Part shown: positions 1 to 48,803 of the stretch, one piece after another
How positions within the stretch are numbered: the first letter of the stretch is position 1
Layout of the letters: the number at the start of each line of letters is the position of its first letter
Origin: a virus
Taxonomy: Duplodnaviria; Heunggongvirae; Uroviricota; Caudoviricetes
Virus record (IMG/VR): IMGVR_UViG_3300010370_000025
Direction: 5' to 3' (one strand)
Length of the DNA stretch: 48,803 nucleotides
Translations under genes and position numbers: made by a program
The notes under the pieces: generated by a model
Told to the model about the DNA's origin: nothing
What the model saw: only the letters and a program-made list of their open reading frames with translations
Database searches by the model: none

Positions 1-270
1 GACTATGGTTATGTAAACGTAAGTGATATGTGGATAGGGGTAGAAATGATTAATAAATTTGGCCCAGACTATTGGTGGAATAATTATTCTGATTTATACT
101 CAAAAGTATGTAAAGATTTTAATTTAAAAGAATCTAACAGCATACATGTTGGTTGGCACAACGGGTCTCAATTAGGTATTAGAACACCACTCAGACTTCT
201 TATAGAAGGTGTTTATGATGAGAGAGGGTCAGATAAAGGTCTAAACACAATAGAAAGAACAGAAGCGTGA
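1..270 (+). CDS. 5'-truncated hypothetical protein
   Basis: Frame is open from base 1 (DYGYVNVSDMWIG...). The stop overlaps the next start (GTGA). Confidence 0.6.
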   Translation, partial: DYGYVNVSDMWIGVEMINKFGPDYWWNNYSDLYSKVCKDFNLKESNSIHVGWHNGSQLGIRTPLRLLIEGVYDERGSDKGLNTIERTEA

Positions 271-791
271 TTGCAGAAGGGTGGATTACTGAAATAGAGA
301 TAGAACTTGTATCAAAGTATATGAACAAAGATTCTGGTTCTATTTTAGAAGTAGGTGCAGCAAACGGTAGAATGTTTTCTTATCTTTACAATTTACATCC
401 TAACTGGAAGTATTATGCTGTAGATCCTTGGGAACAAGAGCAAGTAAGACTGCAAATAGACTGGAATAAAGATTATTTTGAAAAAGATAATCTTAAAGAG
501 ATAATTACTAAAGAAATGTTTGTTAAAAATTGTCCTTATGCAGAAACGTATGAAATGTATTTTGAAAATTTTTATTCAGAGCAAAAATTTGATATAATCA
601 GTTTAGGATTAATAAGTAAAAATATTGACTGGACTGCAGTTTATGATAAAGCATATAATATGCTATCTACAAGTGGTGTAATAGTAGGAAGAAATTTTAA
701 CCATAAAAAATATGGCGATGATATTAAAAAGGCTGTTTCTAGTTTTAAAGTAATCGATCAATGTAAAGGTTCTTTTGTTATTAGGAAATAA
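267..791 (+). CDS. class I SAM-dependent methyltransferase
   Basis: Motif I ILEVGAANG, followed by the acidic beta-2 motif YAVDPW. Confidence 0.75.
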   Translation: MIAEGWITEIEIELVSKYMNKDSGSILEVGAANGRMFSYLYNLHPNWKYYAVDPWEQEQVRLQIDWNKDYFEKDNLKEIITKEMFVKNCPYAETYEMYFENFYSEQKFDIISLGLISKNIDWTAVYDKAYNMLSTSGVIVGRNFNHKKYGDDIKKAVSSFKVIDQCKGSFVIRK

Positions 792-792
792 A

Positions 793-1470
793 ATGTATAA
801 ATTTGGTAAATACAATTTTAATCATAATTTAAATTATCATATTAATAAATCTGAAGAAGTTTTATCTCACGAAGATGTTAAAACTACAGGAAGTAAGAAC
901 TTTAACTTATTTTTTCCTATAAAAAACGATATTAAAAAACAATTAGAGTCATATCTTAATAACAATATTAAAGCAAACCTTAATTGGAATTTTGAATATT
1001 TTCAATCAGGTGAACCTGCCGGTCTTCATACTGACTTTGAATTAACTCCGTGGAATAAAGATATAGATTGTAGACTTGATGTAGGAGTTATAATCCCGCT
1101 TAAATGGAATTGCAAACAACCCTATACAATTTTTTACGATAGAGTTGAAAGCGTGCCTCGTAAGCTTATATACCGTAAAGGTGAAATGAGATATAAAGAT
1201 ACTAATGAAGTGATTAATTACAGAGATAGCTGGGTATATGATGAAGAAGTATTGAAATATAACCCTAAAGGTACACAATATTATAGAGAATATGCAGATT
1301 TAAAAATAAAATCTTTATACGAGTGGGAAGTAGGCTCTATGTGTGTTTTTGATACTAGAAGATGGCATTCTTCTTCCTGGTTTTTATCAACAGATAATTT
1401 ACCAGATATATCAACTGAATTTAAAAGATCGATAATAGGGTTTGGTTCTGTAGATGTTCCGCGCAATTAA
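793..1470 (+). CDS. putative 2OG-Fe(II) oxygenase (DSBH fold)
   Basis: HxD motif (GLHTD), distal His (FDTRRWHSS) and a C-terminal Arg strand (KRSIIGF). ATG at 793 preferred over the 775 start. Confidence 0.6.
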   Translation: MYKFGKYNFNHNLNYHINKSEEVLSHEDVKTTGSKNFNLFFPIKNDIKKQLESYLNNNIKANLNWNFEYFQSGEPAGLHTDFELTPWNKDIDCRLDVGVIIPLKWNCKQPYTIFYDRVESVPRKLIYRKGEMRYKDTNEVINYRDSWVYDEEVLKYNPKGTQYYREYADLKIKSLYEWEVGSMCVFDTRRWHSSSWFLSTDNLPDISTEFKRSIIGFGSVDVPRN

Positions 1471-2629
1471 GCAAGAAAATAGCGACTCTTTTAGTGTAGT
1501 TTGGGATTTAGGTAGAAGGTGTACCTTTACATGTTCTTATTGTGGACCTCATCATAGAAATAATTGGTCGCCAAACGCAGATTTACAAACACTTAAAAAT
1601 ACACTTGATGGTGTTGCTCGTTATACAAGTTTGTTAAATAAGTATCGCAAAATTCCCAAAAGAACTTCTCTTGCTTTCACTGGAGGAGAACCAACAGTAA
1701 ATCCTCATTTTTTTGATTTTATAGAATATGCTAAGCAAAAATATAAATCTATAGCTACTAACATTACTACTAATGGATGTTATAGCGAGAGAAAATGCAA
1801 ATTAATTATAGACAATGTAAGTAGTTGCACTATAAGTTATCACGCAGAAATGACTGAACAAGAAAAAATATTAGTTCATAATAACATAGAATTAATGCAT
1901 AAAAATAATTATAACTTTAGAGTGAATCTAATGTTTCATAAAGATTATTTTGATGACTGTATTTCAGTAGCTAACTGGTTTGATAGTTTAGGTGTTAGGT
2001 ATACACCAAGAGTTATAGGTGATTCAAATAACATAGAAGATGTTAAGGATGGAACTGCACACGTTTATAGTGATACGCAGCTTCAATGGTTTAAAGATTA
2101 CTGGCGCAATAAAAATCAAATTGTAAACATCGAAGCAAAATCTTGTGAAGTAGCCACAAAAATTGGAAGACCTTGCTGTGCTAATAAAAAATTAAATTTG
2201 CTTATTGATAATGAATGGCAACCAGGGTCATTTGTTCCAGACAATAATTTTTATGGTTGGAATTGTATGATTAACTGGTATTTCCTTTTTATTAATAGTG
2301 AAATAGACGGTGTGTGGCATCACCAAACATGTCAGGTAAATTTAGACGGGCAAGTAGGTCCTATAGGAAAAGCTAGCGATTTTGAATCTATAATTAAAAA
2401 TTTAGAAGATAAACTATCTAATAATACTTTTAATGTTATTAAATGCCCTAAAACATATTGCGGGTGTGGTTTATGCGCTTCAAAAGCTGCAGACGAGCAT
2501 GTTGCTAGTGAAATTTTTAAATCTAGCATAAATAATTTAGAACCAATTTTTCAAAAAGATGTTCAAAAGCTTGACAAAGCTAATTCAATAATTAATATTT
2601 TAAAACAGCGTGATATTTTAAATGAATGA
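1454..2629 (+). CDS. radical SAM protein with C-terminal Cys cluster
   Basis: CTFTCSYC (CxxxCxxC), FTGGEPT, C-terminal CPKTYCGCGLC. Confidence 0.9.
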   Translation: MFRAIKQENSDSFSVVWDLGRRCTFTCSYCGPHHRNNWSPNADLQTLKNTLDGVARYTSLLNKYRKIPKRTSLAFTGGEPTVNPHFFDFIEYAKQKYKSIATNITTNGCYSERKCKLIIDNVSSCTISYHAEMTEQEKILVHNNIELMHKNNYNFRVNLMFHKDYFDDCISVANWFDSLGVRYTPRVIGDSNNIEDVKDGTAHVYSDTQLQWFKDYWRNKNQIVNIEAKSCEVATKIGRPCCANKKLNLLIDNEWQPGSFVPDNNFYGWNCMINWYFLFINSEIDGVWHHQTCQVNLDGQVGPIGKASDFESIIKNLEDKLSNNTFNVIKCPKTYCGCGLCASKAADEHVASEIFKSSINNLEPIFQKDVQKLDKANSIINILKQRDILNE

Positions 2630-3773
2630 TTCTTTTTGTGTGTTGCCTTGGACGCATGTTTGTATTTCTACCACGCAGCAAATAATTCCCTGCTGTAGAT
2701 TTCAGTCTCCTAAACCTAATATAAGTTTAGCTTCTTTAAATAAAAATGGAATAGAAGCACTTAATATTCAAGAATATAGTAAAATTAGAGAAGATATGTT
2801 GCTCGGTAAAAAAATAGAGCAATGTAAAAAGTGTTATTTTGAAGAAGACAACAATATAAGTTCTTATAGAAATTATGCTAAACATTTCTTTTTAAAAGAG
2901 GGTGATGAATTTAAAGATAATAAATTTAAAGAAATGAGATATTTAGAACTTTCTTTAGATAATATTTGTAATCTTCAATGTAGAATGTGCAGTAGCAATT
3001 TTAGTACAAAGTTAATCTTGAGAGATCAAGAGCTATCAAAATATTCATGGAATAAAAACGATTATAGAGCCTATAAAAAACTAGAAATAGATTTTTCTTT
3101 TTTGGATAAAATTGATATAACTAAATTACAAGAAATAAAATTGTTAGGAGGAGAGCCGTTTATGTCTCCTAACTTTAATAAATTTATTGATTATATTATT
3201 AGCAAAATAGCCCCTGAAAATATCACTCTTTTTATTGCTACTAACGGTACTCATAAATTATCTAATGAATTGATTGACAAGTTAAGTAAGTTTAAACTTC
3301 TTAAACTTAGAGTTAGTTTTGATACATATTCAAAAGCTAATGATTACCAGAGATTTGGTAGCTCATATTTAGAGGTTTGGAATAATCTTCTTAAATATAT
3401 TGAAGTGTGGCCAAATGCTGAGATTGGTGTGCATTCAGTTATATCTACTTACAATGCAAATAAATTAGGAATTTCGTTAGAACAATATAAAAAATATAAT
3501 GTTGATTATCGATTAGATTTTGTTCGAAATCAAGAAATGTCTCTCTCTTTTATCCCAGTTGATCTAGCAGAATGGTTAAGAGATAAAAATAGCGAAGATG
3601 AAGTAGCCAGTAAATATATAAACAACATATTAGACGAAAGAGAGTATGCTCCTGATAAATGGGAAATGTTTTTAAAAAATACAAAAATATTAGATAACTT
3701 CTATAACATCTCTTTAAAAGATTATAACCCTGAACTTTATGAGGTTTTAAATAAAAAATATGGATATAGTTAA
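2622..3773 (+). CDS. radical SAM protein with N-terminal twitch/SPASM-like domain
   Basis: N-terminal FCVLPW...PCCR...CKKCY, then CNLQCRMC and LGGEPF. Confidence 0.9.
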   Translation: MNDSFCVLPWTHVCISTTQQIIPCCRFQSPKPNISLASLNKNGIEALNIQEYSKIREDMLLGKKIEQCKKCYFEEDNNISSYRNYAKHFFLKEGDEFKDNKFKEMRYLELSLDNICNLQCRMCSSNFSTKLILRDQELSKYSWNKNDYRAYKKLEIDFSFLDKIDITKLQEIKLLGGEPFMSPNFNKFIDYIISKIAPENITLFIATNGTHKLSNELIDKLSKFKLLKLRVSFDTYSKANDYQRFGSSYLEVWNNLLKYIEVWPNAEIGVHSVISTYNANKLGISLEQYKKYNVDYRLDFVRNQEMSLSFIPVDLAEWLRDKNSEDEVASKYINNILDEREYAPDKWEMFLKNTKILDNFYNISLKDYNPELYEVLNKKYGYS

Positions 3774-4428
3774 AAAATTACCTGAAGGTAAGCATAACAT
3801 AGTTGTTAAGTTAAGCGGGGGTGCTGATTCTTCTCTTATTTATTATGTTTTATGTAAAGAGTATGCAAATAATAAAGATGTAAATTTAATAGTTGTTACT
3901 CTTAATACAGATAAAAAACCGTACTATATTCCTTTTGCGCAAAAAATAATTAAACGCGTTTATGATTTAACTGGTAAAGTTCCTATAGATCATATGACTA
4001 TTAGTATTAAACATGATCCTGATGATTACGTTTCTTATCAAGATGAGCTTGTTGATCAAGCTATTAAAAAATATAACCCTGCGCTTATGTATTCAGGGCT
4101 AACTATGAACCCCCCGGCAGAAGAGATGAAGCAATTTTTTATAGACAACTATAAAAAAATTAATATAGACTTGTTGGAAGTATTAAAGAGTATTGATTCT
4201 AGAGATAAAGTAAGAGATTATACTCAGTACAGATCTAATAATTTTAATATTTTACCTTTTGGTCAATCAAATAAAAAAGCAGTAGCTGCTGCATACCGAC
4301 AGCATGATGCAATGGAAAGATTGTATCCATATACAAGAAGTTGTGAAGCATTTTCAGATAAAGAAGAGCATTGCGGAAATTGTTTTTTTTGCGCTGAGCG
4401 TTGGTGGGGATTTGGACGGTTAGTATGA
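3760..4428 (+). CDS. QueC-like PP-loop ATPase
   Basis: SGGADS PP-loop, TRSCE, HCGNCFFCAER Zn-site pattern. Confidence 0.75.
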   Translation: MDIVKKLPEGKHNIVVKLSGGADSSLIYYVLCKEYANNKDVNLIVVTLNTDKKPYYIPFAQKIIKRVYDLTGKVPIDHMTISIKHDPDDYVSYQDELVDQAIKKYNPALMYSGLTMNPPAEEMKQFFIDNYKKINIDLLEVLKSIDSRDKVRDYTQYRSNNFNILPFGQSNKKAVAAAYRQHDAMERLYPYTRSCEAFSDKEEHCGNCFFCAERWWGFGRLV

Positions 4429-5282
4429 GTAAAATTGTTGAAGCTTATAACGCAAACAGATATAAAAATAATTTTAATTTTTTTAATATAGATGGATTAC
4501 CTATTCCATTTTTAAAAGATAGTAAGCGTATTCTCATTTGGATGTCAGGAGGAGCAGATTCTGCTCTTCTATCTTATCTTCTATGTGAATATATTACTGA
4601 AAACAATCTAGATGTAGAAGTGCATGTCTTACAATTTATAAGAAAGTGGGAAAAAGCACCTTGGCAGCAAACAATAGGTAAAGGTGTGTATAACTATTTT
4701 GTAACTAAATTTAATAATATTAATTTTACTAGACATGAAGCTCTTATTCCAACGTTAGTAGAGCATGTAGTATTTGTAGATAAAAATGACGCATATGCTA
4801 AAAAAGAAATAATAGATTTTACAGGTGGAGATGTTGTATTAACTAATGAAAATTGTTATTTTATAACTGCAAAATATAATATCGATATTAATTACAACGC
4901 TACTACCCGTAACCCTCCTATAAATTTTGATAACCGTGTTAGATCAAGAGATATAGATTGCGATGGTTCTGAAAAGTCGTCTTTTAAATTATTAGGAAAA
5001 GCTAACCCTCTTAATAGTTATAATTGTAATCCTTTTATTTACACTGACAAATCATGGGTTATTAAGCAATATAAAGATAGAAATCTTTTAGATCTTTTAA
5101 ATATAACTCGCTCGTGCGAAGCATATATTAGCGGTATTGACTATTCTAATTGGGATAATAATGTTGATTTATTAGAAGATTGTAACACTGAATGTTATTG
5201 GTGTCAAGAAAGAAACTGGGCGTTAGAACAAAACGGGTTGTTAAAGTTTAAAAATAAATTTGGTAAAGTAAATGTACTTTAA
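4425..5282 (+). CDS. QueC-like PP-loop ATPase (paralogue)
   Basis: MSGGADS, TRSCE, CNTECYWCQER. ATGA overlap at 4425 supports this start. Confidence 0.7.
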   Translation: MSKIVEAYNANRYKNNFNFFNIDGLPIPFLKDSKRILIWMSGGADSALLSYLLCEYITENNLDVEVHVLQFIRKWEKAPWQQTIGKGVYNYFVTKFNNINFTRHEALIPTLVEHVVFVDKNDAYAKKEIIDFTGGDVVLTNENCYFITAKYNIDINYNATTRNPPINFDNRVRSRDIDCDGSEKSSFKLLGKANPLNSYNCNPFIYTDKSWVIKQYKDRNLLDLLNITRSCEAYISGIDYSNWDNNVDLLEDCNTECYWCQERNWALEQNGLLKFKNKFGKVNVL

Positions 5283-6270
5283 TGATGAACTTGTTACTAA
5301 AGTTTTAGGAAAAGTTAATTACGGTTATATAGATTGGATGCTAGGTAACGTATGCAATTATAGATGTTCTTATTGTTTTGACGGGGCTAATGAAGGTAAT
5401 TTTAAATTTCCAATTTTCAATCAACAGCTTAAAGATAATTTAATATTTTTAAATTCTAAAATAAGTAATAACTCAGACAAATTTGTTATATGGCACTTAG
5501 CAGGAGGAGAGCCCACCTTATATAAAAATTTAGAAGAACTAATTACTTACATTAGAGCTTTTACAAACAATTTTATTTCAGTTGTTACAAATGGGAGTAG
5601 ACCTATAAATTGGTGGAAAAATAATCAAAACCTGTTTGATAGTATTTCTATTTCATTTCACTCTGAATATAGTGATATTAATCATATTAAAGAGTTGTCT
5701 TTATTTTTAGATAAGATAAGTCTTGTTAATGTTATGATAGGTAAACATAACTACGACGAAGCTATAAAATACTTTTTAGAATTAAGTAATTATTTTACAG
5801 AGAATAAAATTTTTAATATAAAATTGTCTTTTCTAAAAATAAGAGATTCATTTAGACCTAATTCTATTTTTTTAGATTTTTCTAAAGAACAAATATTAGA
5901 TATTTTAGAAATTCAAAAAGTGCATGAAACAAAGTATATTGTAAAACGAAATAAAAGTAATATACCAGTTAGTTTAAAACATTATTTAATTACTAAAAAT
6001 AATAAAATAGAATTAAATAGAATAGAAGAATTTTCTTTAAACGGCACCTGGAAAGGTTATAAGTGTTTTGCTCCTAAAGAATTTATACAAATACACGCAG
6101 ACGGAAATGTAGGCACAATGAGTTGTGGTCAAAAACTTTTTAATTCTAACATTTATAATTTAAATTTTACTAACGATTTTATATTTTTTGAAGATGGAAT
6201 TGTATGTGAAAAAGGTATTTGCGGGTGTCATGGCTTACTAGAATCATCGAAAAAGTTTATTTATGAATAA
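5272..6270 (+). CDS. radical SAM protein
   Basis: CNYRCSYC, AGGEPT, C-terminal CEKGICGC. Confidence 0.9.
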   Translation: MYFNDELVTKVLGKVNYGYIDWMLGNVCNYRCSYCFDGANEGNFKFPIFNQQLKDNLIFLNSKISNNSDKFVIWHLAGGEPTLYKNLEELITYIRAFTNNFISVVTNGSRPINWWKNNQNLFDSISISFHSEYSDINHIKELSLFLDKISLVNVMIGKHNYDEAIKYFLELSNYFTENKIFNIKLSFLKIRDSFRPNSIFLDFSKEQILDILEIQKVHETKYIVKRNKSNIPVSLKHYLITKNNKIELNRIEEFSLNGTWKGYKCFAPKEFIQIHADGNVGTMSCGQKLFNSNIYNLNFTNDFIFFEDGIVCEKGICGCHGLLESSKKFIYE

Positions 6271-6907
6271 AAGAAAAATATTACTTACGTTAGCTAGATC
6301 TGGATCTTCGTGGGTTCAACAATATATAACTGAGCATAACAAAAAATATTTTCAAATGAACTATCTTCAAGATCAATTTGGAGGGGTTGAATTTTTTAAT
6401 AAAGAAAATATTAAGTTTGACAATCTTTCATTTATTTCATTAGAAGATAAAATAAATTTTCTAGAATCTGAAAGATTAGCAGGAAGAGAATACTCTATTA
6501 AAGTATTTTTAGATCAAATTGAAAATTACCATGATTGGTTTTTTAATTTTTATAAGGACTGGGAAATAATAAAACTAACTCGAAGAGAACTATTTAATCA
6601 GTTTATAAGCTATACATGCCATACACCAGAATTTCATGACTTATTTTTTAAAGAGCTTGTTACAGGACAAAAAGGTTTTATAAAAGATTTTCTAAAATGG
6701 CAAGATTTATTAAATCTTGTTCAAACTGATAGCCACCTAGTTTATGAGGATTTAACAGACGAATTTCTAAGTTCATATTTTAAAGTGAGCATAAATTACA
6801 ATTTCATATCACATAAGTCGAACATTGATTACACAAAAAAATTTTTATTACATGATCATGCAAAAAAAATTTTTGATGAAATATTAGTTGATTTTATTAT
6901 TCCTTAG
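6263..6907 (+). CDS. sulfotransferase-like protein (Stf0-type P-loop)
   Basis: N-terminal LLTLARSGSSW resembles the 5'-PSB loop. IIKLTRR...QFISY resembles the 3'-PB motif. Confidence 0.6.
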   Translation: MNKRKILLTLARSGSSWVQQYITEHNKKYFQMNYLQDQFGGVEFFNKENIKFDNLSFISLEDKINFLESERLAGREYSIKVFLDQIENYHDWFFNFYKDWEIIKLTRRELFNQFISYTCHTPEFHDLFFKELVTGQKGFIKDFLKWQDLLNLVQTDSHLVYEDLTDEFLSSYFKVSINYNFISHKSNIDYTKKFLLHDHAKKIFDEILVDFIIP

Positions 6908-6934
6908 TATACAATATACTTTTAAGGGCACACA

Positions 6935-8038
6935 ATGACTGATTTGAAATGGAGCGATTACGACTTTACAAAAATCCCGTTTGATGATATTGTAAGTCAC
7001 GGTCAAAGAACTCTTTTATATAGAGATATGTTTACAGTAAGCTGGTTGCTAGGACGTTTTTGTAATTACAAATGCTCCTACTGCTGGCCTTATGCTCGTT
7101 CAGATAAAAAAGATCATAGACCGACCGAGCTCTGTTTAAGGACAATAGATGAAATTAAAAAGCAAGCAAGAGTGAATGGATTCAATAGCTTTCATTTTAG
7201 CTTTAGTGGTGGTGAGCCTACTTTTCATCCAGGATATAATGATATTCTTAGCCATCTGGCTGCTGATATCAGCAATACTAATTACACTTCTATTCACATG
7301 ACATCTAACTGTTCAAGGAAACTTGAATGGTTTAAAGAGTACTGTAATATTGCTTCTAAGTTTCATAGAGCTAGTATTACTGCTAGTCTACATCTTGAGC
7401 ATGTTAACACACCACAAAAGATGCAAGATTTTGCTGATAAGTTAATTCTATGTCAAGAGCATGACGTACAAGTAACTATTAATATGGTTATGGTACCAGA
7501 GTGGTTTGATAAGTGTTGGGATAATGCTCTATTCTTTCACAATCAAGGTATTAATGTTACTCTTAAACCACAAAGCGATCCTACAGCAAGTAAAGTAGTA
7601 GACGGTTATACTCCTGATATGCTTAAAGCTCTTCATAATGGTATGCCACAAAGAGCTTATACAGATGTTAAGAATAAATATGTAGCAAGACCTAAACCTA
7701 ATTATAAATTACCTCAAGGTCAACTTCCAGAAGATAAAGATATACCACAGCGTTTTCAAGTAGAACTTGTTGACAGTAAAGGCAAGAAGTGGTATATGGA
7801 TCAAGCAGAGAGATTTAACGCTTTTAATTTTAATAAATTTAAAGGTTGGTCTTGTAATGCTGGCTATCAAGGTATAATTATTAGAGAGCCTGATGGAAGT
7901 ATTAAACGTAGTTATAGCTGTAAAGATGAACCTTTAGGTAATATTGAAACTGGGTTTAAGTTGTTTAGTAAACCTATGCCTTGTATTAGTCCTAGCTGTG
8001 TTAGTTCAGCTGATAGTAAGATACCAAAGAGAAGATAA
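6935..8038 (+). CDS. radical SAM protein
   Basis: CNYKCSYC, FSGGEPT, C-terminal GWSC...C...CISPSC. Confidence 0.9.
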   Translation: MTDLKWSDYDFTKIPFDDIVSHGQRTLLYRDMFTVSWLLGRFCNYKCSYCWPYARSDKKDHRPTELCLRTIDEIKKQARVNGFNSFHFSFSGGEPTFHPGYNDILSHLAADISNTNYTSIHMTSNCSRKLEWFKEYCNIASKFHRASITASLHLEHVNTPQKMQDFADKLILCQEHDVQVTINMVMVPEWFDKCWDNALFFHNQGINVTLKPQSDPTASKVVDGYTPDMLKALHNGMPQRAYTDVKNKYVARPKPNYKLPQGQLPEDKDIPQRFQVELVDSKGKKWYMDQAERFNAFNFNKFKGWSCNAGYQGIIIREPDGSIKRSYSCKDEPLGNIETGFKLFSKPMPCISPSCVSSADSKIPKRR

Positions 8039-8622
8039 TGCACGTAAAAGAGATTGATTTAGATATAGACTATGATATGCTTCTTGAAGCGTTTAATAAT
8101 TTTAGAGTAACATACAGTACAGAATACTCTATGAATAGTTTACTAGAAAAACATGCTAGACAAATTGCAGTTCAGTGCCGTCAAGAAGCAGATGGTATTA
8201 GACAGATTACAGAATCTTGTAATAGTTTAATATATGATTGGGATAATTTTGATTCTAAAATTCATAGTGAGCCTCCTAAGAGAGATGTAGTTTTAAGTGA
8301 AAAATTATTTGATGTAACTTGTGATATATTTAAGGGCAACTATATTGGGCATGTTGTAGAAAAAGTAAAACAACAATATGGGGCTTATAGAGGTAGGTTT
8401 ATGATGATGAAATATAAAACCTGTCTATCAATGCATGTAGATGAGACACCTAGACTTCATATACCTATTATAACTAACCCTGATAGCTTTATGGTTATTG
8501 ACGATCAAATATATCGCTTTCCTTTTGGTAAAGCTTATATTGCTAACACATTATTACCTCATACAGCAGTTAATGCAGGCAAGAAAGATAGAACTCACTT
8601 AGTATTCTGTGTAGATAAATGA
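8038..8622 (+). CDS. Asp/Asn beta-hydroxylase-like 2OG-Fe(II) oxygenase
   Basis: SMHVD, RLHIPIITNP, HTAVNAG, DRTHLVF. Confidence 0.75.
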   Translation: MHVKEIDLDIDYDMLLEAFNNFRVTYSTEYSMNSLLEKHARQIAVQCRQEADGIRQITESCNSLIYDWDNFDSKIHSEPPKRDVVLSEKLFDVTCDIFKGNYIGHVVEKVKQQYGAYRGRFMMMKYKTCLSMHVDETPRLHIPIITNPDSFMVIDDQIYRFPFGKAYIANTLLPHTAVNAGKKDRTHLVFCVDK

Positions 8623-9062
8623 TTGAAATTATTGATGAATTAAATATTATACCTTTTTGGCAGCAATTGTGGCCAGGAAGACAAATACCTCTTATGAGCT
8701 CTATGCTATTTCCTAAAGGGTATGATATATCAATCTATAAAAAATATAAACCTACTTATTTTGGGTATAGTATAGATGGTAACATTATAGGAGTCAATAG
8801 CGGCCATAAAACAAGCGATACTGATTATAGATCAAGAGGTCTTTTTGTATTACCTGAATTTAGAAACAGAGGTGTTGCAGTTAAACTTTTAGAAGCTACT
8901 ATTAACCAAGCAAAAGAAGAAGATTGCTCTATTGTATGGACAGTTCCTAGAGACACTTCTTTATATGCATACTATAAAGCAGGCTTTGATAGAGCAAGTG
9001 ATTTTTTCGAAACAGAAACTAGTGCAAAAAATTGTTATGCAATTTATAAAATAGATGGCTGA
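8619..9062 (+). CDS. GNAT N-acetyltransferase
   Basis: Motif A LFVLPEFRNRGVAVKLL and motif B YYKAGF. Confidence 0.8.
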   Translation: MIEIIDELNIIPFWQQLWPGRQIPLMSSMLFPKGYDISIYKKYKPTYFGYSIDGNIIGVNSGHKTSDTDYRSRGLFVLPEFRNRGVAVKLLEATINQAKEEDCSIVWTVPRDTSLYAYYKAGFDRASDFFETETSAKNCYAIYKIDG

Positions 9063-10587
9063 TGTAGTAATTTTTACGGAATGCAACGGTAGTATAGGTT
9101 GGGGCAGAGATGCAGGAGCTTATACTGTTGCATCTAGACTTAGAGAAGTTGGATATAATGTTAAGGTGATTGATTTTTTCAGTCACTTTAATTTTAGTAT
9201 GTTTAAAGCCGCTATTGATAATTTTGTAACTAAAGATACTTTATTTTTAGGGTTTAGTTCAACTCATTTTAGCACTCTAAAGCCAGATGAGTGGGAACAA
9301 CATTGGCAGTCTGATAGTAGAACACGTAAAAATAATATGTGGAATGTTTATTTTCCATTTACTCCAGAAGAATTAAACGAATGGTTTAGTTATGCTAAAC
9401 AAAAATATAATAATCTTAAAATAATTGTCGGTGGACAGAAGGTAGCACAAAAACAATCACTACAGAAGAAGTATCCTTTTGTAGATATATGGGTAGGCGG
9501 AATGGCTGATAAAGCTGTAGTAAGTATTGCTAACTCATTAAAAAATAAAGAGATTTTACCTAATAGAATTAAATCAGAACTAGATTATGGAAATATAGAA
9601 GAGAATGTTTTTAACACTAGCAAAATACATTGGGCAGTCGACGACAATATTTTTGCAGGAGAAGCCCTGCCGCTTGAAATTTCAAGAGGATGCCCGTTCG
9701 AATGCGCGTTCTGTGATTACACTAAAAAGAAAACTAATACTTGGACTGTTAAAGCTGACAACTTAAGACAGCAGTTACTTTATAACTACTATATGTTTGA
9801 TGTTACTCATTATATGCTTACCGATTTTCAAATTAATGAAAATATGGATAAGTTAAAGATGATTCATAAAGTGTTTACAAATTTACCTTTTAAGATTACG
9901 TGGTCTGGATTTGGAAGATTAGACCTTATTAAAGCAAAACCTGAGATGGTAGATCTCATTTATGAAAGTGGATGTAGATCTATACAATGGGGTATTGAAA
10001 CTGTTAATGATAGTGTGGGTCCTCTTATTGGTAAAGTAACTAAAAGAGATATTATTGAAAAATCATTAGACTTATGTAAGTCTAAATGGAAAGATGATGT
10101 AGTAATGGGTAGCGGATTCATACTTGGATTACCAGGCGAATCATTACAGTCATGTAAAGAACTTGTTAATTGGACAGAAACACAGCCATGGCTTAATGCA
10201 TGGGAGATAACTCCTTTATATATTGGTACTTACAATAAGGAAAAAGAATATACTATTGACTATAGTAAGATTCAAAAGAATCCAGAGAAGTATGGATATA
10301 AGATTTCTATGGAACTAAATAATAATGGAGTGTATATTGAAGATTGGTCTAACAATGATATGACTAAATCTGCTTTAATTGAGATGATAGAAGAAACACA
10401 AAAAAGTGATGCTTGGCAAAGGCGTATTATGACTTCATATCTCGGGTATAGCCGTTGTAGTAATTTAGGATTCAATCATAGAGAGTTATTGTCTGCTAAT
10501 AAAAATAACAAGACATGGATTAAACAACATGCAGACAACTATAAAAGTTTAGCCAACATTTATTTACAAAAGAATGGTTTAGTATGA
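9055..10587 (+). CDS. B12-binding-domain radical SAM protein
   Basis: N-terminal Rossmann-like GAYTVASRLREVGYNVKVIDF and IIVGG. EISRGCPFECAFC, GIET, FILGLPGES. Confidence 0.85.
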   Translation: MADVVIFTECNGSIGWGRDAGAYTVASRLREVGYNVKVIDFFSHFNFSMFKAAIDNFVTKDTLFLGFSSTHFSTLKPDEWEQHWQSDSRTRKNNMWNVYFPFTPEELNEWFSYAKQKYNNLKIIVGGQKVAQKQSLQKKYPFVDIWVGGMADKAVVSIANSLKNKEILPNRIKSELDYGNIEENVFNTSKIHWAVDDNIFAGEALPLEISRGCPFECAFCDYTKKKTNTWTVKADNLRQQLLYNYYMFDVTHYMLTDFQINENMDKLKMIHKVFTNLPFKITWSGFGRLDLIKAKPEMVDLIYESGCRSIQWGIETVNDSVGPLIGKVTKRDIIEKSLDLCKSKWKDDVVMGSGFILGLPGESLQSCKELVNWTETQPWLNAWEITPLYIGTYNKEKEYTIDYSKIQKNPEKYGYKISMELNNNGVYIEDWSNNDMTKSALIEMIEETQKSDAWQRRIMTSYLGYSRCSNLGFNHRELLSANKNNKTWIKQHADNYKSLANIYLQKNGLV

Positions 10588-12362
10588 GCCGAATAATTAT
10601 TTTAAGTGATATCTATGATGTGCGTGGTACAGGAGGTACAAAATTTCGCTCTCACTTTCTAGAAGAGGAAGAGAGAGAAGATATGATTAACCATGCAAAA
10701 TTAGATAAACTGTTAGATGTAGTATATAACCCTAAATCAAACAGTAATTACGCTACAGGTAAATACGTAGGCTCAAGTAAATATAATTTTTGGACTCGTT
10801 ATATGGGCCCCTATACTATTGCATCAAATATTCGTGAAAAATGTCCTGATTGGGATGTAGTAGTATTAGATTATTTTACTAAATTAGATAATTTTTTTGA
10901 AGTATTTGAGCAGCTAGTTACACCAGATACTAAGTATGTTGCTCTAAGTATCACATTCTTAAATAATCCATTTAATCCTAAACAAAAAGATTTTAATTTA
11001 TGGCATTTTAGCCATCAAGAATGTTTAGATTGGTTTGCTAAAATAAAAAATATAGCTCCTAACGCAGAGATTATTATTGGTGGAGCATTAGTAGATACTT
11101 TTTATAAACAACATATCACTCAAAAGAAAAAATTTGATCTTCCAGAAGCTATGCGTAGGTATGTAAGCTACGCGTTTCATGGTTATGGTGAAAAAACTAT
11201 TGTTAATTTTTTAAATAATACTTTAGATGAAAAACAAGTATTTGAAAAACAAGGTGTAAAGTTTATTAATGAGCCTGCCTTAGCAGGTAAAGGCGCTTTA
11301 ATTAATAGTACTAGATGGACAAGAAACGATGCTATTCAGCCAGGTGAATGGCTTCCGCTAGAAATTTCTAAAGGTTGTCGTTTTGGTTGTAAGTTTTGTT
11401 TCTATGATCATAGCGGCACAGTTATTAAAGATCCAAAAATTCTTAGAGAAGAACTTATCTATAATTATGAAAATTTTGGTACTACAGGCTACCAGCTAAC
11501 TGATGACACTGTGAATGATAGTCCTGCAAAAATTAATATGATGCATGATGTTATTAAGAGTCTACCATTTAATATAGAATGGATAGCTTATACTCGCCCT
11601 GATATGTTTTACAAGTATCCGTGGATGCTAGAAAAAATGCTTGACATGGGCTGTAGAGGTATGTTCTTGGGTGTGGAGACATTTAATCATACAGCAGCTA
11701 AAATTGCCGGTAAAGGATTACACCCAGATAAAATTAAAGATATTATTAGATGGTTAAGAGAAACATGTAAAGATGATGTTTTTATTTTAGCTAGCTTCAT
11801 TATTGGGCTTGTAGGTGAAACAGAAGAATCATTAATGGATACTGCACGTTGGCTTAAAGAACAAAAATATCTCGACAAAGCACAATATGAAATACTTTTT
11901 GTAAGTGATGAAGGGGGTCGCACATCTAATGAGTTTTCAGAAAACTCTAGCAAGTTTGGAATTAGAGAAGTAAGATGGAACCCTGATTATTATTGGAGAC
12001 ATGATACATTAGATCTACCTCAATGTAAGGAGATTGCATTGAAGTGGGAAGATATGATGTCAGAACATTCAATAACTCAGTTTGAAAGACATAGCGACTA
12101 TAATGTTAGTTTTTGGGCTTATCCAAGATTAAGAAGTTTTGGACTGTCACATAAAAATGCTAAAAATGTTCTTAAGTCGCAGGTTGTTCCGGGCGAGGTT
12201 TATAGAAGAAATATCGAGTGGGTCGCTAAATACCATTCAGATATAGTTAACAATAACGGGCTGTCTATATGTCCGCAGAGTAATAAAGAGTGGGCATTTC
12301 CGCCTGATAAGAGTATGCGAAACTCATGGTCTAAAATTAAGTTTGATCAAATAAATGTCTAA
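10584..12362 (+). CDS. B12-binding-domain radical SAM protein
   Basis: GPYTIAS, IIIGG, EISKGCRFGCKFC, GVET, FIIGLVGET. Confidence 0.85.
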   Translation: MSRIIILSDIYDVRGTGGTKFRSHFLEEEEREDMINHAKLDKLLDVVYNPKSNSNYATGKYVGSSKYNFWTRYMGPYTIASNIREKCPDWDVVVLDYFTKLDNFFEVFEQLVTPDTKYVALSITFLNNPFNPKQKDFNLWHFSHQECLDWFAKIKNIAPNAEIIIGGALVDTFYKQHITQKKKFDLPEAMRRYVSYAFHGYGEKTIVNFLNNTLDEKQVFEKQGVKFINEPALAGKGALINSTRWTRNDAIQPGEWLPLEISKGCRFGCKFCFYDHSGTVIKDPKILREELIYNYENFGTTGYQLTDDTVNDSPAKINMMHDVIKSLPFNIEWIAYTRPDMFYKYPWMLEKMLDMGCRGMFLGVETFNHTAAKIAGKGLHPDKIKDIIRWLRETCKDDVFILASFIIGLVGETEESLMDTARWLKEQKYLDKAQYEILFVSDEGGRTSNEFSENSSKFGIREVRWNPDYYWRHDTLDLPQCKEIALKWEDMMSEHSITQFERHSDYNVSFWAYPRLRSFGLSHKNAKNVLKSQVVPGEVYRRNIEWVAKYHSDIVNNNGLSICPQSNKEWAFPPDKSMRNSWSKIKFDQINV

Positions 12363-13422
12363 GCAAATACTAAGCTATACCAATCATTATAAATTTAATA
12401 CCCCTGTAGAATTTAAAAAAGGGTATGGTGATATAATAGTAGATAGTGAAGGTAAATCTTATTTCGATGCAACTAGTGGATTATGGAATGTAAATTATGG
12501 TTATTGCAACAAAGAAATTCAAGATGCAGTCGTCGAACAAATGGAGAAGTTACACTTCTACCCTAACCATTTTTGGTCCTATGCTGACGTTACCGAAAAA
12601 GCAGCTGATGAAATAACCAAGCTGTTTGGCTATAGTAAAGTTTATTTTGGTAATAGCGGTTCAGATGCTATAGATACAGCTAGTTATATTGCAAGGTTTT
12701 GTTTTAATGGTAGAAAAACTAATTTAGTTACTTTAACTAATAGCTATCACGGTGCTACAAAGCTTAATTTCGTTAATAATAAATTAAATCTTGGTGATAT
12801 AGATCATAATACAGCTCTTTTAGTTATAGAGCCTCTTAAAGTTAATTCAGGTGTGCATGAAACTAGCTGGGAGACTATTAATTATGCATTTGAATTAAAA
12901 CGTAAGTATGGATTTTTAATTGCTTATGATGAGACAGTTACTGCATTAGGACGAGGAGGTGATCTTGCTTATGCTTTAAGAAACTTTAAACCAGATATTC
13001 TTATTGCTAGCAAAGGTCTTACTAATGGTATGTTTCCGTTATCAGCTACAATGGTTAGTGAAGAAGTAGCAGATCAAATCTATAAAACTAATGAGGTGTT
13101 TAATTATGGCTATACAACTTCAGGACATCCGCTGGCATGCGCTGCACTTTTAAAGGTTTTAGAGTTATATAAAAAATACCCTGTTAGCAAGACTGCTAAA
13201 GGGTTTGACAAATACTTAAAAGTTAATACTAGACAATACGGACTAGCTATTGGTATTGATGTTAAGGATGGTCCAGAAGCTCGTAAAGAAGCAAAAAAGC
13301 TTAACTATCTAGTACGTAACTATATTAATACAATTATTGTATGCCCTATGTTTACTAGTACAGCTTCTAACTATGCTTCTCTTTTTGAATATTTAAATAG
13401 TGTCTCAGTATCTCACTACTAA
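12355..13422 (+). CDS. class III PLP-dependent aminotransferase
   Basis: YFDATSGLWNVNYG, DETVTALGR, PLP lysine in SKGL, GYTTSGHPLACAA. Confidence 0.85.
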   Translation: MSKQILSYTNHYKFNTPVEFKKGYGDIIVDSEGKSYFDATSGLWNVNYGYCNKEIQDAVVEQMEKLHFYPNHFWSYADVTEKAADEITKLFGYSKVYFGNSGSDAIDTASYIARFCFNGRKTNLVTLTNSYHGATKLNFVNNKLNLGDIDHNTALLVIEPLKVNSGVHETSWETINYAFELKRKYGFLIAYDETVTALGRGGDLAYALRNFKPDILIASKGLTNGMFPLSATMVSEEVADQIYKTNEVFNYGYTTSGHPLACAALLKVLELYKKYPVSKTAKGFDKYLKVNTRQYGLAIGIDVKDGPEARKEAKKLNYLVRNYINTIIVCPMFTSTASNYASLFEYLNSVSVSHY

Positions 13423-13915
13423 CTTTAAAATTATATTTACTTGGAAGATCATATATAAGCCAATCTAAACCAGTAACAACTTCTCTACAATTAGGTGAAC
13501 CGCACCCACATTTATTTAATATCACATAATTATGATTAATGAAAGATGAGTAGTCTACTGTTAGATGCTCATCTTTTTTTATGTCCTTTATTGCTCTAAT
13601 TGTATTATCTTCTAAATAACAATTAGGCTCACAACTATGATTATGTGAACCGTTTAAATCAGGAGATAGCCCCCCTTGAAAAAAATATAGCTTGTCTATT
13701 AAATGGAAATAATCTTCTTTAAACTCTTGACGTTCATCATGAGATAACCAAATTCCTCCTATACGATAAACAGCTTCATCTTGATGTATATCCTCTAAAG
13801 CAAATCTTCCATGACCTATATTTTTATCAACTATTCTTAGTTCAGTTTTTGTACTAGCAATACCTAATGATATTTTATTATTGTTAATAAACTTTATTAA
13901 ATCAATTTTGTTCAT
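13367..13915 (-). CDS. SET-domain lysine methyltransferase with post-SET
   Basis: GHGRFA, NHSCEPNC, EHLTVDY, post-SET CGCGSPNCR. Confidence 0.85.
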   Translation of the reverse strand: MNKIDLIKFINNNKISLGIASTKTELRIVDKNIGHGRFALEDIHQDEAVYRIGGIWLSHDERQEFKEDYFHLIDKLYFFQGGLSPDLNGSHNHSCEPNCYLEDNTIRAIKDIKKDEHLTVDYSSFINHNYVILNKCGCGSPNCREVVTGLDWLIYDLPSKYNFKVSSEILRHYLNIQKEKHS

Positions 13916-14807
13916 AATTTAATTCTCTAAGAAGAGGAACATCAAACTTTTTAATATAATCTGTAAATTCTGTCATCTTTACTCTATTAGAATATGAAGC
14001 AATTTTATCTCTATATTCTTTATCAAGATCGGAATATAATTCAAATCCTGTTAATTTAGGTCTAGGCTCTAAATCAAACTCTTCCATAGCTAATTGACAT
14101 TTAACTTTATTAATATTAAGATATCTTTGTTTTTTAGCAGTCTCTACCCATCTATAAACCGACTCACGCTGTAAAAACGAAAGCATTAACTCTGGTGTAT
14201 ATTGAAAAAATGAAGGAATAATTTCTTTTTCTTTATTTTGAAAATATAATGCAAGTCTAGTTTCTTTTTCTTGTTCTATATCATATACTTGCAAACTATA
14301 TTTTGTTTCACCTTCATATTTTCTAGAAAGAAAATTCTCCCCCATTCCTAACACAGGTATACTATTAATTTTTTCTATACAATAAGCAAGAAGATTAAGT
14401 TGAGGGCTATTACATTTAGTCCTATATGCCATCTCTACAACTGAATTTTTAAAAAACATCTCTACGTTTATATCAAATATATCAGGAGATATTCCATACT
14501 TTGCGCATAGCCTTAATGCATAGTTAATATCGTGCATGTTAAGATTGCGCTCATATCTTATTATAGTAACTCTAGGAGTAATGCCAGCAGCTATAAAACT
14601 AAGCAACATTATTTCAGAATCAATTCCTCCACTTAAAAGCAGATCTAATTTGTTTCCGTGCTTATCGTAAAGCTCTTTAGCTACATTTATACATTCTTGT
14701 CTAAATGTTTTATGTGATTTAACCTTACCAAATTCAACCTTAAACTCATCTTCGTGATAAATTTTAAGATGATTATTTTTTGTATATTCAAAAATGTTTT
14801 TTTGCAT
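13902..14807 (-). CDS. PP-loop (asparagine-synthase-like) ATP pyrophosphatase
   Basis: LLLSGGIDSE PP-loop. Confidence 0.6.
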   Translation of the reverse strand: MQKNIFEYTKNNHLKIYHEDEFKVEFGKVKSHKTFRQECINVAKELYDKHGNKLDLLLSGGIDSEIMLLSFIAAGITPRVTIIRYERNLNMHDINYALRLCAKYGISPDIFDINVEMFFKNSVVEMAYRTKCNSPQLNLLAYCIEKINSIPVLGMGENFLSRKYEGETKYSLQVYDIEQEKETRLALYFQNKEKEIIPSFFQYTPELMLSFLQRESVYRWVETAKKQRYLNINKVKCQLAMEEFDLEPRPKLTGFELYSDLDKEYRDKIASYSNRVKMTEFTDYIKKFDVPLLRELNYEQN

Positions 14808-16188
14808 ATTCTAAAGCCAGTCCATTTGCTTGTTGACGAGCAGATGTATAATTAACATCGCTTAGGTTCATTTTCATAACTTCACTCATTGGTTTTTGAT
14901 ATGTAGCACTTAGTTCACCTAATAACCAGCCTCCTACACAACAATGAGGATCACACCATTCATTAGCTTGTAAAGCAGCTATCCTTATATGTTCGTGCCA
15001 CAGATTTTTATATTCCCAATTAATCATATTATTAGGTCTAAATTTAATATTATATGTATTATAGTTTCTATCAAACTCGCTCTGATATAGTTTCCCTGAA
15101 ACAGGATTAACATAAAGAGCCCACCATTTCCATCTATACATTTTATTATCTATGAGCCACTGCATATCTTTTTCAAGCTCACTATACGTCCATCCAGGTA
15201 TACCTAATATTAAACCTAAATGCCAATTAATTTTATTATCCCATCTCTCTCTGAGTTTAGGGAGAAAATCTTTTGCATGTGTACCTGACCAACTTTTACC
15301 TACTAGTTTAGCACTGTATGGATTAAATGTTTCTATACCAAAAAACGCGGATCTTAATCCACTTTCTTCTAACATATCTATAGTATGTGGTTTAGCCCAT
15401 AAAAGATCAGCTCTTAAAAATCCTAACCACTCAAGCTCAAACGGAACAGAGTTACGAAGTTTTACTAAATCTTTAAGTTTTTCCTCATCATCATTAATAG
15501 TATCATCTGTATAATAATATTTTGTAACACCCCATCGCTCATAGTTATACATAACTTCATCACGAAGATTTTCAAACGTTCTTGTATATGTACCTTTTTT
15601 CTTACCTATGTAAGGATAACTACAAAATTTACATTTAAATACACAACCTCTTCCAAGCTCTAATGTAAGAACTTCATGAGGATTAATATAATCGTTTTCT
15701 GTATACGTGCGTACAAAATTTTTAATATCGAACGAAGGTCTAACTATCTTAGCTCCAGACTTCTCATCAAAATATTTTAAAATATTATTTTCTGCATAAT
15801 CTGGCATTCTTAGCCATTTTAGATTACTATAAACTGAATTAGCATTTGCTCCTCCTAAAATCCATTCTATATTAGGATACTTGCTTTCTACCTTCTTTCT
15901 TGCTATACTCACCCATTCAGGAACTGGAATCACTACTTTCTTTACACCGTCTTGTATTTCTGTATCTAAATTCCAGAAAGTAGCACTACACCCAATTGCA
16001 TAAGTATCTCTAGTAATATACCTTTCGGTTAATTCCGCTATAATATCTGGTGATAAGTTATAACCGAAATCAATGACCTGTACAGTATATCCGTACTGTC
16101 GTAACCAGCTAGCAACCTGGTATGGTCCACCTGTTCTTAGTATAGAATGCACAATATCTGTGCCAGACCATATGATAAAATTAGCCAT
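14788..16188 (-). CDS. B12-binding-domain radical SAM protein
   Basis: GPYQVASWLRQYGYTVQVIDF, WILGG, ELGRGCVFKCKFC, GIET. Confidence 0.85.
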   Translation of the reverse strand: MANFIIWSGTDIVHSILRTGGPYQVASWLRQYGYTVQVIDFGYNLSPDIIAELTERYITRDTYAIGCSATFWNLDTEIQDGVKKVVIPVPEWVSIARKKVESKYPNIEWILGGANANSVYSNLKWLRMPDYAENNILKYFDEKSGAKIVRPSFDIKNFVRTYTENDYINPHEVLTLELGRGCVFKCKFCSYPYIGKKKGTYTRTFENLRDEVMYNYERWGVTKYYYTDDTINDDEEKLKDLVKLRNSVPFELEWLGFLRADLLWAKPHTIDMLEESGLRSAFFGIETFNPYSAKLVGKSWSGTHAKDFLPKLRERWDNKINWHLGLILGIPGWTYSELEKDMQWLIDNKMYRWKWWALYVNPVSGKLYQSEFDRNYNTYNIKFRPNNMINWEYKNLWHEHIRIAALQANEWCDPHCCVGGWLLGELSATYQKPMSEVMKMNLSDVNYTSARQQANGLALEYAKKHF

Positions 16189-16236
16189 ATCAGAAAAAAC
16201 TCAATGATTTCAAATAGTTATAAATTACAAAAAACA

Positions 16237-16265
16237 GTTGCTTTTTTAACGAAAACATACTATAA
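16237..16265 (+). promoter_or_regulatory. early sigma70-type promoter
   Basis: GTTGCT-N17-CTATAA preceded by AAAACA. Matches the repeated motif in this window. Confidence 0.65.
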
Positions 16266-16268
16266 ATA
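16261..16268 (+). promoter_or_regulatory. T4-type late promoter
   Basis: TATAAATA 4 nt before the ATG at 16273. Confidence 0.5.
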
Positions 16269-16272
16269 GAGT

Positions 16273-16416
16273 ATGATGAAGAAGAAACCTAAACAACGCA
16301 ACTTTGTTGCAATGTCACTCGCTGATAGAAAGTATCATCAGCGTACTGTTAAATCTCGTAAGGGTAAAGGCTCTTACGACCGCAAACGCATGGAGAAACG
16401 ATGCGAAAACTTCTAG
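16273..16416 (+). CDS. arfA: alternative ribosome-rescue factor A (47 aa, absent from ORF track)
   Basis: MMKKKPKQRNFVAMSLADRKYHQRTVKSRKGKGSYDRKRMEKRCENF. Aligns by eye with the E. coli ArfA core ...LFRQRVEKNKKGKGSYMRK. Confidence 0.8.
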   Translation: MMKKKPKQRNFVAMSLADRKYHQRTVKSRKGKGSYDRKRMEKRCENF

Positions 16417-16709
16417 CAGTAATCGCCGCTGCGTCTATTATTTATAGTACCTCGGCACAAGCAGACCAACGCCATATTAATGGATATGGCCATGGAAACT
16501 CTCACCACCATCATCACTATAATAATAACAATAACTGGGTATTCCCTCTTATTGGCGGTCTTATTATAGGCGGGGCTATTGCAAATGGCAACGGTTATTA
16601 TCAAGAGCGCCCCTATTACACCCGTCCTGTTCGCTGCTATCGCGAATTTACAGGTGAATACTGGAATGGTTGGGAATGGGTACAGACCTATCGCAAGGTT
16701 TGCTACTAA
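16401..16709 (+). CDS. secreted His/Asn-rich glycine-zipper protein
   Basis: Signal peptide ending AQA, HHHHHY-NNNNN tract, IGGLIIGGAIA, terminal Cys pair. Confidence 0.65.
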   Translation: MRKLLAVIAAASIIYSTSAQADQRHINGYGHGNSHHHHHYNNNNNWVFPLIGGLIIGGAIANGNGYYQERPYYTRPVRCYREFTGEYWNGWEWVQTYRKVCY

Positions 16710-16717
16710 AAAAAGTA

Positions 16718-16745
16718 GTTGCTTTAATTATAAAAGCAGCTATTA
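16718..16745 (+). promoter_or_regulatory. early promoter
   Basis: GTTGCT-N16-CTATTA upstream of DUF932. Confidence 0.55.
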
Positions 16746-16782
16746 TAATAGAGTAATGTGCAATTGAAATGGAGAAAGTGAA

Positions 16783-17721
16783 ATGGCACACGAAGTTGAG
16801 ACGATGGCTTACGCTGGAGAGACTCCCTGGCATGGCCTTGGTACTAAGGTTATCAATGATCTGACGCCTGCTCAGATGCTTGATAAGGCAGGACTTAACT
16901 GGACTGTCGAAAAGATTCCTACGTTCTGTGAAATCGATGGCAAGAAGATTCCTACTCAGGATTCTGCTCTTGTACGTTCTTCTGATAAGAAGATTCTGTC
17001 GGTTGTTTCAGGTGATTGGAACCCTGTGCAGAACGAAACTGCTTTTGAGTTCTTTAACGATTTTGTGATGGCAGGTGACATGGAAATGCATACTGCTGGA
17101 TCTCTTCGTGAAGGCAAGAATGTATGGGCACTTGCTAAGGTCAAGGACTCTTTTGAGATTCTTGGCGGGGATAAGGTTGAGTCTTATCTTCTGTTTTCTA
17201 ACCCGCATGAGTACGGTAAGTGTATTGACATTCGCTTTACTCCTATTCGAGTTGTATGTAACAATACTTTGACTCTTTCGCTTGCTGGTAAGTCTGATCT
17301 TATGGTCCGTCTTAACCATCGCCGTCAGTTTGATGCTGAAATGGTTAAGCAGACTCTGGGAGTTGCTCATACTAAGATGGCAACTTATAAGGAAGTTGCT
17401 GAGCATCTTTCTACTAAGCGTTATACTTCTGACTCGCTTACTGAATATCTTCAGTCTGTGTTTCCTGCTATGGTTAAGGAAAAGAATGCTAAGGTCCTTT
17501 CTCGTCCTGCTAACCAGGCTCTTGAAGTCATGGAAACGCAGCCCGGGGCTGACTTTGGTCGTGGTTCTTGGTGGCAGGCTTTCAATGCAGTGACCTATAC
17601 TACAGATCATTTGCTTGGGCATTCCAACGATACCCGTTTGCAGTCTGCGTGGTTCGGTCAGAACCGTCAGCGTAAAGTGCAAGCACTTGAAAAGGCGATT
17701 GAGTTCGCTGACGCTGCTTAA
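16783..17721 (+). CDS. DUF932-family phage protein
   Basis: MAHEVETMAYAGETPWHGLG, NPVQN..AFEFF, TPIRVVCNNTL. Confidence 0.85.
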   Translation: MAHEVETMAYAGETPWHGLGTKVINDLTPAQMLDKAGLNWTVEKIPTFCEIDGKKIPTQDSALVRSSDKKILSVVSGDWNPVQNETAFEFFNDFVMAGDMEMHTAGSLREGKNVWALAKVKDSFEILGGDKVESYLLFSNPHEYGKCIDIRFTPIRVVCNNTLTLSLAGKSDLMVRLNHRRQFDAEMVKQTLGVAHTKMATYKEVAEHLSTKRYTSDSLTEYLQSVFPAMVKEKNAKVLSRPANQALEVMETQPGADFGRGSWWQAFNAVTYTTDHLLGHSNDTRLQSAWFGQNRQRKVQALEKAIEFADAA

Positions 17722-17738
17722 TAAAGCCAGAGCAGGCA

Positions 17739-17765
17739 GGGGAGCTGGGAACAGCTCCCCTTTTT
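17739..17765 (+). terminator. intrinsic terminator
   Basis: GGGGAGCTG-GGAA-CAGCTCCCC-TTTTT. Confidence 0.85.
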
Positions 17766-17790
17766 CGTAATAATATTCATTTGGTGTAAA

Positions 17791-18111
17791 ATGGAATATA
17801 AACCTGACTCATGGGTCATTATAAAGATTAAAAAAGATAATGATATTTTTTTTAAAGTGCTTGCAGGATGGGCAAGCTCCTACTTGTATGGATCAAGTTG
17901 GAAATTAAACAGTGGCATTAAAAATGTAGAGAGCGATAATAATGTTTATAGGTTCATAGGTGAATCAGGATCTGTATACGTATGCTCGAAACATTCATAC
18001 GGACTTAAGATGGCTACTGCAGGAGTGTGGGATCAACTTCAAAAGCGTTATCCAGACAATGTAGAGCTTATGGAAGATTGTGACTGGTCAAGAATGGTAT
18101 GGACTGAATGA
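17791..18111 (+). CDS. hypothetical phage protein
   Basis: 106-aa ORF, ATGA-coupled to the next gene. Confidence 0.65.
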   Translation: MEYKPDSWVIIKIKKDNDIFFKVLAGWASSYLYGSSWKLNSGIKNVESDNNVYRFIGESGSVYVCSKHSYGLKMATAGVWDQLQKRYPDNVELMEDCDWSRMVWTE

Positions 18112-18425
18112 CTAAGTATGTTGTAGTAACAGCTATCTCATCGTATCGTATGCGTTACGCTATTCCAGTTGATGAACTTCAGCGAATGAATCCAGACGTA
18201 TCTATCGAAGGCCGTGAGATTGAATGGGCCAATGATAGTGTAACCTGTGAAGAAGTGAAAGAGTTTTCACAAAAGCATATTGGCGAACAGATTGTAGATA
18301 CTAAAGTTATTTCAGAAGATGAGATGCTTGATCTGTTCGATAAAGATAATGACTACCTTAAAGATTGGTCTACAGAAAAGAAAATTGATTATGTAAAGAA
18401 ATGGAGACTCAACTATGAGTACTAA
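18108..18425 (+). CDS. hypothetical phage protein
   Basis: 105-aa acidic ORF, coupled on both sides. Confidence 0.65.
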
Positions 18426-18654
18426 TGTAAGTCGTGATGCTCTTAAGGCCTATATCGATCGTATCGAAAGGCTTGAAGAAGAGAAAAAAGGTGTTGCAAA
18501 CGATATCAAGGACATTTATACTGAAGCTAAAGCTACAGGATACGATACAAAGATTATTCGTAAGATTGTGTCTCTTCGCCGTAAGTCTAAGGAAGAGCGT
18601 CAAGAAGAAGAAGCACTTCTTGAATTGTATATGCAGACATTGGAGATGGAATAA
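18415..18654 (+). CDS. gapR: GapR / DUF2312 nucleoid-associated protein
   Basis: [47 protein letters not shown]...EEEALLELY is the GapR signature. Confidence 0.9.
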
Positions 18655-18896
18655 TGAATAATATTAAAACTATTGAAATGACTTATGAGCAGATTGACTC
18701 CATTGTAGTTCAAGAACTTAAGAGCTGGTATGAATCGCTTGTATGTGACTATAATAATAATGTAAAAGTTTACGATGACGTTGAAGACCTAATTAAGACC
18801 ATTAAAGCAGTAAAACGTACCCTATCATATTGTATGATTCATGAAGAATATAAACATTATATTAAGAATACTGTCAAGAGGAAGAAAAAGAAATGA
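18654..18896 (+). CDS. hypothetical protein
   Basis: Coupled ORF with SD GGAG. Confidence 0.55.
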   Translation: MNNIKTIEMTYEQIDSIVVQELKSWYESLVCDYNNNVKVYDDVEDLIKTIKAVKRTLSYCMIHEEYKHYIKNTVKRKKKK

Positions 18897-19102
18897 TTAT
18901 TGGCGAGAACGGACAGGTTACTTCTGGACATTCAGAAGAAGAAATTGCAGAGCGTCGTAAAGAGCGTAATTCATATTTGAGACAGCGTAGTGTTGATTAT
19001 GCATTAGATCATGTTAAGATTGCTTACGGTGTAAATCCGTGTACTATTGAAAACGTACTTGATACCGCAGAAAAGTTTTATCAGTTTCTTATAAAAGAAT
19101 AA
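18893..19102 (+). CDS. hypothetical protein
   Basis: ATGA-coupled ORF. Confidence 0.55.
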   Translation: MIIGENGQVTSGHSEEEIAERRKERNSYLRQRSVDYALDHVKIAYGVNPCTIENVLDTAEKFYQFLIKE

Positions 19103-19287
19103 TGGACAATCTAGCAGTATTTCTAGTACTATTGTTTATTATATCAGCTATTATAGCTGGATTTACCATTATAGCTCTTTTAATAAAAATTGCAATAAAT
19201 AACTATGCAGTAATACTAAAAATTAATTTGTATTTCTGGATTTTTCTTATTGCATTTTTTATAGTCCTGGCTATAATTAATAAATAG
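19102..19287 (+). CDS. small membrane protein (2 TM)
   Basis: Two hydrophobic stretches. TAATG coupling. Confidence 0.5.
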   Translation: MDNLAVFLVLLFIISAIIAGFTIIALLIKIAINNYAVILKINLYFWIFLIAFFIVLAIINK

Positions 19288-19293
19288 AATAAC

Positions 19294-19370
19294 GCCCCCA
19301 TAAACCAACAGGTAGAGTTAGGAGACTTAAAATCTCTGTAGTGTCAGTTCGAATCTGACTGGGGGCACCA
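19294..19370 (+). tRNA. tRNA-Leu(TAA), short variable loop
   Basis: Acceptor GCCCCCA/TGGGGGC, anticodon arm GGAGA-CTTAAAA-TCTCT, TTCGAAT T-loop, encoded CCA. Confidence 0.85.
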
Positions 19371-19392
19371 TTTACTATGATAGGAGTTACAA

Positions 19393-19485
19393 ATGCCTCA
19401 TCCGCACAAGAATCGCCCTAGCAAGGGTCGTCGTAAGATTGGATCTAAAAGGCGTAAGGCAAGGGCTAAGAATCGTAAAAATTAA
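19393..19485 (+). CDS. 30-aa highly basic micro-protein
   Basis: SD AGGAG, then MPHPHKNRPSKGRRKIGSKRRKARAKNRKN. Fills the gap between two tRNAs. Confidence 0.6.
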   Translation: MPHPHKNRPSKGRRKIGSKRRKARAKNRKN

Positions 19486-19491
19486 AGTTAC

Positions 19492-19567
19492 GGGCCTGTA
19501 GCTCAATGGTTAGAGCCAGCCGCTCATAACGGCTTGGTTGCAGGTTCGAGTCCTGCCGGGCCCACCA
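19492..19567 (+). tRNA. tRNA-Ile2(CAT)
   Basis: GGGCCTG/CGGGCCC acceptor, AGCCG-CTCATAA-CGGCT, CCA. Body resembles ileX-type tRNAs and has no initiator features. Confidence 0.8.
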
Positions 19568-19582
19568 TTTTAAAGGTATATT

Positions 19583-20371
19583 ATGACTATTTTTGTAATT
19601 TCTGGCTTTGGGTATGTTGGTCAGGCTACTAATAAAACTTTGCTTCATGCAGGTATCAGTGCTGATAACATCTTTATTAATGACCCCCCTAAGAACTTAA
19701 TTGTAGATAAAGATGTATGGAGTAAGGCAGGGTGGCATCTAGTGTGTGTGCCTACTCCTTCTTCTGATCAGTCTTCTGTTTCTCAGTATGATAGTTCGAT
19801 AGTTGATAGCGCAATAGATCTAGCTCGATCTAACTGGTTTAGGGGTGATACAGTTATTCGAAGCACACTTGAACCGCAAACAATTCAAAATTATTTAGAT
19901 AAAGATCCTTTCATCACTGTATGGCCAGAACTTCTTCGTAAAGCTTCATGGGAAGAAGATGCTGTTAATCCTGTTTTTAGTATTGCAGGAGGAGCAAATT
20001 CTATTAATTTAAATCTTGAGTTTAACGATAAGTTTAAAATTAAAAACGTTCTTTTCAGCCCTGTTGAAGCATGTATTGTTAAACTTGCTATCAATTCTTT
20101 GCTTGCCGCTAGAACTATTCAAGCCTACAATCTTAAAAAGTATGTGGATGCTCTTGGATGTGACTACAACAATGTAGCTGATATGCTTTCTAAGGAACCT
20201 AGACTAGGTTACAGTCATTGGATGCAGCCTGGGCCTGATGGAGAGTATGGTTATGGTGGGTCTTGTTTTCCAAAAGATACATCTGCAATGGCACAATCGA
20301 TGATTAACGCAGATGTCCATAATAGTTATGCAGAGTGGGCTCATATCGTTAATAAATTAGTAAGAGGTTAA
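19583..20371 (+). CDS. UDP-glucose/GDP-mannose dehydrogenase family protein, lacking C-terminal domain
   Basis: GFGYVG Rossmann motif, CVPTP, IRST, catalytic GYGGSCFPKD. Confidence 0.8.
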   Translation: MTIFVISGFGYVGQATNKTLLHAGISADNIFINDPPKNLIVDKDVWSKAGWHLVCVPTPSSDQSSVSQYDSSIVDSAIDLARSNWFRGDTVIRSTLEPQTIQNYLDKDPFITVWPELLRKASWEEDAVNPVFSIAGGANSINLNLEFNDKFKIKNVLFSPVEACIVKLAINSLLAARTIQAYNLKKYVDALGCDYNNVADMLSKEPRLGYSHWMQPGPDGEYGYGGSCFPKDTSAMAQSMINADVHNSYAEWAHIVNKLVRG

Positions 20372-20374
20372 CAT

Positions 20375-20563
20375 ATGCGTAATTCTCTCTATAAAGTGCA
20401 AGTTATGAGAGGAAGAAAACTAGTCGAGCGTAACTGCTTTGATAAAGAAAAAGACGCAGAAAGACACTTTGCTTTTCTAGAACATAGATATTTCATTGAA
20501 AAAGAAGATTTTAACGTAAAGATTTCAATGGTTTATAACAAACAATATTTGAAAATAATTTAA
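20375..20563 (+). CDS. hypothetical protein
   Basis: SD GAGG, 62 aa. Confidence 0.5.
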   Translation: MRNSLYKVQVMRGRKLVERNCFDKEKDAERHFAFLEHRYFIEKEDFNVKISMVYNKQYLKII

Positions 20564-20570
20564 AAAAACA

Positions 20571-20599
20571 GTTGATTTTTTATTCGAGATAGCCTATAT
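20571..20599 (+). promoter_or_regulatory. early promoter
   Basis: AAAAAAACA-GTTGAT-N17-CTATAT. Confidence 0.7.
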
Positions 20600-20628
20600 T
20601 AATAATATAAGGGAATATGGAGAGTGAA

Positions 20629-20826
20629 ATGTCAGTATATCCAGGCCAGTATAAGTATGTTGTTGAGTTTGAAAAGTACTTTAACAAGGGTAACCTTAAA
20701 GGTCTAACTATCAAAGACCGTTTGCATTTCGTCTCTGAGAGTGATGCAAAAGACTGGATCAAGGCAGTATCTCGACTTAATCGAGATGGAATGTTTTTTA
20801 ACTTCGAGGTTAAGTCAGTAGCGTAA
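20629..20826 (+). CDS. hypothetical protein
   Basis: SD GGAG before ATG 20629. Lies between a promoter and a terminator. Confidence 0.65.
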   Translation: MSVYPGQYKYVVEFEKYFNKGNLKGLTIKDRLHFVSESDAKDWIKAVSRLNRDGMFFNFEVKSVA

Positions 20827-20829
20827 TTA

Positions 20830-20858
20830 GAACCCCGGTTTCCCCGGGGTTCTTTTTT
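20830..20858 (+). terminator. intrinsic terminator between convergent genes
   Basis: GAACCCCGG-TTTCC-CCGGGGTTC-TTTTTT. Confidence 0.85.
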
Positions 20859-20859
20859 A

Positions 20860-21177
20860 TTACTTGCTCATATAAGCATTTGCACCAAAGAAGGTAGCTA
20901 CTACACCTGCTTGTGCAATATAGAACATGCTTAGAAGATTATCTAAAGCAGCTAATCTTTCTACAGACACGAATGATGTGAAAGCTACAGCAGTAAATAC
21001 TACCATGCTTCCCATAGCAACCCATGCCATCATTCTTAGCTGATCTTCTTTCTTATCTTTATTCTCTATATCAATTAGAGCTTGAGCCTTTGTCAATTCA
21101 TCATCAGAAACTATTCCATCACCATCACTATCAAACTGGTTATATCTAGAACCCTTTTCTAATGTTTTTGGTGACAT
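20860..21177 (-). CDS. EF-hand-containing 2-TM holin-like protein
   Basis: Canonical EF loop DSDGDGIVSDDE followed by two TM helices. Confidence 0.6.
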   Translation of the reverse strand: MSPKTLEKGSRYNQFDSDGDGIVSDDELTKAQALIDIENKDKKEDQLRMMAWVAMGSMVVFTAVAFTSFVSVERLAALDNLLSMFYIAQAGVVATFFGANAYMSK

Positions 21178-21467
21178 TATTGAGCATCCTTACCAGTTGT
21201 ATCGCTATTACCATAAAAGAATCCTATGATAGTAGCAACTGCAGTACCTAGCAAGAATCCTAAAATAATATTAGCAAAATCGCGTCCACCTTCAGGAAGA
21301 GGTAGGAATGTTACGCAAAAGAAGTAGATTGTTGAACTGATAGCCCAGAACCAGCTGTACCAGTACACAAAGTTGATTGCAAAAGTATTACCAGCTTTAA
21401 CCTGATCAGCATGAAGAGCTCTAGCTTCTGCTACATCTTTTGCGGCATTTTCGTCAAGTTTAACCAT
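21177..21467 (-). CDS. holin-like 2-TM membrane protein
   Basis: Two TM helices, NIILGFLLGTAVATIIGFFYGNS. Confidence 0.55.
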   Translation of the reverse strand: MVKLDENAAKDVAEARALHADQVKAGNTFAINFVYWYSWFWAISSTIYFFCVTFLPLPEGGRDFANIILGFLLGTAVATIIGFFYGNSDTTGKDAQ

Positions 21468-21557
21468 ATTGTTTCCTTTCTTACATATTCACCTCATCAT
21501 TTTGTAAATTTCCAGTAGTTATTATGATAAATAATAATGTAATCACTGGAGATATTT

Positions 21558-22004
21558 ATGTTTAGACTGTTTTTGTTAGCTGGAATTGTGTGTTTAACAT
21601 CATTCCAAGCTCACGCTTCAGAATTAGTGCATGAGTTTAGCAGCCCTTCCTTTTCAGGTCAGGGGTGGTCTCAACATGTTCTTACAATTGAGAACATAGA
21701 AAATACCCGCAGATTAAAGCTAGCGGAAGATAAAAAAGCAGCAGCAGCTCAAGCGGCAGCTGATGCTAAGAATACTAACTTAGCTAAGTTTTTAAACAAC
21801 TTAGAATCAAGAATTTATGCTACTCTTTCTCAAAAAATTGCTGAAGAGCTTTTTAAGGAAGGAGGAGCATCTAGTGGTGAATTTGACGTAGCTGGTAATC
21901 ATATTGAGTGGTCGTCTTTAGGAAACGAAATAACATTAAGAATTACAGATCCAGGTGGTGTAGTGACTGAGATAGTAGTTCCTGTAGGAAGTTTAGCATG
22001 GTAA
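21558..22004 (+). CDS. csgF: curli assembly component CsgF
   Basis: Signal peptide, then ELVHEFSSPSFSG (CsgF N-terminal FxNPxFxG-like) and FLNNLESRIY..LS. Adjacent to csgG. Confidence 0.8.
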   Translation: MFRLFLLAGIVCLTSFQAHASELVHEFSSPSFSGQGWSQHVLTIENIENTRRLKLAEDKKAAAAQAAADAKNTNLAKFLNNLESRIYATLSQKIAEELFKEGGASSGEFDVAGNHIEWSSLGNEITLRITDPGGVVTEIVVPVGSLAW

Positions 22005-22849
22005 AATATATTACAATAGCTCTACTAGGATTAGTTTTAGCAGGGTGTACAGCAACTAATAAAGAATTTGGAAAGCCGGTCTCAGAACCAGCAGAAAAAA
22101 TGCTTCCAGTTGCTACTAAAAAAAGATATAATGAATTAATCTATTTAAAAGAACCAGCAGGGCCACCTGTTCCTATAGCTGTATATAAATTTTCCGATCT
22201 TACAGGTCAGAGAAAATCAGCAGAATATGCTAGTTTAAGTACAGCGGTTACTCAAGGATCAGAAGTATTTTTAATTAAAGCTTTACAAGATGCTGGTGGT
22301 GGCAAATGGTTTAAAGTAGTTGAAAGAGTTGGTATCGATAACTTAGTTAAAGAGAGACAACTAATAAGAAGCCAGCGAGAGACCTACGAAGGAGAAGATG
22401 CGCAAAAGCTTCCTCCTTTAGTAGTAGCTGGTGTAATGATTGAGGGCGGTATAGTCGGTTATGATAGTAATATCACAACTGGGGGTATAGGTGCTAGAGT
22501 TTTAGGTATTGGCGCCGACAAGATGTATAGAAGAGATGAGGTCACAGTTATATTAAGACTGATTTCTATTAGTACAGGCGAAGTATTACTTTCATCAGGT
22601 GTAACTAAATCAGTAGTTAGCACATCCGCAGATGGAAACATGTTAAAGTTTGTTGATCAAGGCACTGTGTCAGTAGAATTTGAAGCAGGTTATAGCATCA
22701 ATGAACCTACTACATATGCAGTTCGTATTGCAATTGAACAAGCAGTTGCAGAGATGGTTAAAGATGGTGTAAAGAGAGATCTATGGCAGTATAAAGAAAA
22801 ATCAACTGTGAGCCCCTCAACTCTTCCTAATGTAAAAAAGGTAAATTAA
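21998..22849 (+). CDS. csgG: curli secretion pore lipoprotein CsgG
   Basis: Lipobox LAGC, AVYKFSDLTGQRK, STAVTQG, FKVVER, IEGGIVGYDSN, YRRDEVTVILRLIS. Confidence 0.9.
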   Translation: MVKYITIALLGLVLAGCTATNKEFGKPVSEPAEKMLPVATKKRYNELIYLKEPAGPPVPIAVYKFSDLTGQRKSAEYASLSTAVTQGSEVFLIKALQDAGGGKWFKVVERVGIDNLVKERQLIRSQRETYEGEDAQKLPPLVVAGVMIEGGIVGYDSNITTGGIGARVLGIGADKMYRRDEVTVILRLISISTGEVLLSSGVTKSVVSTSADGNMLKFVDQGTVSVEFEAGYSINEPTTYAVRIAIEQAVAEMVKDGVKRDLWQYKEKSTVSPSTLPNVKKVN

Positions 22850-22859
22850 CGAGGGAAAA

Positions 22860-23534
22860 ATGAAACTCCTAGCAAGACTGGCAACCTTTTTGTCATTCTT
22901 GATTATGGTAAACGTTGCTAATGCAGCAGGAAATAGTATCTATATAGACCAAATTGGCGACACTTCAACTATTTCTATTACTCAGACAGGTAACAGCAAC
23001 GAAATTGGAAGTGCAAATAGTAGAGCCATCATAGATGGTAATAGTAATTTAATAACAATAGATCAAATTGGTAACTCAAATATTCTTGATATGAATATTG
23101 AAGGTGATGGTAATGAAGTAACTCAAACAATTACTGGAGACAGTAACGACTTGAGCTTACTCTGCGCTACTTGTTCCATGGTAGTCATAACTGATACCAT
23201 TACAGGAAGCGGTAACGAGTTATCAAGAATAATTGACTCTGCTAGTGGAACATCAACTGTTGATATCCAGTCAGATAACAATACAGTAAGTATTAACAAT
23301 GATTCTTCAGCTATTTCTGGAGCATCAAGTGACATTTCTATTTCCGGTGGTAATGGAAATAACATTACGTTAAATCAAACTGGGGCAGCAGGACCTAATG
23401 GTCATAACGTTATTCTTAATGTAGTAGGTGCTACAAATACTGCTGTTATTGAACAGGGGGGAAATGTAGACAGCTATGTTAATGCGACTATTACTGGTTC
23501 TGATAACAATATTAATATCAACAGTAACTACTAA
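22860..23534 (+). CDS. curlin-like repeat protein (CsgA/CsgB-like)
   Basis: Signal peptide plus repeated x-I-x-Q/I-x-G-x-x-N beta-arc units (IDQIGDTS, ITQTGNSN, IDQIGNSN, IEGDGN, ITGDSN, IEQGGN, ITGSDN). Confidence 0.75.
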   Translation: MKLLARLATFLSFLIMVNVANAAGNSIYIDQIGDTSTISITQTGNSNEIGSANSRAIIDGNSNLITIDQIGNSNILDMNIEGDGNEVTQTITGDSNDLSLLCATCSMVVITDTITGSGNELSRIIDSASGTSTVDIQSDNNTVSINNDSSAISGASSDISISGGNGNNITLNQTGAAGPNGHNVILNVVGATNTAVIEQGGNVDSYVNATITGSDNNININSNY

Positions 23535-24570
23535 CGCTTCATCTGTAGGAACAATAACAGAACAATCTGGTCCTACAGAGATTAAAAGAAATAAAGAAGT
23601 AGTTCCTTCAGCTATTAATTCAGCAGTAGAGATGGATGACACCATCACTACTGCTAATGCTGTTGCTGGAATTACATTTGAAGATCAGACACAAGTGCAT
23701 ATAACTGAGCAATCTAAACTAGTTATTGATACGTTTGTTTATGATCCTAATAAAAATACTGGTAAATTAGCTATTAAGATCGCTTTAGGTACTGTAAAGT
23801 ATACTTCCGGACAAATAGCTAAACATAACCCGCAACAAGTAGCAGTTGAAACACCTACTGCTACTATTGGTGTAAGAGGAACTGATTTTTCTTCTACTGT
23901 TGACGAATTAGGAAGATCAACTATCGTTCTTCTTCCTTCTTGTCCTGCAGGTTGGAAAAATTTAGACAAAGACTGTACTGTAGGGAGTATTGTAGTATCT
24001 ACAGATGCTGGAGAAATTTGGCTTACTAAACCATTTGAGTCCACTTCGGTAGAATCGAGAGAAGCTAATCCTAGCAAATCTGCAATTCTTGATTTGAGTT
24101 TAAATCAAATTAACAATATGTTAATTGTATCACCTCCTAAAGGTTTGAAAAAAGTAGAAGTTACTAAGGAAGATTCAAAGACTGCTTTAGATACAGATCT
24201 TCTGTCAATAGATTTTTTAGAGTATAAAGAATTAGAAACTGACTATTTAGTAACCGATAGATTAAGTATTAATTTTCTTGACGTTAATGTATTTGAAGAT
24301 GCATTATCTATTCAAACCAGTCAATTTCTTCAAAGTGAATTAGTAGAATATAATTCACTTTTACCTAAATATGATAAGAATACTGGTCTAAATTATATTG
24401 TTGAAAATGATAGCGTAATGTTGTACAGACAAAATGTAAATCATTATGCAGAAATAAATGTTTCTACTACTTCAAGTTTAACATATGAATTGACTCAAGA
24501 TAATATTAATATAAAACAAATAATAAACAGCCCTGGTACAACTACAATATACATTAACCAATCATTATAG
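23476..24570 (+). CDS. periplasmic FecR-domain protein
   Basis: Signal peptide. D.I.T....GITFED.TQV.I...SKL and VETPTATIGVRGTDF are typical of FecR. Confidence 0.8.
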   Translation: MLMRLLLVLITILISTVTTNASSVGTITEQSGPTEIKRNKEVVPSAINSAVEMDDTITTANAVAGITFEDQTQVHITEQSKLVIDTFVYDPNKNTGKLAIKIALGTVKYTSGQIAKHNPQQVAVETPTATIGVRGTDFSSTVDELGRSTIVLLPSCPAGWKNLDKDCTVGSIVVSTDAGEIWLTKPFESTSVESREANPSKSAILDLSLNQINNMLIVSPPKGLKKVEVTKEDSKTALDTDLLSIDFLEYKELETDYLVTDRLSINFLDVNVFEDALSIQTSQFLQSELVEYNSLLPKYDKNTGLNYIVENDSVMLYRQNVNHYAEINVSTTSSLTYELTQDNINIKQIINSPGTTTIYINQSL

Positions 24571-24577
24571 GTCTAAA

Positions 24578-24916
24578 ATGTTCAAGTATATTATAGCATT
24601 ATTGCTTTTATCAACACCTTGCTATGCTGGAAGTGCAATTTTAGATGTATCCGGATATAATAATGTTATGTCTTTTACGCAGTTAGGAAACAGTAACTTA
24701 AATTTTACTGCTAACAATTCTACTAATAACAATAATACATATACAGTAGTACAATCCGGAGGTAATCACTATCTAGATTTTGATTTAAATGGTGAATTTA
24801 AAGACTATGAAATTTCTATATTTCAAGTAAGTCCTCTTGATCAATTCCTATCTGTATCACAAACCTGCACCCTTTCATCTTGCTCTCCTGAGCCTTTCTC
24901 GGTTTATCAGTATTAA
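24578..24916 (+). CDS. short curlin-like secreted protein
   Basis: Signal peptide, SGYNNVMSFTQLGNSN, TYTVVQSGGNH. Confidence 0.55.
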   Translation: MFKYIIALLLLSTPCYAGSAILDVSGYNNVMSFTQLGNSNLNFTANNSTNNNNTYTVVQSGGNHYLDFDLNGEFKDYEISIFQVSPLDQFLSVSQTCTLSSCSPEPFSVYQY

Positions 24917-24918
24917 TC

Positions 24919-26949
24919 ATGAAAAATTTTATAATAGCAGTCGCACTTTTATTATCTCTAATAACTGTTAAAGTTTGGAATCCATACCCTCTACAAGTAT
25001 TAGAGCTAAAGTTTATAGATTTTATTTTAAACACAAAAGAAAAACAAGAAGTAACTGAAATTGTTGTAGTTGAAATTTCAGATAAAACTTTAGATAAACT
25101 AGGTCAATGGCCTCTTCCTAGACAAGAACTAGCTAGATTTGTAGAGCTGTTAAGATACTGGCAAGCAGGCGCTATAGTATTCCCAGTTTTATTTTCTGAA
25201 CCAGATAGATCAGGAGGCGATAAAGAGTTTGCTGATAAATTAGCTTCAGGGGGTACAGTAATAGCTCAAGTCCCTTCTAATAAAGCAGATAAACCAGACG
25301 CAGTTAGAAGAGGCTTTTCAGCTGTAGGACAAGACCCTCTTCCTTGGGCATATATGTGGCCTGGTGCTGTTAGTCCACTACCTATATTAGCTAATAAAGC
25401 TTCTGGTGTAGGTGTCATAGCTTCTACACCAGAAGTTGATGGTGTTGTTCGTAGAATGCCTATGGTTGTTAATATAGATGGTAAATTATATCCTTCTTTA
25501 CCTTTAGAAATTATAAGAGTATTAACTAATGACCCGTCGTTCCAAATTAAAACTGGAGAGTCTGGTATTGAAGCTGTACGTATCCCACAGTTTAATACAA
25601 TTACTACTGATGCTAACGGTCGCGTCTGGATTGACTCTTCTACTGTTTTTAAACATATAGATTTTTTAGATGTTAAACAAGAAGATGTGCAAGACAAACT
25701 AGTTATTGTAGGTGTATCTGCTTCAGGGGTTGCGTCAGTGTTAGCTACTCCTAATGGTGAAAAATTCTCTCATGAAGTTCAAGCACAAACACTTTATACT
25801 ATATTCTCAGGATCTTCACCTATTCGTTATTCATTTGCTAATATGATAGAAATAGCTTCTCTATTAGTAATTGGTTTAATAATAATTCTAACTGTTCCTA
25901 AGCTTCCAGTTAAATTAACAGTACCTGTGTTTGTTGCTTTAGTAGGCGGAATAAGTTATGCACCATTTTATATTTTTGATATAAGAAACGAGCTATGGGA
26001 TAGTTCATTTATAGTAATATCATCAACTCTTATATATGGACTAATAATATCAAATAGCCTTGTTAGAGAATACCTACAGAAGCTTCAAATTAAGAAACAA
26101 TTTGGTACATATCTATCTCCTGACATGGTAGAGAAGCTACAGAAGAACCCTGATTTGCTTAAGCTTGGAGGGGAGTCAAGAGAGCTTTCTATTATGTTTA
26201 CTGACGTTAGAGGGTTTACAGCAATATCAGAACACTACGGTAAAGATGTACAAGGTCTTACTAAGATAATGAATAGATATATGACTGCAATGACTCAATC
26301 TATTCTAGAAGAAAAAGGAACGCTGGACAAATATATTGGTGATGCCCAGATGGCTTTTTGGAATGCACCTCTTGATGATCCGGATCATGCTAAACATGCA
26401 GTTACCGCTGCAGTTAAAATGCTGGATAAGTTAGATGAATTTAATAAAGAGGTTGCTCAAGAAGGTGTTCCGCCCTTTGGTATGGGTCTCGGAATTAATA
26501 CAGGAACCGTCGTTGTTGGTAATATGGGTTCTTCTCAGCGTTTTGATTATACATGTTTGGGCGATAGTGTTAACCTCGCATCCAGACTGGAAGGACAATC
26601 TAAAAACTATGGTGTACAGATCATACTTGGACCTGATACAGCTGAACAAGTAAGAAAACATTATAGAGTTATTGAGTTAGATTGTATTGCAGTTAAAGGT
26701 AAAAAAGAAGGCGTTAAAATCTTTACAATTATTAACTCTGTTGATTGGGCTAATAGTCACCTAGTAATACATAAAAGATTTTTAGAAAATTATTATAAAG
26801 GTAACTGGGCTGCTGCTCGTAAAGATATAGCCGATTTAAAACTTTGTTTCAATAAAAAACTCGAGCACTATTATGACATGATGCTCGAGCGAATTGAATC
26901 TAATCCTCCAAAAGATTTTGATGGAGTTTATAGAGCTACATCAAAGTAA
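24919..26949 (+). CDS. CHASE2-domain class III adenylate cyclase
   Basis: N-terminal TM, CHASE2 (GQWPLPR, DGVVRRMP), 3 TM, IMFTDVRGFT, DKYIGDA (Lys), FDYT (Asp), NLASRLEG. Lys/Asp pair indicates ATP specificity. Confidence 0.9.
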   Translation: MKNFIIAVALLLSLITVKVWNPYPLQVLELKFIDFILNTKEKQEVTEIVVVEISDKTLDKLGQWPLPRQELARFVELLRYWQAGAIVFPVLFSEPDRSGGDKEFADKLASGGTVIAQVPSNKADKPDAVRRGFSAVGQDPLPWAYMWPGAVSPLPILANKASGVGVIASTPEVDGVVRRMPMVVNIDGKLYPSLPLEIIRVLTNDPSFQIKTGESGIEAVRIPQFNTITTDANGRVWIDSSTVFKHIDFLDVKQEDVQDKLVIVGVSASGVASVLATPNGEKFSHEVQAQTLYTIFSGSSPIRYSFANMIEIASLLVIGLIIILTVPKLPVKLTVPVFVALVGGISYAPFYIFDIRNELWDSSFIVISSTLIYGLIISNSLVREYLQKLQIKKQFGTYLSPDMVEKLQKNPDLLKLGGESRELSIMFTDVRGFTAISEHYGKDVQGLTKIMNRYMTAMTQSILEEKGTLDKYIGDAQMAFWNAPLDDPDHAKHAVTAAVKMLDKLDEFNKEVAQEGVPPFGMGLGINTGTVVVGNMGSSQRFDYTCLGDSVNLASRLEGQSKNYGVQIILGPDTAEQVRKHYRVIELDCIAVKGKKEGVKIFTIINSVDWANSHLVIHKRFLENYYKGNWAAARKDIADLKLCFNKKLEHYYDMMLERIESNPPKDFDGVYRATSK

Positions 26950-27243
26950 TTATTCAGCCTGTTTTATTTTAAGGTCTTTTAATTCTTTTGTATCTATTTT
27001 ATCAGAAATAACACCAGTATGTAATTCTGTTGGTGCATTATTTTCTTCTCCTGAATTATTATCAGATGAATCAGCAGGAGTGTCAGAATCAGCAGGTGTA
27101 TCAGCAGGATTATCAGATGAATCAGCAGGTGTATCAGCAGGATTATCTGAGTCTTCAAAAGCAGGGGGCTCTTTTAGTTCTTGACATGCGAACGCTAGTG
27201 ATGGAAACATTAAAGTAATAGCCATTAAAATAATTCTAATCAT
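26950..27243 (-). CDS. secreted acidic Asp/Ser/Pro repeat peptide
   Basis: Signal peptide ending AFA, then DSSDNPADTPA-type repeats. Confidence 0.6.
   Translation of the reverse strand: MIRIILMAITLMFPSLAFACQELKEPPAFEDSDNPADTPADSSDNPADTPADSDTPADSSDNNSGEENNAPTELHTGVISDKIDTKELKDLKIKQAE
27086..27147. repeat. 33-bp tandem repeat (about 2 copies plus partial units)
   Basis: GAATCAGCAGGTGTATCAGCAGGATTATCAGAT at 27086-27118, repeated from 27119. Confidence 0.9.
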
Positions 27244-27563
27244 TTTGTAACCTCATCAAATGTGTTTACTCGTTTAACTTCTATCTTTGGTTCTACTTTT
27301 TTAATTACAGGGTGCTCTGAAATTTCTATATCTTTTATTTCTAAAGCAACATGCAATTTTTGTTTTAGTCTAATCATATCGTTATCAAGCATTCTAATTC
27401 TATCTATTAATGCTATCAACGTTCTATTTGCTTCACTTAAGATAGGGTCAATTTCTTCAGTTGCCCATCTCCAAATAAAGAAAATAAAATACCCCATACC
27501 GCTTGCAGCGATTATAGGAAACCCATACTTATTAATTAGTTCCGCTATGTTGAGTTCTTCCAT
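27240..27563 (-). CDS. single-TM coiled-coil membrane protein (paralogue A)
   Basis: YGFPIIAASGMGYFIFF...LIDRIRMLDNDMIRL. Confidence 0.7.
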   Translation of the reverse strand: MEELNIAELINKYGFPIIAASGMGYFIFFIWRWATEEIDPILSEANRTLIALIDRIRMLDNDMIRLKQKLHVALEIKDIEISEHPVIKKVEPKIEVKRVNTFDEVTK

Positions 27564-27720
27564 CGCCTCTAACTTTTCTTAATAAAATTCGTTTATCTCT
27601 ACCTATTTCTACTACAAATTTATCTCCATCTTTAACTTGAAGAGAGGACGGAGATAGTTCTGGATCTAATAGAATTGATTGATCAGCTGTCAATGAAAAC
27701 AAATAATCTACGAATAACAT
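27532..27720 (-). CDS. AbrB/MazE-like small protein (tentative)
   Basis: LQVKDGDKFVVEIGRDKRILLRK resembles a swapped-hairpin strand pattern. Confidence 0.45.
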   Translation of the reverse strand: MLFVDYLFSLTADQSILLDPELSPSSLQVKDGDKFVVEIGRDKRILLRKVRGDGRTQHSGTN

Positions 27721-27999
27721 TTAGTCTCTCCTTGCATCATTTTTACCATCTGCTCTAGCTATCCTATCTAGATCTGGTCTTAATCCTAGAGCATTAGACA
27801 TTAAAGTATCAATACGAATAATATCATGGTTCATAGTCTTTACTCTATTATCTAACGCCATGATAATTCCCATTAGACCTTTTACTGACCCTATAACACC
27901 ATCAAGAATAAATCTCATCATCAAAAATACAAAATAGCCAGCACCTAACGCGCCGGCTATCGGAAACCCAACGTCTGCTACAAGTTGTAGAAAATTCAT
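27721..27999 (-). CDS. single-TM coiled-coil membrane protein (paralogue B)
   Basis: VGFPIAGALGAGYFVFL...LDNRVKTMNHDIIRI. Confidence 0.7.
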   Translation of the reverse strand: MNFLQLVADVGFPIAGALGAGYFVFLMMRFILDGVIGSVKGLMGIIMALDNRVKTMNHDIIRIDTLMSNALGLRPDLDRIARADGKNDARRD

Positions 28000-28010
28000 A
28001 TTAGCCTCGG

Positions 28011-28337
28011 TTAAATGCTAAAACTTTTACCGCAGCCGCAAGATGACACTTCGTTTGGATTTTTAATAACTAAAGAGCTGCTGCCTAATTTATGTTCATA
28101 ATCAAGCACAGTCCCAATAACATACATTAGACTTGTATTATCTAGCACGAATTCGTGCGTTTCATCTAATGGAACTGAAATATCTAGTGGATCTTTTTCT
28201 ATAGCAAAGCTATAATTATAACTGAAACCTGCACATCCTCCGCCAACTACCTCTAAGCGAATAGCTGATTTATTTTCAGTTTTACAAGCACCCAGTAAAT
28301 ACTGTTTTGCGCTTTCTGTAAGTGTAATTACATCCAT
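28011..28337 (-). CDS. A-type Fe-S carrier (IscA/HesB/ErpA family)
   Basis: GGGCAGFSY and CGCGKSF, with all three conserved Cys. Confidence 0.9.
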   Translation of the reverse strand: MDVITLTESAKQYLLGACKTENKSAIRLEVVGGGCAGFSYNYSFAIEKDPLDISVPLDETHEFVLDNTSLMYVIGTVLDYEHKLGSSSLVIKNPNEVSSCGCGKSFSI

Positions 28338-28361
28338 ATTATATCCTTAGGTTTATATTCT

Positions 28362-28369
28362 TATTTATA
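28362..28369 (-). promoter_or_regulatory. T4-type late promoter
   Basis: TATAAATA on the minus strand 24 nt upstream of the IscA-like gene. Confidence 0.55.
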
Positions 28370-28390
28370 TTATCTATAAAGATTAAAAAA

Positions 28391-29122
28391 ATGTCAAGTA
28401 AAGCAATAAAAATATATCAAATTTACGAACATACAAATGTTGTAATAAAACCAGGCGTTCGTAACAGAGTTTGGATGGATAATACTAAAGATAATCATGC
28501 ATATAGGTGTTTACCTCTTACAATAGCTAATCAGCACGGATGGTCTGTACATCTTAAAGATAGAGCATCTTTTATATGGAAAGGAGGCCCCTATATTGAA
28601 GATGTTATAGTAAAGAGCTCTAATAATAAAAATTGTGCTTCTGTTTTCGGTCATGGTATAATCACGTTTCATTTAGAGCATCTTATTAAGACTCCTGAGA
28701 ATTATAATTTATACATTACAGGAGCACCTAATTATCCTAAAGAGGGTATCACACCTTTAACAGGTATATACGAATCCGATTGGGCTCCTTATTCATTTAC
28801 TATGAACTGGCAAATTACAGAACCTAATAGAGAAATTATATTTGAGCAAGATGAGCCGTTTTGTTTCTTTTTTCCTATCGAAAGAGGAAGTATAGACACC
28901 TTTTATATAGAACATGAAATGTTACAATCTAATTTAGAGTATAAAAACTATCACGATTTATTCTCTGCTAGTAGAGCAGAATTTAATGAAGGAAAACGCA
29001 ATAAAACTATTGATGGAAGTGTTTGGCAAAAGCATTATTTTCAAGGTAAATATCCTGACGGAGCTAAATGTCCTATTCATAATCACCAAACCAAAATACA
29101 AATAGCAGACATTGAGAAATAA
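28391..29122 (+). CDS. DUF6065-family protein
   Basis: HAYRCLPLTIANQHGW, FGHGIITF, ESDWAPYSFTMNW, FEQDEPFCFFFP. Confidence 0.7.
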   Translation: MSSKAIKIYQIYEHTNVVIKPGVRNRVWMDNTKDNHAYRCLPLTIANQHGWSVHLKDRASFIWKGGPYIEDVIVKSSNNKNCASVFGHGIITFHLEHLIKTPENYNLYITGAPNYPKEGITPLTGIYESDWAPYSFTMNWQITEPNREIIFEQDEPFCFFFPIERGSIDTFYIEHEMLQSNLEYKNYHDLFSASRAEFNEGKRNKTIDGSVWQKHYFQGKYPDGAKCPIHNHQTKIQIADIEK

Positions 29123-29226
29123 TATAGGTCTCCCTTGCAATCTTAATGTTTAGCATTATATATAATAATGTCACAGCCATAATGGTGTGATTTATACAAA
29201 TAACCTTGCTTAATAGGAGGTCACAT

Positions 29227-29736
29227 ATGACTATCGATTTTAATAAACTTTTTGATATGCCTGTTGATAAGTTCTTCGTTGGATATGAGCCTATGCTCAA
29301 GAAGTTCCAAGAAGCACACGATACACTAGCTAAATCTATTCCTAATTACCCACCCTACAACATTGTAAAAGTAGACGATAACAAGTATGTTATCGAGCTT
29401 GCTGTTGCTGGTTTCGGTAAGCATAATCTTGACATTACTACTGCCAACGGCACTCTTACTATTACAGGTAGCACTCAAGTAAGTGATTTAGTAGAAGAAG
29501 GCCTAAAGAATACTTACATTTATAAGGGTATTGCTGACCGTGCATTTACTCGTAAGTTCTCAGTAGCTGATACTGTAGAAGTTAAGAACGCAGAGCTTCT
29601 TAACGGTATGCTCAAGATCTGGCTTGAAAATATTATTCCTGATTCAAAGAAGCCAAAGAAGGTAGACATTAACGACCCTGCTTCAACAGATAAAGTGACC
29701 ACAAAGCAACTTTTGACTGAAGATAAGGGAAAGTAA
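29227..29736 (+). CDS. small heat-shock protein Hsp20 (IbpA-like)
   Basis: NYPPYNI, IELAVAGF, YKGIADRAFTRKF, LLNGMLKI. SD AGGAGG before ATG 29227. Confidence 0.9.
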   Translation: MTIDFNKLFDMPVDKFFVGYEPMLKKFQEAHDTLAKSIPNYPPYNIVKVDDNKYVIELAVAGFGKHNLDITTANGTLTITGSTQVSDLVEEGLKNTYIYKGIADRAFTRKFSVADTVEVKNAELLNGMLKIWLENIIPDSKKPKKVDINDPASTDKVTTKQLLTEDKGK

Positions 29737-29901
29737 ATGTTACATAAAATTAATAAGTTAATGGCTAAGTGGAGCGACCACGTAGCCAAGAAAAAAACTA
29801 TTGGAGAGTTACATAGACTTTCTGATAGAGAGTTGTCTGATATTGGTATTGCAAGATGTGATATCTATCGTGCAGTTTATCAACCCAAAAGAGCTGCGTG
29901 A
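29737..29901 (+). CDS. DUF1127 (YjiS-like) small protein, 54 aa, absent from ORF track
   Basis: TIGELHRLSDRELSDIGIARCDI is the DUF1127 signature. Confidence 0.8.
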   Translation: MLHKINKLMAKWSDHVAKKKTIGELHRLSDRELSDIGIARCDIYRAVYQPKRAA

Positions 29902-30116
29902 TGATAGGCTTATTTGACTATCCTTTATGGATCCAATATGCTAAAAAGACTTTCACTAATGAAGTAGTGAAAGATCCTGTAGTTAATGGTGCTTGTATTA
30001 AGTTCTTAGACGCTCAACAAGACTTCTATAAAGTGCTTGTAGAGAATACAACTACTCTTACTAAACACTTTGTAGAAACACAAACTAAATTTTGGTTTCC
30101 TACAGGAGAAAAGTAA
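29898..30116 (+). CDS. hypothetical protein
   Basis: GTGA overlap with the previous stop. Confidence 0.55.
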   Translation: MMIGLFDYPLWIQYAKKTFTNEVVKDPVVNGACIKFLDAQQDFYKVLVENTTTLTKHFVETQTKFWFPTGEK

Positions 30117-30172
30117 TGTGGCCTTATACAGATGAAGAAGCAGACTTTCTTTCTACAGGAGCTAGTAAATGA
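30116..30172 (+). CDS. 18-aa micro-ORF MWPYTDEEADFLSTGASK
   Basis: SD AGGAG, TAATG overlap upstream and ATGA overlap downstream. Confidence 0.5.
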   Translation: MWPYTDEEADFLSTGASK

Positions 30173-30360
30173 AGTTTATTAAGTCTCTTTTAAAAAAGCT
30201 AGCACCAAGATCATACGAAGAACGTATGAACGATTATCTAGGTCAAGCAACTAGTCGTGAGCACTTTGAACATCTCGAAAGAGAATGGTTTAAACAACAT
30301 CACATACATTACAACCCGTACTATTTACTAGTTACAGGTGTTACTAGAACAAAACATTAA
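30169..30360 (+). CDS. small protein, DUF3563-like (tentative)
   Basis: EERMNDYLGQATSREHFEHLEREW. SD AGGAG. Confidence 0.5.
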   Translation: MKFIKSLLKKLAPRSYEERMNDYLGQATSREHFEHLEREWFKQHHIHYNPYYLLVTGVTRTKH

Positions 30361-30389
30361 AAGAGGGGGAATTCCCCCTCTTCTCTTTT
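30361..30389 (+). terminator. intrinsic terminator
   Basis: Perfect palindrome AAGAGGGGGAATTCCCCCTCTT followed by CTCTTTT. Confidence 0.7.
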
Positions 30390-30396
30390 ATAAATA
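30389..30396 (+). promoter_or_regulatory. T4-type late promoter
   Basis: TATAAATA 5 nt before ATG 30402. Confidence 0.7.
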
Positions 30397-30401
30397 CTAG
30401 T

Positions 30402-30608
30402 ATGAAAACATATAAAGAATTTATTAAAGAGAACTTTAAAGACGGTCGTAACCCTCAAGATAAGGGCGACAGTAAACGTCACGGTGTTCCTACAAAAGCT
30501 TCTGTAAGCACTCTTAGGAAAATAGCTAAGCAAGGTGGGCGTAAGGGTCAATTAGCTCATTGGATGGCTAATATGAAAGCTGGTAAAGCTAAAGCTAAAA
30601 ACAAATAA
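30402..30608 (+). CDS. putative internal head protein with T4-type capsid-targeting sequence
   Basis: Starts MKTYKEFIKE (T4 IPII/IPIII start MKTYQEFIAE). Basic, with a late promoter. Confidence 0.65.
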   Translation: MKTYKEFIKENFKDGRNPQDKGDSKRHGVPTKASVSTLRKIAKQGGRKGQLAHWMANMKAGKAKAKNK

Positions 30609-30611
30609 TCT

Positions 30612-30640
30612 ATTGATTTTATTCTAAATATACCCTACAA
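30612..30640 (+). promoter_or_regulatory. promoter of DNA polymerase
   Basis: ATTGAT-N17-CTACAA. Confidence 0.5.
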
Positions 30641-30671
30641 TACAACAATATAATATAGTATGGATTTTTGA

Positions 30672-33194
30672 ATGAGTAAGTTTTACACGAACGTCTCACT
30701 GTATCGTGGTGATATTCTTCTTAGAGGGTATGAGAATGGTGAGCGTATTCAGCTCAATATTCCTTGCAAGCCCTATCTGTTTATTCACTCTAAGAAGAGT
30801 GATGGAGTCTACCGTAACCTTAAAGGCAAGCTTGTAGATAGGATTGATTTCGATTCTCCATCTGAAGCACGAGACTTTATTAAGCGTTATAACGAAGTTG
30901 AAGGCTTTGAGATATATGGCTTTAACAACTTTGTATATCCTTTTATCAACGATTACTACAAAGGTGAGATCGATTATGATCCTAAGCTGGTATCGAAAGT
31001 AAATATCGATATCGAAGTGGCAGCCGATCAAGGCTTCCCTGACATTCAAACAGCTGATAAAGAGATTACAGCTATCACTATGAAGAAGAATGATATGTAT
31101 ATCGTTCTAGGCTGTGGTGAGTTTGTTACTGATAACCCTAAAGTAAAATATATTAAATGTAAGAACGAAGAAGAGCTTCTTACTAAGTTTCTTGATGTTT
31201 GGTGTTCTAAGTGGTTCTCTCCTGATATTGTTACGGGATGGAACATTGAGTTCTTCGATATTCCTTATATTGTTAACCGTATTAAGCGCATACTAGGTGA
31301 TAGTATGGCTAAGAAGCTTTCACCCTGGGGTATACTAGAAGAGCGTACAGTTACTATTGCTGGACGTGATAATCAAGTATACGTTCCTACTGGTATATCT
31401 CTTCTAGACTATATGCAGATGTATCGTAAGTTTACCTTTACTATGCAAGAGTCGTATCGTCTCGATCATATCGCTAACATTGAGCTTGGTGAACGCAAGC
31501 TCGATTACTCTGAGTACGAGAGTTTGTTTGATCTTTATAAGAAGAACTACCAACTCTTTATTGAGTATAACATTAAGGACGTTGATCTAGTAGACCGTCT
31601 AGATGATAAGCTTAAGCTAATTGATCAGGTATTTGCTATCGCGTATGACGGTAAGGTTAACTATCAAGATACTTTTACATCAGTGCGTATGTGGGATGTG
31701 ATTATTCATAACTATCTACTTAGTCAGAACATCGTGGTACCTCAGCTTAAAATAACTGAGAAAGAGCGTCAGATTATCGGTGCTTATGTTAAAGACCCTC
31801 AAGTGGGTATGCATAAATGGGTTGTATCATTCGACTTGAACTCTCTATACCCTCATCTCATTATGCAGTATAACATCTCACCTGAGACATATGTAGGACA
31901 TATCTCATCTATTAACGGAGATGAGGGTGTAAAGAAAATACTTGACGGTTATCTAAACGAACCTTCAGTGCGTAATCAGCTTACTAGTCAGAACGTTACG
32001 TGTGCTGCATCTGGATGTATGTTTGATAAAGATTATCAAGGCTTCTTACCTAAGCTTATGCAGAAGATGTATGATGATCGAGTAGTATATAAGAAGCGAA
32101 TGATTGAAGCAAAGCAATCTCACGAAAAGAATCCTACTCCTGAGACTGAGAAGGCTATCGCGCAAAACCATAATATGCAGTTAGCAAAAAAAATCCAACT
32201 TAACTCAGCATATGGTGCTTTGTCTAATGCTTATTTCCGTTGGTTTGATAATAAACTTGCAGAGTCTATTACTCTATCAGGTCAGCTCTCTATTAAATGG
32301 ATTGAAAGAGAGATGAATAAATATTTGAATAAGCTATTTAAAACGAAAGATATAGACTATGTCATTGCATGTGATACTGACTCTATGTACATTACGCTTG
32401 AGCGTCTGGTCGACCAATGCTTTAGTGAGAGCGATGAAATTGGAAAGGTGGTCAAAGTCTTGGACCACGCATGTGAACATCGCTTGGAACCTTTTATTGA
32501 GTCGTGTTACGGACAGCTTAGCGAATATGTTAATGCGTATCAACAAAAGATGAAGATGAAGCGAGAAGCTATCGCTAATAAAGGTATATGGACTGCTAAG
32601 AAGCGATACATTCTTAACGTATGGAATAACGAGGGTGTTCAATATAATGAACCTAAGCTTAAGATGATGGGTATCGAAGCAGTTCGTTCATCTACACCAG
32701 CATCTTGCCGTGATAACATTAAGAAGTGTATTAAGATTATTATGAATGAGACTGAAGAAGAAACTATCAAGTTTATTGAGAGGTTTCGTGGTGAGTTTAA
32801 ACAGCTTCCGTTTGAAGAGGTTGCGTTTCCTAGAGGTTGCAAAGGTTTGAGTGACTATTCAGATCTAAATACTATCTATAAGAAGGCTACCCCTATTCAC
32901 GTTAGAGGTGCTTTGCTTTATAACTGGGTACTTAAGCAGAAAAAGCTTAATACACGTTTTCAGTCTATTCAAGAAGGCGATAAGATTAAATTTTGTTATA
33001 TGAAATTGCCTAATCCTACACGTGAAAATGTATTTGCTTGTCCAGGCACACTACCTAGACAATTAGGTATGGATCAATATATTGATTATGATACTCAATA
33101 TGAGAAAGCATTCGTTGAACCAATTAAAACTATCCTTGATGCTATCGGCTGGCAGGTTGAGAAAAAAGCATCACTTGATAGTTTCTTTTCATAG
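30672..33194 (+). CDS. 43: T4 gp43-like family B DNA polymerase
   Basis: Exo DIEV, SYRLD, DLNSLYPHLI, KIQLNSAYG, CDTDS, KKRY, MGIEAVRSSTP. Confidence 0.97.
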   Translation: MSKFYTNVSLYRGDILLRGYENGERIQLNIPCKPYLFIHSKKSDGVYRNLKGKLVDRIDFDSPSEARDFIKRYNEVEGFEIYGFNNFVYPFINDYYKGEIDYDPKLVSKVNIDIEVAADQGFPDIQTADKEITAITMKKNDMYIVLGCGEFVTDNPKVKYIKCKNEEELLTKFLDVWCSKWFSPDIVTGWNIEFFDIPYIVNRIKRILGDSMAKKLSPWGILEERTVTIAGRDNQVYVPTGISLLDYMQMYRKFTFTMQESYRLDHIANIELGERKLDYSEYESLFDLYKKNYQLFIEYNIKDVDLVDRLDDKLKLIDQVFAIAYDGKVNYQDTFTSVRMWDVIIHNYLLSQNIVVPQLKITEKERQIIGAYVKDPQVGMHKWVVSFDLNSLYPHLIMQYNISPETYVGHISSINGDEGVKKILDGYLNEPSVRNQLTSQNVTCAASGCMFDKDYQGFLPKLMQKMYDDRVVYKKRMIEAKQSHEKNPTPETEKAIAQNHNMQLAKKIQLNSAYGALSNAYFRWFDNKLAESITLSGQLSIKWIEREMNKYLNKLFKTKDIDYVIACDTDSMYITLERLVDQCFSESDEIGKVVKVLDHACEHRLEPFIESCYGQLSEYVNAYQQKMKMKREAIANKGIWTAKKRYILNVWNNEGVQYNEPKLKMMGIEAVRSSTPASCRDNIKKCIKIIMNETEEETIKFIERFRGEFKQLPFEEVAFPRGCKGLSDYSDLNTIYKKATPIHVRGALLYNWVLKQKKLNTRFQSIQEGDKIKFCYMKLPNPTRENVFACPGTLPRQLGMDQYIDYDTQYEKAFVEPIKTILDAIGWQVEKKASLDSFFS

Positions 33195-33205
33195 AAAGAG
33201 AACAA

Positions 33206-33472
33206 ATGGTAGATAAAAAAGTAATACCTATCGATGTTGATATGGATTTTGACTTTGGTTTTGGCTTTACAGATGATTTAACTGAAGCAGTTTCAGAAAA
33301 AGAAAACCAAGCAATAGTCGCACAAAATAAAGCTGTCACGATGTATAAGATGATTATGCCTCTGCTTAATAATTTAAAAAAAAATCCTGATAAACCGAAT
33401 ATAGTATGGCCTGATAGAGAAAATAAAATAAATGACTTTATCAAAAAACTAGATTCAGTTTTAAATCAATGA
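33206..33472 (+). CDS. hypothetical phage protein
   Basis: DFDFGF, LLNNLKKNPDKPNIVWPDR. Confidence 0.65.
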   Translation: MVDKKVIPIDVDMDFDFGFGFTDDLTEAVSEKENQAIVAQNKAVTMYKMIMPLLNNLKKNPDKPNIVWPDRENKINDFIKKLDSVLNQ

Positions 33473-34230
33473 TAGAAAAAAGAACAAAACATTATAAATC
33501 AATTTTTGTTTCAGATATTCATCTAGGATCTAGAATGAGTCAGGCTGAGGCGTTTTTAGATTTTATTAAATATGTTGAATGTGAAAAGCTTTATTTAGTA
33601 GGTGATATTATAGATGGATGGGCACTTCATAGATCATTTTATTGGCCTCAACAACATAATGATGTAATCCAAAAATTGATGAGAAAGGCTCGTAAAGACA
33701 CTGAAGTAATTTATCTTCCAGGTAACCATGATGAGTTTCTTAGATCGTTTGGTGAGCATGAATTCGGTAATATTAAACTTCAGGATAAAGTTATTCATAA
33801 AGGTTTAGATGGTAAAACATACATTGTAATGCATGGTGATCAGTTTGATGCAGTTGTCAATAATATAAGATGGTTAGCTTATCTAGGTTCATGGGCTTAC
33901 GATTTTTCTATGATGTTAAATTTAATAGTAACTAAAATAAGAAACATTTTTAACTTACCATACTGGTCGTTAAGTGCTTGGGCCAAATATAAAGTTAAAG
34001 AAGCTGTAAATTTTATAACAGATTATGAAGATAATTTAGCTGGATATGCACAATCAAAACAAGTAGATGGTGTAATATGTGGGCATATTCACCATCCAAA
34101 TATACGTAAAATGAATAATGGCATTATGTATATGAATAGCGGTGATTGGGTAGAAAGTTGCTCAGCATTAGTAGAGAACGATGATGGTTCATGGGAGATT
34201 ATAAAATGGACTTTAAAAGAATCGTTATAA
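33469..34230 (+). CDS. plcP: PlcP-type phospholipase C (calcineurin-like metallophosphoesterase, often annotated LpxH-like)
   Basis: SDIHLG, GDIIDGW, YWPQQHNDVIQKLMRKAR, GNHDEF, HGDQFD, YWSLSAWAK, CGHIHH, NSGDWVESC. Matches PlcP-type proteins as recalled. Confidence 0.8.
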   Translation: MIEKRTKHYKSIFVSDIHLGSRMSQAEAFLDFIKYVECEKLYLVGDIIDGWALHRSFYWPQQHNDVIQKLMRKARKDTEVIYLPGNHDEFLRSFGEHEFGNIKLQDKVIHKGLDGKTYIVMHGDQFDAVVNNIRWLAYLGSWAYDFSMMLNLIVTKIRNIFNLPYWSLSAWAKYKVKEAVNFITDYEDNLAGYAQSKQVDGVICGHIHHPNIRKMNNGIMYMNSGDWVESCSALVENDDGSWEIIKWTLKESL

Positions 34231-35207
34231 TAACTGATGCTTGGGAACCTCAAGTAAGCGGTGTAGTTACTACGCTTAAAAAAATGGTTGAGCTATCTAG
34301 ACTCAACGGTTATCAAGTAGAGGTTATTCATCCCGGCTTATTTAAATATAATTTAAAAGTTAAAGCATATCCAGAGATCCCTCTATCTATTCCACTTGGA
34401 TTAAATAAACTTTTAAAACACAAAGATAATACTGTATATCATATTGCTACAGAGGGTCCTTTAGGTCTAGCTGCTTCTTTTATATTAACATTTCGAAATA
34501 AAAGATATACAACATCATATCATACTGACTGGTCTAAATTTATGAAAGATATAGCTGGTGTCCCTAGTTGGATTACTAAAGCTTATATTAAATGGTTTCA
34601 TTATAAAAGAAAAGTGTTTTGTCCTACAAAAACAATAGAAGACTATCTAAGAAGTAATGGAATAGGAAGAAGACATATAATTTGGTCAAGAGGAGCAGAT
34701 GAAAATATATTTCAGCCTCGTACATCTAAGTTTAAAAATATACCACTTTTAGTATCTGTAGGAAGAATATCTAAAGAAAAAAATTTAGATGTATTTTGTA
34801 GTCTTCCAGACAAGTATATAAAAGTAGTTGTAGGAGACGGGCCTTATAAAAATGAACTTCAGCGCAAATACCCTAAAGTAATTTTCCCCGGGTATAAGTT
34901 TGGAGAAGAACTAGCGCAATTTTATCAAACTGCAGACTGTTTGGTATTTACTAGTAAATCAGATACATTTGGAGTAGTTTTACTTGAATCAATGTTTTGT
35001 GGCACTCCTGTTGCTGCATACCCGGTTCAGGGTCCTATAGATGTAATAGATGAAGGTATTACAGGTTGTATGGATAATAATATAGAGCATGCTATAGAAA
35101 AAAGTATGTTGCTTTCAAGAGAAAAATGTAGTACAATAGCGTTAAATAAATGGTCATGGCACCAGTCATGGGTTACATTTATAAGCAATTTAGAAAAAGA
35201 TAAGTGA
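34206..35207 (+). CDS. GT4 glycosyltransferase, Agt-like diacylglycerol glycosyltransferase
   Basis: RIVIITDAWEPQVSGVVTTL, HIATEGPLGLA, VGRISKEKNL, SKSDTFGVVLLESMFCGTPV. Directly follows plcP. Confidence 0.8.
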   Translation: MDFKRIVIITDAWEPQVSGVVTTLKKMVELSRLNGYQVEVIHPGLFKYNLKVKAYPEIPLSIPLGLNKLLKHKDNTVYHIATEGPLGLAASFILTFRNKRYTTSYHTDWSKFMKDIAGVPSWITKAYIKWFHYKRKVFCPTKTIEDYLRSNGIGRRHIIWSRGADENIFQPRTSKFKNIPLLVSVGRISKEKNLDVFCSLPDKYIKVVVGDGPYKNELQRKYPKVIFPGYKFGEELAQFYQTADCLVFTSKSDTFGVVLLESMFCGTPVAAYPVQGPIDVIDEGITGCMDNNIEHAIEKSMLLSREKCSTIALNKWSWHQSWVTFISNLEKDK

Positions 35208-35221
35208 TTGAAAGGTATAAT

Positions 35222-36262
35222 ATGTCGCTCATTGCACGTTTGATTAAGAATTCTACCATTGAAGATACGTCTGTGCTTACAGACTCTAAAGTATATGGTA
35301 AGAAAGATATGATTATTACTAACGTTCCTATGGTGAACGTAGCACTATCAGGTACTGTAGATGGTGGATTGACTCCAGGGCTTACTGTTCTTGCGGGTCC
35401 ATCTAAGCATTTTAAATCTGCTTTCTCTCTTTTAATGGCTAGTGCTTATATGAAGCAATATCCTGATAGTGTACTTCTATTTTACGATTCTGAATTTGGT
35501 ACTCCTCAAGGATATTTTAAGTCGTTTGGTATTGATATGGAGCGTGTCATTCATACTCCTATTACTGATATCGAGCAGCTTAAGTTTGATATTATGAAGC
35601 AGCTTGCTGAGATTGGTCGTGATGATAAGGTTGTTATAGTTATTGACTCTGTTGGTAACCTAGCATCTAAGAAGGAAGTTGAAGATACTCTCAATGAGAA
35701 GTCTGTTGCGGATATGTCTCGTGCTAAGTCTCTTAAGTCTCTTTTCCGTATGGTTACACCTCATTTGACACTTAAGGACATTCCTCTTATTGTAGTCAAT
35801 CATACCTATATGGAAATTGGTATGTACCCGAAGGCTATTGTAGGCGGAGGTACGGGTATCTATTACTCAGCTGATACTATTTGGATTCTCGGTCGCCAAC
35901 AAGATAAGGATGGCGGTGAAATTAATGGTTATCACTTTATCATTAACGTTGAGAAGTCTCGTTATGTTAAAGAGAAGTCAAAGATTCCTATCACAGTATC
36001 ATATGAAGGCGGTATTAAGAAGTGGTCAGGTCTTCTCGACTTAGCTATTGAAGGTGGGTATGTTATTAAGCCATCTAATGGATGGTATAGTGTTATCGAT
36101 AAAGAGACTGGTGAAGTTGGTCCTAAGATGCGCGCAGCTGATATCGAAGACAATAAAGAAGTTTGGAAGCAGCTATTTTCAACAACTGACTTTGCTAAAT
36201 GGATTGCTAATAAGTATTCACTTGTAACTGGACAGCTAGTATCAAACGAAGATGATGTATGA
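35222..36262 (+). CDS. uvsX: UvsX RecA-like recombinase
   Basis: LAGPSKHFKS, FYDSEFG, IDSVGNLAS, NHTY, VGGGTG, VEKSR. Confidence 0.95.
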   Translation: MSLIARLIKNSTIEDTSVLTDSKVYGKKDMIITNVPMVNVALSGTVDGGLTPGLTVLAGPSKHFKSAFSLLMASAYMKQYPDSVLLFYDSEFGTPQGYFKSFGIDMERVIHTPITDIEQLKFDIMKQLAEIGRDDKVVIVIDSVGNLASKKEVEDTLNEKSVADMSRAKSLKSLFRMVTPHLTLKDIPLIVVNHTYMEIGMYPKAIVGGGTGIYYSADTIWILGRQQDKDGGEINGYHFIINVEKSRYVKEKSKIPITVSYEGGIKKWSGLLDLAIEGGYVIKPSNGWYSVIDKETGEVGPKMRAADIEDNKEVWKQLFSTTDFAKWIANKYSLVTGQLVSNEDDV

Positions 36263-36764
36263 TATAGACGAACTTGACCCAGTAGTTCGTAATTGTGACG
36301 GGTGTACAAAGTGCTGTGAAGGTTATCTATATGGGCAATCATATGGTAAGCAGTTTATGCATGGAAGACCCTGTCACTTTGCTTTACTAGGCAAAGGATG
36401 CTCTATCTATGAAGATAGGCCTCATTCACCTTGCCAGACATTTAAATGTGTTTGGGTAATAGATACTAAAAGAGATTTTCCAGAATGGATGAAGCCTTCT
36501 CTATCAAATGTTATTATTGTTCCTAGACATATAAACGATATTCTTTATATTGATGTGGTTGAAGCTGGTGCTAAGATAGATTCTACAGTTCTTAATTGGC
36601 TATTTCTTTATACGCTAGAAAAGAAAGTTAATATGAGAGTGCAAATTGGAGGAGGCCATCATAACTATGGCACAAAAGAATTTCAACATGCAATGAAACA
36701 GCTACACGATGCTCAAACTAAGGTTATTGAAAATAGTACCGATAGTGTTGAAACTAGCTCATAA
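36252..36764 (+). CDS. YkgJ-like CxxCxxCC cysteine-cluster protein
   Basis: CDGCTKCC, CHF, CSIYEDRP..PCQTFKC. Confidence 0.7.
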   Translation: MMYDIDELDPVVRNCDGCTKCCEGYLYGQSYGKQFMHGRPCHFALLGKGCSIYEDRPHSPCQTFKCVWVIDTKRDFPEWMKPSLSNVIIVPRHINDILYIDVVEAGAKIDSTVLNWLFLYTLEKKVNMRVQIGGGHHNYGTKEFQHAMKQLHDAQTKVIENSTDSVETSS

Positions 36765-36924
36765 TGTTTTTAGAGGTACAGCTTTATATAAAACAGAAAC
36801 TCTAGTATTCATTTGGCATCCTAGAGATAGATTTTTTGTTTGGAAAGAGTTAAACTATACTGGAGTTACAGTTTATTATGAATTTAAAATTGGACCTTTT
36901 GTATTATGGACGAAATTAAAATAG
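36709..36924 (+). CDS. hypothetical protein (start uncertain)
   Basis: Fills the gap between flanking genes. Confidence 0.35.
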   Translation: MLKLRLLKIVPIVLKLAHNVFRGTALYKTETLVFIWHPRDRFFVWKELNYTGVTVYYEFKIGPFVLWTKLK

Positions 36925-37268
36925 CAGATAGAGATTTTTACAAGATTATTGTTAGCGATAACTTTGCTACAGGTGAAGGTCGTACAGTTTATATTCTTAT
37001 TACTAGAGCGTATCCTCATACAACAGATTATGATGAGGATTTTAAAGTAAAATCTTCTTCTACTCCAGAATTTAGAGCTATGAGAGAGTTTATAGATAAG
37101 CATGGAGCCTGGGTGGCGACTATAGCTAATTTTATCACAAAAGAAGATCTTCTCAAAAGATATAAGCATTACTTGCCTGAATATGCAATAAAGCTTATTA
37201 TGGATGATAGTATTGATGGGCCAGGTAATTTTAATTACAGCGCATCATTTCACGTTAATTATTCTTGA
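36906..37268 (+). CDS. hypothetical protein
   Basis: 120-aa ORF in operon direction. Confidence 0.6.
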   Translation: MDEIKIADRDFYKIIVSDNFATGEGRTVYILITRAYPHTTDYDEDFKVKSSSTPEFRAMREFIDKHGAWVATIANFITKEDLLKRYKHYLPEYAIKLIMDDSIDGPGNFNYSASFHVNYS

Positions 37269-37274
37269 GGCATT

Positions 37275-38645
37275 ATGATTGAGCATACCATTCTATCACA
37301 TCTTATATTCAATGAAGCATTTTGTAGGAAGGTTACTCCATTCCTTAAGGATGAATACTTCCAGAATCTATCTGAGAAGACTGTCTATAAGGTTATTAGC
37401 GATTACATTTTAAAGTATAACAACCCTCCTACGAGAGAGGTGCTTCAGATTGAATTGAAGAACCGAGAGGGTCTTAGTGAGAATACCTATAAAGAAGCTA
37501 AGCGTATTATTGAAGACTTGCAGATAGATAATACTGAGATGCAATGGTTGTTAGATTCAACCGAGAAGTTCTGCCAAGAGAAAGCAATTTACAATGCGAT
37601 TATGGCATCGATTAAGATCCTCGACGATAAGTCCGGAGCTGCCAGCACTGGTTCAATCCCCAATCTTCTCAGCGATGCTTTGGGGGTTAGCTTTGATATT
37701 TCTATCGGTCATGACTACTTTCTTAATAGCGATGATCGATTTGATTTCTATCATCGCAAAGAAGAACATATTCCCTTCGACCTGGAATTCTTTAATAAGA
37801 TTACGAAAGGCGGTTTGGTCCGTAAGACTCTTAATATCGCTCTGGCCGGCACTGGTGTTGGTAAGTCTCTGTTCATGTGTCATTGTGCTTCTTACAATCT
37901 GACACAGGGCAAGAATGTACTCTATATCACTATGGAAATGTCTGAAGAGAAGATCGCTGAGCGTATCGATGCTAATCTCCTTAACGTTACCACAGATGAG
38001 CTTACAGTATTACCTAAAGAAGCATATGATAAGAAAATTAATCGTGTAAAAGAGAAGACTGTAGGTAAGCTGGTTATTAAGGAATATCCAACTGCTTCAG
38101 CTGGCTCTGCACATTTTAGGCATTTGATCAATGAACTTAGAATTAAGCGCAATTTTACTCCTGATATCATCTATATCGACTATCTTAACATTTGTTGTAG
38201 TTCTCGTATTAGGGCTGGTGCAAACGTCAATTCTTATCAATATGTCAAGGCGATCGCAGAAGAGCTCAGAGGATTGGCCGTGGAATTCAACGTCCCAGTC
38301 GTATCAGCAACCCAAACAACCAGATCTGGCTACGGTAATTCTGACGTCGAACTCACAGATACATCAGAATCGTTCGGTCTCCCAGCAACAGCAGACTTAA
38401 TGTTTGCTCTTATCTCATCAGAAGAGTTAGAGGATCTCAATCAGATTATGGTTAAGCAATTAAAGAACCGCTATAATGATCCGACACTCTATAAGCGATT
38501 CGTTGTAGGTATTGATAGAGCTAAAATGAGACTTTATAATGTTGAGGAATCAGCCCAGGATAACATTATGCCGGATGAGAAGGTAATACAATTGAACTCT
38601 AATTCTGAACAGAAGAAGTCTAAGTTTAAGGACTTGCTTGTATGA
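37275..38645 (+). CDS. 41: T4 gp41-like replicative DNA helicase
   Basis: Walker A AGTGVGKS, TMEMSEE, KEYPT, Walker B IYIDY, SATQTTRSG, SESFG, QLKNRY. Confidence 0.95.
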   Translation: MIEHTILSHLIFNEAFCRKVTPFLKDEYFQNLSEKTVYKVISDYILKYNNPPTREVLQIELKNREGLSENTYKEAKRIIEDLQIDNTEMQWLLDSTEKFCQEKAIYNAIMASIKILDDKSGAASTGSIPNLLSDALGVSFDISIGHDYFLNSDDRFDFYHRKEEHIPFDLEFFNKITKGGLVRKTLNIALAGTGVGKSLFMCHCASYNLTQGKNVLYITMEMSEEKIAERIDANLLNVTTDELTVLPKEAYDKKINRVKEKTVGKLVIKEYPTASAGSAHFRHLINELRIKRNFTPDIIYIDYLNICCSSRIRAGANVNSYQYVKAIAEELRGLAVEFNVPVVSATQTTRSGYGNSDVELTDTSESFGLPATADLMFALISSEELEDLNQIMVKQLKNRYNDPTLYKRFVVGIDRAKMRLYNVEESAQDNIMPDEKVIQLNSNSEQKKSKFKDLLV

Positions 38646-38815
38646 CAGAAGAAGAGTATAAGAAAGAACTAGATGCATATATGAAAGAGCAATACAGTAC
38701 TTTCAAGCCTAAACCTTCTGGAATGTTCGGGCATTGGGCATGGTATGCAGTAACAAAGCGAGAGTTCAATAAGATGCTTAGTCGACAAGGCATTAAAATT
38801 ATTAAGTCTAAGTAG
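38642..38815 (+). CDS. hypothetical 57-aa protein, absent from ORF track
   Basis: ATGA overlap with the gp41 stop. MTEEEYKKELDAY... Confidence 0.5.
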   Translation: MTEEEYKKELDAYMKEQYSTFKPKPSGMFGHWAWYAVTKREFNKMLSRQGIKIIKSK

Positions 38816-38838
38816 CTATTATATAAGGAGTGTATACA

Positions 38839-39072
38839 ATGAGTGAACGTGATTACAACAATATTGATGGTGATGGTAAATTCTGGCTTTATATCTGGCA
38901 GACAGTAGCAGCTACAGTAGTATCAGTCCTTTTAATGGCATTTGTCTGGCATCATTATGATAATGAGAGACGAATGGTAGGATGGATAGAATGCGTAAAA
39001 GCAAACGGACAGCCATTAGATGTCCAGAACTACGGAGCGAATGGTACAACATTCACCTGTATTAAAAAGTAA
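38839..39072 (+). CDS. small membrane protein
   Basis: SD AAGGAG, one TM, two Cys. Confidence 0.55.
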   Translation: MSERDYNNIDGDGKFWLYIWQTVAATVVSVLLMAFVWHHYDNERRMVGWIECVKANGQPLDVQNYGANGTTFTCIKK

Positions 39073-39073
39073 G

Positions 39074-39094
39074 AGAGCGCCGTTAAGGCGCTCT
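39074..39094 (+). terminator. hairpin, possible terminator
   Basis: AGAGCGCC-GTTAA-GGCGCTCT with a weak U-tract. Confidence 0.45.
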
Positions 39095-39128
39095 TCCCAT
39101 ATCTATTACTGATTCTAAGTATATATTA

Positions 39129-39136
39129 TATAAATA
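39129..39136 (+). promoter_or_regulatory. T4-type late promoter
   Basis: TATAAATA upstream of the NUMOD3 gene. Confidence 0.55.
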
Positions 39137-39188
39137 CTCCTATAGTTATTCTAACTAGGTATCATACGAAAACATAGGAGTTCTGTGG

Positions 39189-39683
39189 GTGTTTTACATA
39201 TTAAAAATAAAGCTCGACAATGAGAAATACTATCTCGATATAAGAGAAGACAAAGTACCAAATAACTCCGAGATACTCTTTAAGACAAAGAATCGCGATG
39301 ATATCAGAGGTATGGCCGAAGCTATCCATAGAAACACGCTGCAAGATCCTAATCGCGTATTCGATCCTCAAAAGAAACCAGAGCGAAAAAGTTTTAAGCA
39401 TACTAAAGAAGCTAGAGAGAAGATACGCGAATATCGCCTAGGAAAAACCTGGAATAAAGAAACGAAGGATAAGATCTCTAATACTATTAAAGATCAATAC
39501 AGATCCGGTAAGAGAAAAGCAACAAAATCTAATCTATATCAGACATTCTCAAAAGAAACGCGTGCTAAAATGCAGGAAGCGCATAAGAAAAGAGAGCTTC
39601 TTACATGCTCTCATTGTGGAGAAGCCATGGCGATTAACATGTATAAGCGCTGGCATGGAGACAATTGTAAGTTCAATTGGTAG
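39189..39683 (+). CDS. NUMOD3-repeat, homing-endonuclease-derived protein (degenerate GIY-YIG-like)
   Basis: HTKEAREKI, WNKETKDKIS and FSKETRAKM repeats, plus terminal CSHC...KRWHGDNCK. Confidence 0.7.
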   Translation: MFYILKIKLDNEKYYLDIREDKVPNNSEILFKTKNRDDIRGMAEAIHRNTLQDPNRVFDPQKKPERKSFKHTKEAREKIREYRLGKTWNKETKDKISNTIKDQYRSGKRKATKSNLYQTFSKETRAKMQEAHKKRELLTCSHCGEAMAINMYKRWHGDNCKFNW

Positions 39684-39849
39684 GCTTATTCAATATGATC
39701 TGTTGAATACTGGCAGACCTCACTAGAGGCCATACAGTCTTGCCATTGTTAGTCGGACGAATGATATAGGTCCTAGCCTCTGGCAGCCTTAGCCATTCCT
39801 CTCTAGAAAGCTTCTTAGGCTTCTTCTTAAAAAGATCTATGATGTTCAC
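39673..39849 (-). CDS. hypothetical 58-aa protein (GTG start), absent from ORF track
   Basis: Overlaps the stop of the upstream minus-strand gene. Confidence 0.4.
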   Translation of the reverse strand: MNIIDLFKKKPKKLSREEWLRLPEARTYIIRPTNNGKTVWPLVRSASIQQIILNKPTN

Positions 39850-40034
39850 TTAAGCACATCCTCAATGAGCTCATCCATAGTATTGTACTTGTCTTGCTTG
39901 GAATGGCTAGCTACAGTCTGATATCTGTTAAACTTAACGTAGCCTTCACTAGCTAGCATTACACCTACGATAAGACCTAGCATGAATGCAGTTAGCGATA
40001 CAAGAGTAAGCAAAATCTTAATAAAGTTATCCAT
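39846..40034 (-). CDS. small membrane protein
   Basis: Likely start MDNFIK, one TM. Confidence 0.5.
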   Translation of the reverse strand: MDNFIKILLTLVSLTAFMLGLIVGVMLASEGYVKFNRYQTVASHSKQDKYNTMDELIEDVLK

Positions 40035-40308
40035 TGTAGGCTTCCTCGGCAAGCGTCCAGAGAACACGGCGCGGCTCAGTATCTGCAGCGCCAAATTCCT
40101 TATACTGCATTAGGACCTTCTCCATAGCAGCTACAAACTGCTGGCGACCTAAACGGCATTCGTTAAAGTAAAACTTGACGTCTTTGTTGATCTTATCAGC
40201 AACAGCTTCAATCTCCTCGCGAGGGAAAGAGTTTGTATAGAGCTCCCATTGGCTCGCAGAGAGATTGCACTCAACGTGCTTAACCATCTCAACCCTAAAG
40301 TTGTTCAT
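40027..40308 (-). CDS. hypothetical early protein
   Basis: Coupled ORF with G/C-ending codons. Confidence 0.65.
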   Translation of the reverse strand: MNNFRVEMVKHVECNLSASQWELYTNSFPREEIEAVADKINKDVKFYFNECRLGRQQFVAAMEKVLMQYKEFGAADTEPRRVLWTLAEEAYNG

Positions 40309-40679
40309 TAGATCTTCACCTTCACATACATATCATACTCTTCTTCAGTATAGCTAAACATTACCATTTCATTCTGTTCAACAATACCATAAAACTCTTC
40401 TACATACTCAGCAGTATCTTCAATCTCTTCTTCACTAGCATCTTCATTTACCAGCATCTCAAAACATTCCTTCTCAGAAGGAATAGCAACACATTCCATA
40501 TCCAGAGGACCAATATACTCAATCTCATCCAGATAGCCGCGAGAACCAGACATCACTCTCCAAATGCCACTCTTATTAATCTCAGAGAGAGACTCCTTAT
40601 CATAACCCGTCACCTTAGATACCATATCCATATCCAAAACAGGGAGATAAGAGACATTCAGTTCGCTAGATCCAGTCAT
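40308..40679 (-). CDS. acidic hypothetical early protein
   Basis: Very Glu/Asp-rich, directly after a promoter. Confidence 0.65.
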   Translation of the reverse strand: MTGSSELNVSYLPVLDMDMVSKVTGYDKESLSEINKSGIWRVMSGSRGYLDEIEYIGPLDMECVAIPSEKECFEMLVNEDASEEEIEDTAEYVEEFYGIVEQNEMVMFSYTEEEYDMYVKVKI

Positions 40680-40712
40680 TTCCATTTCCTCTTTGTTTCA
40701 GCTTATATCTTA

Positions 40713-40741
40713 TCTTAGGCTACTTTTATTAAAAAAGCAAC
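40713..40741 (-). promoter_or_regulatory. early promoter
   Basis: GTTGCT-N17-CTAAGA. Confidence 0.65.
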
Positions 40742-40744
40742 TAC

Positions 40745-40915
40745 TTATTCCCATCCAGCATGGAACTTTTCCAGTACCTCATGCACGTAGCCTTTATCAG
40801 CGATCATGTAAGTGTTCACATAAGCAAACACCTCATCTTCAGAGGAGAAGCCGCGCTCCAGAGCTTCATAGACCATGTTTTCCATCTCGATCAACCAGTC
40901 CTTAACCTTAGCCAT
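40745..40915 (-). CDS. hypothetical 56-aa early protein, absent from ORF track
   Basis: MAKVKDWLIEMENMVYEAL... SD GAGGAG, directly after a promoter. Confidence 0.6.
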   Translation of the reverse strand: MAKVKDWLIEMENMVYEALERGFSSEDEVFAYVNTYMIADKGYVHEVLEKFHAGWE

Positions 40916-40942
40916 CATCCCATCTCCTCATCTTATATCTTA

Positions 40943-40971
40943 TATTAGGCTGCTTTTGTAATAAAAGCAAC
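40943..40971 (-). promoter_or_regulatory. early promoter
   Basis: AAAAAAACA-GTTGCT-N17-CTAATA. Confidence 0.7.
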
Positions 40972-40989
40972 TGTTTTTTTCCTTAAAGA

Positions 40990-41286
40990 TTACAATGAGT
41001 TAGCGGCACGCTTAGATAGAGAATACTCACGAATTGCATCGATATCACCCCAGCAATGGCCAGGAGCTCGCATATAAATCCAGGCTGCAATATCGCGAAG
41101 ACACTGAGAATTATCATGATCCGCTCTGCTAATAGCACCCATCAGATCATTAGTGAGAACTGATATGAGAAAATCGCCAGGCATGATGCCATGAATGATG
41201 TAACGCTCTAGAGCACCGCGAGTGTGTTCAGGGATGTTATAACCAGAGAAGTTAAGACTTCCGTTTAGACGATAGACGTTTTCCAT
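40990..41286 (-). CDS. phage hypothetical protein
   Basis: IPEHTRGALERYI...PGDFL.SVL.NDL...APGHCWG. Confidence 0.7.
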   Translation of the reverse strand: MENVYRLNGSLNFSGYNIPEHTRGALERYIIHGIMPGDFLISVLTNDLMGAISRADHDNSQCLRDIAAWIYMRAPGHCWGDIDAIREYSLSKRAANSL

Positions 41287-41615
41287 TATGCTTGTGCCTT
41301 CAGCTTAGCAGCTTCGTTCAACTGCTTCCAGTACTTAGCGATGCGAGGAGTACCGCGGACATCAGTCTTAAGCCACTGTGCGACCTGCCAATCGTGAAGC
41401 ATCTTGTGCTTGATGAAGAACTTAGCGGTGATAGAGCCCTGACGAGCATCAGCCTGTGTGAACCCACGATAGTTGGTCGTGGTGGTCGTGTTAGCCTGCT
41501 TCTCATCTTCGAGCTGGCGATTGAACAGCACCAAGCAAGCACGGCCTACAATATGCATACGCTTTACTTCGTCTGCAGTGTTGATCATCTCAACCAAGGA
41601 CTCTTTCGTGATCAT
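41286..41615 (-). CDS. phage hypothetical protein
   Basis: SD GGAGAG, IVGRACLVLFNRQ...PRIAKYWKQL. Confidence 0.7.
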   Translation of the reverse strand: MITKESLVEMINTADEVKRMHIVGRACLVLFNRQLEDEKQANTTTTTNYRGFTQADARQGSITAKFFIKHKMLHDWQVAQWLKTDVRGTPRIAKYWKQLNEAAKLKAQA

Positions 41616-41643
41616 CGCTATCTCTCCATTGCTCATATTATAA

Positions 41644-41672
41644 ATATAGCGGTTTTTGGAAAAAAGTGCAAC
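41644..41672 (-). promoter_or_regulatory. early promoter
   Basis: GTTGCA-N17-CTATAT. Confidence 0.7.
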
Positions 41673-41674
41673 TG

Positions 41675-42082
41675 TTAAGCTGCCTCTTTTTCCAACTTTT
41701 TTTCCAGCTCTTTGCAGGCCTGGTTGAAGACATAGCTCTTATCATAAGCCAAGCCCATCGTGTAGCACACCCATTCGCCACCATAGCGCAGGTCCATCTC
41801 AGACGGGTTCAGCGACTCCACTACCCAGCGGATAGCCTCCTGCTCACTACGAGCACCAAACCGCAGGTTCTGCTTGACCTGCTCCTGGAAGCTATCCCAA
41901 GCCTTTGCCTTCTCGGCATTATCTTCCTCGATCTGCCGGTCCAGGCACTTGACCAGATAGTCCCACTCAGCCTGGCGCTCTTCGTCAGTGGTGGCGGCAT
42001 CATAGAACCAGTGACCGCGCGGACGGAAGCCGTAGACATCCTTATGAAGATCAGAGAACAGTTCAGTAGAGAAGGTGTACAT
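41675..42082 (-). CDS. T4-like phage hypothetical protein
   Basis: FSDLHKDVYGFRPRG motif. SD GGAG before ATG 42082. Confidence 0.75.
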   Translation of the reverse strand: MYTFSTELFSDLHKDVYGFRPRGHWFYDAATTDEERQAEWDYLVKCLDRQIEEDNAEKAKAWDSFQEQVKQNLRFGARSEQEAIRWVVESLNPSEMDLRYGGEWVCYTMGLAYDKSYVFNQACKELEKKLEKEAA

Positions 42083-42083
42083 C

Positions 42084-42311
42084 TTAGATGCTCCAGTTAA
42101 TTTGCATGCCAACGTTGCACTCTGCGTTACGCTTAGCCGATTCGAAGTCTACGAAAGGACCAGCAGAAGTAAAGTCGTCGTCCAGGCGGCCTTCAGGAGT
42201 AAACACCATATACTGGCCACCATACACTTTTGAGATACGAACCGATTTGATGCTATTAGTAGCAATGAAGTGGTCTTTGTTGATCGTCTCGAAGGTCATC
42301 ATCTCATCCAT
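42084..42311 (-). CDS. hypothetical early protein
   Basis: SD GAGGAG, follows a promoter. Confidence 0.6.
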   Translation of the reverse strand: MDEMMTFETINKDHFIATNSIKSVRISKVYGGQYMVFTPEGRLDDDFTSAGPFVDFESAKRNAECNVGMQINWSI

Positions 42312-42330
42312 CTCCTCATCTTATACCTTA

Positions 42331-42359
42331 GAATAGCCTATTCTGAATAAGATGGCAAC
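42331..42359 (-). promoter_or_regulatory. early promoter
   Basis: AAAAAAACA-GTTGCC-N17-CTATTC. Confidence 0.7.
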
Positions 42360-42463
42360 TGTTTTTTTCCTAAAAACGCACTTTTTTTCTTTAATGTTTT
42401 CAATAGGTTAGCAGAACGGAATTCGCCAACACTCCCTTCAAGGCTCAGCCGAATCATCTATTA

Positions 42464-42491
42464 TAATAGCTGCTTTCGTAAAAAAAGCAAC
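42464..42491 (-). promoter_or_regulatory. early promoter
   Basis: AACA-GTTGCT-N16-CTATTA. Confidence 0.55.
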
Positions 42492-42493
42492 TG

Positions 42494-42643
42494 TTATTTT
42501 TCCAGGATTCTCTTAATCCAATTGAGCAGCGCTCGAACGGTTCTCAGCTCATCTGCTGTCATCTCGCCCATATGGAGCAATAGATCTTGATTTGAAGCTT
42601 TGCAAAGCTTCATGACTTCTTCAAGTTTCTCTTTGTCTGTCAT
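42494..42643 (-). CDS. hypothetical protein
   Basis: Likely start MTDKEKL, LHMGEMTADELRTVRA. Confidence 0.55.
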   Translation of the reverse strand: MTDKEKLEEVMKLCKASNQDLLLHMGEMTADELRTVRALLNWIKRILEK

Positions 42644-42647
42644 TTTG

Positions 42648-42845
42648 TTAGCAATTCGAAAGAATATCACGAGCCTTTTCCAGGCCGATGATTTCAGCGA
42701 GATCATCGAGGATGCCATCCCAAGAGAAGTAGCCCTTCCCGGAGTGATGTTTTTCGACGATAGTATGCACCACGACTGCATTCAGCTCTTGATCCTTATC
42801 ATTATCAAGAATGCAGTTGGTGAAAGTCAGAACAAAGTTTTCCAT
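42648..42845 (-). CDS. hypothetical protein
   Basis: In-operon ORF. Confidence 0.55.
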   Translation of the reverse strand: MENFVLTFTNCILDNDKDQELNAVVVHTIVEKHHSGKGYFSWDGILDDLAEIIGLEKARDILSNC

Positions 42846-42849
42846 AATC

Positions 42850-43035
42850 TTACCTCACGAACGTCATAGTCACACCACCATCAGGGTGAATGTGCTGAGA
42901 TTTAAGCTTCCAGCCAGCCTTAACCAGCTCATCAGCGCGCTTAATGCGATAGTGCCTAGACTTGCTAGTCACAACACGCTTATCAAGATACGCATCTTGC
43001 ATCTTAAAATAGTCCTCTGAGAGCATCAAAACCAT
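42850..43035 (-). CDS. hypothetical protein
   Basis: SD GAGG before ATG 43035. Confidence 0.5.
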   Translation of the reverse strand: MVLMLSEDYFKMQDAYLDKRVVTSKSRHYRIKRADELVKAGWKLKSQHIHPDGGVTMTFVR

Positions 43036-43042
43036 ATTATCC

Positions 43043-43264
43043 TCAATCAAAGTAAACGGTAAGAGCGCGATCCTGACCATACGAAAGGTTCATATAGACA
43101 CCTTCACAGATATCGTCTTTCGAAGGGCTATAGGACTCCCACTTCTTCAGAAAGCGCTTGACACGCTTTTCGAACTTAGGTTCGCCAGGGTAGGTATACT
43201 CACCTGCGCAACCACAACGGCAGATGCGATCGCGTCCCAGATAGATCTTAGTGATCTTTTCCAT
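43043..43264 (-). CDS. hypothetical protein with CRCGC motif
   Basis: YLGRDRICRCGCAGEY. Confidence 0.65.
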   Translation of the reverse strand: MEKITKIYLGRDRICRCGCAGEYTYPGEPKFEKRVKRFLKKWESYSPSKDDICEGVYMNLSYGQDRALTVYFD

Positions 43265-43265
43265 A

Positions 43266-43514
43266 TTAAGCAGCCCTCTTCTGAGTCATCATTTCCGAGA
43301 GAATATACTTCGCAACGTTCAGTTGCTTGCGCACTTCTTCAGCACGCGGATTCAAACCACCAGCACCACCCAAACCGATCAGCTCCTGGCAATCCGAGAG
43401 AATCGACATCACAACCATCTCTTGTCCAGAGAGCTTTGCAGTGATCGAGTTCATATACTCTTCTTTGATCGTATCCACCGACATGCCATACACCTGAGCT
43501 TCACGTTCGTTCAT
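43266..43514 (-). CDS. phage hypothetical protein
   Basis: SD GGAG, MVVMSILSDCQEL...RKQLNVAKYIL. Confidence 0.65.
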   Translation of the reverse strand: MNEREAQVYGMSVDTIKEEYMNSITAKLSGQEMVVMSILSDCQELIGLGGAGGLNPRAEEVRKQLNVAKYILSEMMTQKRAA

Positions 43515-43542
43515 CACATCATCTCCATTCATCATATTATTA

Positions 43543-43571
43543 ATATCGGCTCAGATTGTAATTAAATCAAC
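43543..43571 (-). promoter_or_regulatory. early promoter
   Basis: AAAAAAACA-GTTGAT-N17-CGATAT. Confidence 0.6.
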
Positions 43572-43610
43572 TGTTTTTTTCCTAAAAAATTGTGCAATAA
43601 TTACAAGGAG

Positions 43611-43790
43611 TTAGTAACACATTCCATGCATTACATCTTCCTTACTCTCTACAATATCCTCAATCATTCCCTCAATCATCTTCAATTCTTCCTTTTTCTC
43701 TTCATTATAATTCTCTAAGTTAGAATTTTGGATTAACTCCTTGATAAGATTGAGTTGTTCCACAGAGATGATAATTTCGCGAACTTCCAT
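43611..43790 (-). CDS. hypothetical protein
   Basis: SD AGGAG before MEVREII. Confidence 0.55.
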   Translation of the reverse strand: MEVREIIISVEQLNLIKELIQNSNLENYNEEKKEELKMIEGMIEDIVESKEDVMHGMCY

Positions 43791-43856
43791 AGGTTTTCTC
43801 CTGTTGATTCCTAATCGTATGCTATTTCTGTAATAAAAGCAAGCAAAAAGAAAATC

Positions 43857-43898
43857 CAATGATTTCAAGGTGTTAGTGCTAACCTATTGATATCATTG
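43857..43898. repeat. 20-bp imperfect inverted repeat made of two IHF-like boxes
   Basis: CAATGATTTCAAGGTGTTAG-TG-CTAACCTATTGATATCATTG. The right arm contains TATCAATAGGTTA (minus strand), an exact WATCAANNNNTTR match. Confidence 0.75.
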
Positions 43899-43968
43899 AT
43901 GTAATTTTTTAGTTGCATTTATTACGGAATGTCGTTATTATCATAAAATAATGAAACGGAGATATCCA

Positions 43969-44106
43969 ATGGCTAAGTTGTTTGTAGTGTTCGCGATTCT
44001 GACTGCGATCGGTGCATACTTCATGAATGAGCAGTACAAGGATGCTATGGCCAAGTGCCAGATAGAGCATTCATATGATACGTGCTTTTACTCGCTAAAC
44101 CGTTGA
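43969..44106 (+). CDS. 45-aa membrane micro-protein, absent from ORF track
   Basis: SD GGAG, N-terminal TM, two Cys. Confidence 0.5.
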   Translation: MAKLFVVFAILTAIGAYFMNEQYKDAMAKCQIEHSYDTCFYSLNR

Positions 44107-44127
44107 TTTTGTTACTGTAAAAAAACA

Positions 44128-44156
44128 GTTGCACAAATTACGGAAATGGACTAAAT
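44128..44156 (+). promoter_or_regulatory. early promoter
   Basis: AAAAAAACA-GTTGCA-N17-CTAAAT. Confidence 0.65.
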
Positions 44157-44181
44157 TGTAACAGTAAGTTGGAGATAAGAA

Positions 44182-44277
44182 ATGGCATTCTTGCGTACTT
44201 TCATGGTTGATCTTTTGAGTGAGTCTTACAACGCTCTTATTCTTGCGTTGTTCTTGATCGCTTCTATTCAACAGTGA
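44182..44277 (+). CDS. 31-aa hydrophobic micro-protein
   Basis: SD GGAG, directly after its own promoter. Confidence 0.45.
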   Translation: MAFLRTFMVDLLSESYNALILALFLIASIQQ

Positions 44278-44285
44278 AAATAACA

Positions 44286-44313
44286 GTTGCACTTTTTCTG
44301 AAACCGACTATAA
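44286..44313 (+). promoter_or_regulatory. early promoter
   Basis: AACA-GTTGCA-N16-CTATAA. Confidence 0.6.
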
Positions 44314-44348
44314 TCACACTGTAACGACAAATAAATGGAGATTTTGAT

Positions 44349-44774
44349 ATGTCGAATGTGAATCGTGTTATGGACCTTATCGTGGCTAATCCTAACCTCG
44401 CTAAGGCAGACCTTATCAATAAGATTGTAGAGATGCTCAACGTCTCTAAGTCTAATGCTCAGGTCTATGTGTATAATGCTAAGAAGAAGCTTGACAAGGG
44501 CGATATGCCTAAGGAACGTAATGTCAAGGTGATCTCTGCTAAGGTCGCTAAGGAGCGTGCCAAGGTAGAGGTTCGCGAGAAGAATGACGCTGACCTTGAG
44601 AAGATCAAGGCTGACCGTCTTGTTATCATGAAGAAGGTCAACGCTAAGATGAAGCGTGAGAAGGAAGAAGCTGAAGCAATTGCTGCTGACATGGCTGCTT
44701 TCTCTGGTGAGGGTGAAGAGTATACCAACTCACTTTCTCCTGAATTTCTCCGTCGTGAACTCGGCATTGAGTGA
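44349..44774 (+). CDS. early protein, N-terminal HTH-like and charged helical C-terminus
   Basis: SD GGAG, LNVSKSNAQVYVYNAKK helix pattern. Confidence 0.65.
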   Translation: MSNVNRVMDLIVANPNLAKADLINKIVEMLNVSKSNAQVYVYNAKKKLDKGDMPKERNVKVISAKVAKERAKVEVREKNDADLEKIKADRLVIMKKVNAKMKREKEEAEAIAADMAAFSGEGEEYTNSLSPEFLRRELGIE

Positions 44775-44815
44775 TTCGGAAGCTATATATAATATACAAC
44801 TCAACAGAGAGTAAA

Positions 44816-44920
44816 ATGAGCCACTTACAGTTTACACATTGCCAGAAAGCCTATAATCCAGGACAAAGTCTCCCGGTTGATGGCTCATGGGCAATTGAAA
44901 CAGGAGCTGGCTTGATGTAA
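44816..44920 (+). other. putative leader ORF (34 aa) / structured leader
   Basis: Short ORF whose start ATGAGCCA (44816-23) is complementary to TGGCTCAT (44881-88). Followed by a hairpin and a terminator. Confidence 0.4.
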
Positions 44921-44948
44921 CCAAATTGTACAGCGTTACGGTTATATC

Positions 44949-44983
44949 AAGCGGCTCTCAGGGAAACCTAGAGCCGCTTTTTT
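44949..44983 (+). terminator. intrinsic terminator
   Basis: AAGCGGCTCT-C-AGG-GAAA-CCT-AGAGCCGCTT-TTTT. Confidence 0.85.
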
Positions 44984-45045
44984 ATTATCGTGTCTTTCTT
45001 TAAAGAGATCAACCCGTTCTTTTTAAATAAACACACGGTTTCGAC

Positions 45046-45141
45046 GAGGATGCTACTCCCTCGGCATAAGAGTAGCCTCTGACTGGTACGTGGATCCGAA
45101 TGGACGTACAAGTGGTTTCCAGCAGAGAACACCGAAAGGTG
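45046..45141 (+). ncRNA. candidate structured ncRNA
   Basis: GCTACTC/GAGTAGC, CTCTG-A-CTGG/CCAG-CAGAG enclosing GTACGT/ACGTAC, and CACC-GAAA-GGTG. No convincing ORF. Confidence 0.45.
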
Positions 45142-45150
45142 AAAATAACA

Positions 45151-45179
45151 GTTGCAATTAATCTCTATAGACACTATAT
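45151..45179 (+). promoter_or_regulatory. early promoter
   Basis: AATAACA-GTTGCA-N17-CTATAT. Confidence 0.7.
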
Positions 45180-45240
45180 TGATTAAGTAATGGGGCGTCA
45201 GTGCTCTAATACATGTAACTAGTTAACATGGAGAATGTGA

Positions 45241-45501
45241 ATGACTACTTCTAACACTCAGCGCGTTTATGAAGCTCTTGCCAGTGGCGAAGCTCTTACC
45301 GCAAAGCAGATTACTGCTCGTTATGGCCTTGCCAATCCTCGTGCAGCTATCTCAGCCCTCCGTATGGAAGGTTATCCGATTTACTTGAATAGCCGCAAGG
45401 ACACTAAGGGTCGTACTACTAAGTGGTACCGTATGGGTACCCCGACTCGCCGTGTTATTGCGGCAGGCTACAAGGCTCTCGCAATGGGCATCGTAGTCTA
45501 A
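45241..45501 (+). CDS. winged-HTH DNA-binding protein typical of T4-like phages
   Basis: LASGEALTAKQITARYGLANPRAAISALRMEGYPIY...YRMGTPTRRVIAAG. Confidence 0.75.
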   Translation: MTTSNTQRVYEALASGEALTAKQITARYGLANPRAAISALRMEGYPIYLNSRKDTKGRTTKWYRMGTPTRRVIAAGYKALAMGIVV

Positions 45502-45527
45502 TAGACTAGACTCCAACCTCGGATGTA

Positions 45528-45559
45528 CAGGGGGGTCTAGTCGGCTCCCCTGTTTTTTT
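45528..45559 (+). terminator. intrinsic terminator
   Basis: CAGGGGGGTC-TAGTC-GGCTCCCCTG-TTTTTTT. Confidence 0.75.
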
Positions 45560-45562
45560 GTC

Positions 45563-45675
45563 TCTAGATGAATACACCAATGGCATTGTAGCTACTGCCT
45601 TGCTAGGAAGGGCCGCGCCCCGTATGGAGCGTTGAAGGTTTACGGTTCGATTCCGTACTGGTGTATTCTTCTAGA
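45563..45675 (+). ncRNA. non-canonical tRNA-like RNA (no CCA, aberrant anticodon arm)
   Basis: Perfect T-arm TACGG-TTCGATT-CCGTA, 10-bp closing stem GAATACACCA/TGGTGTATTC extended by TCTAGA/TCTAGA. Confidence 0.55.
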
Positions 45676-45738
45676 CACAAGTTCGGTTGATGGGTTGTAG
45701 GTGACCTGAGTGCGCAAGGGAACCTTCACTTATTTCAT

Positions 45739-45814
45739 GGACCCATAGCTCAATGGTTAGAGTACCGGTCTTTTAAACCGTAGGTTCTGGGTTCGAGTCC
45801 CAGTGGGTCCTCCA
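45739..45814 (+). tRNA. tRNA-Lys(TTT)
   Basis: GGACCCA/TGGGTCC, loop CTTTTAA, CCA. Confidence 0.9.
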
Positions 45815-45829
45815 TTTTATAGGTGTATC

Positions 45830-46126
45830 GTGCATAGCTTTAACTTCATAGGTCCTAAGTTCGATCCTAGTGTAGACAATAAGTTATTCCTAGACGATGA
45901 TACACTTATTCCTATTTTGGATCAAGACAAGACATTAGCACATCTCCTTGCACGTATTGGCAAGTTCAAATCTGTGGGAGATGCGAAACGAAACGGTTGG
46001 GATAAGCCTATTCCATCCGGATGGGTAGAGTTTACTGTCGGCAAGGGTATGAATAGAATTGATGTGTTCATATGGAACCCACAACATACCCTTGCCGAGT
46101 CAATAGAGGAATTTCCAGATTGTTAG
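45830..46126 (+). CDS. phage hypothetical protein (possible S4-like helix pair)
   Basis: LAHLLARIGKFKSVGDAKRNGWDKPIP. GTG start 45830. Confidence 0.6.
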   Translation: MHSFNFIGPKFDPSVDNKLFLDDDTLIPILDQDKTLAHLLARIGKFKSVGDAKRNGWDKPIPSGWVEFTVGKGMNRIDVFIWNPQHTLAESIEEFPDC

Positions 46127-46524
46127 AGTGTCTTATTCTAGGTGATTCAATTGCAGTCGGTGTTGGTTATAACAGACCTGAATGCGTTGTAGAGGCAAAA
46201 GTAGGTATCAATTCACAAGACTATGTTAATGGATTGTTCAGACACTTTGAACTCGTAGAAGCAAAAAAGACTATTATCAGTCTCGGGTCTAATGATTTTT
46301 ATGTAGAGTCCTATGGTCCAATGCTAGCTCTACGTGAACTTATCAAAGGCGATGTAATATGGATTCTCAGTTCAAATAACGAAGAGTCAAGATATGCTGC
46401 ATTAGCAATTGCTAAACACTATAATGATAGTGTTATAGATACGAAGTCTTATCCTATGAGTACAGATGGTGTTCATCCTACCGGTAAGGGATATAAGATG
46501 ATTTCAGATAATACGCGCCAGTAG
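46120..46524 (+). CDS. SGNH/GDSL hydrolase-like protein
   Basis: ILGDSIAVG (block I), SLGSND (block III), DGVHP (block V). TTG start after SD GAGG. Confidence 0.75.
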   Translation: MLECLILGDSIAVGVGYNRPECVVEAKVGINSQDYVNGLFRHFELVEAKKTIISLGSNDFYVESYGPMLALRELIKGDVIWILSSNNEESRYAALAIAKHYNDSVIDTKSYPMSTDGVHPTGKGYKMISDNTRQ

Positions 46525-46589
46525 CTCAGTGGTAGAGTAGCGGTCTCTTAAACCGAATGTTGTGAGTTCGATTCTCACCTGGCACACCA
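46515..46589 (+). tRNA. tRNA-Lys(CTT)
   Basis: GCGCCAG/CTGGCAC (one C:A mismatch), loop CTCTTAA, CCA. Confidence 0.85.
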
Positions 46590-46713
46590 AGATTACTCAG
46601 CGTTCTAGATAAGCTGGGGAGACGTCGCGAGAGTAACAAGAGGGAATGCTCGCTAATACAGGATTGCTGACTCAGTTCGCGAAAGGGCTTAACCTGTAAC
46701 GTGTACGGAATAT

Positions 46714-46787
46714 GCTGCATTAGCTCAATGGTAGAGCGCTGGTCTGTGGAACCAGTTACAGTAGTTCGATTCTACTATGCAGTACCA
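46714..46787 (+). tRNA. tRNA-His(GTG), lacking G-1, A73
   Basis: GCTGCAT/ATGCAGT, CTGGT-CTGTGGA-ACCAG. T at position -1, ACCA end. Confidence 0.9.
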
Positions 46788-46800
46788 AAGAATCTCGACT

Positions 46801-46875
46801 GCTCCGTTCGTCTATCGATTAGGATACCTGGTTCTCAGCCAGATGAGATGGGTTTGACTCCCATACGGAGTACCA
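46801..46875 (+). tRNA. tRNA-Glu(CTC)
   Basis: GCTCCGT/ACGGAGT, loop TTCTCAG, variant T-loop TTTGACT, CCA. Confidence 0.8.
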
Positions 46876-46921
46876 GTTTCGGGGAGCCCCCTGCGGGGGC
46901 TCGAATAGGATAAAAAAATAT

Positions 46922-46995
46922 TGGGAGATCGTCTAATGGTAGGATAGATGACTTTGACTCATTTGATCGTGGTTCGAGTCCACGTCTCCCAGCCA
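46922..46995 (+). tRNA. tRNA-Gln(TTG)
   Basis: TGGGAGA/TCTCCCA, ATGA-CTTTGAC-TCAT, GCCA. Confidence 0.9.
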
Positions 46996-47000
46996 AGTTT

Positions 47001-47086
47001 AGAGTGAGTTCAGCAAACAATCATTGATTGGTTCAATTCCAATATTTCCTCCTTAGGAAGTCTAGGGCACGGTGCCCATCACTCTG
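47001..47086 (+). ncRNA. CAGCAA-type tRNA-like element 1
   Basis: Closing stem AGAGTGA/TCACTCT, CAGCAA, internal TTGG-TTCAATT-CCAA T-arm-like hairpin. Confidence 0.6.
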
Positions 47087-47094
47087 TAAGTTTT

Positions 47095-47160
47095 AGGATC
47101 CCTACAGCAATTACAGCCGTAGAGGCACTTTTTTAGGGAAAAAGCAAAAAGTGGATCCTG
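47095..47160 (+). ncRNA. armless tRNA-like element 2 (anticodon loop AGG)
   Basis: AGGATCC/GGATCCT, ACAGCAA, CTTTT-TTAGGGA-AAAAG, GCAAAAAG. Confidence 0.65.
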
Positions 47161-47168
47161 TTCGTTTT

Positions 47169-47231
47169 AGGATTGTTACAGCAAATAAAATGCATTTGAC
47201 TTGTAATCAAAAGAAGCAAAAAGCAATCCTG
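47169..47231 (+). ncRNA. armless tRNA-like element 3 (anticodon loop TGT)
   Basis: AGGATTG/CAATCCT, ACAGCAA, TTTGA-CTTGTAA-TCAAA, GCAAAAAG. Confidence 0.7.
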
Positions 47232-47239
47232 TTCTATTT

Positions 47240-47314
47240 GGGGCGTTCGTCTATCGGCTAGGATACATCCCTTTCAAGGATACGAGACGGGTTCGACTCC
47301 CGTACGCCCTACCA
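47240..47314 (+). tRNA. tRNA-Glu(TTC)
   Basis: GGGGCGT/ACGCCCT, ATCC-CTTTCAA-GGAT, CCA. Confidence 0.9.
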
Positions 47315-47333
47315 AACACACGGAGACTATACT

Positions 47334-47768
47334 ATGAAGATTCTTATTATGGGGTTGCCTGGTTCAGGTAAGACTACACTAGCAGTAGAACTAGCAAAGC
47401 TTTTAAAAGCAGTGCATTGGAATGCTGATAGCGTTAGACAAAATATTAATACTCATTTAGGGTTTTCAGAAGAAGATAGAATTGAACAAGCCCGTAGAAT
47501 GGGATGGCTCTGCGATCAAGTCGTAAATAGTGGTCATGCCGCTATTGCTGACTTTGTTTGTCCTACATTGAAAACACGTGTTGCATTTGGTCCTAGTGAT
47601 TATATAATCTGGATGGATACTATTCAAGAAAGCCGTTTTGATGATACAAATAAACTGTTCGTTAAACCTGCTAAATATAGTTTTCGCGTAGATTCTTTAA
47701 ATGCCAGTTATTGGTCATATGATATCTACGATCAGATTATGAAAAGGCAGCAATATGTGGAACAATAA
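47334..47768 (+). CDS. adenylyl-sulfate (APS) kinase-like P-loop kinase
   Basis: MGLPGSGKTTLA, NADSVR, FSEEDRIEQARR, DFVCPT. Confidence 0.8.
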   Translation: MKILIMGLPGSGKTTLAVELAKLLKAVHWNADSVRQNINTHLGFSEEDRIEQARRMGWLCDQVVNSGHAAIADFVCPTLKTRVAFGPSDYIIWMDTIQESRFDDTNKLFVKPAKYSFRVDSLNASYWSYDIYDQIMKRQQYVEQ

Positions 47769-48117
47769 ACATCCTACTGTGCAAATGCTAGGTAGATGGC
47801 AGCCATGGCATGAAGGACACTTTCAACTGTTCTTACGTGCTTATCAAAAAACAGGTCAAGTTTGTATCATGGTGAGAGATACACAAGGTACAGATAGTAG
47901 TAACCCTTTTGACTTTGAAACAGTACGTAATAGAATAGTCAAAGAATTAGGAAAAAAAGGGTTTAATAATAACGAACACTTTATTGTAAAGCTCGTTCCT
48001 AACATCGTAAATATTACATACGGTAGAGATGTAGGATACGTAATTGAACAAGAAACGTTTAGTAGTGAGATACATGATATATCCGCTACTCAGATACGTA
48101 AAGAAATGGGATTATAA
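47755..48117 (+). CDS. cytidylyltransferase-like nucleotidyltransferase (HxGH)
   Basis: GRWQPWHEGH, NPF, ISATQIR. Confidence 0.8.
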   Translation: MWNNKHPTVQMLGRWQPWHEGHFQLFLRAYQKTGQVCIMVRDTQGTDSSNPFDFETVRNRIVKELGKKGFNNNEHFIVKLVPNIVNITYGRDVGYVIEQETFSSEIHDISATQIRKEMGL

Positions 48118-48194
48118 GTCTGTGTAGTCCAACTGGTAGAGACACTAGCTTGAGGTGCTAGGCGTTGGAGGTTCGAATCCTCTCATAGACACCA
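48118..48194 (+). tRNA. tRNA-Leu(GAG), short variable loop
   Basis: GTCTGTG/CATAGAC, CTAGC-TTGAGGT-GCTAG, CCA. Confidence 0.85.
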
Positions 48195-48201
48195 GAATAC
48201 A

Positions 48202-48233
48202 GTTGCCTTTTATTACAGAAGGTACTATAAATA
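48202..48233 (+). promoter_or_regulatory. overlapping early promoter and TATAAATA late promoter
   Basis: GTTGCC-N17-CTATAA, with TATAAATA at 48226-48233, upstream of tRNA-Asn. Confidence 0.65.
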
Positions 48234-48247
48234 TAAAATAAAGTCAT

Positions 48248-48324
48248 TTCACGGTAGCTCAGTTGGTAGTAGCATCTGACTGTTAATCAGAGGGTCCCTG
48301 GTTCGAGCTCAGGCCGTGGAGCCA
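48248..48324 (+). tRNA. tRNA-Asn(GTT)
   Basis: TTCACGG/CCGTGGA, TCTGA-CTGTTAA-TCAGA, GCCA. Confidence 0.9.
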
Positions 48325-48328
48325 ATTT

Positions 48329-48418
48329 GGAAGTGTGGGAGAGTGGTTTAATCCGTCGGTCTTGAAAACCGAAGAACCTGCGAGGGTTCCGTGAGTTCGA
48401 ATCTCACCGCTTCCGCCA
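48329..48418 (+). tRNA. tRNA-Ser(TGA)
   Basis: GGAAGTG/CGCTTCC, TCGGT-CTTGAAA-ACCGA, long variable arm, GCCA. Confidence 0.95.
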
Positions 48419-48432
48419 TTTAGGAATATATT

Positions 48433-48720
48433 ATGAGCCCCGAAAAGAAAGCGATTCGTGACCTTTGGCTGACTTATAAACTGTACGGTGAATGCCAGAA
48501 AGTATATAAGAAAGATCTCGATACCAGTAAATATGCTTCCGAGTGTACTGATGGGTTTCTTGAGTATCTAGCCGAGTGTTGTAAGAGTTATCCTAAGTGG
48601 AAAGATAATATCGAAGGTGTTATTCGTAACCAGATCCGTATCTATATGGGGTTTGTTGAGACGTATAATAAACCTATCGTAAAAGATAAAGTAACGCAGA
48701 AGACTCGTTGGTCTCTGTAA
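48433..48720 (+). CDS. hypothetical protein
   Basis: SD AGGA, 95 aa, between two tRNAs. Confidence 0.6.
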   Translation: MSPEKKAIRDLWLTYKLYGECQKVYKKDLDTSKYASECTDGFLEYLAECCKSYPKWKDNIEGVIRNQIRIYMGFVETYNKPIVKDKVTQKTRWSL

Positions 48721-48723
48721 TAT

Positions 48724-48800
<77 letters not shown>

Positions 48801-48803
48801 ATT

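What the first reader, a model, noticed from the sequence alone, without database searches (positions are those of the whole stretch)
1..16188. 16-kb phage cluster of about 17 tailoring enzymes with no evident substrate
Seen: 7 CxxxCxxC radical SAM genes, 3 SGGxDS PP-loop ATPases, 2 HxD..H oxygenases, a methyltransferase, sulfotransferase, GNAT, class III aminotransferase and SET protein. Almost all are joined by overlapping stop/start codons, in two convergent operons. Known: T4-like phages use such enzyme classes to hypermodify DNA bases or decorate virion proteins and glycans. Inference: this is an uncharacterised multi-step modification pathway. No precursor peptide, transporter or DNA-modifying transferase is visible in the window, so the target could be virion protein, DNA, tRNA or a small molecule.
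Basis: partly seen in the sequence, partly recalled or inferred. Interest (0 to 1): 0.85.

Follow-up and report, generated by a model that had tools for sequence, protein, structure and literature searches.

The report
Mobile phage radical-SAM tailoring island
An uncultured marine T4-like phage carries a 23-gene block with twelve iron-sulfur "radical SAM" enzymes and other tailoring enzymes; the block is intact, under purifying selection and exchanged between very different ocean phages. It most likely remodels a sugar-type small molecule, but no member has a tested function.

Summary
It starts 6.5 kb before the window, right after gp44-gp62-regA. In total it spans 22.7 kb and 23 overlapping genes, 12 of them radical SAM. 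Four of those belong to NCBIfam NF033640 (N-terminal-twitch rSAM), which has no known function. The "sulfotransferase" label is unsupported. All 17 genes that can be compared with a diverged colinear relative show dN/dS of 0.03-0.20. The right half (rSAM, three B12-type rSAMs, cupin hydroxylase, GNAT, omega-aminotransferase, then convergent SET and PP-loop genes) keeps its order in 10 viral contigs. These include jumbo phages whose DNA polymerase is only 30-41% identical, while island proteins are 43-80% identical, so the island moves horizontally. Relatives of the core rSAM are about 100% viral. There is no precursor peptide, protease, transporter or DNA transglycosylase. Related arrays carry nucleotide-sugar enzymes (Ugd, DegT, SDR epimerase). 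My best reading (about 0.4) is a pathway that tailors a sugar-type small molecule. The rivals are an amino-acid-derived metabolite, protein modification and nucleic-acid modification. This scan has already noted N-twitch rSAM arrays in many other phage genomes, and two papers mention such genes in passing.

The parts
1..270 (+). C-terminal 89 aa of u6, a 302-aa PLP-dependent fold-type-I (Aminotran_1_2/alliinase-like) protein that starts 636 nt before the window
   Evidence: Full gene is L004:7909-8817. ESM Atlas neighbours carry PF00155 or PF04864. It is conserved in related arrays at 29-71% identity.
267..791 (+). w1, class I SAM methyltransferase-like (174 aa)
   Evidence: Methyltransf_23 E 2.8e-5, below cut-off; weak hit to NanM sugar O-methyltransferase.
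793..1470 (+). w2, probable non-haem Fe(II) oxygenase (225 aa) of an unnamed viral family
   Evidence: No Pfam hit. H79, D81 and H192 are invariant in 21 homologues. 52-57% identical copies in L001-L003 and L020/L021.
1454..2629 (+). w3, radical SAM with C-terminal Cys motif (391 aa)
   Evidence: PF04055 35.7 bits; CTFTCSYC at residue 23.
2622..3773 (+). w4, N-terminal-twitch radical SAM (383 aa), NF033640 member
   Evidence: NF033640 246.5 bits against cut-off 170. SPASM-like domain at residues 6-72 lies ahead of the core.
3760..4428 (+). w5, PP-loop ATPase, distantly QueC-like (222 aa)
   Evidence: SGGADS at residue 19. PF06508 27.1 bits, but TIGR00364 QueC only 20.7 bits against cut-off 150.
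4425..5282 (+). w6, PP-loop ATPase, paralogue of w5, with a C-terminal Cys cluster (285 aa)
   Evidence: SGGADS at residue 41. BLASTP to w5 E 2.6e-12.
5272..6270 (+). w7, small radical SAM (332 aa)
   Evidence: PF04055 40 bits. Best NCBIfam hit is prokaryotic viperin at 60.5 bits, against cut-off 180.
   Evidence: No family at E <= 1. Only 3 homologues. dN/dS 0.16 against the L029 copy.
6935..8038 (+). w9, the most conserved radical SAM of the island (367 aa) and first gene of module B
   Evidence: PF04055 55.3 bits. 61-80% identical in 12 or more related loci. Best structural neighbours are BlsE, EpeE and SkfB at Z about 16.
8038..8622 (+). w10, Asp/Asn-hydroxylase-type cupin (194 aa)
   Evidence: PF05118 37.6 bits. 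Orthologues in all module B loci.
8619..9062 (+). w11, GNAT N-acetyltransferase (147 aa)
   Evidence: PF00583 44.7 bits. Weak best NCBIfam hits are AAC(6') enzymes.
9055..10587 (+). w12, B12-binding-type radical SAM (510 aa)
   Evidence: PF04055 48.8 bits. PF02310 17.2 bits, below cut-off. PhpK-family 86.6 bits against cut-off 600.
10584..12362 (+). w13, B12-binding-type radical SAM (592 aa)
   Evidence: PF04055 56.2 bits. Paralogue of w12 and w17. 66-76% identical in 10 IMG/VR contigs.
12355..13422 (+). w14, compact class III (omega-type) aminotransferase (355 aa)
   Evidence: PF00202 154.5 bits. Nearest PDB chains are omega-transaminases. The catalytic Lys and PLP motifs are invariant in 6 orthologues.
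13367..13915 (-). w15, minimal stand-alone SET-domain methyltransferase (182 aa)
   Evidence: PF00856 48 bits. Best PDB hit is BurB, a methionine S-methyltransferase, at E 7e-7, ahead of histone methyltransferases at 6e-5.
13902..14807 (-). w16, PP-loop ATPase of a large unnamed family (301 aa); always paired with w15
   Evidence: SGGIDS at residue 59. 1076 representative clusters. The family profile hits only PP-loop N-terminal domains in PDB.
14788..16188 (-). w17, B12-binding-type radical SAM (466 aa). In relatives its orthologue sits on the + strand directly after w9.
   Evidence: PF04055 65 bits. 43-46% identical orthologues next to w9 in L020-L028.

Best explanation
The finding is the right-hand 16 kb of a 22.7-kb, 23-gene, phage-specific tailoring island that moves horizontally between phages.

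Module A, partly upstream of the window, is an array of radical SAM enzymes: four N-terminal-twitch NF033640 members, one SPASM type and three small twitch-like ones. They are mixed with a PLP enzyme, a methyltransferase, an Fe(II) oxygenase and two QueC-like PP-loop ATPases.

Module B (6935-16188) is a fixed set: one highly conserved radical SAM, three B12-type radical SAMs, a cupin hydroxylase, a GNAT, an omega-aminotransferase, a minimal SET methyltransferase and a PP-loop ATPase.

I propose that the island acts on a low-molecular-weight, sugar-type substrate taken from host metabolism, either a nucleotide sugar or a sugar residue. The radical SAM enzymes would oxidise, epimerise, deoxygenate or decarboxylate it. 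The B12-type enzymes would C-methylate it. The aminotransferase would aminate a carbonyl, and the GNAT would acetylate the new amine. The PP-loop enzymes would adenylate and amidate carboxylates. The product would be a heavily decorated sugar used on a virion or infected-cell glycan.

Shown: the gene content, conserved synteny, purifying selection, viral restriction, horizontal mobility, and absence of peptide- or DNA-pathway hallmarks. Inferred: the class of substrate, every reaction assignment and the fate of the product.
For: Real and functional:
- 23 intact, overlapping genes.
- A colinear relative, L029, is 63-96% identical at protein level, with dN/dS of 0.025-0.20 in all 17 comparable genes at dS of about 0.8-1.8.

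Functionally linked:
- Module B keeps the order w9, B12-rSAM, cupin, GNAT, B12, B12, aminotransferase, then convergent SET and PP-loop, in 10 IMG/VR contigs at 43-80% identity. Even the overlapping convergent 3' ends are kept.
- Module A genes recur in the same order in L001-L003, L007-L011 and L014-L016.

Mobile:
- G006 and G007 are jumbo-phage fragments (170 and 147 kb at 48% and 41% CheckV completeness). Their PolB is only 30-41% identical to the window's gp43, while w9 is 79% and w13 70% identical.
- Island GC is 28-32% against 32-45% elsewhere in the window.

Viral:
- ESM Atlas clusters around u2 are 97-100% Viruses.
- NF033640 is above cut-off in none of 14 control genomes.

Small-molecule rather than peptide:
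- w14's nearest solved structures are omega-transaminases.
- Relatives insert an aldehyde dehydrogenase and nitroreductases into module B.
- The best PDB hit of w15 is the small-molecule SET enzyme BurB (PMC12542666).
- The u2 homologue occurs alone in L017.
- The island has no room for a precursor ORF.

Sugar:
- Ugd lies directly upstream of the arrays in L007, L009 and L010, and DegT in L007.
- A census of 55 non-cluster neighbours gives an SDR epimerase/GDP-mannose dehydratase, RmlD-like, GFO_IDH_MocA, carbamoyltransferase, Ugd and DegT, with no RiPP hallmark among the 25 of 42 families shown.
- SDR epimerase/dehydratase genes lie inside or within about 6 kb of the N-twitch regions of G006 (with DegT beside it), G007 and G008.
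- The top structural neighbour of both w9 (Z 16.4, rmsd 4.2, 264 residues aligned) and u2 (Z 8.8, rmsd 4.3, 211 aligned) is BlsE, which decarboxylates a glucuronic-acid nucleoside.
- A 262-aa mini-Ugd lies 3.4 kb downstream of the island.
Against: - The window's island has no glycosyltransferase, sugar nucleotidyltransferase or sugar dehydratase.
- No GT2 or GT1 gene passes its cut-off in five related viral records.
- BlsE is statistically tied with the peptide-modifying enzymes EpeE (Z 16.2) and SkfB (Z 16.0) for w9, and with SkfB, CteB and MoaA for u2. The w9 model is mediocre (pLDDT 64).
- SET, Asp/Asn hydroxylase and GNAT families are best known as protein modifiers.
- A class III aminotransferase is not the usual sugar aminotransferase; DegT is.
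- Every specific NCBIfam hit is far below its cut-off.
- The island lies in the regA-gp43 hypervariable region, not beside fibre genes as in L021.
Confidence: 0.4

Rival explanations
1. The island makes or converts an amino-acid-derived small metabolite that is not a sugar, such as a sulfonium, betaine or polyamine-type compound. The SET enzyme would methylate a free amino acid, as BurB methylates methionine. PLP enzymes would decarboxylate or transaminate it. An aldehyde dehydrogenase (present in relatives) would oxidise the aldehyde. The B12-type rSAMs, the GNAT and the PP-loop enzymes would tailor it further.
For: - The best PDB hit of w15 is BurB (E 7e-7, 32 bits), a protein of the same minimal size, about 180 aa.
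- The BurB/BurI/BurD/BurE pathway is methyltransferase, decarboxylase, aminotransferase, aldehyde dehydrogenase (PMC12542666). Module B has SET plus an omega-aminotransferase in every locus, an ALDH in L019, L021, L025 and L028, and a PLP enzyme (u6-like) in L025 and L027.
- w14 keeps all class III catalytic motifs.
Against: - The BurB match covers only the generic C-terminal SET/post-SET half (residues 84-157) and beats histone methyltransferases by only about 6 bits.
- The window's copy lacks the ALDH.
- Nothing in this scheme needs twelve radical SAM enzymes.
- Nucleotide-sugar genes embedded in related arrays are left unexplained.
Confidence: 0.2
2. The enzymes post-translationally modify phage or host proteins, in a RiPP-like or virion-protein maturation system. 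The twitch/SPASM rSAMs would make crosslinks or epimerise residues. The B12-type rSAMs would C-methylate side chains, as in proteusins. SET would methylate lysines, the cupin would hydroxylate Asp/Asn, and the GNAT would acetylate amines.
For: - SET, PF05118 and GNAT families are classic protein modifiers.
- The nearest solved folds include SkfB, CteB, EpeE, PqqE, SuiB and anSME.
- In L021 the island abuts a 967-aa subtilase and an Mtd_N/glycoprotein-repeat fibre gene.
- A conserved 73-74-aa ORF precedes the u1-u2 core in six other arrays.
Against: - No precursor-like ORF fits in or beside this island; the only gap is 27 nt.
- The 73-74-aa ORF has no homologue in the window or L004.
- No RRE/PqqD, leader peptidase or exporter was found in any scan.
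- An omega-transaminase and an ALDH are unusual for protein chemistry.
- The core rSAM can occur alone.
Confidence: 0.2
3. The island hypermodifies nucleic acid: phage DNA bases or phage/host tRNA. The PP-loop ATPases would activate base carbonyls or carboxylates, and the rSAMs would act like QueE, MiaB or TYW1.
For: - Three PP-loop ATPases have weak QueC, MnmA, TilS and NcsA similarity.
- The + operon follows gp44-gp62-regA with no late-promoter motif in 21 kb (0 found, 7.4 +/- 2.4 expected). This suggests early or middle co-transcription with replication genes.
- The window holds 12 tRNA genes.
Against: - The island has no transglycosylase (DpdA/TGT), base kinase or DNA glycosyltransferase.
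- QueC and QueE equivalog scores are 18-31 bits against cut-offs of 150-260.
- The same module sits beside fibre genes in jumbo phages.
- Arrays with 14 or more rSAM genes in 21 kb (L010) are hard to reconcile with base modification.
- The regA-gp43 gap is a general hypervariable region that also holds the curli cassette (PMC7029224).
Confidence: 0.08
4. There is no single pathway. The block is a hypervariable dump of independent auxiliary genes that happen to be co-transcribed.
For: - N-twitch copy number and cassette content vary widely between loci, from 1 to more than 14 rSAM genes.
- w8 is nearly an orphan.
- The island sits in a known hypervariable region.
Against: - Module B order and orientation are conserved in 10 contigs across phage lineages.
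- A u1, u2, w9 core recurs, and it is the entire rSAM content of the 6.3-kb contig L012.
- Translational coupling is seen at nearly every junction.
- Purifying selection is uniform across the genes.
Confidence: 0.05

Closest known systems
NCBIfam NF033640, N_Twi_rSAM (twitch domain-containing radical SAM protein)
   Same: w4 (246.5 bits) and the upstream u2, u3 and u5 (424.7, 341.4 and 207.3 bits) pass the 170-bit cut-off. They have the Cys-rich auxiliary-cluster domain ahead of the CxxxCxxC core.
   Different: The family is only a catalogue entry with no tested function. Here it sits in one operon with SPASM-type and small twitch-like rSAMs and is linked to a fixed B12-rSAM, aminotransferase, SET and PP-loop module.
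Radical SAM cassettes noted in marine T4-like phage genomes (pelagimyophage hypervariable islands, PMC7029224; T4-like environmental genome TARA_ERS488813_N000010 with 12 radical SAM genes, PMC5332604)
   Same: Same kind of phage: T4-like core genes and the curli csgF/csgG cassette. Same gene class, and even the same count of 12 radical SAM genes. The island lies in a hypervariable region.
   Different: Those papers only mention the genes, as Fe-S proteins or as cassettes. They define no modules and give no synteny, selection or transfer analysis and no function. I could not check whether the TARA genome is this phage.
Sugar-tailoring radical SAM enzymes of nucleoside and aminoglycoside antibiotic pathways (BlsE, BtrN, DesII, AprD4, GenK), with their class III aminotransferases and AAC(6')-type acetyltransferases
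   Same: BlsE is the top structural neighbour of w9 and u2. BtrN, DesII, AprD4, SpeY and AbmM are also listed. The enzyme mix is parallel: twitch rSAM, B12 rSAM, omega-aminotransferase and GNAT. Uronic-acid-forming Ugd genes flank related arrays.
   Different: Sequence identity is 10-18%. The ranking is tied with peptide maturases. There is no cyclitol or nucleoside scaffold gene and no glycosyltransferase. Membership of any of these pathways is not shown.
RiPP radical SAM systems (sactipeptide/SkfB/CteB, EpeE epimerase, proteusin PoyB/C/D)
   Same: Auxiliary-cluster rSAM folds, several B12-type rSAMs and a hydroxylase occur in one operon.
   Different: No precursor peptide, recognition element, protease or exporter is present, and the auxiliary domain is N-terminal in four of the enzymes.
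BurB/BurI/BurD/BurE methylation pathway to DMSP (PMC12542666)
   Same: A minimal SET methyltransferase of about 180 aa next to an amine aminotransferase, with an aldehyde dehydrogenase in relatives.
   Different: Only the generic C-terminal SET half aligns. No decarboxylase was identified, the window has no ALDH, and 12 rSAM genes have no counterpart.

Membership tests
NCBIfam NF033640 (N_Twi_rSAM) | Whole-protein HMM score at or above the curated 170-bit cut-off | tested here: met
   w4 246.5 bits; u2 424.7, u3 341.4 and u5 207.3 bits. The other eight rSAMs score 21-47 bits or have no listed hit, and are not members.
NCBIfam NF033640 (N_Twi_rSAM) | Cys-rich twitch/SPASM-like domain placed N-terminal to the CxxxCxxC core | tested here: met
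   PF13186 SPASM hits at residues 6-72 (w4), 10-97 (u2) and 2-73 (u3), ahead of PF04055. Cys28, Cys93, Cys96 and the Cys149/153/156 triad are invariant in 12 paralogues.
Radical SAM superfamily (PF04055) | CxxxCxxC cluster motif and Pfam score above 29.5 bits | tested here: met
   All seven window genes score 35.7-65 bits and carry the motif. Upstream, u1, u3 and u4 pass; u2 and u5 are sub-threshold on Pfam but pass NF033640.
Cobalamin-dependent (class B) radical SAM | N-terminal B12-binding Rossmann domain (PF02310) or membership of a curated B12-rSAM family | tested here: inconclusive
   Only w12 hits PF02310, at 17.2 bits against cut-off 32.1. The best NCBIfam hits are all B12-rSAM families (PhpK, BzaD, HpnJ, BchE, ladderane) but reach 54-92 bits against cut-offs of 360-600.
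RiPP biosynthetic cluster | Precursor peptide gene in or next to the cluster | tested here: not met
   The only intergenic gap is 27 nt. The conserved 73-74-aa ORF of other arrays has no homologue in the window or L004. A precursor encoded elsewhere in the genome cannot be excluded.
RiPP biosynthetic cluster | Recognition element (PqqD-like), leader peptidase or exporter | tested here: not met
   None appears in Pfam/NCBIfam scans of all 23 island proteins, nor among the 25 of 42 families shown in the 55-neighbour census.
Phage 7-deazaguanine / DNA hypermodification cluster | DNA transglycosylase (DpdA/TGT) or other DNA-modifying transferase in the cluster | tested here: not met
   No such family in any island protein.
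Phage 7-deazaguanine / DNA hypermodification cluster | QueC and QueE equivalogs | tested here: not met
   TIGR00364 QueC 20.7 bits against cut-off 150 for w5. QueE models score 18.5-30.8 bits against cut-offs of 206-260 for u4, w3, w4, w7 and w9.
Nucleotide-sugar / surface-glycan island (HRC type) | Glycosyltransferase genes in the cluster | tested here: not met
   None in the island. The nearest GT4 is at 34191-35207, 18 kb away. PF00535 and PF00534 are below cut-off in five related viral records. Unnamed GT families cannot be excluded.
Nucleotide-sugar / surface-glycan island (HRC type) | Nucleotide-sugar modifying enzymes (Ugd, DegT, SDR epimerase/dehydratase) in or beside the array | tested here: inconclusive
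   Met in relatives: L007, L009 and L010 and G006, G007 and G008. In the window there is only a 262-aa mini-Ugd, 3.4 kb downstream.
BurB-type small-molecule SET methyltransferase pathway | SET enzyme specifically related to BurB, plus decarboxylase, aminotransferase and aldehyde dehydrogenase | tested here: inconclusive
   BurB is the best PDB hit but only over residues 84-157. The aminotransferase is present. ALDH occurs only in relatives. No decarboxylase was identified.

The most novel reading that the evidence does not exclude
The island is a horizontally exchanged phage natural-product pathway. A conserved core (u1, u2, w9 plus module B) would build a new class of radical-tailored metabolite: a C-methylated, aminated and acetylated, amidated sugar or sulfonium-type compound. 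A fast-evolving panel of N-terminal-twitch radical SAM paralogues would diversify it combinatorially. This would give the first functions for family NF033640, for a viral small-molecule SET methyltransferase and for a large unnamed PP-loop family, and would show that abundant ocean phages run their own radical chemistry during infection.
Probability: 0.25. Interest if true: 0.85.

Novelty: new variant of a known kind. Interest (0 to 1): 0.62.

Why it matters
Radical SAM enzymes carry out some of the hardest reactions in biology. Here twelve of them sit in one operon of an abundant type of ocean phage, and their close relatives number in the thousands and are almost all viral. No member of the main family has a known substrate.

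This work gives concrete handles for experiments:
- a conserved core (u1, u2, w9);
- a fixed nine-gene module that crosses phage lineages;
- a small-molecule-type aminotransferase and SET enzyme that can be assayed directly.

If the product is a decorated sugar on virions or on the infected cell, it bears on host recognition and superinfection exclusion in the most abundant marine bacteria. If it is a free metabolite, it would be a virus-made natural product. Both outcomes would add new enzyme chemistry.

Tried and rejected
- Isolated phages: megablast of the island and tblastn of w13 and w9 against 50,697 phage records found nothing. u2 found only 22-29% identical rSAMs in Ralstonia and Vibrio jumbo phages and one marine single-cell virus contig.
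- PDB by sequence: u2 and w16 gave no hit. w9 and w13 gave only generic rSAM cores at E > 0.003. Profiles of the 227-aa 'head' proteins of other arrays (A3, A4) gave no meaningful hit.
- Foldseek on the u2 model gave only rSAM-core matches at TM about 0.3. This did not discriminate between substrates.
- Cellular homologues: the scan of 185,579 species genomes returned only MAG contigs labelled as nine unrelated lineages, several of them packed with rSAM arrays. I read these as mis-binned phage DNA, so they gave no cellular context.
- The first alignment for that scan was too diverse to use.
- Viral-contig scan with w17: no relative confirmed.
- Exact look-up of the L017 protein: not on record.
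- The record behind L004 is not searchable, and no whole genome is held. I therefore could not look elsewhere in this phage for glycosyltransferases, the 227a/227b/74-aa head module or a precursor.
- Promoter scan: sigma-70-like sites are at chance level, 100 found against 91 expected.
- Ugd of L009 against the window by tblastn: no hit; the window's mini-Ugd is a different, shorter lineage.
The 55 neighbour proteins could therefore only be scanned as a batch, which gives family counts and not which protein matched.
- Carnitine-like and ectoine-like enzyme parallels were considered and dropped as over-fitting. They rest on enzyme classes only.

Full report
**What is there.** The window comes from a T4-like marine myovirus. 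It encodes gp43 DNA polymerase (30672-33194), UvsX (35204-36262) and gp41 helicase (37275-38645). It also carries a csgF/csgG curli cassette, a CHASE2 cyclase, a metallophosphoesterase-GT4 pair and 12 tRNA genes. Its nearest isolated relatives by DNA are cyanomyoviruses, and only in core genes. The curli cassette is a reported hallmark of pelagimyophages (PMC7029224).

Bases 1-16188 hold 17 complete genes plus the end of an 18th. GC there is 28-32%, against 32-45% in the rest of the window.

**Checking the gene classes.** Pfam and NCBIfam confirm seven radical SAM genes, a GNAT, a class III aminotransferase, a SET protein and a PF05118 cupin. Three proteins carry an exact SGGxDS PP-loop. The second 'HxD..H oxygenase' (793-1470) has no family hit, but H79, D81 and H192 are invariant in 21 homologues. 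The methyltransferase is sub-threshold. The 'sulfotransferase' (6263-6907) has no support: no family at E <= 1 and only three relatives in 5.8 billion proteins.

Fourteen same-strand junctions overlap by 1-20 nt, one gene is offset by 1 nt and there is one 27-nt gap. The two operons converge with a 56-nt overlap.

**The cluster is bigger than the finding.** A 109.9-kb metagenome contig (L004) is identical to the window over all 12,629 overlapping bases. It shows that the island begins right after gp44-gp62-regA, 6,537 bases before the window. The six upstream genes are:
- a SPASM-type rSAM (u1);
- N-terminal-twitch rSAMs u2, u3 and u5;
- a small rSAM (u4);
- a 302-aa PLP fold-type-I protein (u6), whose tail is window 1-270.

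The whole island is 22,725 bp with 23 genes, 12 of them radical SAM. Four are members of NCBIfam NF033640 (207-425 bits against cut-off 170). Five are small SPASM or twitch-like paralogues. Three are B12-binding-type paralogues.

**It is functional and coherent.** A diverged relative (L029, from another sample) is colinear from u2 to w13. Protein identities are 63-96%. dN/dS is 0.025-0.20 for all 17 comparable genes at dS of about 0.8-1.8, and that includes the near-orphan w8.

The right half, which I call module B, keeps its order in 10 IMG/VR contigs. The order is w9 rSAM, B12-rSAM (the w17 orthologue, there on the + strand), cupin w10, GNAT w11, B12-rSAMs w12 and w13, aminotransferase w14, then convergent SET w15 and PP-loop w16. 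Identities are 43-80%, and the overlapping convergent 3' ends are kept. Relatives insert extra genes into module B: two nitroreductase-family proteins, an aldehyde dehydrogenase, a second cupin, and a PLP or unknown protein.

Module A genes (u1, u2, u3, u4, u6, w1, w2, w4, w5) recur in the same order in other loci. Arrays reach at least 14 rSAM genes in 21 kb. The 6.3-kb contig L012 carries only u1, w9 and u2, and one phage (L017) has a lone u2 homologue.

**It is viral and mobile.** ESM Atlas clusters around u2 are 97-100% viral. u2 has 3,991 database relatives. NF033640 passes its cut-off in none of 14 control genomes. The 'genome' hits are MAG contigs labelled as nine unrelated lineages and full of the same arrays, most simply explained as mis-binned phage DNA.

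Two carriers of module B (G006, 170 kb at 48% CheckV completeness; G007, 147 kb at 41%) are jumbo-phage fragments. Their PolB is only 30-41% identical to this phage's gp43, while w9 is 79% and w13 70% identical. No regA homologue was detected in those records. In L021 the island abuts a subtilase and a fibre-like gene. The island has therefore moved between phage lineages and between genome positions. Its low GC here fits that.

**What it acts on.** No hallmark of a ribosomal-peptide system appears: no precursor, recognition element, protease or exporter. No hallmark of DNA hypermodification appears either: no transglycosylase, and QueC and QueE models score 18-31 bits against cut-offs of 150-260.

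Several features point to a small molecule:
- w14's nearest solved relatives are omega-transaminases, and it keeps the catalytic Lys and PLP motifs.
- Relatives add an aldehyde dehydrogenase next to it.
- The best PDB hit of the minimal SET protein is BurB, a methionine S-methyltransferase, although only over the generic C-terminal half.
- u2 can stand alone.

Several features point more specifically to sugars:
- Ugd lies directly upstream of arrays in L007, L009 and L010, and DegT in L007.
- A batch scan of 55 non-cluster neighbours lists an SDR epimerase/GDP-mannose dehydratase, RmlD-like, GFO_IDH_MocA, carbamoyltransferase, Ugd and DegT.
- In G006, G007 and G008, SDR epimerase/dehydratase genes lie inside or within about 6 kb of the N-twitch regions, with a DegT fragment beside the G006 copy.
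- The top structural neighbour of both w9 (Z 16.4, rmsd 4.2, 264 aligned) and u2 (Z 8.8, rmsd 4.3, 211 aligned) is BlsE, a twitch rSAM acting on a glucuronic-acid nucleoside.

Against the sugar reading: BlsE is tied with the peptide maturases EpeE and SkfB. No canonical glycosyltransferase lies in the island or passes cut-offs in five related records. The window itself offers only a 262-aa mini-Ugd 3.4 kb downstream; the same short form sits near PolB in G006 and G007.

**Timing.** The late-promoter motif TATAAATA is absent from the 21-kb L004 stretch (7.4 +/- 2.4 expected) and from window 1-16188. The + operon is therefore probably read through from the gp44-62-regA early/middle unit.

**Verdict.** The interpretation as an uncharacterised multi-step modification pathway is supported, and the range of targets can be narrowed. 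I put about 0.4 on tailoring of a sugar-type small molecule, 0.2 on another amino-acid-derived metabolite, 0.2 on protein modification, under 0.1 on nucleic acid and 0.05 on no common pathway.

**Prior knowledge.** NF033640 is catalogued but uncharacterised. Two papers mention such genes in marine T4-like phages without analysis (PMC5332604, PMC7029224). A search for the family's name found nothing relevant. This scan has already reported N-twitch arrays, usually in sugar islands, in many other phage genomes. What is added here is the full extent of the island, the fixed module B and its transfer between T4-like and jumbo phages, the selection data, and the small-molecule indicators.

Noticed in passing
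window 16261-16416: A perfect late-promoter motif TATAAATA (16261-16268) sits 5 nt ahead of a 47-aa ORF starting at 16273. Its basic KGKGSY-containing sequence resembles the ribosome-rescue factor ArfA.
   Followed up: partly
window 16401-16709: A 102-aa ORF with a signal-peptide-like start, a run of five His and a Gly-rich hydrophobic stretch. Only a weak DUF1190 hit. Probably a secreted or membrane small protein.
   Followed up: no
window 19583-20371; also G006:C1:29893-30165 and G007:C1:24653-24937: A 'mini' UDP-glucose/GDP-mannose dehydrogenase-family protein of 258-264 aa. In the window copy it keeps the GxGxxG start and the GGSCFPKD catalytic-Cys motif but lacks the C-terminal nucleotide-sugar domain. 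The short form is conserved near the DNA polymerase in this T4-like phage and in two jumbo phages.
   Followed up: partly
window 13367-13422 and the equivalent sites in L019, L021, L025, L027: The 3' ends of the convergent aminotransferase and SET genes overlap by 56 nt here and by 32-56 nt in four other phages. This overlap of opposite-strand coding ends is conserved.
   Followed up: partly
L007:6256-7817, L009:4480-6326, L010:5046-6673, L011:6455-8896, L014:2-332, L012:3208-3870: Other arrays start with a conserved 'head' module that is absent from this window. It comprises a 227-aa virus-only protein with an invariant D-x-D (VDGD in most copies) and a weak GT2 hit, a 227-aa methyltransferase-like protein, and a 73-74-aa ORF that is 59-81% identical across loci, directly before the u1-u2 core.
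   Followed up: partly
G006:C1:50380-117228 (record behind L021): In this jumbo-phage fragment, N-twitch radical SAM genes are scattered over about 65 kb next to module B (10 matches, nine above the family cut-off). A sugar epimerase and a DegT gene lie among them. The rSAM-rich region is far larger than in the window.
   Followed up: partly
window 21558-26949: csgF, csgG, a curlin-repeat protein, a FecR-like protein and a CHASE2 adenylate/guanylate cyclase lie in one block. The cyclase matches phrog_35576 at 746 bits, so a near-identical protein exists in a catalogued phage.
   Followed up: no
window 14788-16188 versus L020-L028 positions about 2505-3929: The B12-type rSAM w17 is inverted and moved to the end of the minus-strand operon in this phage. 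In nine related contigs its orthologue follows w9 on the plus strand. This is a local rearrangement within an otherwise fixed module.
   Followed up: partly
window 19294-19567 and 45739-48800: Twelve tRNA genes: Leu, Met, Lys x2, His, Glu x2, Gln, Leu, Asn, Ser, Pro. Two of them lie between the island and the mini-Ugd gene.
   Followed up: no

Follow-up and report, generated by a model that had tools for sequence, protein, structure and literature searches.

The phage DNA studied here carries a 47-codon gene, arfA, that is very probably a genuine member of the ArfA family of ribosome-rescue factors. The gene lies on the plus strand of a 48,803-nucleotide stretch assigned to the Caudoviricetes (IMG/VR record IMGVR_UViG_3300010370_000025), which we refer to in its entirety as the window. 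We think it reasonably likely that the product is an RF2-dependent rescue factor, made from a leaderless early mRNA and exempt from the tmRNA feedback that governs its Escherichia coli counterpart.

The open reading frame begins with ATG, ends with TAG, and specifies exactly the residues quoted in the initial annotation, which had described a 47-residue protein with an ArfA core. Residues 11-40 match the Pfam ArfA family (PF03889; E = 1.1e-6) with 28.4 bits, the gathering cut-off being 25.5; this is the HMM comparison that the annotation had proposed, and the margin of only 3 bits is expected given so short a protein. With the same query, a phmmer search of the PDB returned only chains of E. 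coli ArfA (E ~0.008), residues 9-40 aligning without gaps to E. coli residues 13-44. Two homologues of exactly 47 residues, 89% and 77% identical, were found in a search of 5.8 billion proteins, and the contigs of both have in common the gene order radical SAM (minus strand), arfA, a gene for a protein of 99-102 residues, DUF932. Comparison of the window with the related locus L002 reveals 13 synonymous and 11 non-synonymous codon changes in the arfA frame, whereas the same differences give synonymous/non-synonymous counts of 1/22 and 2/19 in the other two frames. A synonymous excess confined to the arfA frame, together with the existence of homologues, indicates a real protein-coding gene under purifying selection. 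The methionine at residue 14 was considered as the true start and rejected, since homologues have lysine there and the conservation of residues 9-13 is accompanied by synonymous changes. No identical protein is on record, no NCBIfam model matches the open reading frame, and PHROGs offers only weak matches to families of unknown function; megablast of the 2 kb around arfA against the phage collection gave no match and no close phage record. The gene had been described as missed by the open reading frame track, and it is indeed absent there, but a mere length threshold is responsible: gene callers found the 47-residue homologues, with PF03889 attached.

The elements of the transcription unit to which arfA appears to belong are as follows.

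16238-16243, plus strand: -35-like hexamer TTGCTT, within the recurrent motif CAGTTGCTTTTTTAA (16235-16249); invariant in L001-L004.
16261-16266, plus strand: -10 hexamer TATAAA, separated from the -35 hexamer by 17 nt and from the ATG by 6 nt; its register is shared by the -10 hexamers of the other motif copies.
16273-16416, plus strand: arfA-like coding sequence, 47 residues, TAG stop, identified by Pfam, phmmer, homologues and codon changes.
16356-16379, plus strand: 10-bp RNA hairpin over the RKGKGSYD codons (fold z -2.2 for the whole 178 nt), with no U run after it.
16392-16395, plus strand: GGAG Shine-Dalgarno sequence of the downstream gene, inside the 3' end of arfA, in a stretch invariant in relatives.
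16401-16709, plus strand: gene for a 102-residue protein, overlapping arfA by 16 nt; a conserved partner of arfA in L001, L002, L007 and L009.
16717-16749, plus strand: second copy of the promoter motif, then a leader with GGAG before the DUF932 gene, read from the sequence.
16783-17721, plus strand: DUF932 gene (PF06067, 145.6 bits), the last of the unit.
17738-17761, plus strand: intrinsic-terminator-like hairpin of 10 pairs (7 G-C) followed by a T run, closing the arfA-orf102-DUF932 unit.

Upstream, a gap of 84 nt separates arfA from a divergent radical-SAM gene (14788-16188, minus strand). In the protein encoded immediately downstream, a signal peptide is combined with His-rich and Gly-zipper-like stretches and with a C-terminal Cys...WNGW(E/R)WV...Cys element (WNGWEWV here). 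It matches no Pfam or PHROG family above threshold, and a protein atlas returned, besides clusters of hypothetical viral proteins, just a weak lead to BA14K. The phage itself is T4-like: its family-B DNA polymerase shares about 52% identity with cyanomyovirus polymerases, and it has a DnaB-type helicase and many radical-SAM genes. In two relatives without the radical-SAM island (L007:2531-6999 and L009:2553-6966), the order of genes is gp45, gp44, gp62, regA, arfA, a secreted His-rich protein, a methyltransferase and DUF932, with the gene for the translational repressor RegA (PF01818, 143 bits) directly before arfA. This adjacency implies that the radical-SAM/SET/aminotransferase island of the window was inserted between regA and arfA. 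The window also contains twelve tRNA genes (19294-19567 and 45739-48800; two each for Leu, Lys and Glu, and one each for Met, His, Gln, Asn, Ser and Pro) and no tmRNA gene. Elsewhere in it, a CHASE2-adenylate/guanylate cyclase gene (PF05226 and PF00211; 24919-26949) lies beside a FecR-domain gene (23476-24570).

An early-type promoter had been proposed for arfA in the form GTTGCT-N17-CTATAA. The hexamers are present, although the better register is TTGCTT, 17 nt, TATAAA. In this register six further copies of the motif are present in the window, at 16717(+), 20569(+), 40729(-), 40959(-), 41660(-) and 42479(-), each copy standing upstream of a gene in the right orientation with a -10-like hexamer in the same position, and the recurrent form can be written (C/T)AGTTGC(T/A)TTTT...N...TAnnAT. 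At arfA, the stretch running from CAGTTGCTTTTTTAA to TATAAATA is invariant in the related loci L001-L004, and the sequence upstream of it varies. We conclude that the recurrent motif is probably the early, host-sigma-70-type promoter of this phage. A generic promoter scan omits the copy at arfA because a call there demands T as the final base of the -10, and TTGCTT agrees with the -35 consensus at only three of six positions; the promoter call is therefore based on recurrence and conservation rather than on consensus score. A T4 MotA-box middle promoter (TGCTT) was also considered. MotA boxes of T4 are expected at about -30, whereas 17 nt separate the motif in question from the -10 hexamer, the distance of a -35 element, and this candidate was rejected.

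Other copies of the motif are followed by a leader of 20-35 nt before the likely start codon, mostly with a GGAG-type site, whereas the arfA ATG begins 6 nt after the -10 hexamer and is preceded by no Shine-Dalgarno sequence. More distant relatives (L005-L010), whose proteins are 50-58% identical, display TTGATT or TTGCAT, 17 nt, TATTAT or TATATT, 6 nt and ATG, bringing to eight the loci in which the geometry of -10, 6 nt and ATG is seen (L001, L002 and L005-L010). The six nucleotides themselves differ between lineages (tagagt, taatgt, attaat, aataat, tataat, aatatt), and no alternative in-frame start of arfA is conserved among the relatives. From the retention of spacing despite divergence of the spacer, and from the lack of another conserved start, we infer a leaderless mRNA that begins 5'-AUGAUG; its 5' end, as predicted from promoter geometry, would likely fall at or next to A16273. 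Leaderless mRNAs are known, lambda cI transcribed from PRM being an example, and the phage gene is alike in having a -10 hexamer that ends 6 nt before the ATG and no Shine-Dalgarno sequence, with the distinction that the transcription start proposed here is derived from geometry. Clear Shine-Dalgarno sequences precede 25 of the 59 likely genes in the window, so their absence at arfA means little when taken alone. In L007 and L009, read-through from regA could also give leadered arfA transcripts. Several copies of the promoter motif in the window have an ATG 5-9 nt from the -10 hexamer, and at 42479(-) this ATG opens a 39-codon reading frame that might be a second leaderless small gene.

A further point concerns the end of the gene. 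Translation of arfA in E. coli uses an mRNA cut short at an internal hairpin, and tmRNA normally tags the product for removal (PMC8012679). Under regulation of this type, the message is rendered non-stop by RNase III cleavage of a hairpin or by a terminator inside the open reading frame; the phage gene has neither, and terminates at an ordinary TAG located 11 codons after KGKGSY. An in-frame stop a few codons beyond the basic tail is kept in all eight members of the clade, three close and five more distant, and we found no terminator and no long or RNase III hairpin between the motif and the stop. The stop is TAA in L005-L010, as opposed to TAG here and in the SAR11 copies described below. With an ordinary, conserved stop codon and no terminator or long hairpin before it, tmRNA feedback would not be expected. 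To this extent the initial annotation, which had noted a gene with its own stop and no C-terminal tail, is supported by the sequence. For its further suggestion, that the factor may counter host defences that cleave mRNA or tRNA, the sequence holds no indication either way. One hairpin does lie within the gene, over the RKGKGSYD codons (16356-16379), and it is retained in 7 of the 8 clade members; codons in the stem hardly vary, codons in the loop do, and no compensatory changes occur among the eight relatives. Its retention may just reflect conserved codons. We rejected it as an E. coli-like processing site because it comprises only 10 bp, sits inside the essential KGKGSY codons and lacks both a following U run and compensatory changes.

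Comparison with E. coli ArfA (YhdL; PF03889; PDB 5MGP, 5MDV, 5U4I, 5H5U and 7OJ0), for which the roles of individual residues have been described (PMC8012679), indicates which functions the phage protein could retain. The two share the core N-x-x-(A)-x-L, an aromatic residue, the QRxV strand and the KGKGSY-RK tail. In the E. coli protein, the basic tail KKGKGSY-RK fills the empty mRNA entry channel, and the aromatic F25 and strand Q27-E30, which adds to the RF2 beta-sheet, dock onto RF2 (PMC8012679). The corresponding phage tail is RKGKGSYDRK (residues 29-38, aligned to E. coli 33-42). The RF2-docking elements are likewise kept in the alignment, with Y21 (Phe in P0001 and P0002) at the position of F25 and Q23-R24-T25-V26 at Q27-E30. 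At 47 residues, the phage protein lacks the hydrophobic tail of the 72-residue E. coli protein, its last residue corresponding to E. coli residue 51. It covers the part of E. coli ArfA that is ordered on the ribosome, extending past both the 46-48 ordered residues and the 40-residue truncation, which is inactive (PMC8012679). Other features diverge. The K44-H45 motif, which binds a pocket of the entry channel in E. coli ArfA, is absent, the aligned residues being M40-E41, and phage residues 1-9 form a shorter, basic N-terminus unrelated to E. coli residues 1-13. In E. coli ArfA the N-terminal segment becomes ordered together with the RF2 switch loop and is needed for open, active RF2, and the A18T variant binds and recruits RF2 with no hydrolysis, its activation of RF2 being abolished (PMC8012679). 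The small residue at A18 is not kept in the phage protein: the aligned residue is M14, which is Lys in most of the short ArfAs, and the invariant Ala of the family lies one position before the A18 equivalent; a register shift of one residue is possible. Given the effect of A18T in E. coli and the presence of Met or Lys at the aligned position, the phage peptide may or may not activate RF2. A prediction of the complex between the phage peptide (alignment A3) and E. coli RF2 gave no answer (score 0.01), which counts neither for nor against an interaction, given that the two proteins come together only on the ribosome.

Genes of this kind are present in other phages. A profile-free exhaustive search of 1.8 billion representatives returned ten matches, all of 39-62 residues, and a scan of IMG/VR located twelve viral loci with ArfA-like open reading frames, whose length is about 39-83 residues according to which start is taken and all of which have a stop of their own; PF03889 scores of the relatives range from 26 to 37 bits. 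ArfA is annotated in Brevundimonas jumbo phages (e.g., BAMBUS_05560, 39 residues) and in Citromicrobium phage RXM (g10, 60 residues; PMC8953757), gp30 of pelagiphage HTVC027P has been described as a highly transcribed ArfA (PMC12753301), and pelagiphage HTVC034P encodes an unannotated ArfA-like protein of 41 residues, gp63. These proteins resemble that of the window in being short and stop-terminated, with about 45-58% identity over the core, and they occur in other phage groups and other genomic contexts. Phage ArfA genes are thus already known from GenBank annotation and two papers, and the present gene is not a new kind of thing; its description as hidden was overstated, considering that short, stop-terminated forms are annotated in Brevundimonas and Citromicrobium phages, reported in HTVC027P and chromosomal in SAR11. 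What the window adds is the conserved leaderless promoter geometry, the adjacency to regA, the coupling to a secreted protein and the tie to chromosomal short ArfAs of SAR11, the first three of these being established here for the T4-like clade only. We found no functional test of any phage ArfA in the literature consulted.

In cells, surveys have placed ArfA in gamma- and some betaproteobacteria only, besides BrfA in the Bacillus subtilis group, and in 0 of 2,376 alphaproteobacterial genomes (PMC11633108; PMC8012679). Our scan of one genome per prokaryotic species identified 45 ArfA-like loci, 30 of which belong to Pelagibacteraceae (SAR11); the enterobacterial loci have the classical long form with the hydrophobic tail. 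The nearest cellular relatives of the phage protein are the SAR11 open reading frames, which are about 38 residues long and exceed the Pfam ArfA cut-off with 28-29 bits (e.g., L029:1498-1614; the loci fall among L017-L051). They are 43-59% identical to the phage protein, with a common N-x-x-A-K-x-L ... KGKGSY-RK pattern and their own stop, but are 9 residues shorter and, since their start lies in an overlap with the gene before them, not leaderless. The chromosomal neighbourhood is conserved, with a Trans_reg_C regulator upstream in 29 of 30 cases, a convergent PfkB kinase in all 30 and Nth in 24. TAG is the stop codon of arfA in 27 of 30 SAR11 species, compared with 15 of 85 neighbouring open reading frames. 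Because the short, stop-terminated form is chromosomal in SAR11, it is not a phage invention, and the relationship suggests a SAR11-like host of the phage or donor of its arfA. A different alphaproteobacterium, Mesorhizobium sp. SP-1A, has an ArfA-like core that continues into a long open tail (L041:1501-1803), and this may be an ArfA of the long-form or non-stop type.

We propose that the host-sigma-70-type early promoter would produce a leaderless arfA mRNA devoid of a Shine-Dalgarno sequence, and that its synthesis into protein, ending at an ordinary stop with no terminator or RNase III hairpin before it, would not be throttled by tmRNA. The overlapping gene for the secreted 102-residue protein would be translated from its own GGAG. 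Phage ArfA would then bind host ribosomes stalled at the 3' ends of truncated mRNAs and recruit host RF2, leading to release of the peptide and the return of ribosomes to phage translation.

Other accounts of the gene differ from this proposal in how it is expressed or in what its product does. The initial annotation had postulated that the early promoter overlaps a late promoter of T4 type, TATAAATA, an arrangement that could give leadered or near-leadered transcripts throughout infection. The octamer is present at 16261-16268, overlapping the -10 hexamer TATAAA, and is kept in L001-L004; moreover, arfA of HTVC027P is reported to be highly expressed both early and late (PMC12753301). Against these observations, the octamer occurs 7 times in the window where 9.7 occurrences are expected by chance, and is therefore not enriched, and L005-L010 lack it, having at the same place only the -10 hexamers TATTAT or TATATT. 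With T4 geometry it would direct initiation to a point within or just after the first ATG, and the window has no late genes from which a late motif of this phage could be defined. The octamer is most simply read as the -10 hexamer with two bases added, which accounts for it fully, and a dual promoter is not supported; we regard the overlapping arrangement as unlikely.

A second alternative assigns the gene product a different activity, in which the peptide occupies the A site on truncated mRNA with no activation of RF2, either blocking tmRNA-SmpB, so that phage products are neither tagged nor degraded, or holding host ribosomes. Such a ribosome-binding decoy would be in keeping with a protein whose best-conserved part is the tail that probes the channel, whose N-terminal activating segment is divergent and which carries a bulky Met or Lys at the equivalent of A18, especially as binding and RF2 recruitment by E. 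coli ArfA(A18T) are not followed by hydrolysis (PMC8012679). The RF2-docking elements are conserved too, however, both the aromatic residue at F25 and the QRxV strand; the same architecture is chromosomal in SAR11, where an inhibitor of rescue is hard to explain, and locked ribosomes would cost the phage translation capacity. On balance, we consider a decoy improbable. Less probable still is that arfA has no selected role of its own, as either a recently captured host gene or a translated leader delivering ribosomes to the secreted-protein gene. The 16-nt overlap, the location of the downstream GGAG inside arfA and the conservation of the two genes as a pair are what might be seen with an upstream open reading frame of that sort. 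They have to be set against purifying selection on the peptide, ArfA matches in phages that do not have this neighbour (L012-L016), and the strong ribosome-binding site that the downstream gene possesses of its own. RF2-dependent rescue by a conserved phage protein continues to be the reading we prefer.

A broader scenario, which we put forward tentatively and think possible rather than likely, connects the phage gene with its chromosomal relatives. According to this scenario, ArfAs of 37-47 residues would constitute a distinct subfamily that ends at an ordinary stop codon (the RF1-only TAG in 27 of 30 SAR11 species and in this phage) and is not subject to tmRNA feedback. A core gene of SAR11 would have been captured by T4-like phages, placed beside regA and expressed from a leaderless early mRNA that evades controls acting at ribosome-binding sites, whether of the RegA/RegB type or exerted by host or defence nucleases, and rescue could then continue during mRNA destruction. 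That the leaderless message escapes repression or cleavage aimed at ribosome-binding sites is speculation on our part. If the protein is active, it would be a rescue factor made by a phage and exempt from the tmRNA feedback of the cell, and would show phages to be controlling how many free ribosomes are available at a time when mRNA is being shredded by the phage or by host defences. Together, the predicted leaderless design of the phage gene and the short ArfAs of SAR11 suggest that ArfA-type rescue is wider, and more variously regulated, than the textbook picture drawn from beta- and gammaproteobacteria.

Follow-up and report, generated by a model that had tools for sequence, protein, structure and literature searches.

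A further phage copy of the viral curli module that includes FecR-domain and CHASE2 adenylate cyclase genes

A curli (type VIII secretion) module has been described in SAR11 and OM43 phages, and its transcripts occur in ocean metatranscriptomes; it is reportedly present in two phage families, and the absence of CsgE, CsgC and CsgD is noted for the phage module as well as for Alphaproteobacteria (Wittmers et al. 2022, PMC9599517). The gene order csgF, csgG, curlin, FecR-domain gene, second curlin and CHASE2 cyclase is annotated in Pelagibacter phage HTVC008M (gp014-019) and Methylophilales phage Melnitz (gp99-104). In Melnitz-infected OM43 cultures no clumping was seen (Buchholz et al., PMC9004378); that paper describes csgA/B as missing, but the annotation in the records themselves and Wittmers et al. 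2022 say otherwise. Among bacteria, a CHASE2 cyclase is accompanied by a FecR-domain gene in the Sinorhizobium meliloti cluster clr-cyaD1-smc02177-smc02178 (PMC5498481), and a Campylobacterota cluster comprises CHASE2 cyclase, phosphodiesterase, FecR and TPR genes (PMC9239204). The S. meliloti FecR-domain gene, smc02177, is induced by the cAMP-Clr cascade, and the CHASE2 cyclases perceive their signal without it.

Here we analyzed a stretch of 48,803 nucleotides (the window) from IMGVR_UViG_3300010370_000025. The source was taken to be a phage because the window also holds a gp43-type polymerase, UvsX, a gp41-type helicase, Hsp20 and a tRNA array; the polymerase was closest to that of cyanophage S-RIM8 (52%). 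Six same-strand ORFs fill positions 21558-26949 (Table 1). The tightly packed series of csgF, csgG, curlin-like, FecR, short curlin-like and CHASE2 cyclase genes listed in the initial annotation was recovered in full. Adjacent ORFs overlap by 7 nt at csgF/csgG and by 59 nt at ORF3/FecR, and gaps of 10, 7 and 2 nt separate csgG/ORF3, FecR/ORF5 and ORF5/cyclase, respectively. Its claim of export signals on all products was likewise borne out, as a hydropathy heuristic and reading of the sequence revealed an N-terminal hydrophobic leader or an export or anchor segment on all six proteins, among them the CsgG lipobox and the first transmembrane segment (TM) of the cyclase. The novelty it had implied for curlins and a cyclase beside csgF/csgG, by contrast, did not survive: Wittmers et al. 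2022 explicitly described the same set, FecR and cyclase included, and the cassette is thus, judged by its gene content, a further copy of the published viral module. A T4-type late promoter upstream of csgF is only a lead, and scans for sigma-70 promoters and terminators gave sites no more numerous than in shuffled sequence. Small membrane proteins are encoded on the opposite strand immediately upstream of the cassette; in a relative (L083), a GTA_holin_3TM gene occupies this position.

Table 1. Features of the cassette and its upstream region (positions count from the first letter of the window)
Feature	Position	Strand	Description
Candidate late promoter GATAAATA	21526-21533	+	7/8 matches to T4-type late promoter TATAAATA
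GGAG ribosome-binding site	21548-21551	+	6 nt 5' of csgF ATG; read from sequence
csgF	21558..22004	+	148 aa; Pfam CsgF, phrog_35372
csgG	21998..22849	+	283 aa, outer-membrane lipoprotein pore subunit; Pfam CsgG
ORF3, curlin-repeat protein	22860..23534	+	224 aa, signal peptide; Pfam Curlin_rpt
FecR-domain protein	23476..24570	+	364 aa, signal peptide; Pfam FecR, phrog_37870
ORF5, mini-curlin	24578..24916	+	112 aa, signal peptide; family profile A5
CHASE2 class III adenylate cyclase	24919..26949	+	676 aa; Pfam CHASE2 + Guanylate_cyc, phrog_35576

The CsgG product matched Pfam PF03783 with 172 bits (1.4e-50; cut-off 20.8), and its residues 12-269 matched E. coli CsgG structures (3X2R) at 4.7e-48, whereas its score against the NCBIfam equivalog was far under the cut-off (175 versus 505 bits). 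A lipobox L-A-G-C (LVLAGC) was read from the sequence, with the N-terminus MVKYITIALLGLVLAGC followed by T. In the alignment, phage ...SAEYASLSTAV faced E. coli ...KPYPASNFSTAV; the channel loop therefore differs from that of E. coli, since YPASNF lies opposite AEYASL, with Asn-Phe opposite Ser-Leu. The constriction of the E. coli channel is presumably formed by this Tyr/Asn/Phe loop. CsgF was identified by Pfam PF10614 (54 bits, 2.6e-14; cut-off 25.8) and phrog_35372 (2.9e-43). Its Sec-type leader ends in AHA before S, the mature N-terminus ...EFSSPSFSGQGWS falls within the N-terminal region common to E. coli CsgF, and the family profile A7 matched residues 4-35 of E. coli CsgF (6L7A; E 5e-4). 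Searches of the six ORFs against Pfam and NCBIfam gave no match to CsgE, CsgC or CsgD. The curli secretion system, annotated initially as complete, is so in the alphaproteobacterial sense only and not by the standard of the E. coli type.

Both curlin calls were borderline at the level of single sequences: ORF3 reached 21.2 bits (2.9e-4) against Curlin_rpt, just above the Pfam cut-off of 20.7, and ORF5 alone had no Pfam match. They stand because the families match Curlin_rpt or solved curli subunits. Curlin_rpt was matched by 53 of 61 ORF3 homologues, the ORF3 family profile matched 8C50 (2.8e-13) and E. coli CsgA 8ENQ (1.4e-3), and the ORF5 family profile A5 matched the same two structures (1.3e-8 and 6.3e-3, respectively), so that the recognisable curlin-repeat substrates noted previously are upheld at family-profile level. 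The signal peptide of ORF3 ends in ANA before A; Asn, Ser, Ile and Gly abound in the mature protein, which contains Q-x-G-x-x-N units. Its AF2 model was all-beta (pLDDT 90.3), with 8C50 as best structural match (Z 19.6, rmsd 8.5 Å, 189 aligned). ORF5 has two or three units resembling curlin repeats (FTQLGNSNLNF, VVQSGGNHYLDF), together with a conserved C-x4-C...YQY tail; only 4 clusters have its length. Alignment placed it against HTVC008M gp018 (residues 358-435) and Melnitz gp103 (residues 250-329), the long second curlins of these phages, of which it is a shortened version. The family profiles of both proteins and the model of ORF3 suggest that ORF3 and ORF5 share the tandem curlin repeats and beta-solenoid fold of CsgA/CsgB-type subunits, with ORF3 as the candidate major fibre subunit. 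These results bear on an earlier proposal that CsgG/CsgF serves as a pore only, either a solute-uptake channel or a gated secretin/pinholin timing lysis, with no fibre (Zaragoza-Solas 2020; Buchholz 2022). The missing CsgE gate, the divergent channel loop, the Melnitz cultures without aggregation and the small membrane proteins just upstream, with the GTA_holin_3TM gene of L083, would fit such a pore. Nevertheless, a curlin-repeat gene follows csgG in 52/53 viral loci, the N-terminal region of CsgF is conserved, and ORF3, equipped with a signal peptide, gave a confident beta-solenoid model most similar to a solved curli subunit; we regard the proposal as distinctly unlikely.

The last product of the cassette matched CHASE2 (PF05226; 139.7 bits, 1.6e-40, residues 18-320) and Guanylate_cyc (77.7 bits, 1.1e-21), as well as phrog_35576 (5.5e-224) and PDB cyclases (up to 3.3e-33). 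Hydropathy indicated a TM at residues 1-23, a periplasmic CHASE2 domain at ~24-303, about three TMs at 304-382 and a cytoplasmic cyclase domain at ~421-604, with a conserved C-terminal extension reaching residue 676. This is the layout of CHASE2 sensors, in which an extracytoplasmic CHASE2 domain lies between an N-terminal TM and a TM bundle and is followed by a cytoplasmic output domain. By predicted topology, the CHASE2 domain shares a compartment with the five other products. When aligned with solved cyclases, CyaB (3R5G) among them, the protein showed the full catalytic set: the metal-binding D429 and D475, the purine-selecting K471 and T545, and N552 and R556 for the transition state. The full set was kept in 119/120 phage and 80/80 cellular homologues; in the Melnitz enzyme, Ser replaces the transition-state Asn. 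The purine-selecting residue beside the Lys is Thr here, whereas Melnitz has Asp and HTVC008M has Ser, and a Lys/Thr pair is characteristic of class IIIb. An ATP-specific cyclase with a Lys/Asp pair had been annotated: the adenylate type and the other catalytic residues were confirmed, but the pair is Lys471/Thr545. By its residues, the protein qualifies as an adenylate-specific class III nucleotidyl cyclase and is apparently catalytically intact. The phage cyclases formed one clade, consistent with a single capture.

The FecR-domain protein, whose start lies within the end of ORF3, carries PF04773 at about residues 56-150 (44.4 bits, 2.4e-11; phrog_37870 6.7e-89) and has >5600 homologues. Its C-terminal half (about 200-364) is phage-specific: there were 74 representatives among 1.84 billion, nearly all of them fragments or ~360-aa proteins matching at the same position, and the cellular FecR neighbours of the cyclase share only positions ~10-200 of the phage profile. 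Behind the FecR domain, the protein may carry a single phage-specific domain, perhaps Ig-like (Cna_B-like). A FecR-type anti-sigma regulator (FecI/FecR/FecA) was considered and rejected, as only the FecR domain follows a cleavable-looking leader, with neither anti-sigma nor TM parts. A role in iron regulation was not supported either; the neighbours are curlin and cyclase genes, with no fecI or fecA.

In IMG/VR, 53 CsgG-anchored viral loci had enough flank for comparison. FecR was present in 53/53, curlin in 52/53 and the cyclase in 47/53. Not every part of the cassette is essential, since 6/53 loci lacked the cyclase while keeping FecR and 11/53 lacked the second curlin. In cells, the two halves of the cassette, curli and FecR/cyclase, occur apart, and this is what the present analysis adds. 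Within 10 kb of the 80 closest cellular cyclase loci, no csgG, csgF or curlin was found (0/80), whereas a FecR-domain gene was present in 28/80, the type I secretion genes ABC+HlyD in 24/80, and FecR, ABC and HlyD together in 10/80; as they derive from related genomes and truncated contigs, these counts are not independent events. The FecR-domain gene was often directly upstream of the cyclase on the same strand. Five cyclase-bearing genomes contained no CsgG, and neither FecR nor cyclase was found within about 9 kb of seven alphaproteobacterial csgF-csgG-curlin loci. Some cellular loci link cAMP with secretion: the HlyD of L044 carries a cNMP-binding domain, and genes for GAF-HD or cNMP-binding proteins occur as neighbours elsewhere. 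The complete Melnitz and HTVC008M genomes are devoid of genes for cNMP-binding proteins.

The association of FecR with a CHASE2 cyclase, as noted initially, therefore recurs in bacteria, both in the 28/80 loci and in the Campylobacterota cluster (PMC9239204). A relay had further been proposed in which the periplasmic FecR-domain protein senses the exported fibre or contact at the surface, binds CHASE2 and switches the cyclase, altering host cAMP. Besides the frequent proximity of the two genes, the predicted location of CHASE2 and the FecR-like protein in one compartment would be in line with such a relay, as would the contact of the FecR domain of E. coli FecR with an outer-membrane partner, as cited in PMC5498481. 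However, the relay received no direct support and appears rather unlikely: in the only tested system, S. meliloti, smc02177 lies downstream of cAMP, an output rather than an input, and is not required for signal perception. Moreover, the viral FecR is tied more tightly to the curli genes (53/53) than to the cyclase (47/53), and the protein has neither the anti-sigma portion nor the transmembrane part found in genuine FecR regulators. Alternatively, the cyclase could raise cAMP independently of the curli genes, in the service of host takeover or counter-defence, its adjacency reflecting only joint transfer and co-expression. The separation of the pair from curli genes in cells, the absence of the cyclase from 6/53 viral loci and the single phage clade agree with this idea, which we nonetheless deem unlikely, because phages whose cyclases share only 38-40% identity, and reportedly members of two phage families (PMC9599517), retain the succession curlin, FecR, (second curlin), cyclase. 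Chance linkage is also hard to square with the second curlin gene usually lying between FecR and cyclase.

The cassette is more probably a copy of the viral curli module known from T4-like and podo-type phages of the sea, in which curli-like fibre export is joined to a FecR/CHASE2 cyclase pair from Alphaproteobacteria, a reading supported by the order of curlin, FecR and cyclase kept in HTVC008M and Melnitz and by the tight same-strand packing here. By homology, five of the six products would be exported by the Sec system of the infected cell, with the CsgG lipoprotein forming an outer-membrane channel and CsgF its cap. The ORF3 beta-solenoid subunit and ORF5 would pass the channel and polymerize into a curli-like surface fibre, with the mini-curlin perhaps acting as nucleator or minor subunit. 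To this, a second, ancestrally separate alphaproteobacterial pair would have been added, comprising a FecR-domain protein destined for export and a membrane cyclase of four helices with its CHASE2 sensor in the periplasm and its class IIIb (Lys/Thr) catalytic domain producing cAMP in the cytoplasm. Phages would have attached this pair to curli genes, while in cells it accompanies type I secretion genes and giant exported FecR-Ig-RTX proteins; it may link cytoplasmic cAMP to envelope export or cell-surface state, in the direction from envelope to cAMP or from cAMP to export. Against the viral curli module as so described stand the lack of clumping in Melnitz-infected OM43 (PMC9004378), the absent CsgE, the altered CsgG loop, the Ser at the transition-state Asn of the Melnitz cyclase and the lack of an encoded cNMP-binding domain in Melnitz and HTVC008M. 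More tentatively, and with considerable doubt, FecR-domain protein and CHASE2 class IIIb cyclase might form a portable secretion-coupled cAMP module, the FecR protein of which was shrunk by phages as they joined the pair to curli secretion. Since the type I systems that accompany the pair in Alphaproteobacteria export giant FecR-Ig-RTX proteins, and at least one of these systems has a cNMP-binding HlyD, cAMP might gate or report surface-protein export. If so, infected cells would couple fibre export to cAMP. Our literature search found no paper tying CHASE2 cyclases to type I secretion.

Compared with E. coli csgBAC-csgDEFG, the phage cassette shares CsgG, the N-terminal region of CsgF and curlin repeats, but is devoid of CsgE, CsgC and CsgD and does not conserve the channel loop of CsgG. 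Alphaproteobacterial curli loci are closer: csgF precedes csgG, curlin-repeat genes are nearby in most, csgE, csgC and csgD are not recognisable, and CsgG of the seven sampled genomes matched the phage profile at 1e-70 to 1e-85; unlike the phage cassette, these loci carry no FecR-domain gene or cyclase (0/7, ~9 kb). The cellular CHASE2 cyclases are homologous to the phage enzyme over its full length (32-40% identity over residues 5-676) and have the same catalytic residues. Their clusters (L003, L031, L044 and others) differ in that most of the FecR proteins are very large (900-2100 aa) and bear cadherin-like, Ig and RTX repeats, having only the FecR domain in common with the phage protein, and in that the adjacent secretion machine is type I instead of type VIII. 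Cells also provide a cAMP receptor (Clr, or the cNMP-binding HlyD), in contrast to Melnitz and HTVC008M. The pelagiphage module (HTVC008M, Melnitz, pelagimyophages and HTVC023P-type podophages; PMC7029224, PMC9004378, PMC9599517) has the same six genes in the same order, all in the PHROG families found here, and its host phage is T4-like too. Differences concern the cyclase, which is only 38-40% identical, the second curlin (112 aa here versus 338 and 441 aa in Melnitz/HTVC008M), the histidine kinase reported for podophages, which has no counterpart here, and the location, upstream of the Hsp20-gp43 replication block here and beside tail genes in HTVC008M/Melnitz. With csgF-csgG-curlin-FecR, a second curlin and a cyclase in the conserved order within a phage genome, the locus belongs to the pelagiphage type VIII secretion module.

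The six plus-strand open reading frames (ORFs) at 21558-26949 follow each other with gaps or overlaps of at most 10 nt, save for a single 59-nt overlap. Scans for sigma-70 promoters and terminators gave nothing above shuffled-sequence expectation. Pfam assigned five of them to CsgF, CsgG, Curlin_rpt (just over threshold), FecR, and CHASE2 plus Guanylate_cyc, and PHROGs families exist for CsgF, CsgG, the FecR-like protein and the full-length cyclase. ORF5, which had no Pfam match as a single sequence, was placed by its family profile, so that all six gene identities proposed in the initial annotation were borne out. CsgF as a single sequence found no match in the PDB; fucose-lectin rows in its family profile search were discounted as three weak repeats with an individual E of 9.9 each.

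An identical order of these six genes is annotated in the records of two cultured phages, the Pelagibacter phage HTVC008M (gp014-019) and the Methylophilales phage Melnitz (gp99-104). A report of csgF and csgG plus neighbours proposed 'sibling capture' (Zaragoza-Solas 2020, PMC7029224), and a lysis-timing pore was proposed later (Buchholz 2022, PMC9004378). The full set of CsgF, CsgG, CsgA/B, FecR, a second CsgA/B and adenylate cyclase was described from both myo- and podo-type pelagiphages, with module transcripts in metatranscriptomes, occurrence at all 65 GOV2.0 stations and a discussion of aggregation, superinfection defence and uptake as roles (Wittmers 2022, PMC9599517). The cassette is already published, and the window copy adds little beyond another lineage. 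Of the csgG-anchored IMG/VR loci, 53 extended 5.5 kb or more downstream of this gene; among these, FecR was present in 53, curlin in 52 and the cyclase in 47, and the fifth gene ranged from absent up to 663 aa, its short form being common to the window and its close relatives (contigs of 154-216 kb). Homologue searches yielded more than 5600 sequences for the FecR-like protein and more than 7900 for the cyclase; the module is very widespread among ocean viruses.

For the two candidate fibre subunits, homologues were drawn from 80 CsgG-anchored IMG/VR loci. Curlin_rpt matched 53 of 61 ORF3 homologues, and the ORF3 family profile recovered solved curli subunits (8C50 at 2.8e-13, E. coli CsgA at 1.4e-3). 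The AlphaFold2 model of ORF3 was all-beta (pLDDT 90.3) and its best structural match was 8C50 (Z 19.6, 189 aligned, 24% identity, rmsd 8.5 A), approximately 4 Z above generic beta-helices; this match came from an independent aligner and not from Foldseek, which returned nothing significant for the model against the PDB. ORF5 measures 112 aa, a length at which just four protein clusters occur, and aligns with the last ~80 residues of the long second curlin in HTVC008M and in Melnitz. Its family profile matches 8C50 at 1.3e-8. The classic curlin unit reads Q-x-G-x-G-N-x-A, and relatives of ORF5 carry units close to it, such as QSGSGHSANL. Because of the family profiles, the homologue matches, the ORF3 model and the ORF5 units, both proteins are assigned to the curlin type, and the recognisable curlin-repeat substrates claimed at the outset hold for both at family level. 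T4-type virions assemble in the cytoplasm. Since both proteins have Sec-type leaders (leaders throughout the cassette were judged by reading the sequence), we rejected by inference the alternative that the curlins are virion components.

The FecR-like protein consists of a FecR domain behind a leader; because it has this domain only and no anti-sigma part, it is not a FecR regulator. Cellular neighbours of the cyclase match its profile at positions roughly 10-200 only. The C-terminal half, with 74 representatives among 1.84 billion, appears essentially confined to this phage family, and an ESM Atlas search with it gave viral clusters only, at TM scores of at most 0.37. A weak, repeat-like match to Cna_B adhesin repeats (residues ~260-330, LPKY...G..Y.V.E..V..Y) hints, as a lead only, at an Ig-like stalk domain in this half. 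An AlphaFold2 model from a 29-row alignment was unusable (mean pLDDT 44), and complex prediction from alignments of FecR-like residues 22-364 and CHASE2 residues 24-305 scored 0.00, which speaks neither for nor against binding.

The cyclase retains the full catalytic set (D429, D475, K471, T545, N552, R556). Its purine pair had been given as Lys/Asp, which is wrong: the alignment reads Lys/Thr, which we take to be the class IIIb pattern. Thr occupies the purine-selecting position in 119 of 120 phage homologues, and among the cellular relatives 73 have Ser there and 7 have Thr. The Melnitz cyclase carries Asp at this position and has its transition-state Asn replaced by Ser, a pair also seen in 1/120 metagenomic homologues, and its activity may differ from that of the rest of the family. 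Hydropathy indicated one transmembrane helix at residues 1-23 and roughly three others at 304-382, which puts CHASE2 in the periplasm and the cyclase domain in the cytoplasm. Phage cyclases form a clade, and no donor is claimed, as the tree has no valid root.

The window also holds a T4-like phage replication module comprising a gp43-type DNA polymerase (phrog_262), UvsX, a gp41-type helicase and Hsp20; the nearest relative of the polymerase, from cyanophage S-RIM8, is just 52% identical. An Rfam scan of the window found no tmRNA and no riboswitch at threshold. Several radical-SAM genes, along with an aminotransferase gene, lie on an island of low GC (0.28-0.32). An envelope-lipid metallophosphoesterase gene moves around in the lineage, since it adjoins the polymerase in the window but in two related contigs (L084, L085) is inserted into the curli cassette, where it separates FecR from the mini-curlin. 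We rejected the cassette copy as a cAMP phosphodiesterase because its resemblance is to LpxH/PlcP (59.7 bits, cut-off 134) and it shares 66% identity with the window gene. The small ORF that follows the cyclase encodes a hydrophobic leader and acidic repeats of the DNPADTPADS type, and matched no Pfam family. At the position of the divergent membrane-protein genes, the related contig L083 has a gene annotated GTA_holin_3TM, a neighbour possibly relevant to the lysis-timing proposal in the literature.

Features in the window and in compared loci
Feature	Location	Strand	Sequence	Assignment or remark
tRNA genes (12, two groups)	19294-19567 and 45739-48800	+	window	
Low-GC island	1454-16188		window	
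Two small membrane-protein genes	20860-21467	-	window	phrog_27150 and phrog_1544; divergent from csgF
Cna_B-like region of FecR-like protein	24250-24470		window	
Small ORF	26950-27243	-	window	converges on cyclase stop codon
Metallophosphoesterase	33469-34227		window	LpxH/PlcP-like
Metallophosphoesterase copy	8944-9672		L084	same position in L085
GTA_holin_3TM gene	6100-6618		L083	
Cyclase	6980-9028		L001 (Melnitz)	
Giant FecR ORF (1517 aa)	5326-9876		L003 (Bradyrhizobium)	Pfam: FecR, cadherin-like/Ig, RTX
HlyD with N-terminal cNMP-binding domain	8243-9958		L044 (marine alphaproteobacterial single-cell genome)	Pfam

The case for a CsgG/CsgF pore that would export two curlin-type proteins comes from homology and topology, and it is conserved synteny alone that would link the curli genes to cAMP. 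The initial annotation had the signal run from the fibre through FecR to the CHASE2 cyclase and host cAMP. This direction is weakened by the genetics of S. meliloti, in which smc02177, a FecR-domain gene near the CHASE2 cyclase gene cyaD1, is induced by cAMP-Clr and dispensable for signal perception (PMC5498481). Furthermore, neither the Melnitz nor the HTVC008M genome encodes a cNMP-binding domain, so the cAMP receiver must be host-encoded or non-canonical. Given the synteny-only link, the S. meliloti genetics and the missing phage receiver, we propose only that the cassette combines curli export with an envelope-linked cAMP pair, and commit to no signalling direction. Such a module would give planktonic hosts without curli genes a surface fibre during infection, possibly along with a new second-messenger input. 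A functional module would be relevant, in the most abundant marine bacteria, to aggregation, to superinfection exclusion and to carbon export.

Among cellular proteins, the 80 closest to the cyclase come mostly from Alphaproteobacteria and align over the full length at 32-40% identity, and in none of their loci did csgG, csgF or a curlin gene lie within 10 kb. These loci, in counts inflated by related genomes, held a FecR-domain ORF (28/80), an ABC+HlyD type I secretion pair (24/80), all three (10/80), a GAF-HD protein (7/80) or a cNMP-binding protein (6/80). By chance, a FecR-domain gene or type I system would be expected in a few per cent of 18-kb stretches at most, since each genome carries no more than a handful of either. 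In Bradyrhizobium, the CHASE2 cyclase is immediately preceded by giant FecR-domain ORFs of 1400-2100 aa (L003, L012, L014, L016, L019, L024, L033). In L044, the cNMP-HlyD fusion comes after a C39-peptidase ABC exporter and immediately before the CHASE2 cyclase, an order that suggests cyclic-nucleotide-gated type I secretion. CsgG was absent from the five cyclase-bearing genomes checked. Phage-like CsgG occurred in 7 of 401 sampled alphaproteobacterial genomes; csgF adjoined csgG at all seven loci and curlin-repeat genes were nearby in most, with FecR or cyclase within ~9 kb at none. Since the cellular cyclase loci lack curli genes and the csgF-csgG loci lack FecR and cyclase, the phage cassette joins two modules that are found apart in the cells examined. 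This union, together with the tie of the cellular cyclase/FecR pair to type I secretion, is what the present analysis adds, and Bradyrhizobium and Sinorhizobium offer tractable bacterial models for what CHASE2 senses.

Follow-up and report, generated by a model that had tools for sequence, protein, structure and literature searches.

A putative plcP-agt lipid-renovation gene pair inserted between orf88 and uvsX in a pelagimyophage-like genome

The window, i.e., the whole 48,803-nt stretch of DNA analysed here, belongs to a pelagimyophage-like, T4-like aquatic phage and carries, between its DNA polymerase and UvsX genes, two adjacent genes that we regard, at a probability of roughly 70%, as a version of the bacterial "type 2" plcP-agt lipid-renovation operon that has been adapted to phage use, with phosphorus supply as its mechanism. 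From their sequences, the first product, a metallophosphoesterase (MPE), is predicted to be a PlcP-like, Mn-type phospholipase C that splits phospholipids into diacylglycerol (DAG) and a phospho-head group, and the second, a GT4 glycosyltransferase, is predicted to be an Agt/GTcp-like UDP-sugar:diacylglycerol glycosyltransferase, both assignments being well supported. The pair lies inside a bona fide phage genome with phage core genes on its flanks (Table 1) and thus qualifies as auxiliary metabolic. The literature searched, including the pelagimyophage, Mosig, and global auxiliary metabolic gene (AMG) papers, holds no description of a phage-encoded plcP-agt.

Table 1. Features of the gp43-uvsX region and boundaries of the insert (positions in the window).
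Feature	Position	Strand	Remarks
gp43 family-B DNA polymerase	30672..33194	+	Upstream flank; Pfam DNA_pol_B 1.6e-31, exonuclease domain 8.9e-19
orf88, small conserved gene	33206..33472	+	Separates gp43 from the pair; left-hand boundary of the insert
PlcP-like metallophosphoesterase (MPE), 253 aa	33469..34230	+	Intact ORF; Pfam Metallophos 4.9e-12
Agt/GTcp-like GT4 glycosyltransferase, 333 aa	34206..35207	+	Intact ORF; Pfam Glyco_transf_4 and Glycos_transf_1 (1.2e-20)
14-nt spacer with the uvsX ribosome-binding site	35208..35221	.	Marks the insert's right-hand boundary; alignable with the spacer between orf88 and uvsX in insert-free relatives
UvsX recombinase	35222..36262	+	Downstream flank; Pfam RecA and T4_UVSX_C

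The core genes around the pair comprise gp43, whose product is 52% identical to the polymerase of S-RIM8, uvsX, and a gp41-like helicase gene, and the window also bears published pelagimyophage hallmarks (PMC7029224), namely a curli CsgG cassette, an Asp/Arg hydroxylase, and many radical SAM genes. Both ORFs of the pair were recovered on the plus strand at the coordinates given by the initial annotation. The orf88 stop and the MPE start overlap as ATGA, leaving no intergenic space, and orf88 itself has no family match in Pfam or NCBIfam searches. For the GT4, an alternative ATG at 34191 would yield a protein of 338 aa (34191-35207), but the ATG at 34206 appears the more likely start because it has GGGAGA 8 nt upstream (Shine-Dalgarno, 34193-34198) and gives a product of 333 aa, to be compared with 334-335 aa in the SAR11 homologues; from this start, the 5' end of the GT4 gene overlaps the 3' end of the MPE gene by 25 nt. 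Similarly, the true start of uvsX is probably ATG 35222 rather than GTG 35204, and the alignments of the relatives' UvsX proteins begin at the Met of the former.

Comparison with the 80 IMG/VR loci whose UvsX is most similar, in 58 of which gp43 is also visible, identifies the pair as a true insertion. None of the 80 loci has a plcP-agt pair between gp43 and uvsX, and in the closest relatives (UvsX 84-89% and gp43 71-85% identical) the gp43-orf88-uvsX array has no insert, orf88 mostly ending about 20 nt before uvsX; in loci L124-L131, orf88 is 80-87% identical and lies about 20 nt ahead of uvsX. In the junction alignment, the orf88 stop and the uvsX ribosome-binding spacer are the exact limits of the 1.74-kb insert, which suggests that the cassette was acquired recently and precisely. 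The initial view of the pair as an insertion between gp43 and uvsX is therefore upheld. Conversely, the accompanying argument, that placement inside the replication module fits the use of membrane phosphate for DNA synthesis, is weak because this location is found in this lineage only and the same pair occurs in other phages beside a curli operon, beside T4 RNA ligase, or upstream of gp43. The location between gp43 and uvsX could also suggest that the MPE is a recombination nuclease or phosphodiesterase (Mre11/gp47-like) and that the GT4 glycosylates phage DNA or protein, and Mre11 and PolD small subunits are indeed found among the weaker structural and NCBIfam matches of the MPE. Such roles are very improbable, given that the pair came to this position by an insertion confined to the lineage and lacking in its closest relatives, that the pair lies outside replication modules in other phages, and that the sequence and fold of the MPE are much closer to the PlcP/LpxH type (TMq 0.53-0.60) than to Mre11 (TMq 0.35-0.44).

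The MPE is 51-55% identical to the genes that occupy the plcP position in SAR11, SAR116, and Hyphomicrobiales genomes. The calcineurin-type motifs (DxH, GD, GNH[DE], H, GH, and GHxH) are all present, and the metal-binding and catalytic residues D16, H18, D46, N86, H87, D88, H122, H206, and H208 do not vary among 24 homologues from phages and cells. When phage, SAR11, SAR116, Hyphomicrobiales, and gammaproteobacterial sequences are aligned with two LpxH sequences, the signatures FYWPQxHNDV, PYWSLS, KxKVK, ICGHIHH, and GDWVES emerge as common to the phage and cellular PlcP-like proteins and not to LpxH. Specifically, the MPE carries FYWPQQHNDVIQKLMRKARK, PYWSLSAWAKYKVK, and GDWVESC, so that the three PlcP-type motifs quoted initially are all in its sequence; they are kept in the phage and cellular PlcP-like proteins and replaced in the LpxH of E. 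coli and gammaproteobacteria.

Database names point to a different identity, in which the MPE would be LpxH, the UDP-2,3-diacylglucosamine diphosphatase, the GT4 would be an LPS glycosyltransferase, and the phage would modify lipid A/LPS. Mosig and S-SRM01 have their homologues labelled UDP-2,3-diacylglucosamine hydrolase, JGI uses this name for many homologues from metagenomes, and lpxH is listed in AMG surveys (PMC10653327). Moreover, the nearest solved fold is that of LpxH: the AF2 model of the MPE (pLDDT 81) adopts an LpxH-like fold with a helical cap, and its best PDB matches (Foldseek top 25) are all LpxH, although the modelled cap (residues 131-185), the expected lipid holder, is of low confidence. 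The MPE thus shares with LpxH (PDB 5B49, 5K8K, 6PH9) a calcineurin-like core of the metallophosphoesterase type into which a helical lipid-binding cap is inserted, but its cap is about 10 residues shorter, its identity to LpxH is only 17-23%, and LpxH has other signature motifs, without WPQxHND, YWSLS, and GDWVES. The NCBIfam LpxH equivalogs score the MPE far under their cut-offs, at 56.3 bits (NF003743, cut-off 134) and 45.7 bits (TIGR01854, cut-off 190), and the SAR11 plcP-like genes fall in a similar range (47-54 bits). None of the SAR11 genomes with a plcP-like gene has an LpxH-scoring gene, while one gammaproteobacterial MAG has both a true LpxH, which the model that gives the MPE 56.3 bits scores at 315.6 bits, and a plcP-like gene at 36 bits. 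In the tree, the LpxH outgroup is separated from all PlcP-like rows with 100% SH-aLRT support and a branch of 2.28 on each side of the drawn root, and the MPE of the window falls among the PlcP-like rows. The grouping with LpxH, which the initial annotation had named as an outcome that would count against PlcP, was thus not found by tree, family scores, or motifs, and on these three grounds the assignment of the MPE to LpxH was rejected; the LpxH-based reading of the pair is largely refuted and retains a probability close to nil.

The GT4 is consistent with this outcome, as it fits the residue set of the DAG-dependent GTcp. Its two Pfam domains, Glyco_transf_4 (residues 24-170) and Glycos_transf_1 (residues 177-303), are those of a GT-B fold, and it is 35-39% identical, over the full length, to the GT4 proteins encoded downstream of cellular plcP. 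In the SAR11 GTcp/Agt, mutagenesis has identified 15 functional residues, including a His104-Asp256 dyad in which Asp stands where GT4 enzymes usually have Glu and D256 is not replaceable by E (bioRxiv 10.1101/2021.03.25.437072). A SAR11 GT4 of 334 aa (locus L016) has 15/15 of these residues at exactly the published numbering, and the GT4 of the window keeps 14 of the 15, including the unusual His-Asp dyad, which corresponds to H111 and D258 counted from ATG 34191. G16, G82, G85, R190, K195, T257, F258, G259, and E264 are all conserved, and the UDP-sugar motifs of GTcp, GRVAxEKN and FPSxTDTFG, have as counterparts GRISKEKN at 191 and FTSKSDTFG at 253 (same count). Among the DAG-contact residues, H104, R163, and W320 are identical and Thr162 is replaced by Ser, at a position that also varies among other phage and cellular GT4 homologues. 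SAR11 GT4 rows with apparent stops, which stem from tblastn alignments entering the upstream spacer, were left out of the GT4 tree. Overall, the sequence tests support the initial proposal of a PlcP-type phospholipase C coupled to an Agt-type DAG glycosyltransferase and speak against LpxH.

The same pairing is found in cellular genomes (SAGs and MAGs), where a GT4 homologue stands beside the plcP homologue on the same strand in 29/31 loci, directly downstream except in locus L033, in which the match starts about 440 nt on; the same arrangement has been published for HTCC7211 (PMC4796936). Validated PlcP/Agt pairs are 46-51% and 35-43% identical among themselves (PMC8528852; PMC9239053), and the phage proteins stand at the same level relative to those of SAR11 (51-55% for PlcP, 35-37% for Agt). 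The closest known system is therefore the bacterial type 2 plcP-agt operon (SAR11 HTCC7211, S. meliloti, Phaeobacter MED193, P. aeruginosa PA3219-PA3218, and Methylosinus OB3b), which the phage pair resembles in families, order, and strand, in the catalytic residues, and, with the exception of Thr162 to Ser, in the GTcp residues that bind DAG and UDP-sugar. In contrast to these operons, it is encoded by a lytic T4-like phage, is devoid of a Pho box, and sits in the gp43-uvsX replication operon; its genes overlap, whereas those of SAR11 are 55-105 nt apart. Furthermore, the phage MPE belongs to an all-viral clade, apart from any cellular clade, so its choice of substrate may have shifted. Characterised proteins are linked in through the SAR11 loci whose neighbouring glycosyltransferase matches the GTcp numbering exactly, together with published synteny.

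At least 572 IMG/VR stretches contain relatives, which are accompanied by GT4, GT2, or pstS. A GT4 gene lies directly downstream of the plcP homologue in 27 of the 75 IMG/VR loci with room for it, a GT2 gene abuts the plcP homologue instead in about 26 others, and the MPE and GT4 lineages are reassorted relative to each other: in viruses, the plcP cassette is a reassorted one. In Pelagibacter phage Mosig and in locus L103, pstS adjoins plcP, and in SAR11 it lies 2.4-3.1 kb downstream of plcP; no pstS was found in this window. Cultured T4-like phages have MPE homologues as well, namely Pelagibacter phage Mosig EXVC030M (46% identity) and Synechococcus phage S-SRM01 (34% identity), but both differ from this phage in that the GT4 partner is absent, and the S-SRM01 copy has neither the WPQ nor the YWSLS signature and sits on a very long branch. 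The reassortment of the two lineages suggests mobile DNA, and sister phages manage without the pair, as would be expected if it were a newly arrived passenger that does little or nothing for this phage. Still, the ORFs are intact and their functional residues kept, starts and stops are tightly coupled, the GC3 of the pair (0.18-0.20) matches that of the phage's other accessory genes (CsgG, CHASE2 cyclase), and homologues are kept in hundreds of viral contigs, all of which makes a mere passenger improbable.

The control of the pair appears to differ from that of its bacterial counterparts. A search with CTGTCATNNNNCTGTCAT, the E. coli/Pseudomonas Pho box consensus, which may not fit the host, returned no match at up to three mismatches between 24.9 and 38.9 kb and, over the whole window, six three-mismatch matches versus 4.2 expected by chance. 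Hence, the phosphate-responsive control that is typical of the bacterial operon is missing here, as far as this E. coli-type consensus can reveal it. A sigma70-like site is located upstream of gp43 (30613-30641), but the region has no excess of such sites over chance (37 found between 29 and 39 kb versus 39.3 expected), and the late motif TATAAATA occurs at 7 sites versus 9.7 expected, with none between 30396 and 39129; since promoter-like sites are not enriched, no promoter is assignable to the pair. A weak terminator-like hairpin (35154-35171) is contained in the 3' end of the GT4 gene. Judging from gene packing, the pair probably rides on the transcription of the replication genes, in a transcription unit probably headed by gp43. 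The lack of a Pho box, combined with ends that overlap or abut the neighbouring genes, suggests that every infection would produce the two enzymes alongside the early or middle replication proteins, and not only infections of phosphate-starved cells.

As for function, homology suggests a swap of membrane lipids in which the 253-aa MPE, at the cytoplasmic face of the inner membrane, would act as an Mn-dependent phospholipase C and convert PE, PG, or PC into diacylglycerol and a soluble phospho-head group. The 333-aa GT4 would then move glucose or glucuronate from a UDP-sugar to diacylglycerol to yield MGDG or GADG, and because a phosphorus-free replacement is made, the bilayer would stay intact. 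PlcP yields phospho-head groups, not free phosphate, and no phosphatase was recognised in the window; host phosphatases may free phosphate from the head groups and so supply the synthesis of nucleotides for phage DNA. The contig that encodes the identical protein spans 195,579 bp, so that each copy of the genome would contain about 391,000 P atoms. The mining of phosphorus for DNA synthesis is a plausible purpose of the pair, given that pstS lies beside plcP in Mosig and L103 and near plcP in SAR11. The same biochemistry could, alternatively, benefit the phage through a remodelled envelope and a change of surface or receptor (superinfection exclusion, lysis timing, stress hardening). The lack of a Pho box and the location in an early/middle operon fit a role in every infection, membrane lipid composition is reported to alter the attachment of phages in Ruegeria (PMC9938194), glycolipids change the polymyxin tolerance of P. 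aeruginosa (PMC8528852), and pelagimyophage glycosyltransferases have been interpreted as surface modifiers (PMC7029224). A benefit of this kind is nonetheless unlikely, as the proximity of pstS to plcP in other phages and to plcP-agt in SAR11 points to phosphate economy, and neither enzyme has export signals or transmembrane segments, which implies that both would act on the inner membrane from inside and not at the cell surface.

The phosphorus-supplying lipid renovation preferred here can be set against the pstS, phoH, and phoA genes of cyanomyophages and pelagiphages, which are phage phosphate-stress auxiliary genes. With these, the pair would share a host-derived phosphate-economy function in T4-like aquatic phages; unlike them, it would be a two-enzyme pathway that draws on internal lipid phosphorus rather than on the uptake of external phosphate, and in this window it is without Pho-type control. 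Phosphorus is often limiting for phage production in aquatic hosts. It may tentatively be proposed, at somewhat under even odds, that T4-like phages of aquatic habitats conduct lipid renovation of their own, Pho-independent and replication-coupled in the present case, turning the phospholipids of the host into glycolipids in the course of infection and releasing lipid phosphorus for DNA synthesis. If so, phages would have a second phosphorus route, in which the host membrane is mined yet kept intact, while pstS, phoA, and phoH act on uptake, and the insert-free sister phages and the clean insertion would offer a natural plus/minus pair for testing its benefit. A virocell study of 2025 refers to the "little knowledge" of lipid remodelling in infected cells (PMC12282109), and the function proposed here would be an undescribed and, from the number of IMG/VR stretches with relatives and their GT4, GT2, or pstS partners, widespread auxiliary metabolic one. 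At present, annotations and counts treat viral plcP copies as lpxH/LPS genes, and these copies would also be caught when plcP serves as a marker of bacterial P stress (PMC4796936; PMC9239053). If the proposal holds, some of the "bacterial" plcP signal in the environment, a proposed marker of P limitation, would be viral.

The phage pair, a PlcP-like metallophosphoesterase (MPE) followed by an Agt/GTcp-like glycosyltransferase (GT4), is a real and recent insertion in the window, a stretch from the genome of a T4-like aquatic myophage. The initial annotation had located the pair between gp43 and uvsX, and its coordinates and quoted MPE motifs are correct and confirmed in the sequence. The insertion it proposed there is borne out as well, as the pair is found between gp43 and uvsX in none of the 80 closest IMG/VR loci by UvsX and the junctions are precise. 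In the nearest insert-free relatives (UvsX 84-89%, gp43 71-85%, and orf88 80-87% identical to the window), the gp43-uvsX gap is mostly ~270-290 bp and the orf88 end directly precedes uvsX in all. The junction alignment is continuous on the left up to the orf88 stop and resumes on the right in the spacer with the uvsX ribosome-binding site, thus the 1.74-kb cassette sits exactly between these two elements. Its GC3 is 0.18-0.20, the same as that of other accessory genes of the phage, and that of gp43, UvsX, and gp41 is 0.30-0.40.

Features of the gp43-uvsX region and its insert
Feature	Coordinates	Strand	Remarks
gp43 DNA polymerase	30672-33194		
orf88	33206-33472	+	between gp43 and MPE
MPE, 253-aa metallophosphoesterase	33469-34230	+	ATG shares ATGA with orf88 stop
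GT4 glycosyltransferase	34206-35207	+	most likely ATG, preceded by GGGAGA; 25-nt overlap with MPE
UvsX	35222-36262		most likely ATG (MSLIARLIK..., same in relatives)
gp41-type helicase	37275-38645		

The mechanical ORF starts of UvsX (35204) and GT4 (34191) are probably too far upstream. orf88, MPE, and GT4 are tightly packed on the + strand between gp43 and uvsX, with 14 nt from the GT4 end to the uvsX ATG, and there is no intergenic space around the pair for a Pho box; none was found near it with the E. coli/Pseudomonas consensus, which may not be that of the host. Promoter-like sites and late motifs occur about as often as chance predicts, and the only two nearby + strand terminators are a strong one before gp43 (30361-30384) and a weak hairpin in the GT4 3' end (35154-35171). 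We infer that the pair is co-transcribed with the replication genes.

The wider genome has 12 tRNA genes, a polymerase at most 52% identical to those of GenBank phages, and a CsgG/curlin/FecR cassette, an Asp/Arg beta-hydroxylase, and many radical SAM genes, all listed as pelagimyophage features (PMC7029224). At least seven radical SAM genes lie unusually densely on both strands at 1454-16188, alongside a SPASM domain, a QueC-like ATPase, a GNAT, a class-III aminotransferase, and a SET-domain protein. The curli-type cassette (CsgG, a curlin-repeat protein, and a FecR-domain protein), followed by a CHASE2-adenylate/guanylate cyclase, occupies 21558-26949.

No description of a phage-encoded PlcP or PlcP-Agt was found in the literature searched, and the same gene is called LpxH, the metallophosphoesterase of the lipid A pathway, in public phage records, in the JGI annotation, and in at least one AMG survey (PMC10653327). 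For the AlphaFold2 model of the MPE (mean pLDDT 81; core >90; helical cap, 131-185, poorly defined), the top 25 PDB hits are LpxH without exception (17-23% identity, TMq 0.53-0.60), the nearest solved fold to be expected for a lipid-handling paralogue. The MPE scores 56 and 46 bits against the NCBIfam LpxH equivalogs, with cut-offs of 134 and 190, and at most 29 bits against PDB LpxH sequences. The NCBIfam LpxH model was also run on whole cellular genomes reached via the comparison loci: in two SAR11 genomes the plcP-like gene is the only match (47-54 bits), while in a gammaproteobacterial MAG it picks up a genuine LpxH (316 bits) as well as the plcP-like gene (36 bits), so that the two are paralogous families, and the phage MPE scores like the plcP-like paralogue and not like LpxH. 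In a maximum-likelihood tree of 103 sequences, with LpxH represented by E. coli and the MAG, a 100%-supported branch (length 2.28 each side of the drawn root) separates LpxH from the PlcP-like rows, and the window MPE falls in a 35-row clade (SH-aLRT 94) whose members all come from viral or phage-like contigs. In the alignment, several signatures common to the PlcP-like proteins of phages and cells are replaced in LpxH (FYWPQxHNDV, PYWSLS, KxKVK, ICGHIHH, GDWVES), and the PlcP-like cap, which includes PYWSLS, is ~10 residues longer; the metal-binding residues of the MPE are all invariant. The sub-cut-off scores, the tree split, and the differing motifs make LpxH very unlikely, and the PlcP type proposed initially is supported, also by the likeness to cellular plcP-agt.

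The nearest cellular MPE homologues (51-55% identity) belong to Pelagibacteraceae, Puniceispirillaceae (SAR116), and Hyphomicrobiales, and 29 of 31 cellular loci have a same-strand GT4 downstream of the plcP homologue, 35-39% identical to the phage GT4, an identity that spans the full length where the locus contains the whole gene. SAR11 HTCC7211 has this same "type 2" plcP-agt arrangement; its PlcP complements a plcP mutant, and in E. coli its Agt synthesises MGDG and GADG (PMC4796936). The functional residues of the purified HTCC7211 GTcp/Agt are G16, L56, G82, G85, H104, T162, R163, R190, K195, D256, T257, F258, G259, E264, and W320, and the Asp of its His-Asp dyad is not replaceable by Glu (bioRxiv 10.1101/2021.03.25.437072). 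The 334-aa GT4 of a SAR11 locus (L016) has 15/15 at the exact published positions, and it is through its numbering and the published gene order that the phage protein is linked to the characterised enzyme. The window GT4 agrees at 14 of these 15 positions, with S in place of T162, and retains the dyad and both UDP-sugar motifs (GRISKEKN, FTSKSDTFG), which, with its identity to cellular plcP-linked GT4s, upholds its designation as Agt-like. Validated members differ comparably, with PA3219 46-47% identical to other PlcPs (PMC8528852) and OB3b 51% (PlcP) and 43% (Agt) identical to HTCC7211 (PMC9239053); the phage identities to the cellular homologues fall in the range seen among experimentally validated members. 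Neither protein has a transmembrane segment or signal-like N-terminus, which fits enzymes acting at the cytoplasmic face.

The plcP cassette is common among phages and forms a mobile module that reassorts. An IMG/VR pattern scan found relatives in at least 572 stretches (572 of 600 among the matches listed). Among the best 80 loci, a GT4 lies directly downstream of the MPE homologue in 27 of the 75 with room, and a small GT2 gene overlaps it upstream in ~15 or directly follows it in ~11. GT2s of 233-237 aa abut many GT4-less viral plcP homologues (L053:4300-4998, L117:5752-6462, and ~24 other IMG/VR loci); against NCBIfam they give only weak generic GT2 matches, and they may stand in for the GT4 as the partner that makes the glycolipid. 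Elsewhere, the pair lies by a curli operon (L002-L004, L038, L039; in L002, L038, and L039 flanked by the same curli-type and CHASE2 cyclase genes that the window carries at 21558-26949), by T4 RNA ligase (L005, L006), or upstream of gp43 (L074, L076, L079). In the GT4 tree, the window protein and the L079 and L082 proteins are sisters (100% support, 67-69% identity), whereas the MPEs of these two loci fall in a clade other than that of the window MPE (98% support), and the AU test rejects the three MPEs as one group (p = 0.0096; group picked after the GT4 tree was seen). Because the two trees conflict, MPE and GT4 recombined between lineages. In one viral contig, a SegE-type GIY-YIG homing endonuclease directly follows the plcP homologue (L041:5716-6132) and is a possible vehicle for plcP transfer between phage genomes. 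The plcP-like gene of Synechococcus phage S-SRM01 (L119, 4995-5699) has diverged strongly (34% identity, branch length 1.86), lacks the WPQ and YWSLS signatures, and may differ in function; psbA fragments and homing endonucleases surround it, and no glycosyltransferase adjoins it.

The best-supported reading is a three-step lipid-to-phosphorus scheme, with strong homology behind the first two steps. The MPE would split phospholipid into diacylglycerol (DAG) and a phospho-head group, and GT4 would join DAG and a UDP-sugar into a glycolipid. Directly after two tRNA genes, the window has a 262-aa nucleotide-sugar (UDP-glucose) dehydrogenase-like ORF (19583-20371) that keeps the GGSCFPKD catalytic stretch, covers model positions 75-294 of 413, and lacks the C-terminal domain; it might be a UDP-glucuronate source for a GADG-type lipid, or a remnant. 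In the third step of the scheme, head-group phosphate would be recovered via host phosphatases for nucleotide synthesis. What points to this putative step and to a possible fitness benefit is the association with pstS, which abuts the plcP homologue in L103 (5778-6830) and in the cultured Pelagibacter phage Mosig (L001, 4894-5841) and which SAR11 genomes (L010, L011, ~7.1-8.7 kb) carry 2.4-3.1 kb downstream of their plcP-agt genes.

What the first reader, a model, noticed from the sequence alone, without database searches (positions are those of the whole stretch)
47001..47231. Tandem armless tRNA-like RNAs that keep a canonical anticodon stem-loop
Three adjacent elements share this layout: TTT, a perfect 7-bp closing stem starting AG, (A)CAGCAA, a variable core, the complementary strand, then G. 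Element 3 holds a textbook tRNA-Thr(UGU) arm (TTTGA-CT-TGT-AA-TCAAA). Element 2 holds a Pro-like arm (CTTTT-TT-AGG-GA-AAAAG, with G37). Both have GCA before and GCAAAAAG after the arm, and no D- or T-arm. Element 1 instead carries a T-arm-like hairpin. The closing stems differ in sequence but stay paired, which indicates selection on structure. None encodes CCA, unlike all 12 true tRNAs here. Inference: an undescribed class of mini-tRNA or anticodon decoys. They could titrate anticodon nucleases or modification enzymes, act as substrates for the radical SAM cluster, or serve as repair or splint modules. This is the best candidate for a new system in the window.
Basis: partly seen in the sequence, partly recalled or inferred. 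Interest (0 to 1): 0.85.

Follow-up and report, generated by a model that had tools for sequence, protein, structure and literature searches.

The report
Phage Y-like RNAs with CAGCAA handle
The three "armless tRNAs" are real small structured RNAs of a large, uncatalogued phage family that shares one stem-plus-CAGCAA "handle", carries look-alikes of tRNA parts, and in other phages sits just upstream of a ring-shaped Ro60-like protein gene, so they are most likely that protein's partner ("Y-like") RNAs rather than mini-tRNAs.

Summary
E1 (47001-47086), E2 (47095-47160) and E3 (47169-47231) lie between tRNA-Gln and tRNA-Glu. Each has a perfect 7-bp terminal helix, (A)CAGCAA, a variable core, and a G after the helix.

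They are not a local oddity. One narrow handle pattern found at least 120 viral contigs. Of 178 seeds, 157 are closed by an exact 7-nt complement, and 156 of these are followed by G. Stem positions 6-7 covary.

The cargo is modular: anticodon-arm mimics, T-arm hairpins, permuted tRNA bodies that hit Rfam YrlA below threshold, and larger RNAs. In 50 of 120 loci a DUF2828/DUF7788 protein is present. Its model matches Ro60 structures. Elements are always on its strand, and the nearest one is upstream in 50/50 loci. E2 and E3 homologues (86% identity, two compensatory stem changes) lie 329 nt upstream of such a gene in another contig.

The handle also matches Dictyostelium Class I RNAs (Rfam RF01414, below threshold).

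Weak points: no Ro60-like gene lies in this window or in 3.6 kb beyond it, discrete RNAs are not shown, and E2's "anticodon" loop is not conserved.

This scan reached the same reading on many other genomes. I found no paper or Rfam family that describes the RNA family. I class it as a new variant of the Ro60/Y-RNA kind.

The parts
47001..47086 (+). E1: handle RNA, 86 nt. Terminal helix AGAGTGA/TCACTCT, GTT-CAGCAA, then three cargo hairpins. The first is T-arm-like (47027-47043).
   Evidence: (MFE -24.5, z -2.78). The handle layout matches the family, but the short-class model R1 does not detect it.
47095..47160 (+). E2: handle RNA, 66 nt. Helix AGGATCC/GGATCCT, ACAGCAA (47104-47110), two cargo hairpins (GCC-GUAGA-GGC and CUUUU-loop-AAAAG), A-rich 3' linker.
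   Evidence: R1 51.2 bits; RF01414 20.2 bits, full length. The homologue in L166 has two compensatory changes in the helix.
47169..47231 (+). E3: handle RNA, 63 nt. Helix AGGATTG/CAATCCT, ACAGCAA (47178-47184), 3-bp helix UGC (47191-47193)/GCA (47216-47218), anticodon-arm mimic 47195-47211 with loop CUUGUAA.
   Evidence: tRNA 22.2 bits, below GA 29; RF01414 21.3 bits; R1 77.9 bits; near-identical homologue in L166.
46922..46995 (+). tRNA-Gln(UUG) with encoded CCA. E1 starts 6 nt after it, which is the usual family context (CCA-R-UUUU-handle).
47240..47314 (+). tRNA-Glu(UUC), which starts 9 nt after E3. The elements sit inside the same-strand tRNA array.
   Evidence: No promoter-like or terminator-like site lies between 46590 and 47330 on the + strand.

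Best explanation
E1-E3 are three members of a widespread phage family of small non-coding RNAs built like Y RNAs.

The constant 'handle' has four parts: a terminal helix of 7 bp or more that joins the 5' and 3' ends, a single-stranded (A/U)CAGCAA right after the 5' strand, an A-rich stretch before the 3' strand, and the ending CUG-U. The handle clamps a variable cargo. In E3 the cargo is a tRNA-Thr(UGU)-type anticodon arm. In E1 it is a T-arm-like hairpin plus two further hairpins. In E2 it is two hairpins.

Proposed steps:
1. The RNAs are made as part of the tRNA polycistron.
2. They are cut out at the conserved borders (after the U-run, and after CUG).
3. The handle is bound by a ring-shaped Ro60-like protein (Pfam DUF2828+DUF7788, a helical-repeat ring plus a vWA/MIDAS domain). 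This phage would have to encode that protein outside the 52 kb seen here.
4. The cargo then acts as an adaptor or decoy. It presents a tRNA part to proteins that recognise tRNAs, such as nucleases of host defence, repair or modification enzymes, or exonucleases. This is how Y RNAs tether or gate Ro60.

Shown here: the family, its covariation, its modular cargo, its linkage to the Ro60-like gene, and the Ro60 fold of that protein's model. Inferred: processing, binding and the role of the cargo.
For: Family:
- The pattern TTTAGGATNNNNACAGCAA found at least 120 viral contigs, often with 2-4 copies each.
- 157/178 seeds are closed by the exact complement of the 7-nt stem, and 156/157 are followed by G.
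- Borders are conserved as CCA-R-UUUU | AGG ... CCUG | UU.
- Stem pairs 6 and 7 each show four pair types. The covariation score is 0.335 against 0.094 in shuffles and 0.08 or less when partners are slid.

Link to Y RNAs:
- The 111-131-nt class has the YrlA order (handle, hairpin, T arm, capped acceptor-like stem, D arm, handle). It hits RF02553 over its full length at 30.8-37.9 bits.

Protein:
- A 471-aa ORF family occurs in 50/120 loci and matches DUF2828+DUF7788. It has an invariant DxSxS motif.
- The AF2 model has pLDDT 82. Its 12 best PDB matches are all Ro60/TROVE structures, at E down to 4e-9 and TM about 0.6.

Linkage:
- 79/79 elements are on the gene's strand. The nearest element is upstream in 50/50 loci and within 400 nt in 32.
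- The gene is present in 5/5 long element-bearing records.
- Among 10 records not chosen for elements, the only one with R1 RNA hits also has the gene, and 8 have neither.
- E2 and E3 homologues (86% over 147 nt, while the flanking genes are about 46% identical at the protein level) lie 329 nt upstream of the gene in L166.
- Model R1 finds members next to the gene in Synechococcus phage BUCT-ZZ01 (47.5 bits), Mycobacterium phage Samty (44.2 bits) and Felix O1-type wV8 (20.7 bits).

Precedent:
- Ro60 with Y RNAs in bacteria and phages (PMC4201824; PMC12135203).
- A Ro60-like protein of phage Bas63 lies upstream of its tRNA array and counters the Ppl defence. Its authors guessed that some of the 'tRNAs' there are Y RNAs (bioRxiv 10.1101/2024.10.10.617714).
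Against: - No Ro60-like gene lies in the window or in the 3.6 kb beyond it. The rest of this genome is not available.
- The closest complete relative (80% DNA polymerase identity) has neither the RNAs nor the gene. The cassette is therefore accessory, and its state in this phage is unknown.
- One element-bearing record, 71% complete, lacks the gene. One record has the gene but no R1 hit.
- Binding is inferred from linkage only. The Ro-binding motif of known Y RNAs (GNCGAA / CGAA) is absent.
- Discrete processed RNAs are not shown. RNA-library contigs bridge E1-E3, tRNA-Glu and the next ORF, and they could come from DNA carry-over.
- In the preprint, Bas63 gp130 alone, expressed without phage RNAs, rescued T7. 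At least that activity may not need these RNAs.
Confidence: 0.6

Rival explanations
1. Protein-independent decoys. The RNAs act alone as mimics of the anticodon arm or T arm. They soak up host anticodon nucleases or tRNA-modifying enzymes, and the handle serves only for stability.
For: - About half of the short family members have a canonical anticodon-loop signature, with many different anticodons (UUU, UGU, GUA, GCA, UGA, GCU, UCU and others).
- E3's loop equals that of the phage's tRNA-Thr(UGU).
- The window shows the RNAs without a nearby Ro60-like gene.
Against: - The invariant CAGCAA and the conserved termini point to sequence-specific recognition of the handle itself.
- Cargoes that are not tRNA-like (150-260 nt) use the same handle.
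- The linkage to the Ro60-like gene is strict.
- E2's loop is not conserved.
Confidence: 0.12
2. Processing punctuation. The elements are acceptor-stem-like spacers that guide RNase P, RNase Z or RNase E cleavage of the tRNA polycistron, and they have no function in trans.
For: - They sit 5-9 nt from tRNA ends.
- The consensus CCA-R-UUUU lies before the helix, and G-UU after it resembles a discriminator plus trailer.
- There is no promoter or terminator of their own.
Against: - Many tRNA junctions in the same arrays lack them.
- Cargo is conserved and covaries: the ASL helix is 80% paired and 5/5 of its pairs covary.
- E2 and E3 are more conserved than the neighbouring proteins.
- Elements also stand directly before the Ro60-like ORF, away from tRNAs.
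- The same handle occurs on separately transcribed Dictyostelium Class I RNAs (PMC7919456).
Confidence: 0.08
3. Decayed or truly armless tRNAs. They are either pseudogenes left by deletions in a tRNA array, or minimal tRNAs that are charged and used in translation.
For: - E3 aligns end to end with the Rfam tRNA model at 22.2 bits (acceptor stem, D-like hairpin, anticodon arm).
Against: - The score is below the tRNA threshold and ARAGORN does not call them.
- There is no CCA, although all 12 tRNAs encode it.
- There is no T arm.
- The conserved CAGCAA has no tRNA counterpart.
- Conservation and compensatory changes across distant phages argue against pseudogenes.
- The same handle carries non-tRNA cargo.
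Confidence: 0.04
4. A DNA-level or cis-acting element: a miniature inverted-repeat element with a GTTTT target duplication, a recombination site, or a leader that regulates the downstream gene.
For: - Inverted termini are flanked by GTTTT / GTT(T)T.
- Many copies lie 12-400 nt upstream of the Ro60-like ORF.
- In Vibrio phage ValKK3, ACAGCAA lies in the leader of that gene.
Against: - Strand bias is complete: 79/79 elements are on the gene's strand.
- Cargo has RNA-type structure, including T loops and capped stems.
- Covariation keeps pairing, not sequence.
- In this window the elements precede a tRNA, not an ORF.
Confidence: 0.03

Closest known systems
Ro60 (Rsr) with Y RNAs of bacteria and phages: YrlA/YrlB (Rfam RF02553; Chen et al. 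2014, PMC4201824) and Thermus phage phiLo Ro60 with Yrl1/Yrl2 (PMC12135203)
   Same: - The RNA ends pair into a stem that carries a conserved motif next to an internal loop.
- The effector part is variable and can mimic a tRNA in the order T arm, capped acceptor-like stem, D arm.
- Several RNAs are encoded beside a ring-plus-vWA protein, often in tRNA or RNA-repair contexts.
- The partner's model superposes on Ro60 structures.
   Different: - The motif is CAGCAA, not GNCGAA/CGAA.
- The protein matches Pfam DUF2828+DUF7788, not TROVE (0/5 records).
- No PDB chain matched it by sequence (phmmer, E <= 1).
- E2 and E3 carry no tRNA body. E3 carries an anticodon arm, which YrlA lacks.
- YrlA scores for the related class are 31-38 bits, against a threshold of 69.
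Class I RNAs of Dictyostelium (Rfam RF01414; Kjellin et al. 2021, PMC7919456)
   Same: - Length is about 60 nt.
- A short terminal stem covaries.
- A conserved motif holding ACAGCAA lies right after the 5' strand, followed by a variable middle and an A-rich 3' part.
- Ends are conserved as (A)AG...CUGU.
- E3, E2 and other members align over the full length of the model.
   Different: - Scores are 20-25.5 bits, against a threshold of 41.5.
- Class I RNAs are eukaryotic, each with its own promoter (DUSE).
- Their reported direct binder is an RRM protein (Rnp1A).
- They are published as unique to dictyostelids.
- Common descent is not shown here.
Bas63 (Felix O1-type) gp130, a Ro60-like counter-defence protein (bioRxiv 10.1101/2024.10.10.617714)
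   Same: - It is a Ro60-like protein encoded directly upstream of a phage tRNA array, as in wV8.
- Its authors suggested that some annotated tRNAs there are Y RNAs.
   Different: - The preprint does not define the RNAs.
- gp130 alone sufficed against Ppl.
- I did not verify that gp130 belongs to the DUF2828 family. I infer it only from the wV8 layout.
Phage T4 stable RNAs rnaC and rnaD (species 1 and 2) in the tRNA cluster
   Same: - They are small stable RNAs of unknown function, co-located with phage tRNAs in a T4-type genome.
- rnaC has a T arm and a closing stem formed by its ends.
   Different: - They have no CAGCAA handle and no sequence similarity.
- No Ro60-like gene is annotated in the 5-kb stretch around them that I fetched.
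Armless mitochondrial tRNAs (nematodes, mites); from my own knowledge
   Same: - They have an acceptor-like stem plus an anticodon arm, without a T arm.
   Different: - Those RNAs are charged and used in translation, and they have no CAGCAA motif.
- Here there is no CCA, the handle is shared with non-tRNA cargo, and the RNAs are linked to a Ro60-like gene.

Membership tests
tRNA (Rfam RF00005) | Cloverleaf scoring at or above the gathering score of 29 bits, or called by ARAGORN | tested here: not met
   E3 scores 22.2 bits. E1 and E2 have no hit at E<=10. ARAGORN calls none of the three.
tRNA (Rfam RF00005) | T arm, and a 3' CCA (encoded in every tRNA of this phage) | tested here: not met
   E2 and E3 have no T arm. 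None of the three has CCA, while 12/12 tRNAs have it.
YrlA-type Y RNA (Rfam RF02553) | Score at or above 69 bits, with a tRNA-like domain (T arm, acceptor-like stem-loop, D arm) | tested here: not met
   E1-E3 have no YrlA hit at E<=10. Sister members with the same handle score 30.8-37.9 bits over the full length.
YrlA-type Y RNA (Rfam RF02553) | GNCGAAN0-1G (CGAA) motif near the 5' end | tested here: not met
   CAGCAA stands at that position instead.
YrlA-type Y RNA (Rfam RF02553) | Encoded within a few kb of a Ro60 orthologue, on the same strand | tested here: inconclusive
   Not met in the window plus 3.6 kb. Met for the E2/E3 homologues in L166 and in 50/50 loci, but with a Ro60-like DUF2828 protein rather than TROVE.
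Dictyostelium Class I RNA (Rfam RF01414) | Score at or above 41.5 bits | tested here: not met
   E3 scores 21.3 and E2 20.2. Other members score 23-25.5 bits.
Dictyostelium Class I RNA (Rfam RF01414) | Short terminal stem, a conserved motif with ACAGCAA next to its 5' strand, length 42-65 nt, ends AAG...CUGU | tested here: met
   The stem is 7 bp and ACAGCAA lies 2 nt after it. E3 is 63 nt and E2 is 66 nt. Ends are AG...CUGU (PMC7919456).
Dictyostelium Class I RNA (Rfam RF01414) | DUSE promoter about 60 nt upstream, in a dictyostelid genome | tested here: not met
   The context is a phage tRNA array with no promoter of its own.
CAGCAA-handle RNAs (uncatalogued family, as defined here) | Terminal helix of 7 bp or more, CAGCAA 2-3 nt after the 5' strand, an A-rich 3' linker, and G then U after the 3' strand | tested here: met
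   All three elements meet these. E2 and E3 score 51.2 and 77.9 bits with model R1, but both were in its training set. E1 meets the features but R1 does not find it.
CAGCAA-handle RNAs (uncatalogued family, as defined here) | Same strand as phage tRNA genes and next to them, co-occurring with a DUF2828 Ro60-like gene in the genome | tested here: inconclusive
   The tRNA context is met. The gene is not seen in the 52 kb available, and the whole genome is not held.
Ro60/TROVE protein family (partner protein, in related loci) | Helical-repeat ring plus a C-terminal vWA domain with a MIDAS motif | tested here: met
   The AF2 model (pLDDT 82) has all 12 of its top PDB matches in Ro60 structures, aligned over the full length at TM 0.5-0.63. 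DxSxS is invariant.
Ro60/TROVE protein family (partner protein, in related loci) | Match to Pfam TROVE (PF05731) | tested here: not met
   0/5 element-bearing records match PF05731. The protein matches PF11443+PF25043 instead.

The most novel reading that the evidence does not exclude
The CAGCAA handle is the binding tag of an ancient, uncatalogued branch of the Ro60/Y-RNA particle (DUF2828-type ring protein plus handle RNAs). This branch would span phages of many bacterial phyla and reach eukaryotes, and the orphan 'Class I' RNAs of Dictyostelium would be its members. In phages, interchangeable cargoes such as E3's anticodon arm would aim the particle at, or shield tRNAs from, host proteins that attack or handle specific tRNA parts. 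A tRNA array would then carry its own programmable counter-defence RNAs.
Probability: 0.15. Interest if true: 0.88.

Novelty: new variant of a known kind. Interest (0 to 1): 0.68.

Why it matters
- Phage tRNA islands are usually annotated as tRNAs plus junk spacers. Here the spacers hold a large, conserved RNA family that neither Rfam nor any paper I could find describes. It has a likely protein partner, present in at least 710 sequenced phages, whose only published phenotype is counter-defence.
- If the pairing holds, it gives Ro60-like phage proteins their missing RNAs.
- It would explain many 'odd tRNAs' in phage genomes.
- It offers a natural scaffold (handle plus swappable cargo).
- It turns the 20-year-old question of what Dictyostelium Class I RNAs do into a testable one.
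- For this window, it predicts a Ro60-like gene elsewhere in the phage genome.

Tried and rejected
- **Known ribozymes or RNA families.** Rfam at E<=10 gives only sub-threshold tRNA and Class I hits. An HDV-like/theta topology does not fit, because no P1 3' strand can be placed (checked by eye). I see no hammerhead core either.
- **CRISPR-like repeats** (from the GTTTTAG start). Spacing is irregular and the 'spacer' ends pair with the 'repeat' starts.
- **MITE with target duplication.** Rejected because of the complete strand bias and the RNA-type covariation.
- **Relatives via the neighbouring kinase gene.** The 80 loci hold no homologous element.
- **Exact 36-mer of E3 in viral contigs.** No hit.
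- **blastn against isolate phages.** Only tRNA matches.
- **Classical TROVE domain.** 0/5 records.
- **PDB by sequence for the partner protein.** No match.
- **Ro60-like gene in the window, in L216, and in the held stretches of L201 and L202.** None by tblastn or HMM. A whole-record search of the L201 and L202 records also found none.
- **RNA evidence.** Two metatranscriptome runs hold exact contigs over 47011-47395 and 47014-47164. They are contigs only, bridge several genes, and may be DNA carry-over. They give no ends, no strand and no level.
- **T4 rnaC/rnaD.** No CAGCAA handle.
- **Anti-Shine-Dalgarno mimic in E1** (CCUCCUUA, 47049-47056). One of the C's is deleted in a related RNA-library contig, so I dropped this.
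- **Spacer 46590-46713.** Not more structured than shuffles.
- **Papers not held.** Burroughs & Aravind 2016, two Wolin-lab reviews, and Avesson et al. 2011.
- **Not verified.** Whether Bas63 gp130 belongs to the DUF2828 family, and whether Dictyostelium has a DUF2828 gene.

Full report
**Setting.** The window is a fragment of a T4-type cyanophage-like genome. Its family B DNA polymerase is 52% identical to those of marine Synechococcus myoviruses. No whole genome is held. From about 45.7 kb onward the + strand carries a tRNA array: 10 of the window's 12 tRNAs, all with encoded CCA. A metagenome contig 99.97% identical to the window's end extends it by 3.6 kb and adds nine more tRNAs.

**Observation.** The three elements are exactly as described. 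E1 is 47001-47086, E2 is 47095-47160 and E3 is 47169-47231.
- Each starts after a U-run with a 7-nt strand (AGAGTGA, AGGATCC, AGGATTG).
- Each has (A)CAGCAA two or three bases later, then a variable core, then the perfect complement of the first strand, then G.
- Single-sequence folds keep the closing helix.
- E3's core holds a 5-bp stem with the loop CUUGUAA. This is the same loop as in the phage's own tRNA-Thr(UGU) just beyond the window.
- E1 holds a T-arm-like hairpin.
- Rfam has no family above threshold. E3 reaches 22.2 bits on tRNA, and E3 and E2 reach 21.3 and 20.2 bits on Dictyostelium Class I RNA, all over the full length of the model.

- Of 178 seeds in these loci, 157 are closed within 400 nt by the exact complement of their first seven bases, and 156 of those are followed by G. 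Chance would give well under 1%.
- The borders are conserved. The consensus is CCA-R-UUUU before the helix, so the element starts 5 nt after a tRNA's CCA, and UU follows the closing G.
- A G-free stretch follows CAGCAA and an A-run precedes the 3' strand.
- On an alignment of 59 short members, helix pairs 6 and 7 each show four Watson-Crick types. The cargo hairpin is 80% paired with changes on both sides at all five pairs. The covariation score (0.335) exceeds all 500 shuffles and all slid controls.

**Modular cargo.** Lengths fall into classes.
- 50-64 nt: one hairpin, usually like an anticodon arm.
- 75-104 nt: T-arm hairpins, or a whole cloverleaf body whose acceptor stem is replaced by the handle.
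- 111-131 nt: a permuted tRNA body in the order hairpin, T arm, capped acceptor-like stem, D arm.
- 150-260 nt: conserved larger RNAs without any Rfam match.

The permuted class folds strongly (z about -5). It aligns end to end with Rfam YrlA, the bacterial Y RNA, at 31-38 bits, below the 69-bit threshold. Among 67 distinct short members, 48 have a 5-bp stem with a 7-nt loop (7.5 in shuffles). Of these, 33 also have U at loop position 2 and a purine at position 6 (1.3 in shuffles), with at least 15 'anticodons'. It is only one cargo type among several. E2's loop changes to a 6-nt loop in two relatives.

**The partner gene.** I clustered all ORFs of the 120 loci. The commonest family, in 50 loci, is a 471-aa protein that matches Pfam DUF2828 plus DUF7788.
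- Its alignment has an invariant DxSxS MIDAS motif.
- An AlphaFold2 model of the copy next to the E3 homologue (pLDDT 82, pTM 0.78) has all 12 of its best PDB matches in Ro60/TROVE proteins: Xenopus and human Ro60, Deinococcus Rsr, and Thermus phage phiLo Ro60. These are full-length matches with E down to 4e-9.
- The classical TROVE model finds nothing in five element-bearing records, while DUF2828 is found in all five.
- All 79 elements in the 50 loci are on the gene's strand. The nearest one is upstream in 50/50 loci and within 400 nt in 32.
- In ten long records reached through unrelated genes, eight have neither RNA nor gene, one has both, and one has the gene without a hit of my narrow model.
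- The protein family occurs in 710 isolate phages: Felix O1-type, Listeria, Staphylococcus and Campylobacter phages, KVP40-type vibriophages, mycobacteriophages (annotated there as 'Ro-like RNA binding protein') and Synechococcus phage BUCT-ZZ01.
- A covariance model of the short class finds members beside that gene in BUCT-ZZ01, in Mycobacterium phage Samty and, weakly, in wV8. By eye, Samty has three in a row: one plain, one YrlA-like, and one with a Ser(GCU)-type anticodon arm.

**Link to this window.** A 16-kb viral contig (L166) carries homologues of E2 and E3, in tandem, 86% identical over 147 nt. By blastn only tRNAs are otherwise shared, and a neighbouring ORF is 46% identical at the protein level.
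- E3 is almost unchanged.
- E2's helix differs by two compensatory changes (A-U to G-C and C-G to A-U), and ACAGCAA becomes UCAGCAA, which leaves CAGCAA as the core.
- These homologues lie 329 nt upstream of the Ro60-like gene on the same strand, with two further weaker hits of model R1 (23.6 bits each, non-AGGAU stems) in between.
- In the window itself, and in the 3.6 kb beyond it, no such gene exists.
- The closest complete relative (80% polymerase identity) has neither RNAs nor gene.
- The partner claim for this phage is therefore a prediction, not an observation.

**Comparison with what is known.**
- Y RNAs bind Ro60 through a stem formed by their ends. Bacterial YrlA adds a tRNA-like domain, and phage versions are known (PMC4201824; PMC12135203).
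- The present family has the same architecture and gene linkage. It differs in its motif (CAGCAA, not CGAA), in its protein family by sequence, and in having cargoes that YrlA lacks, notably the anticodon arm.
- The handle also agrees in detail with Dictyostelium Class I RNAs: a 6-bp covarying terminal stem, an adjacent motif containing ACAGCAA, an A-rich 3' part, ends AAG...CUGU and a length near 60 nt. These RNAs are published as unique to dictyostelids and their function is unknown (PMC7919456).
- In 65 kb searched (both strands), all four RF01414 hits fell on handle elements. The scores stay below threshold, so I treat common descent as a lead.
- A preprint shows that the Ro60-like gp130 of the Felix O1-type phage Bas63, encoded just upstream of its tRNA array, counters the Ppl defence. 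It guesses that some 'tRNAs' there are Y RNAs. It does not define them, and gp130 alone was sufficient.
- T4's long-known stable RNAs C and D are an analogue in position only.

**Mechanism.** Layout suggests co-transcription with the tRNAs, since there is no promoter or terminator nearby. RNA-library contigs bridge the elements and tRNA-Glu, which is weak evidence. The conserved borders suggest excision to 60-90-nt RNAs. I propose that the handle is the binding site of the Ro60-like ring. I propose that the cargo presents a tRNA part to tRNA-recognising proteins, as a tether or a decoy. Only the family, its structure and the gene linkage are shown. Binding and role are inferred.

**Earlier notes of this scan.** After I had found the gene linkage on my own, look-ups showed that other agents reached the same 'Ro60-like protein with CAGCAA-handle RNAs' reading on many other genomes. 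These notes pointed me to the meaning of my Class I hits and to the Bas63 preprint, both of which I then checked. One note records that a later check kept the observation but gave its bold reading low odds. I have set the odds of the novel case accordingly.

Noticed in passing
window:47334-48117: The P-loop kinase (APS-kinase/AAA_33-like, 144 aa) and the next ORF (120 aa, cytidylyltransferase-like) together match one 230-aa PHROG family (phrog_10255). Here they are two ORFs that overlap by 14 nt, so this is either a split or frameshifted gene or a real two-gene form. The relatives fetched from viral contigs matched mostly the N-terminal 120-140 residues of the kinase ORF.
   Followed up: partly
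window:24919-26949: A 676-aa CHASE2 sensor fused to an adenylate/guanylate cyclase domain, encoded in a phage. It matches a PHROG of unknown function at 746 bits.
   Followed up: no
window:1-16200: A low-GC block (28-32%, against 41-45% near the tRNA array). It holds three radical SAM proteins (9055-10587, 10584-12362 and 14788-16188 on the minus strand) that have no PHROG match.
   Followed up: no
L085, L104, L112, L115, L134, L138, L162 (for example L112:2420-2584 and 2593-2819): Two conserved larger RNAs (about 150-170 nt and about 226-233 nt) use the same AGGAU...ACAGCAA handle. They stand in tandem 12-85 nt upstream of the Ro60-like gene. No Rfam family matches them.
   Followed up: partly
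L170:3542-4006: A GOLLD RNA (RF02032, 226 bits) with an embedded tRNA (3606-3677) lies in the same phage tRNA island as handle RNAs and a Ro60-like gene.
   Followed up: no
L217:4575-4830 (Synechococcus phage BUCT-ZZ01): Two tRNA-like genes downstream of the Ro60-like gene share a repeated insert of about 29 nt (GCATTCTGTAAAGAATGAATTCTGCAATC). Rfam calls one of them as a 114-nt tRNA. The inserts may be intervening sequences.
   Followed up: no
L219:3478-3744 (Mycobacterium phage Samty): Three unannotated handle RNAs lie directly downstream of the annotated 'Ro-like RNA binding protein'. One is a permuted tRNA (YrlA 37.9 bits). One carries a Ser(GCU)-type anticodon arm. They overlap an annotated hypothetical ORF (gene 55).
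   Followed up: partly
window:47049-47056: E1's second hairpin contains CCUCCUUA, the same letters as the 3' end of 16S rRNA. One of the C's is deleted in a related RNA-library contig, so this is probably chance.
   Followed up: partly
L216:1-3623 (beyond the window's 3' end): The tRNA array goes on with Trp, Ala, Gly, Tyr, Ile, Thr(UGU), Thr(AGU), Met and Cys. Between them lie a phosphomannomutase-like ORF, a HAD-phosphatase-like ORF and a BPL_N/GATase-like ORF.
   Followed up: partly
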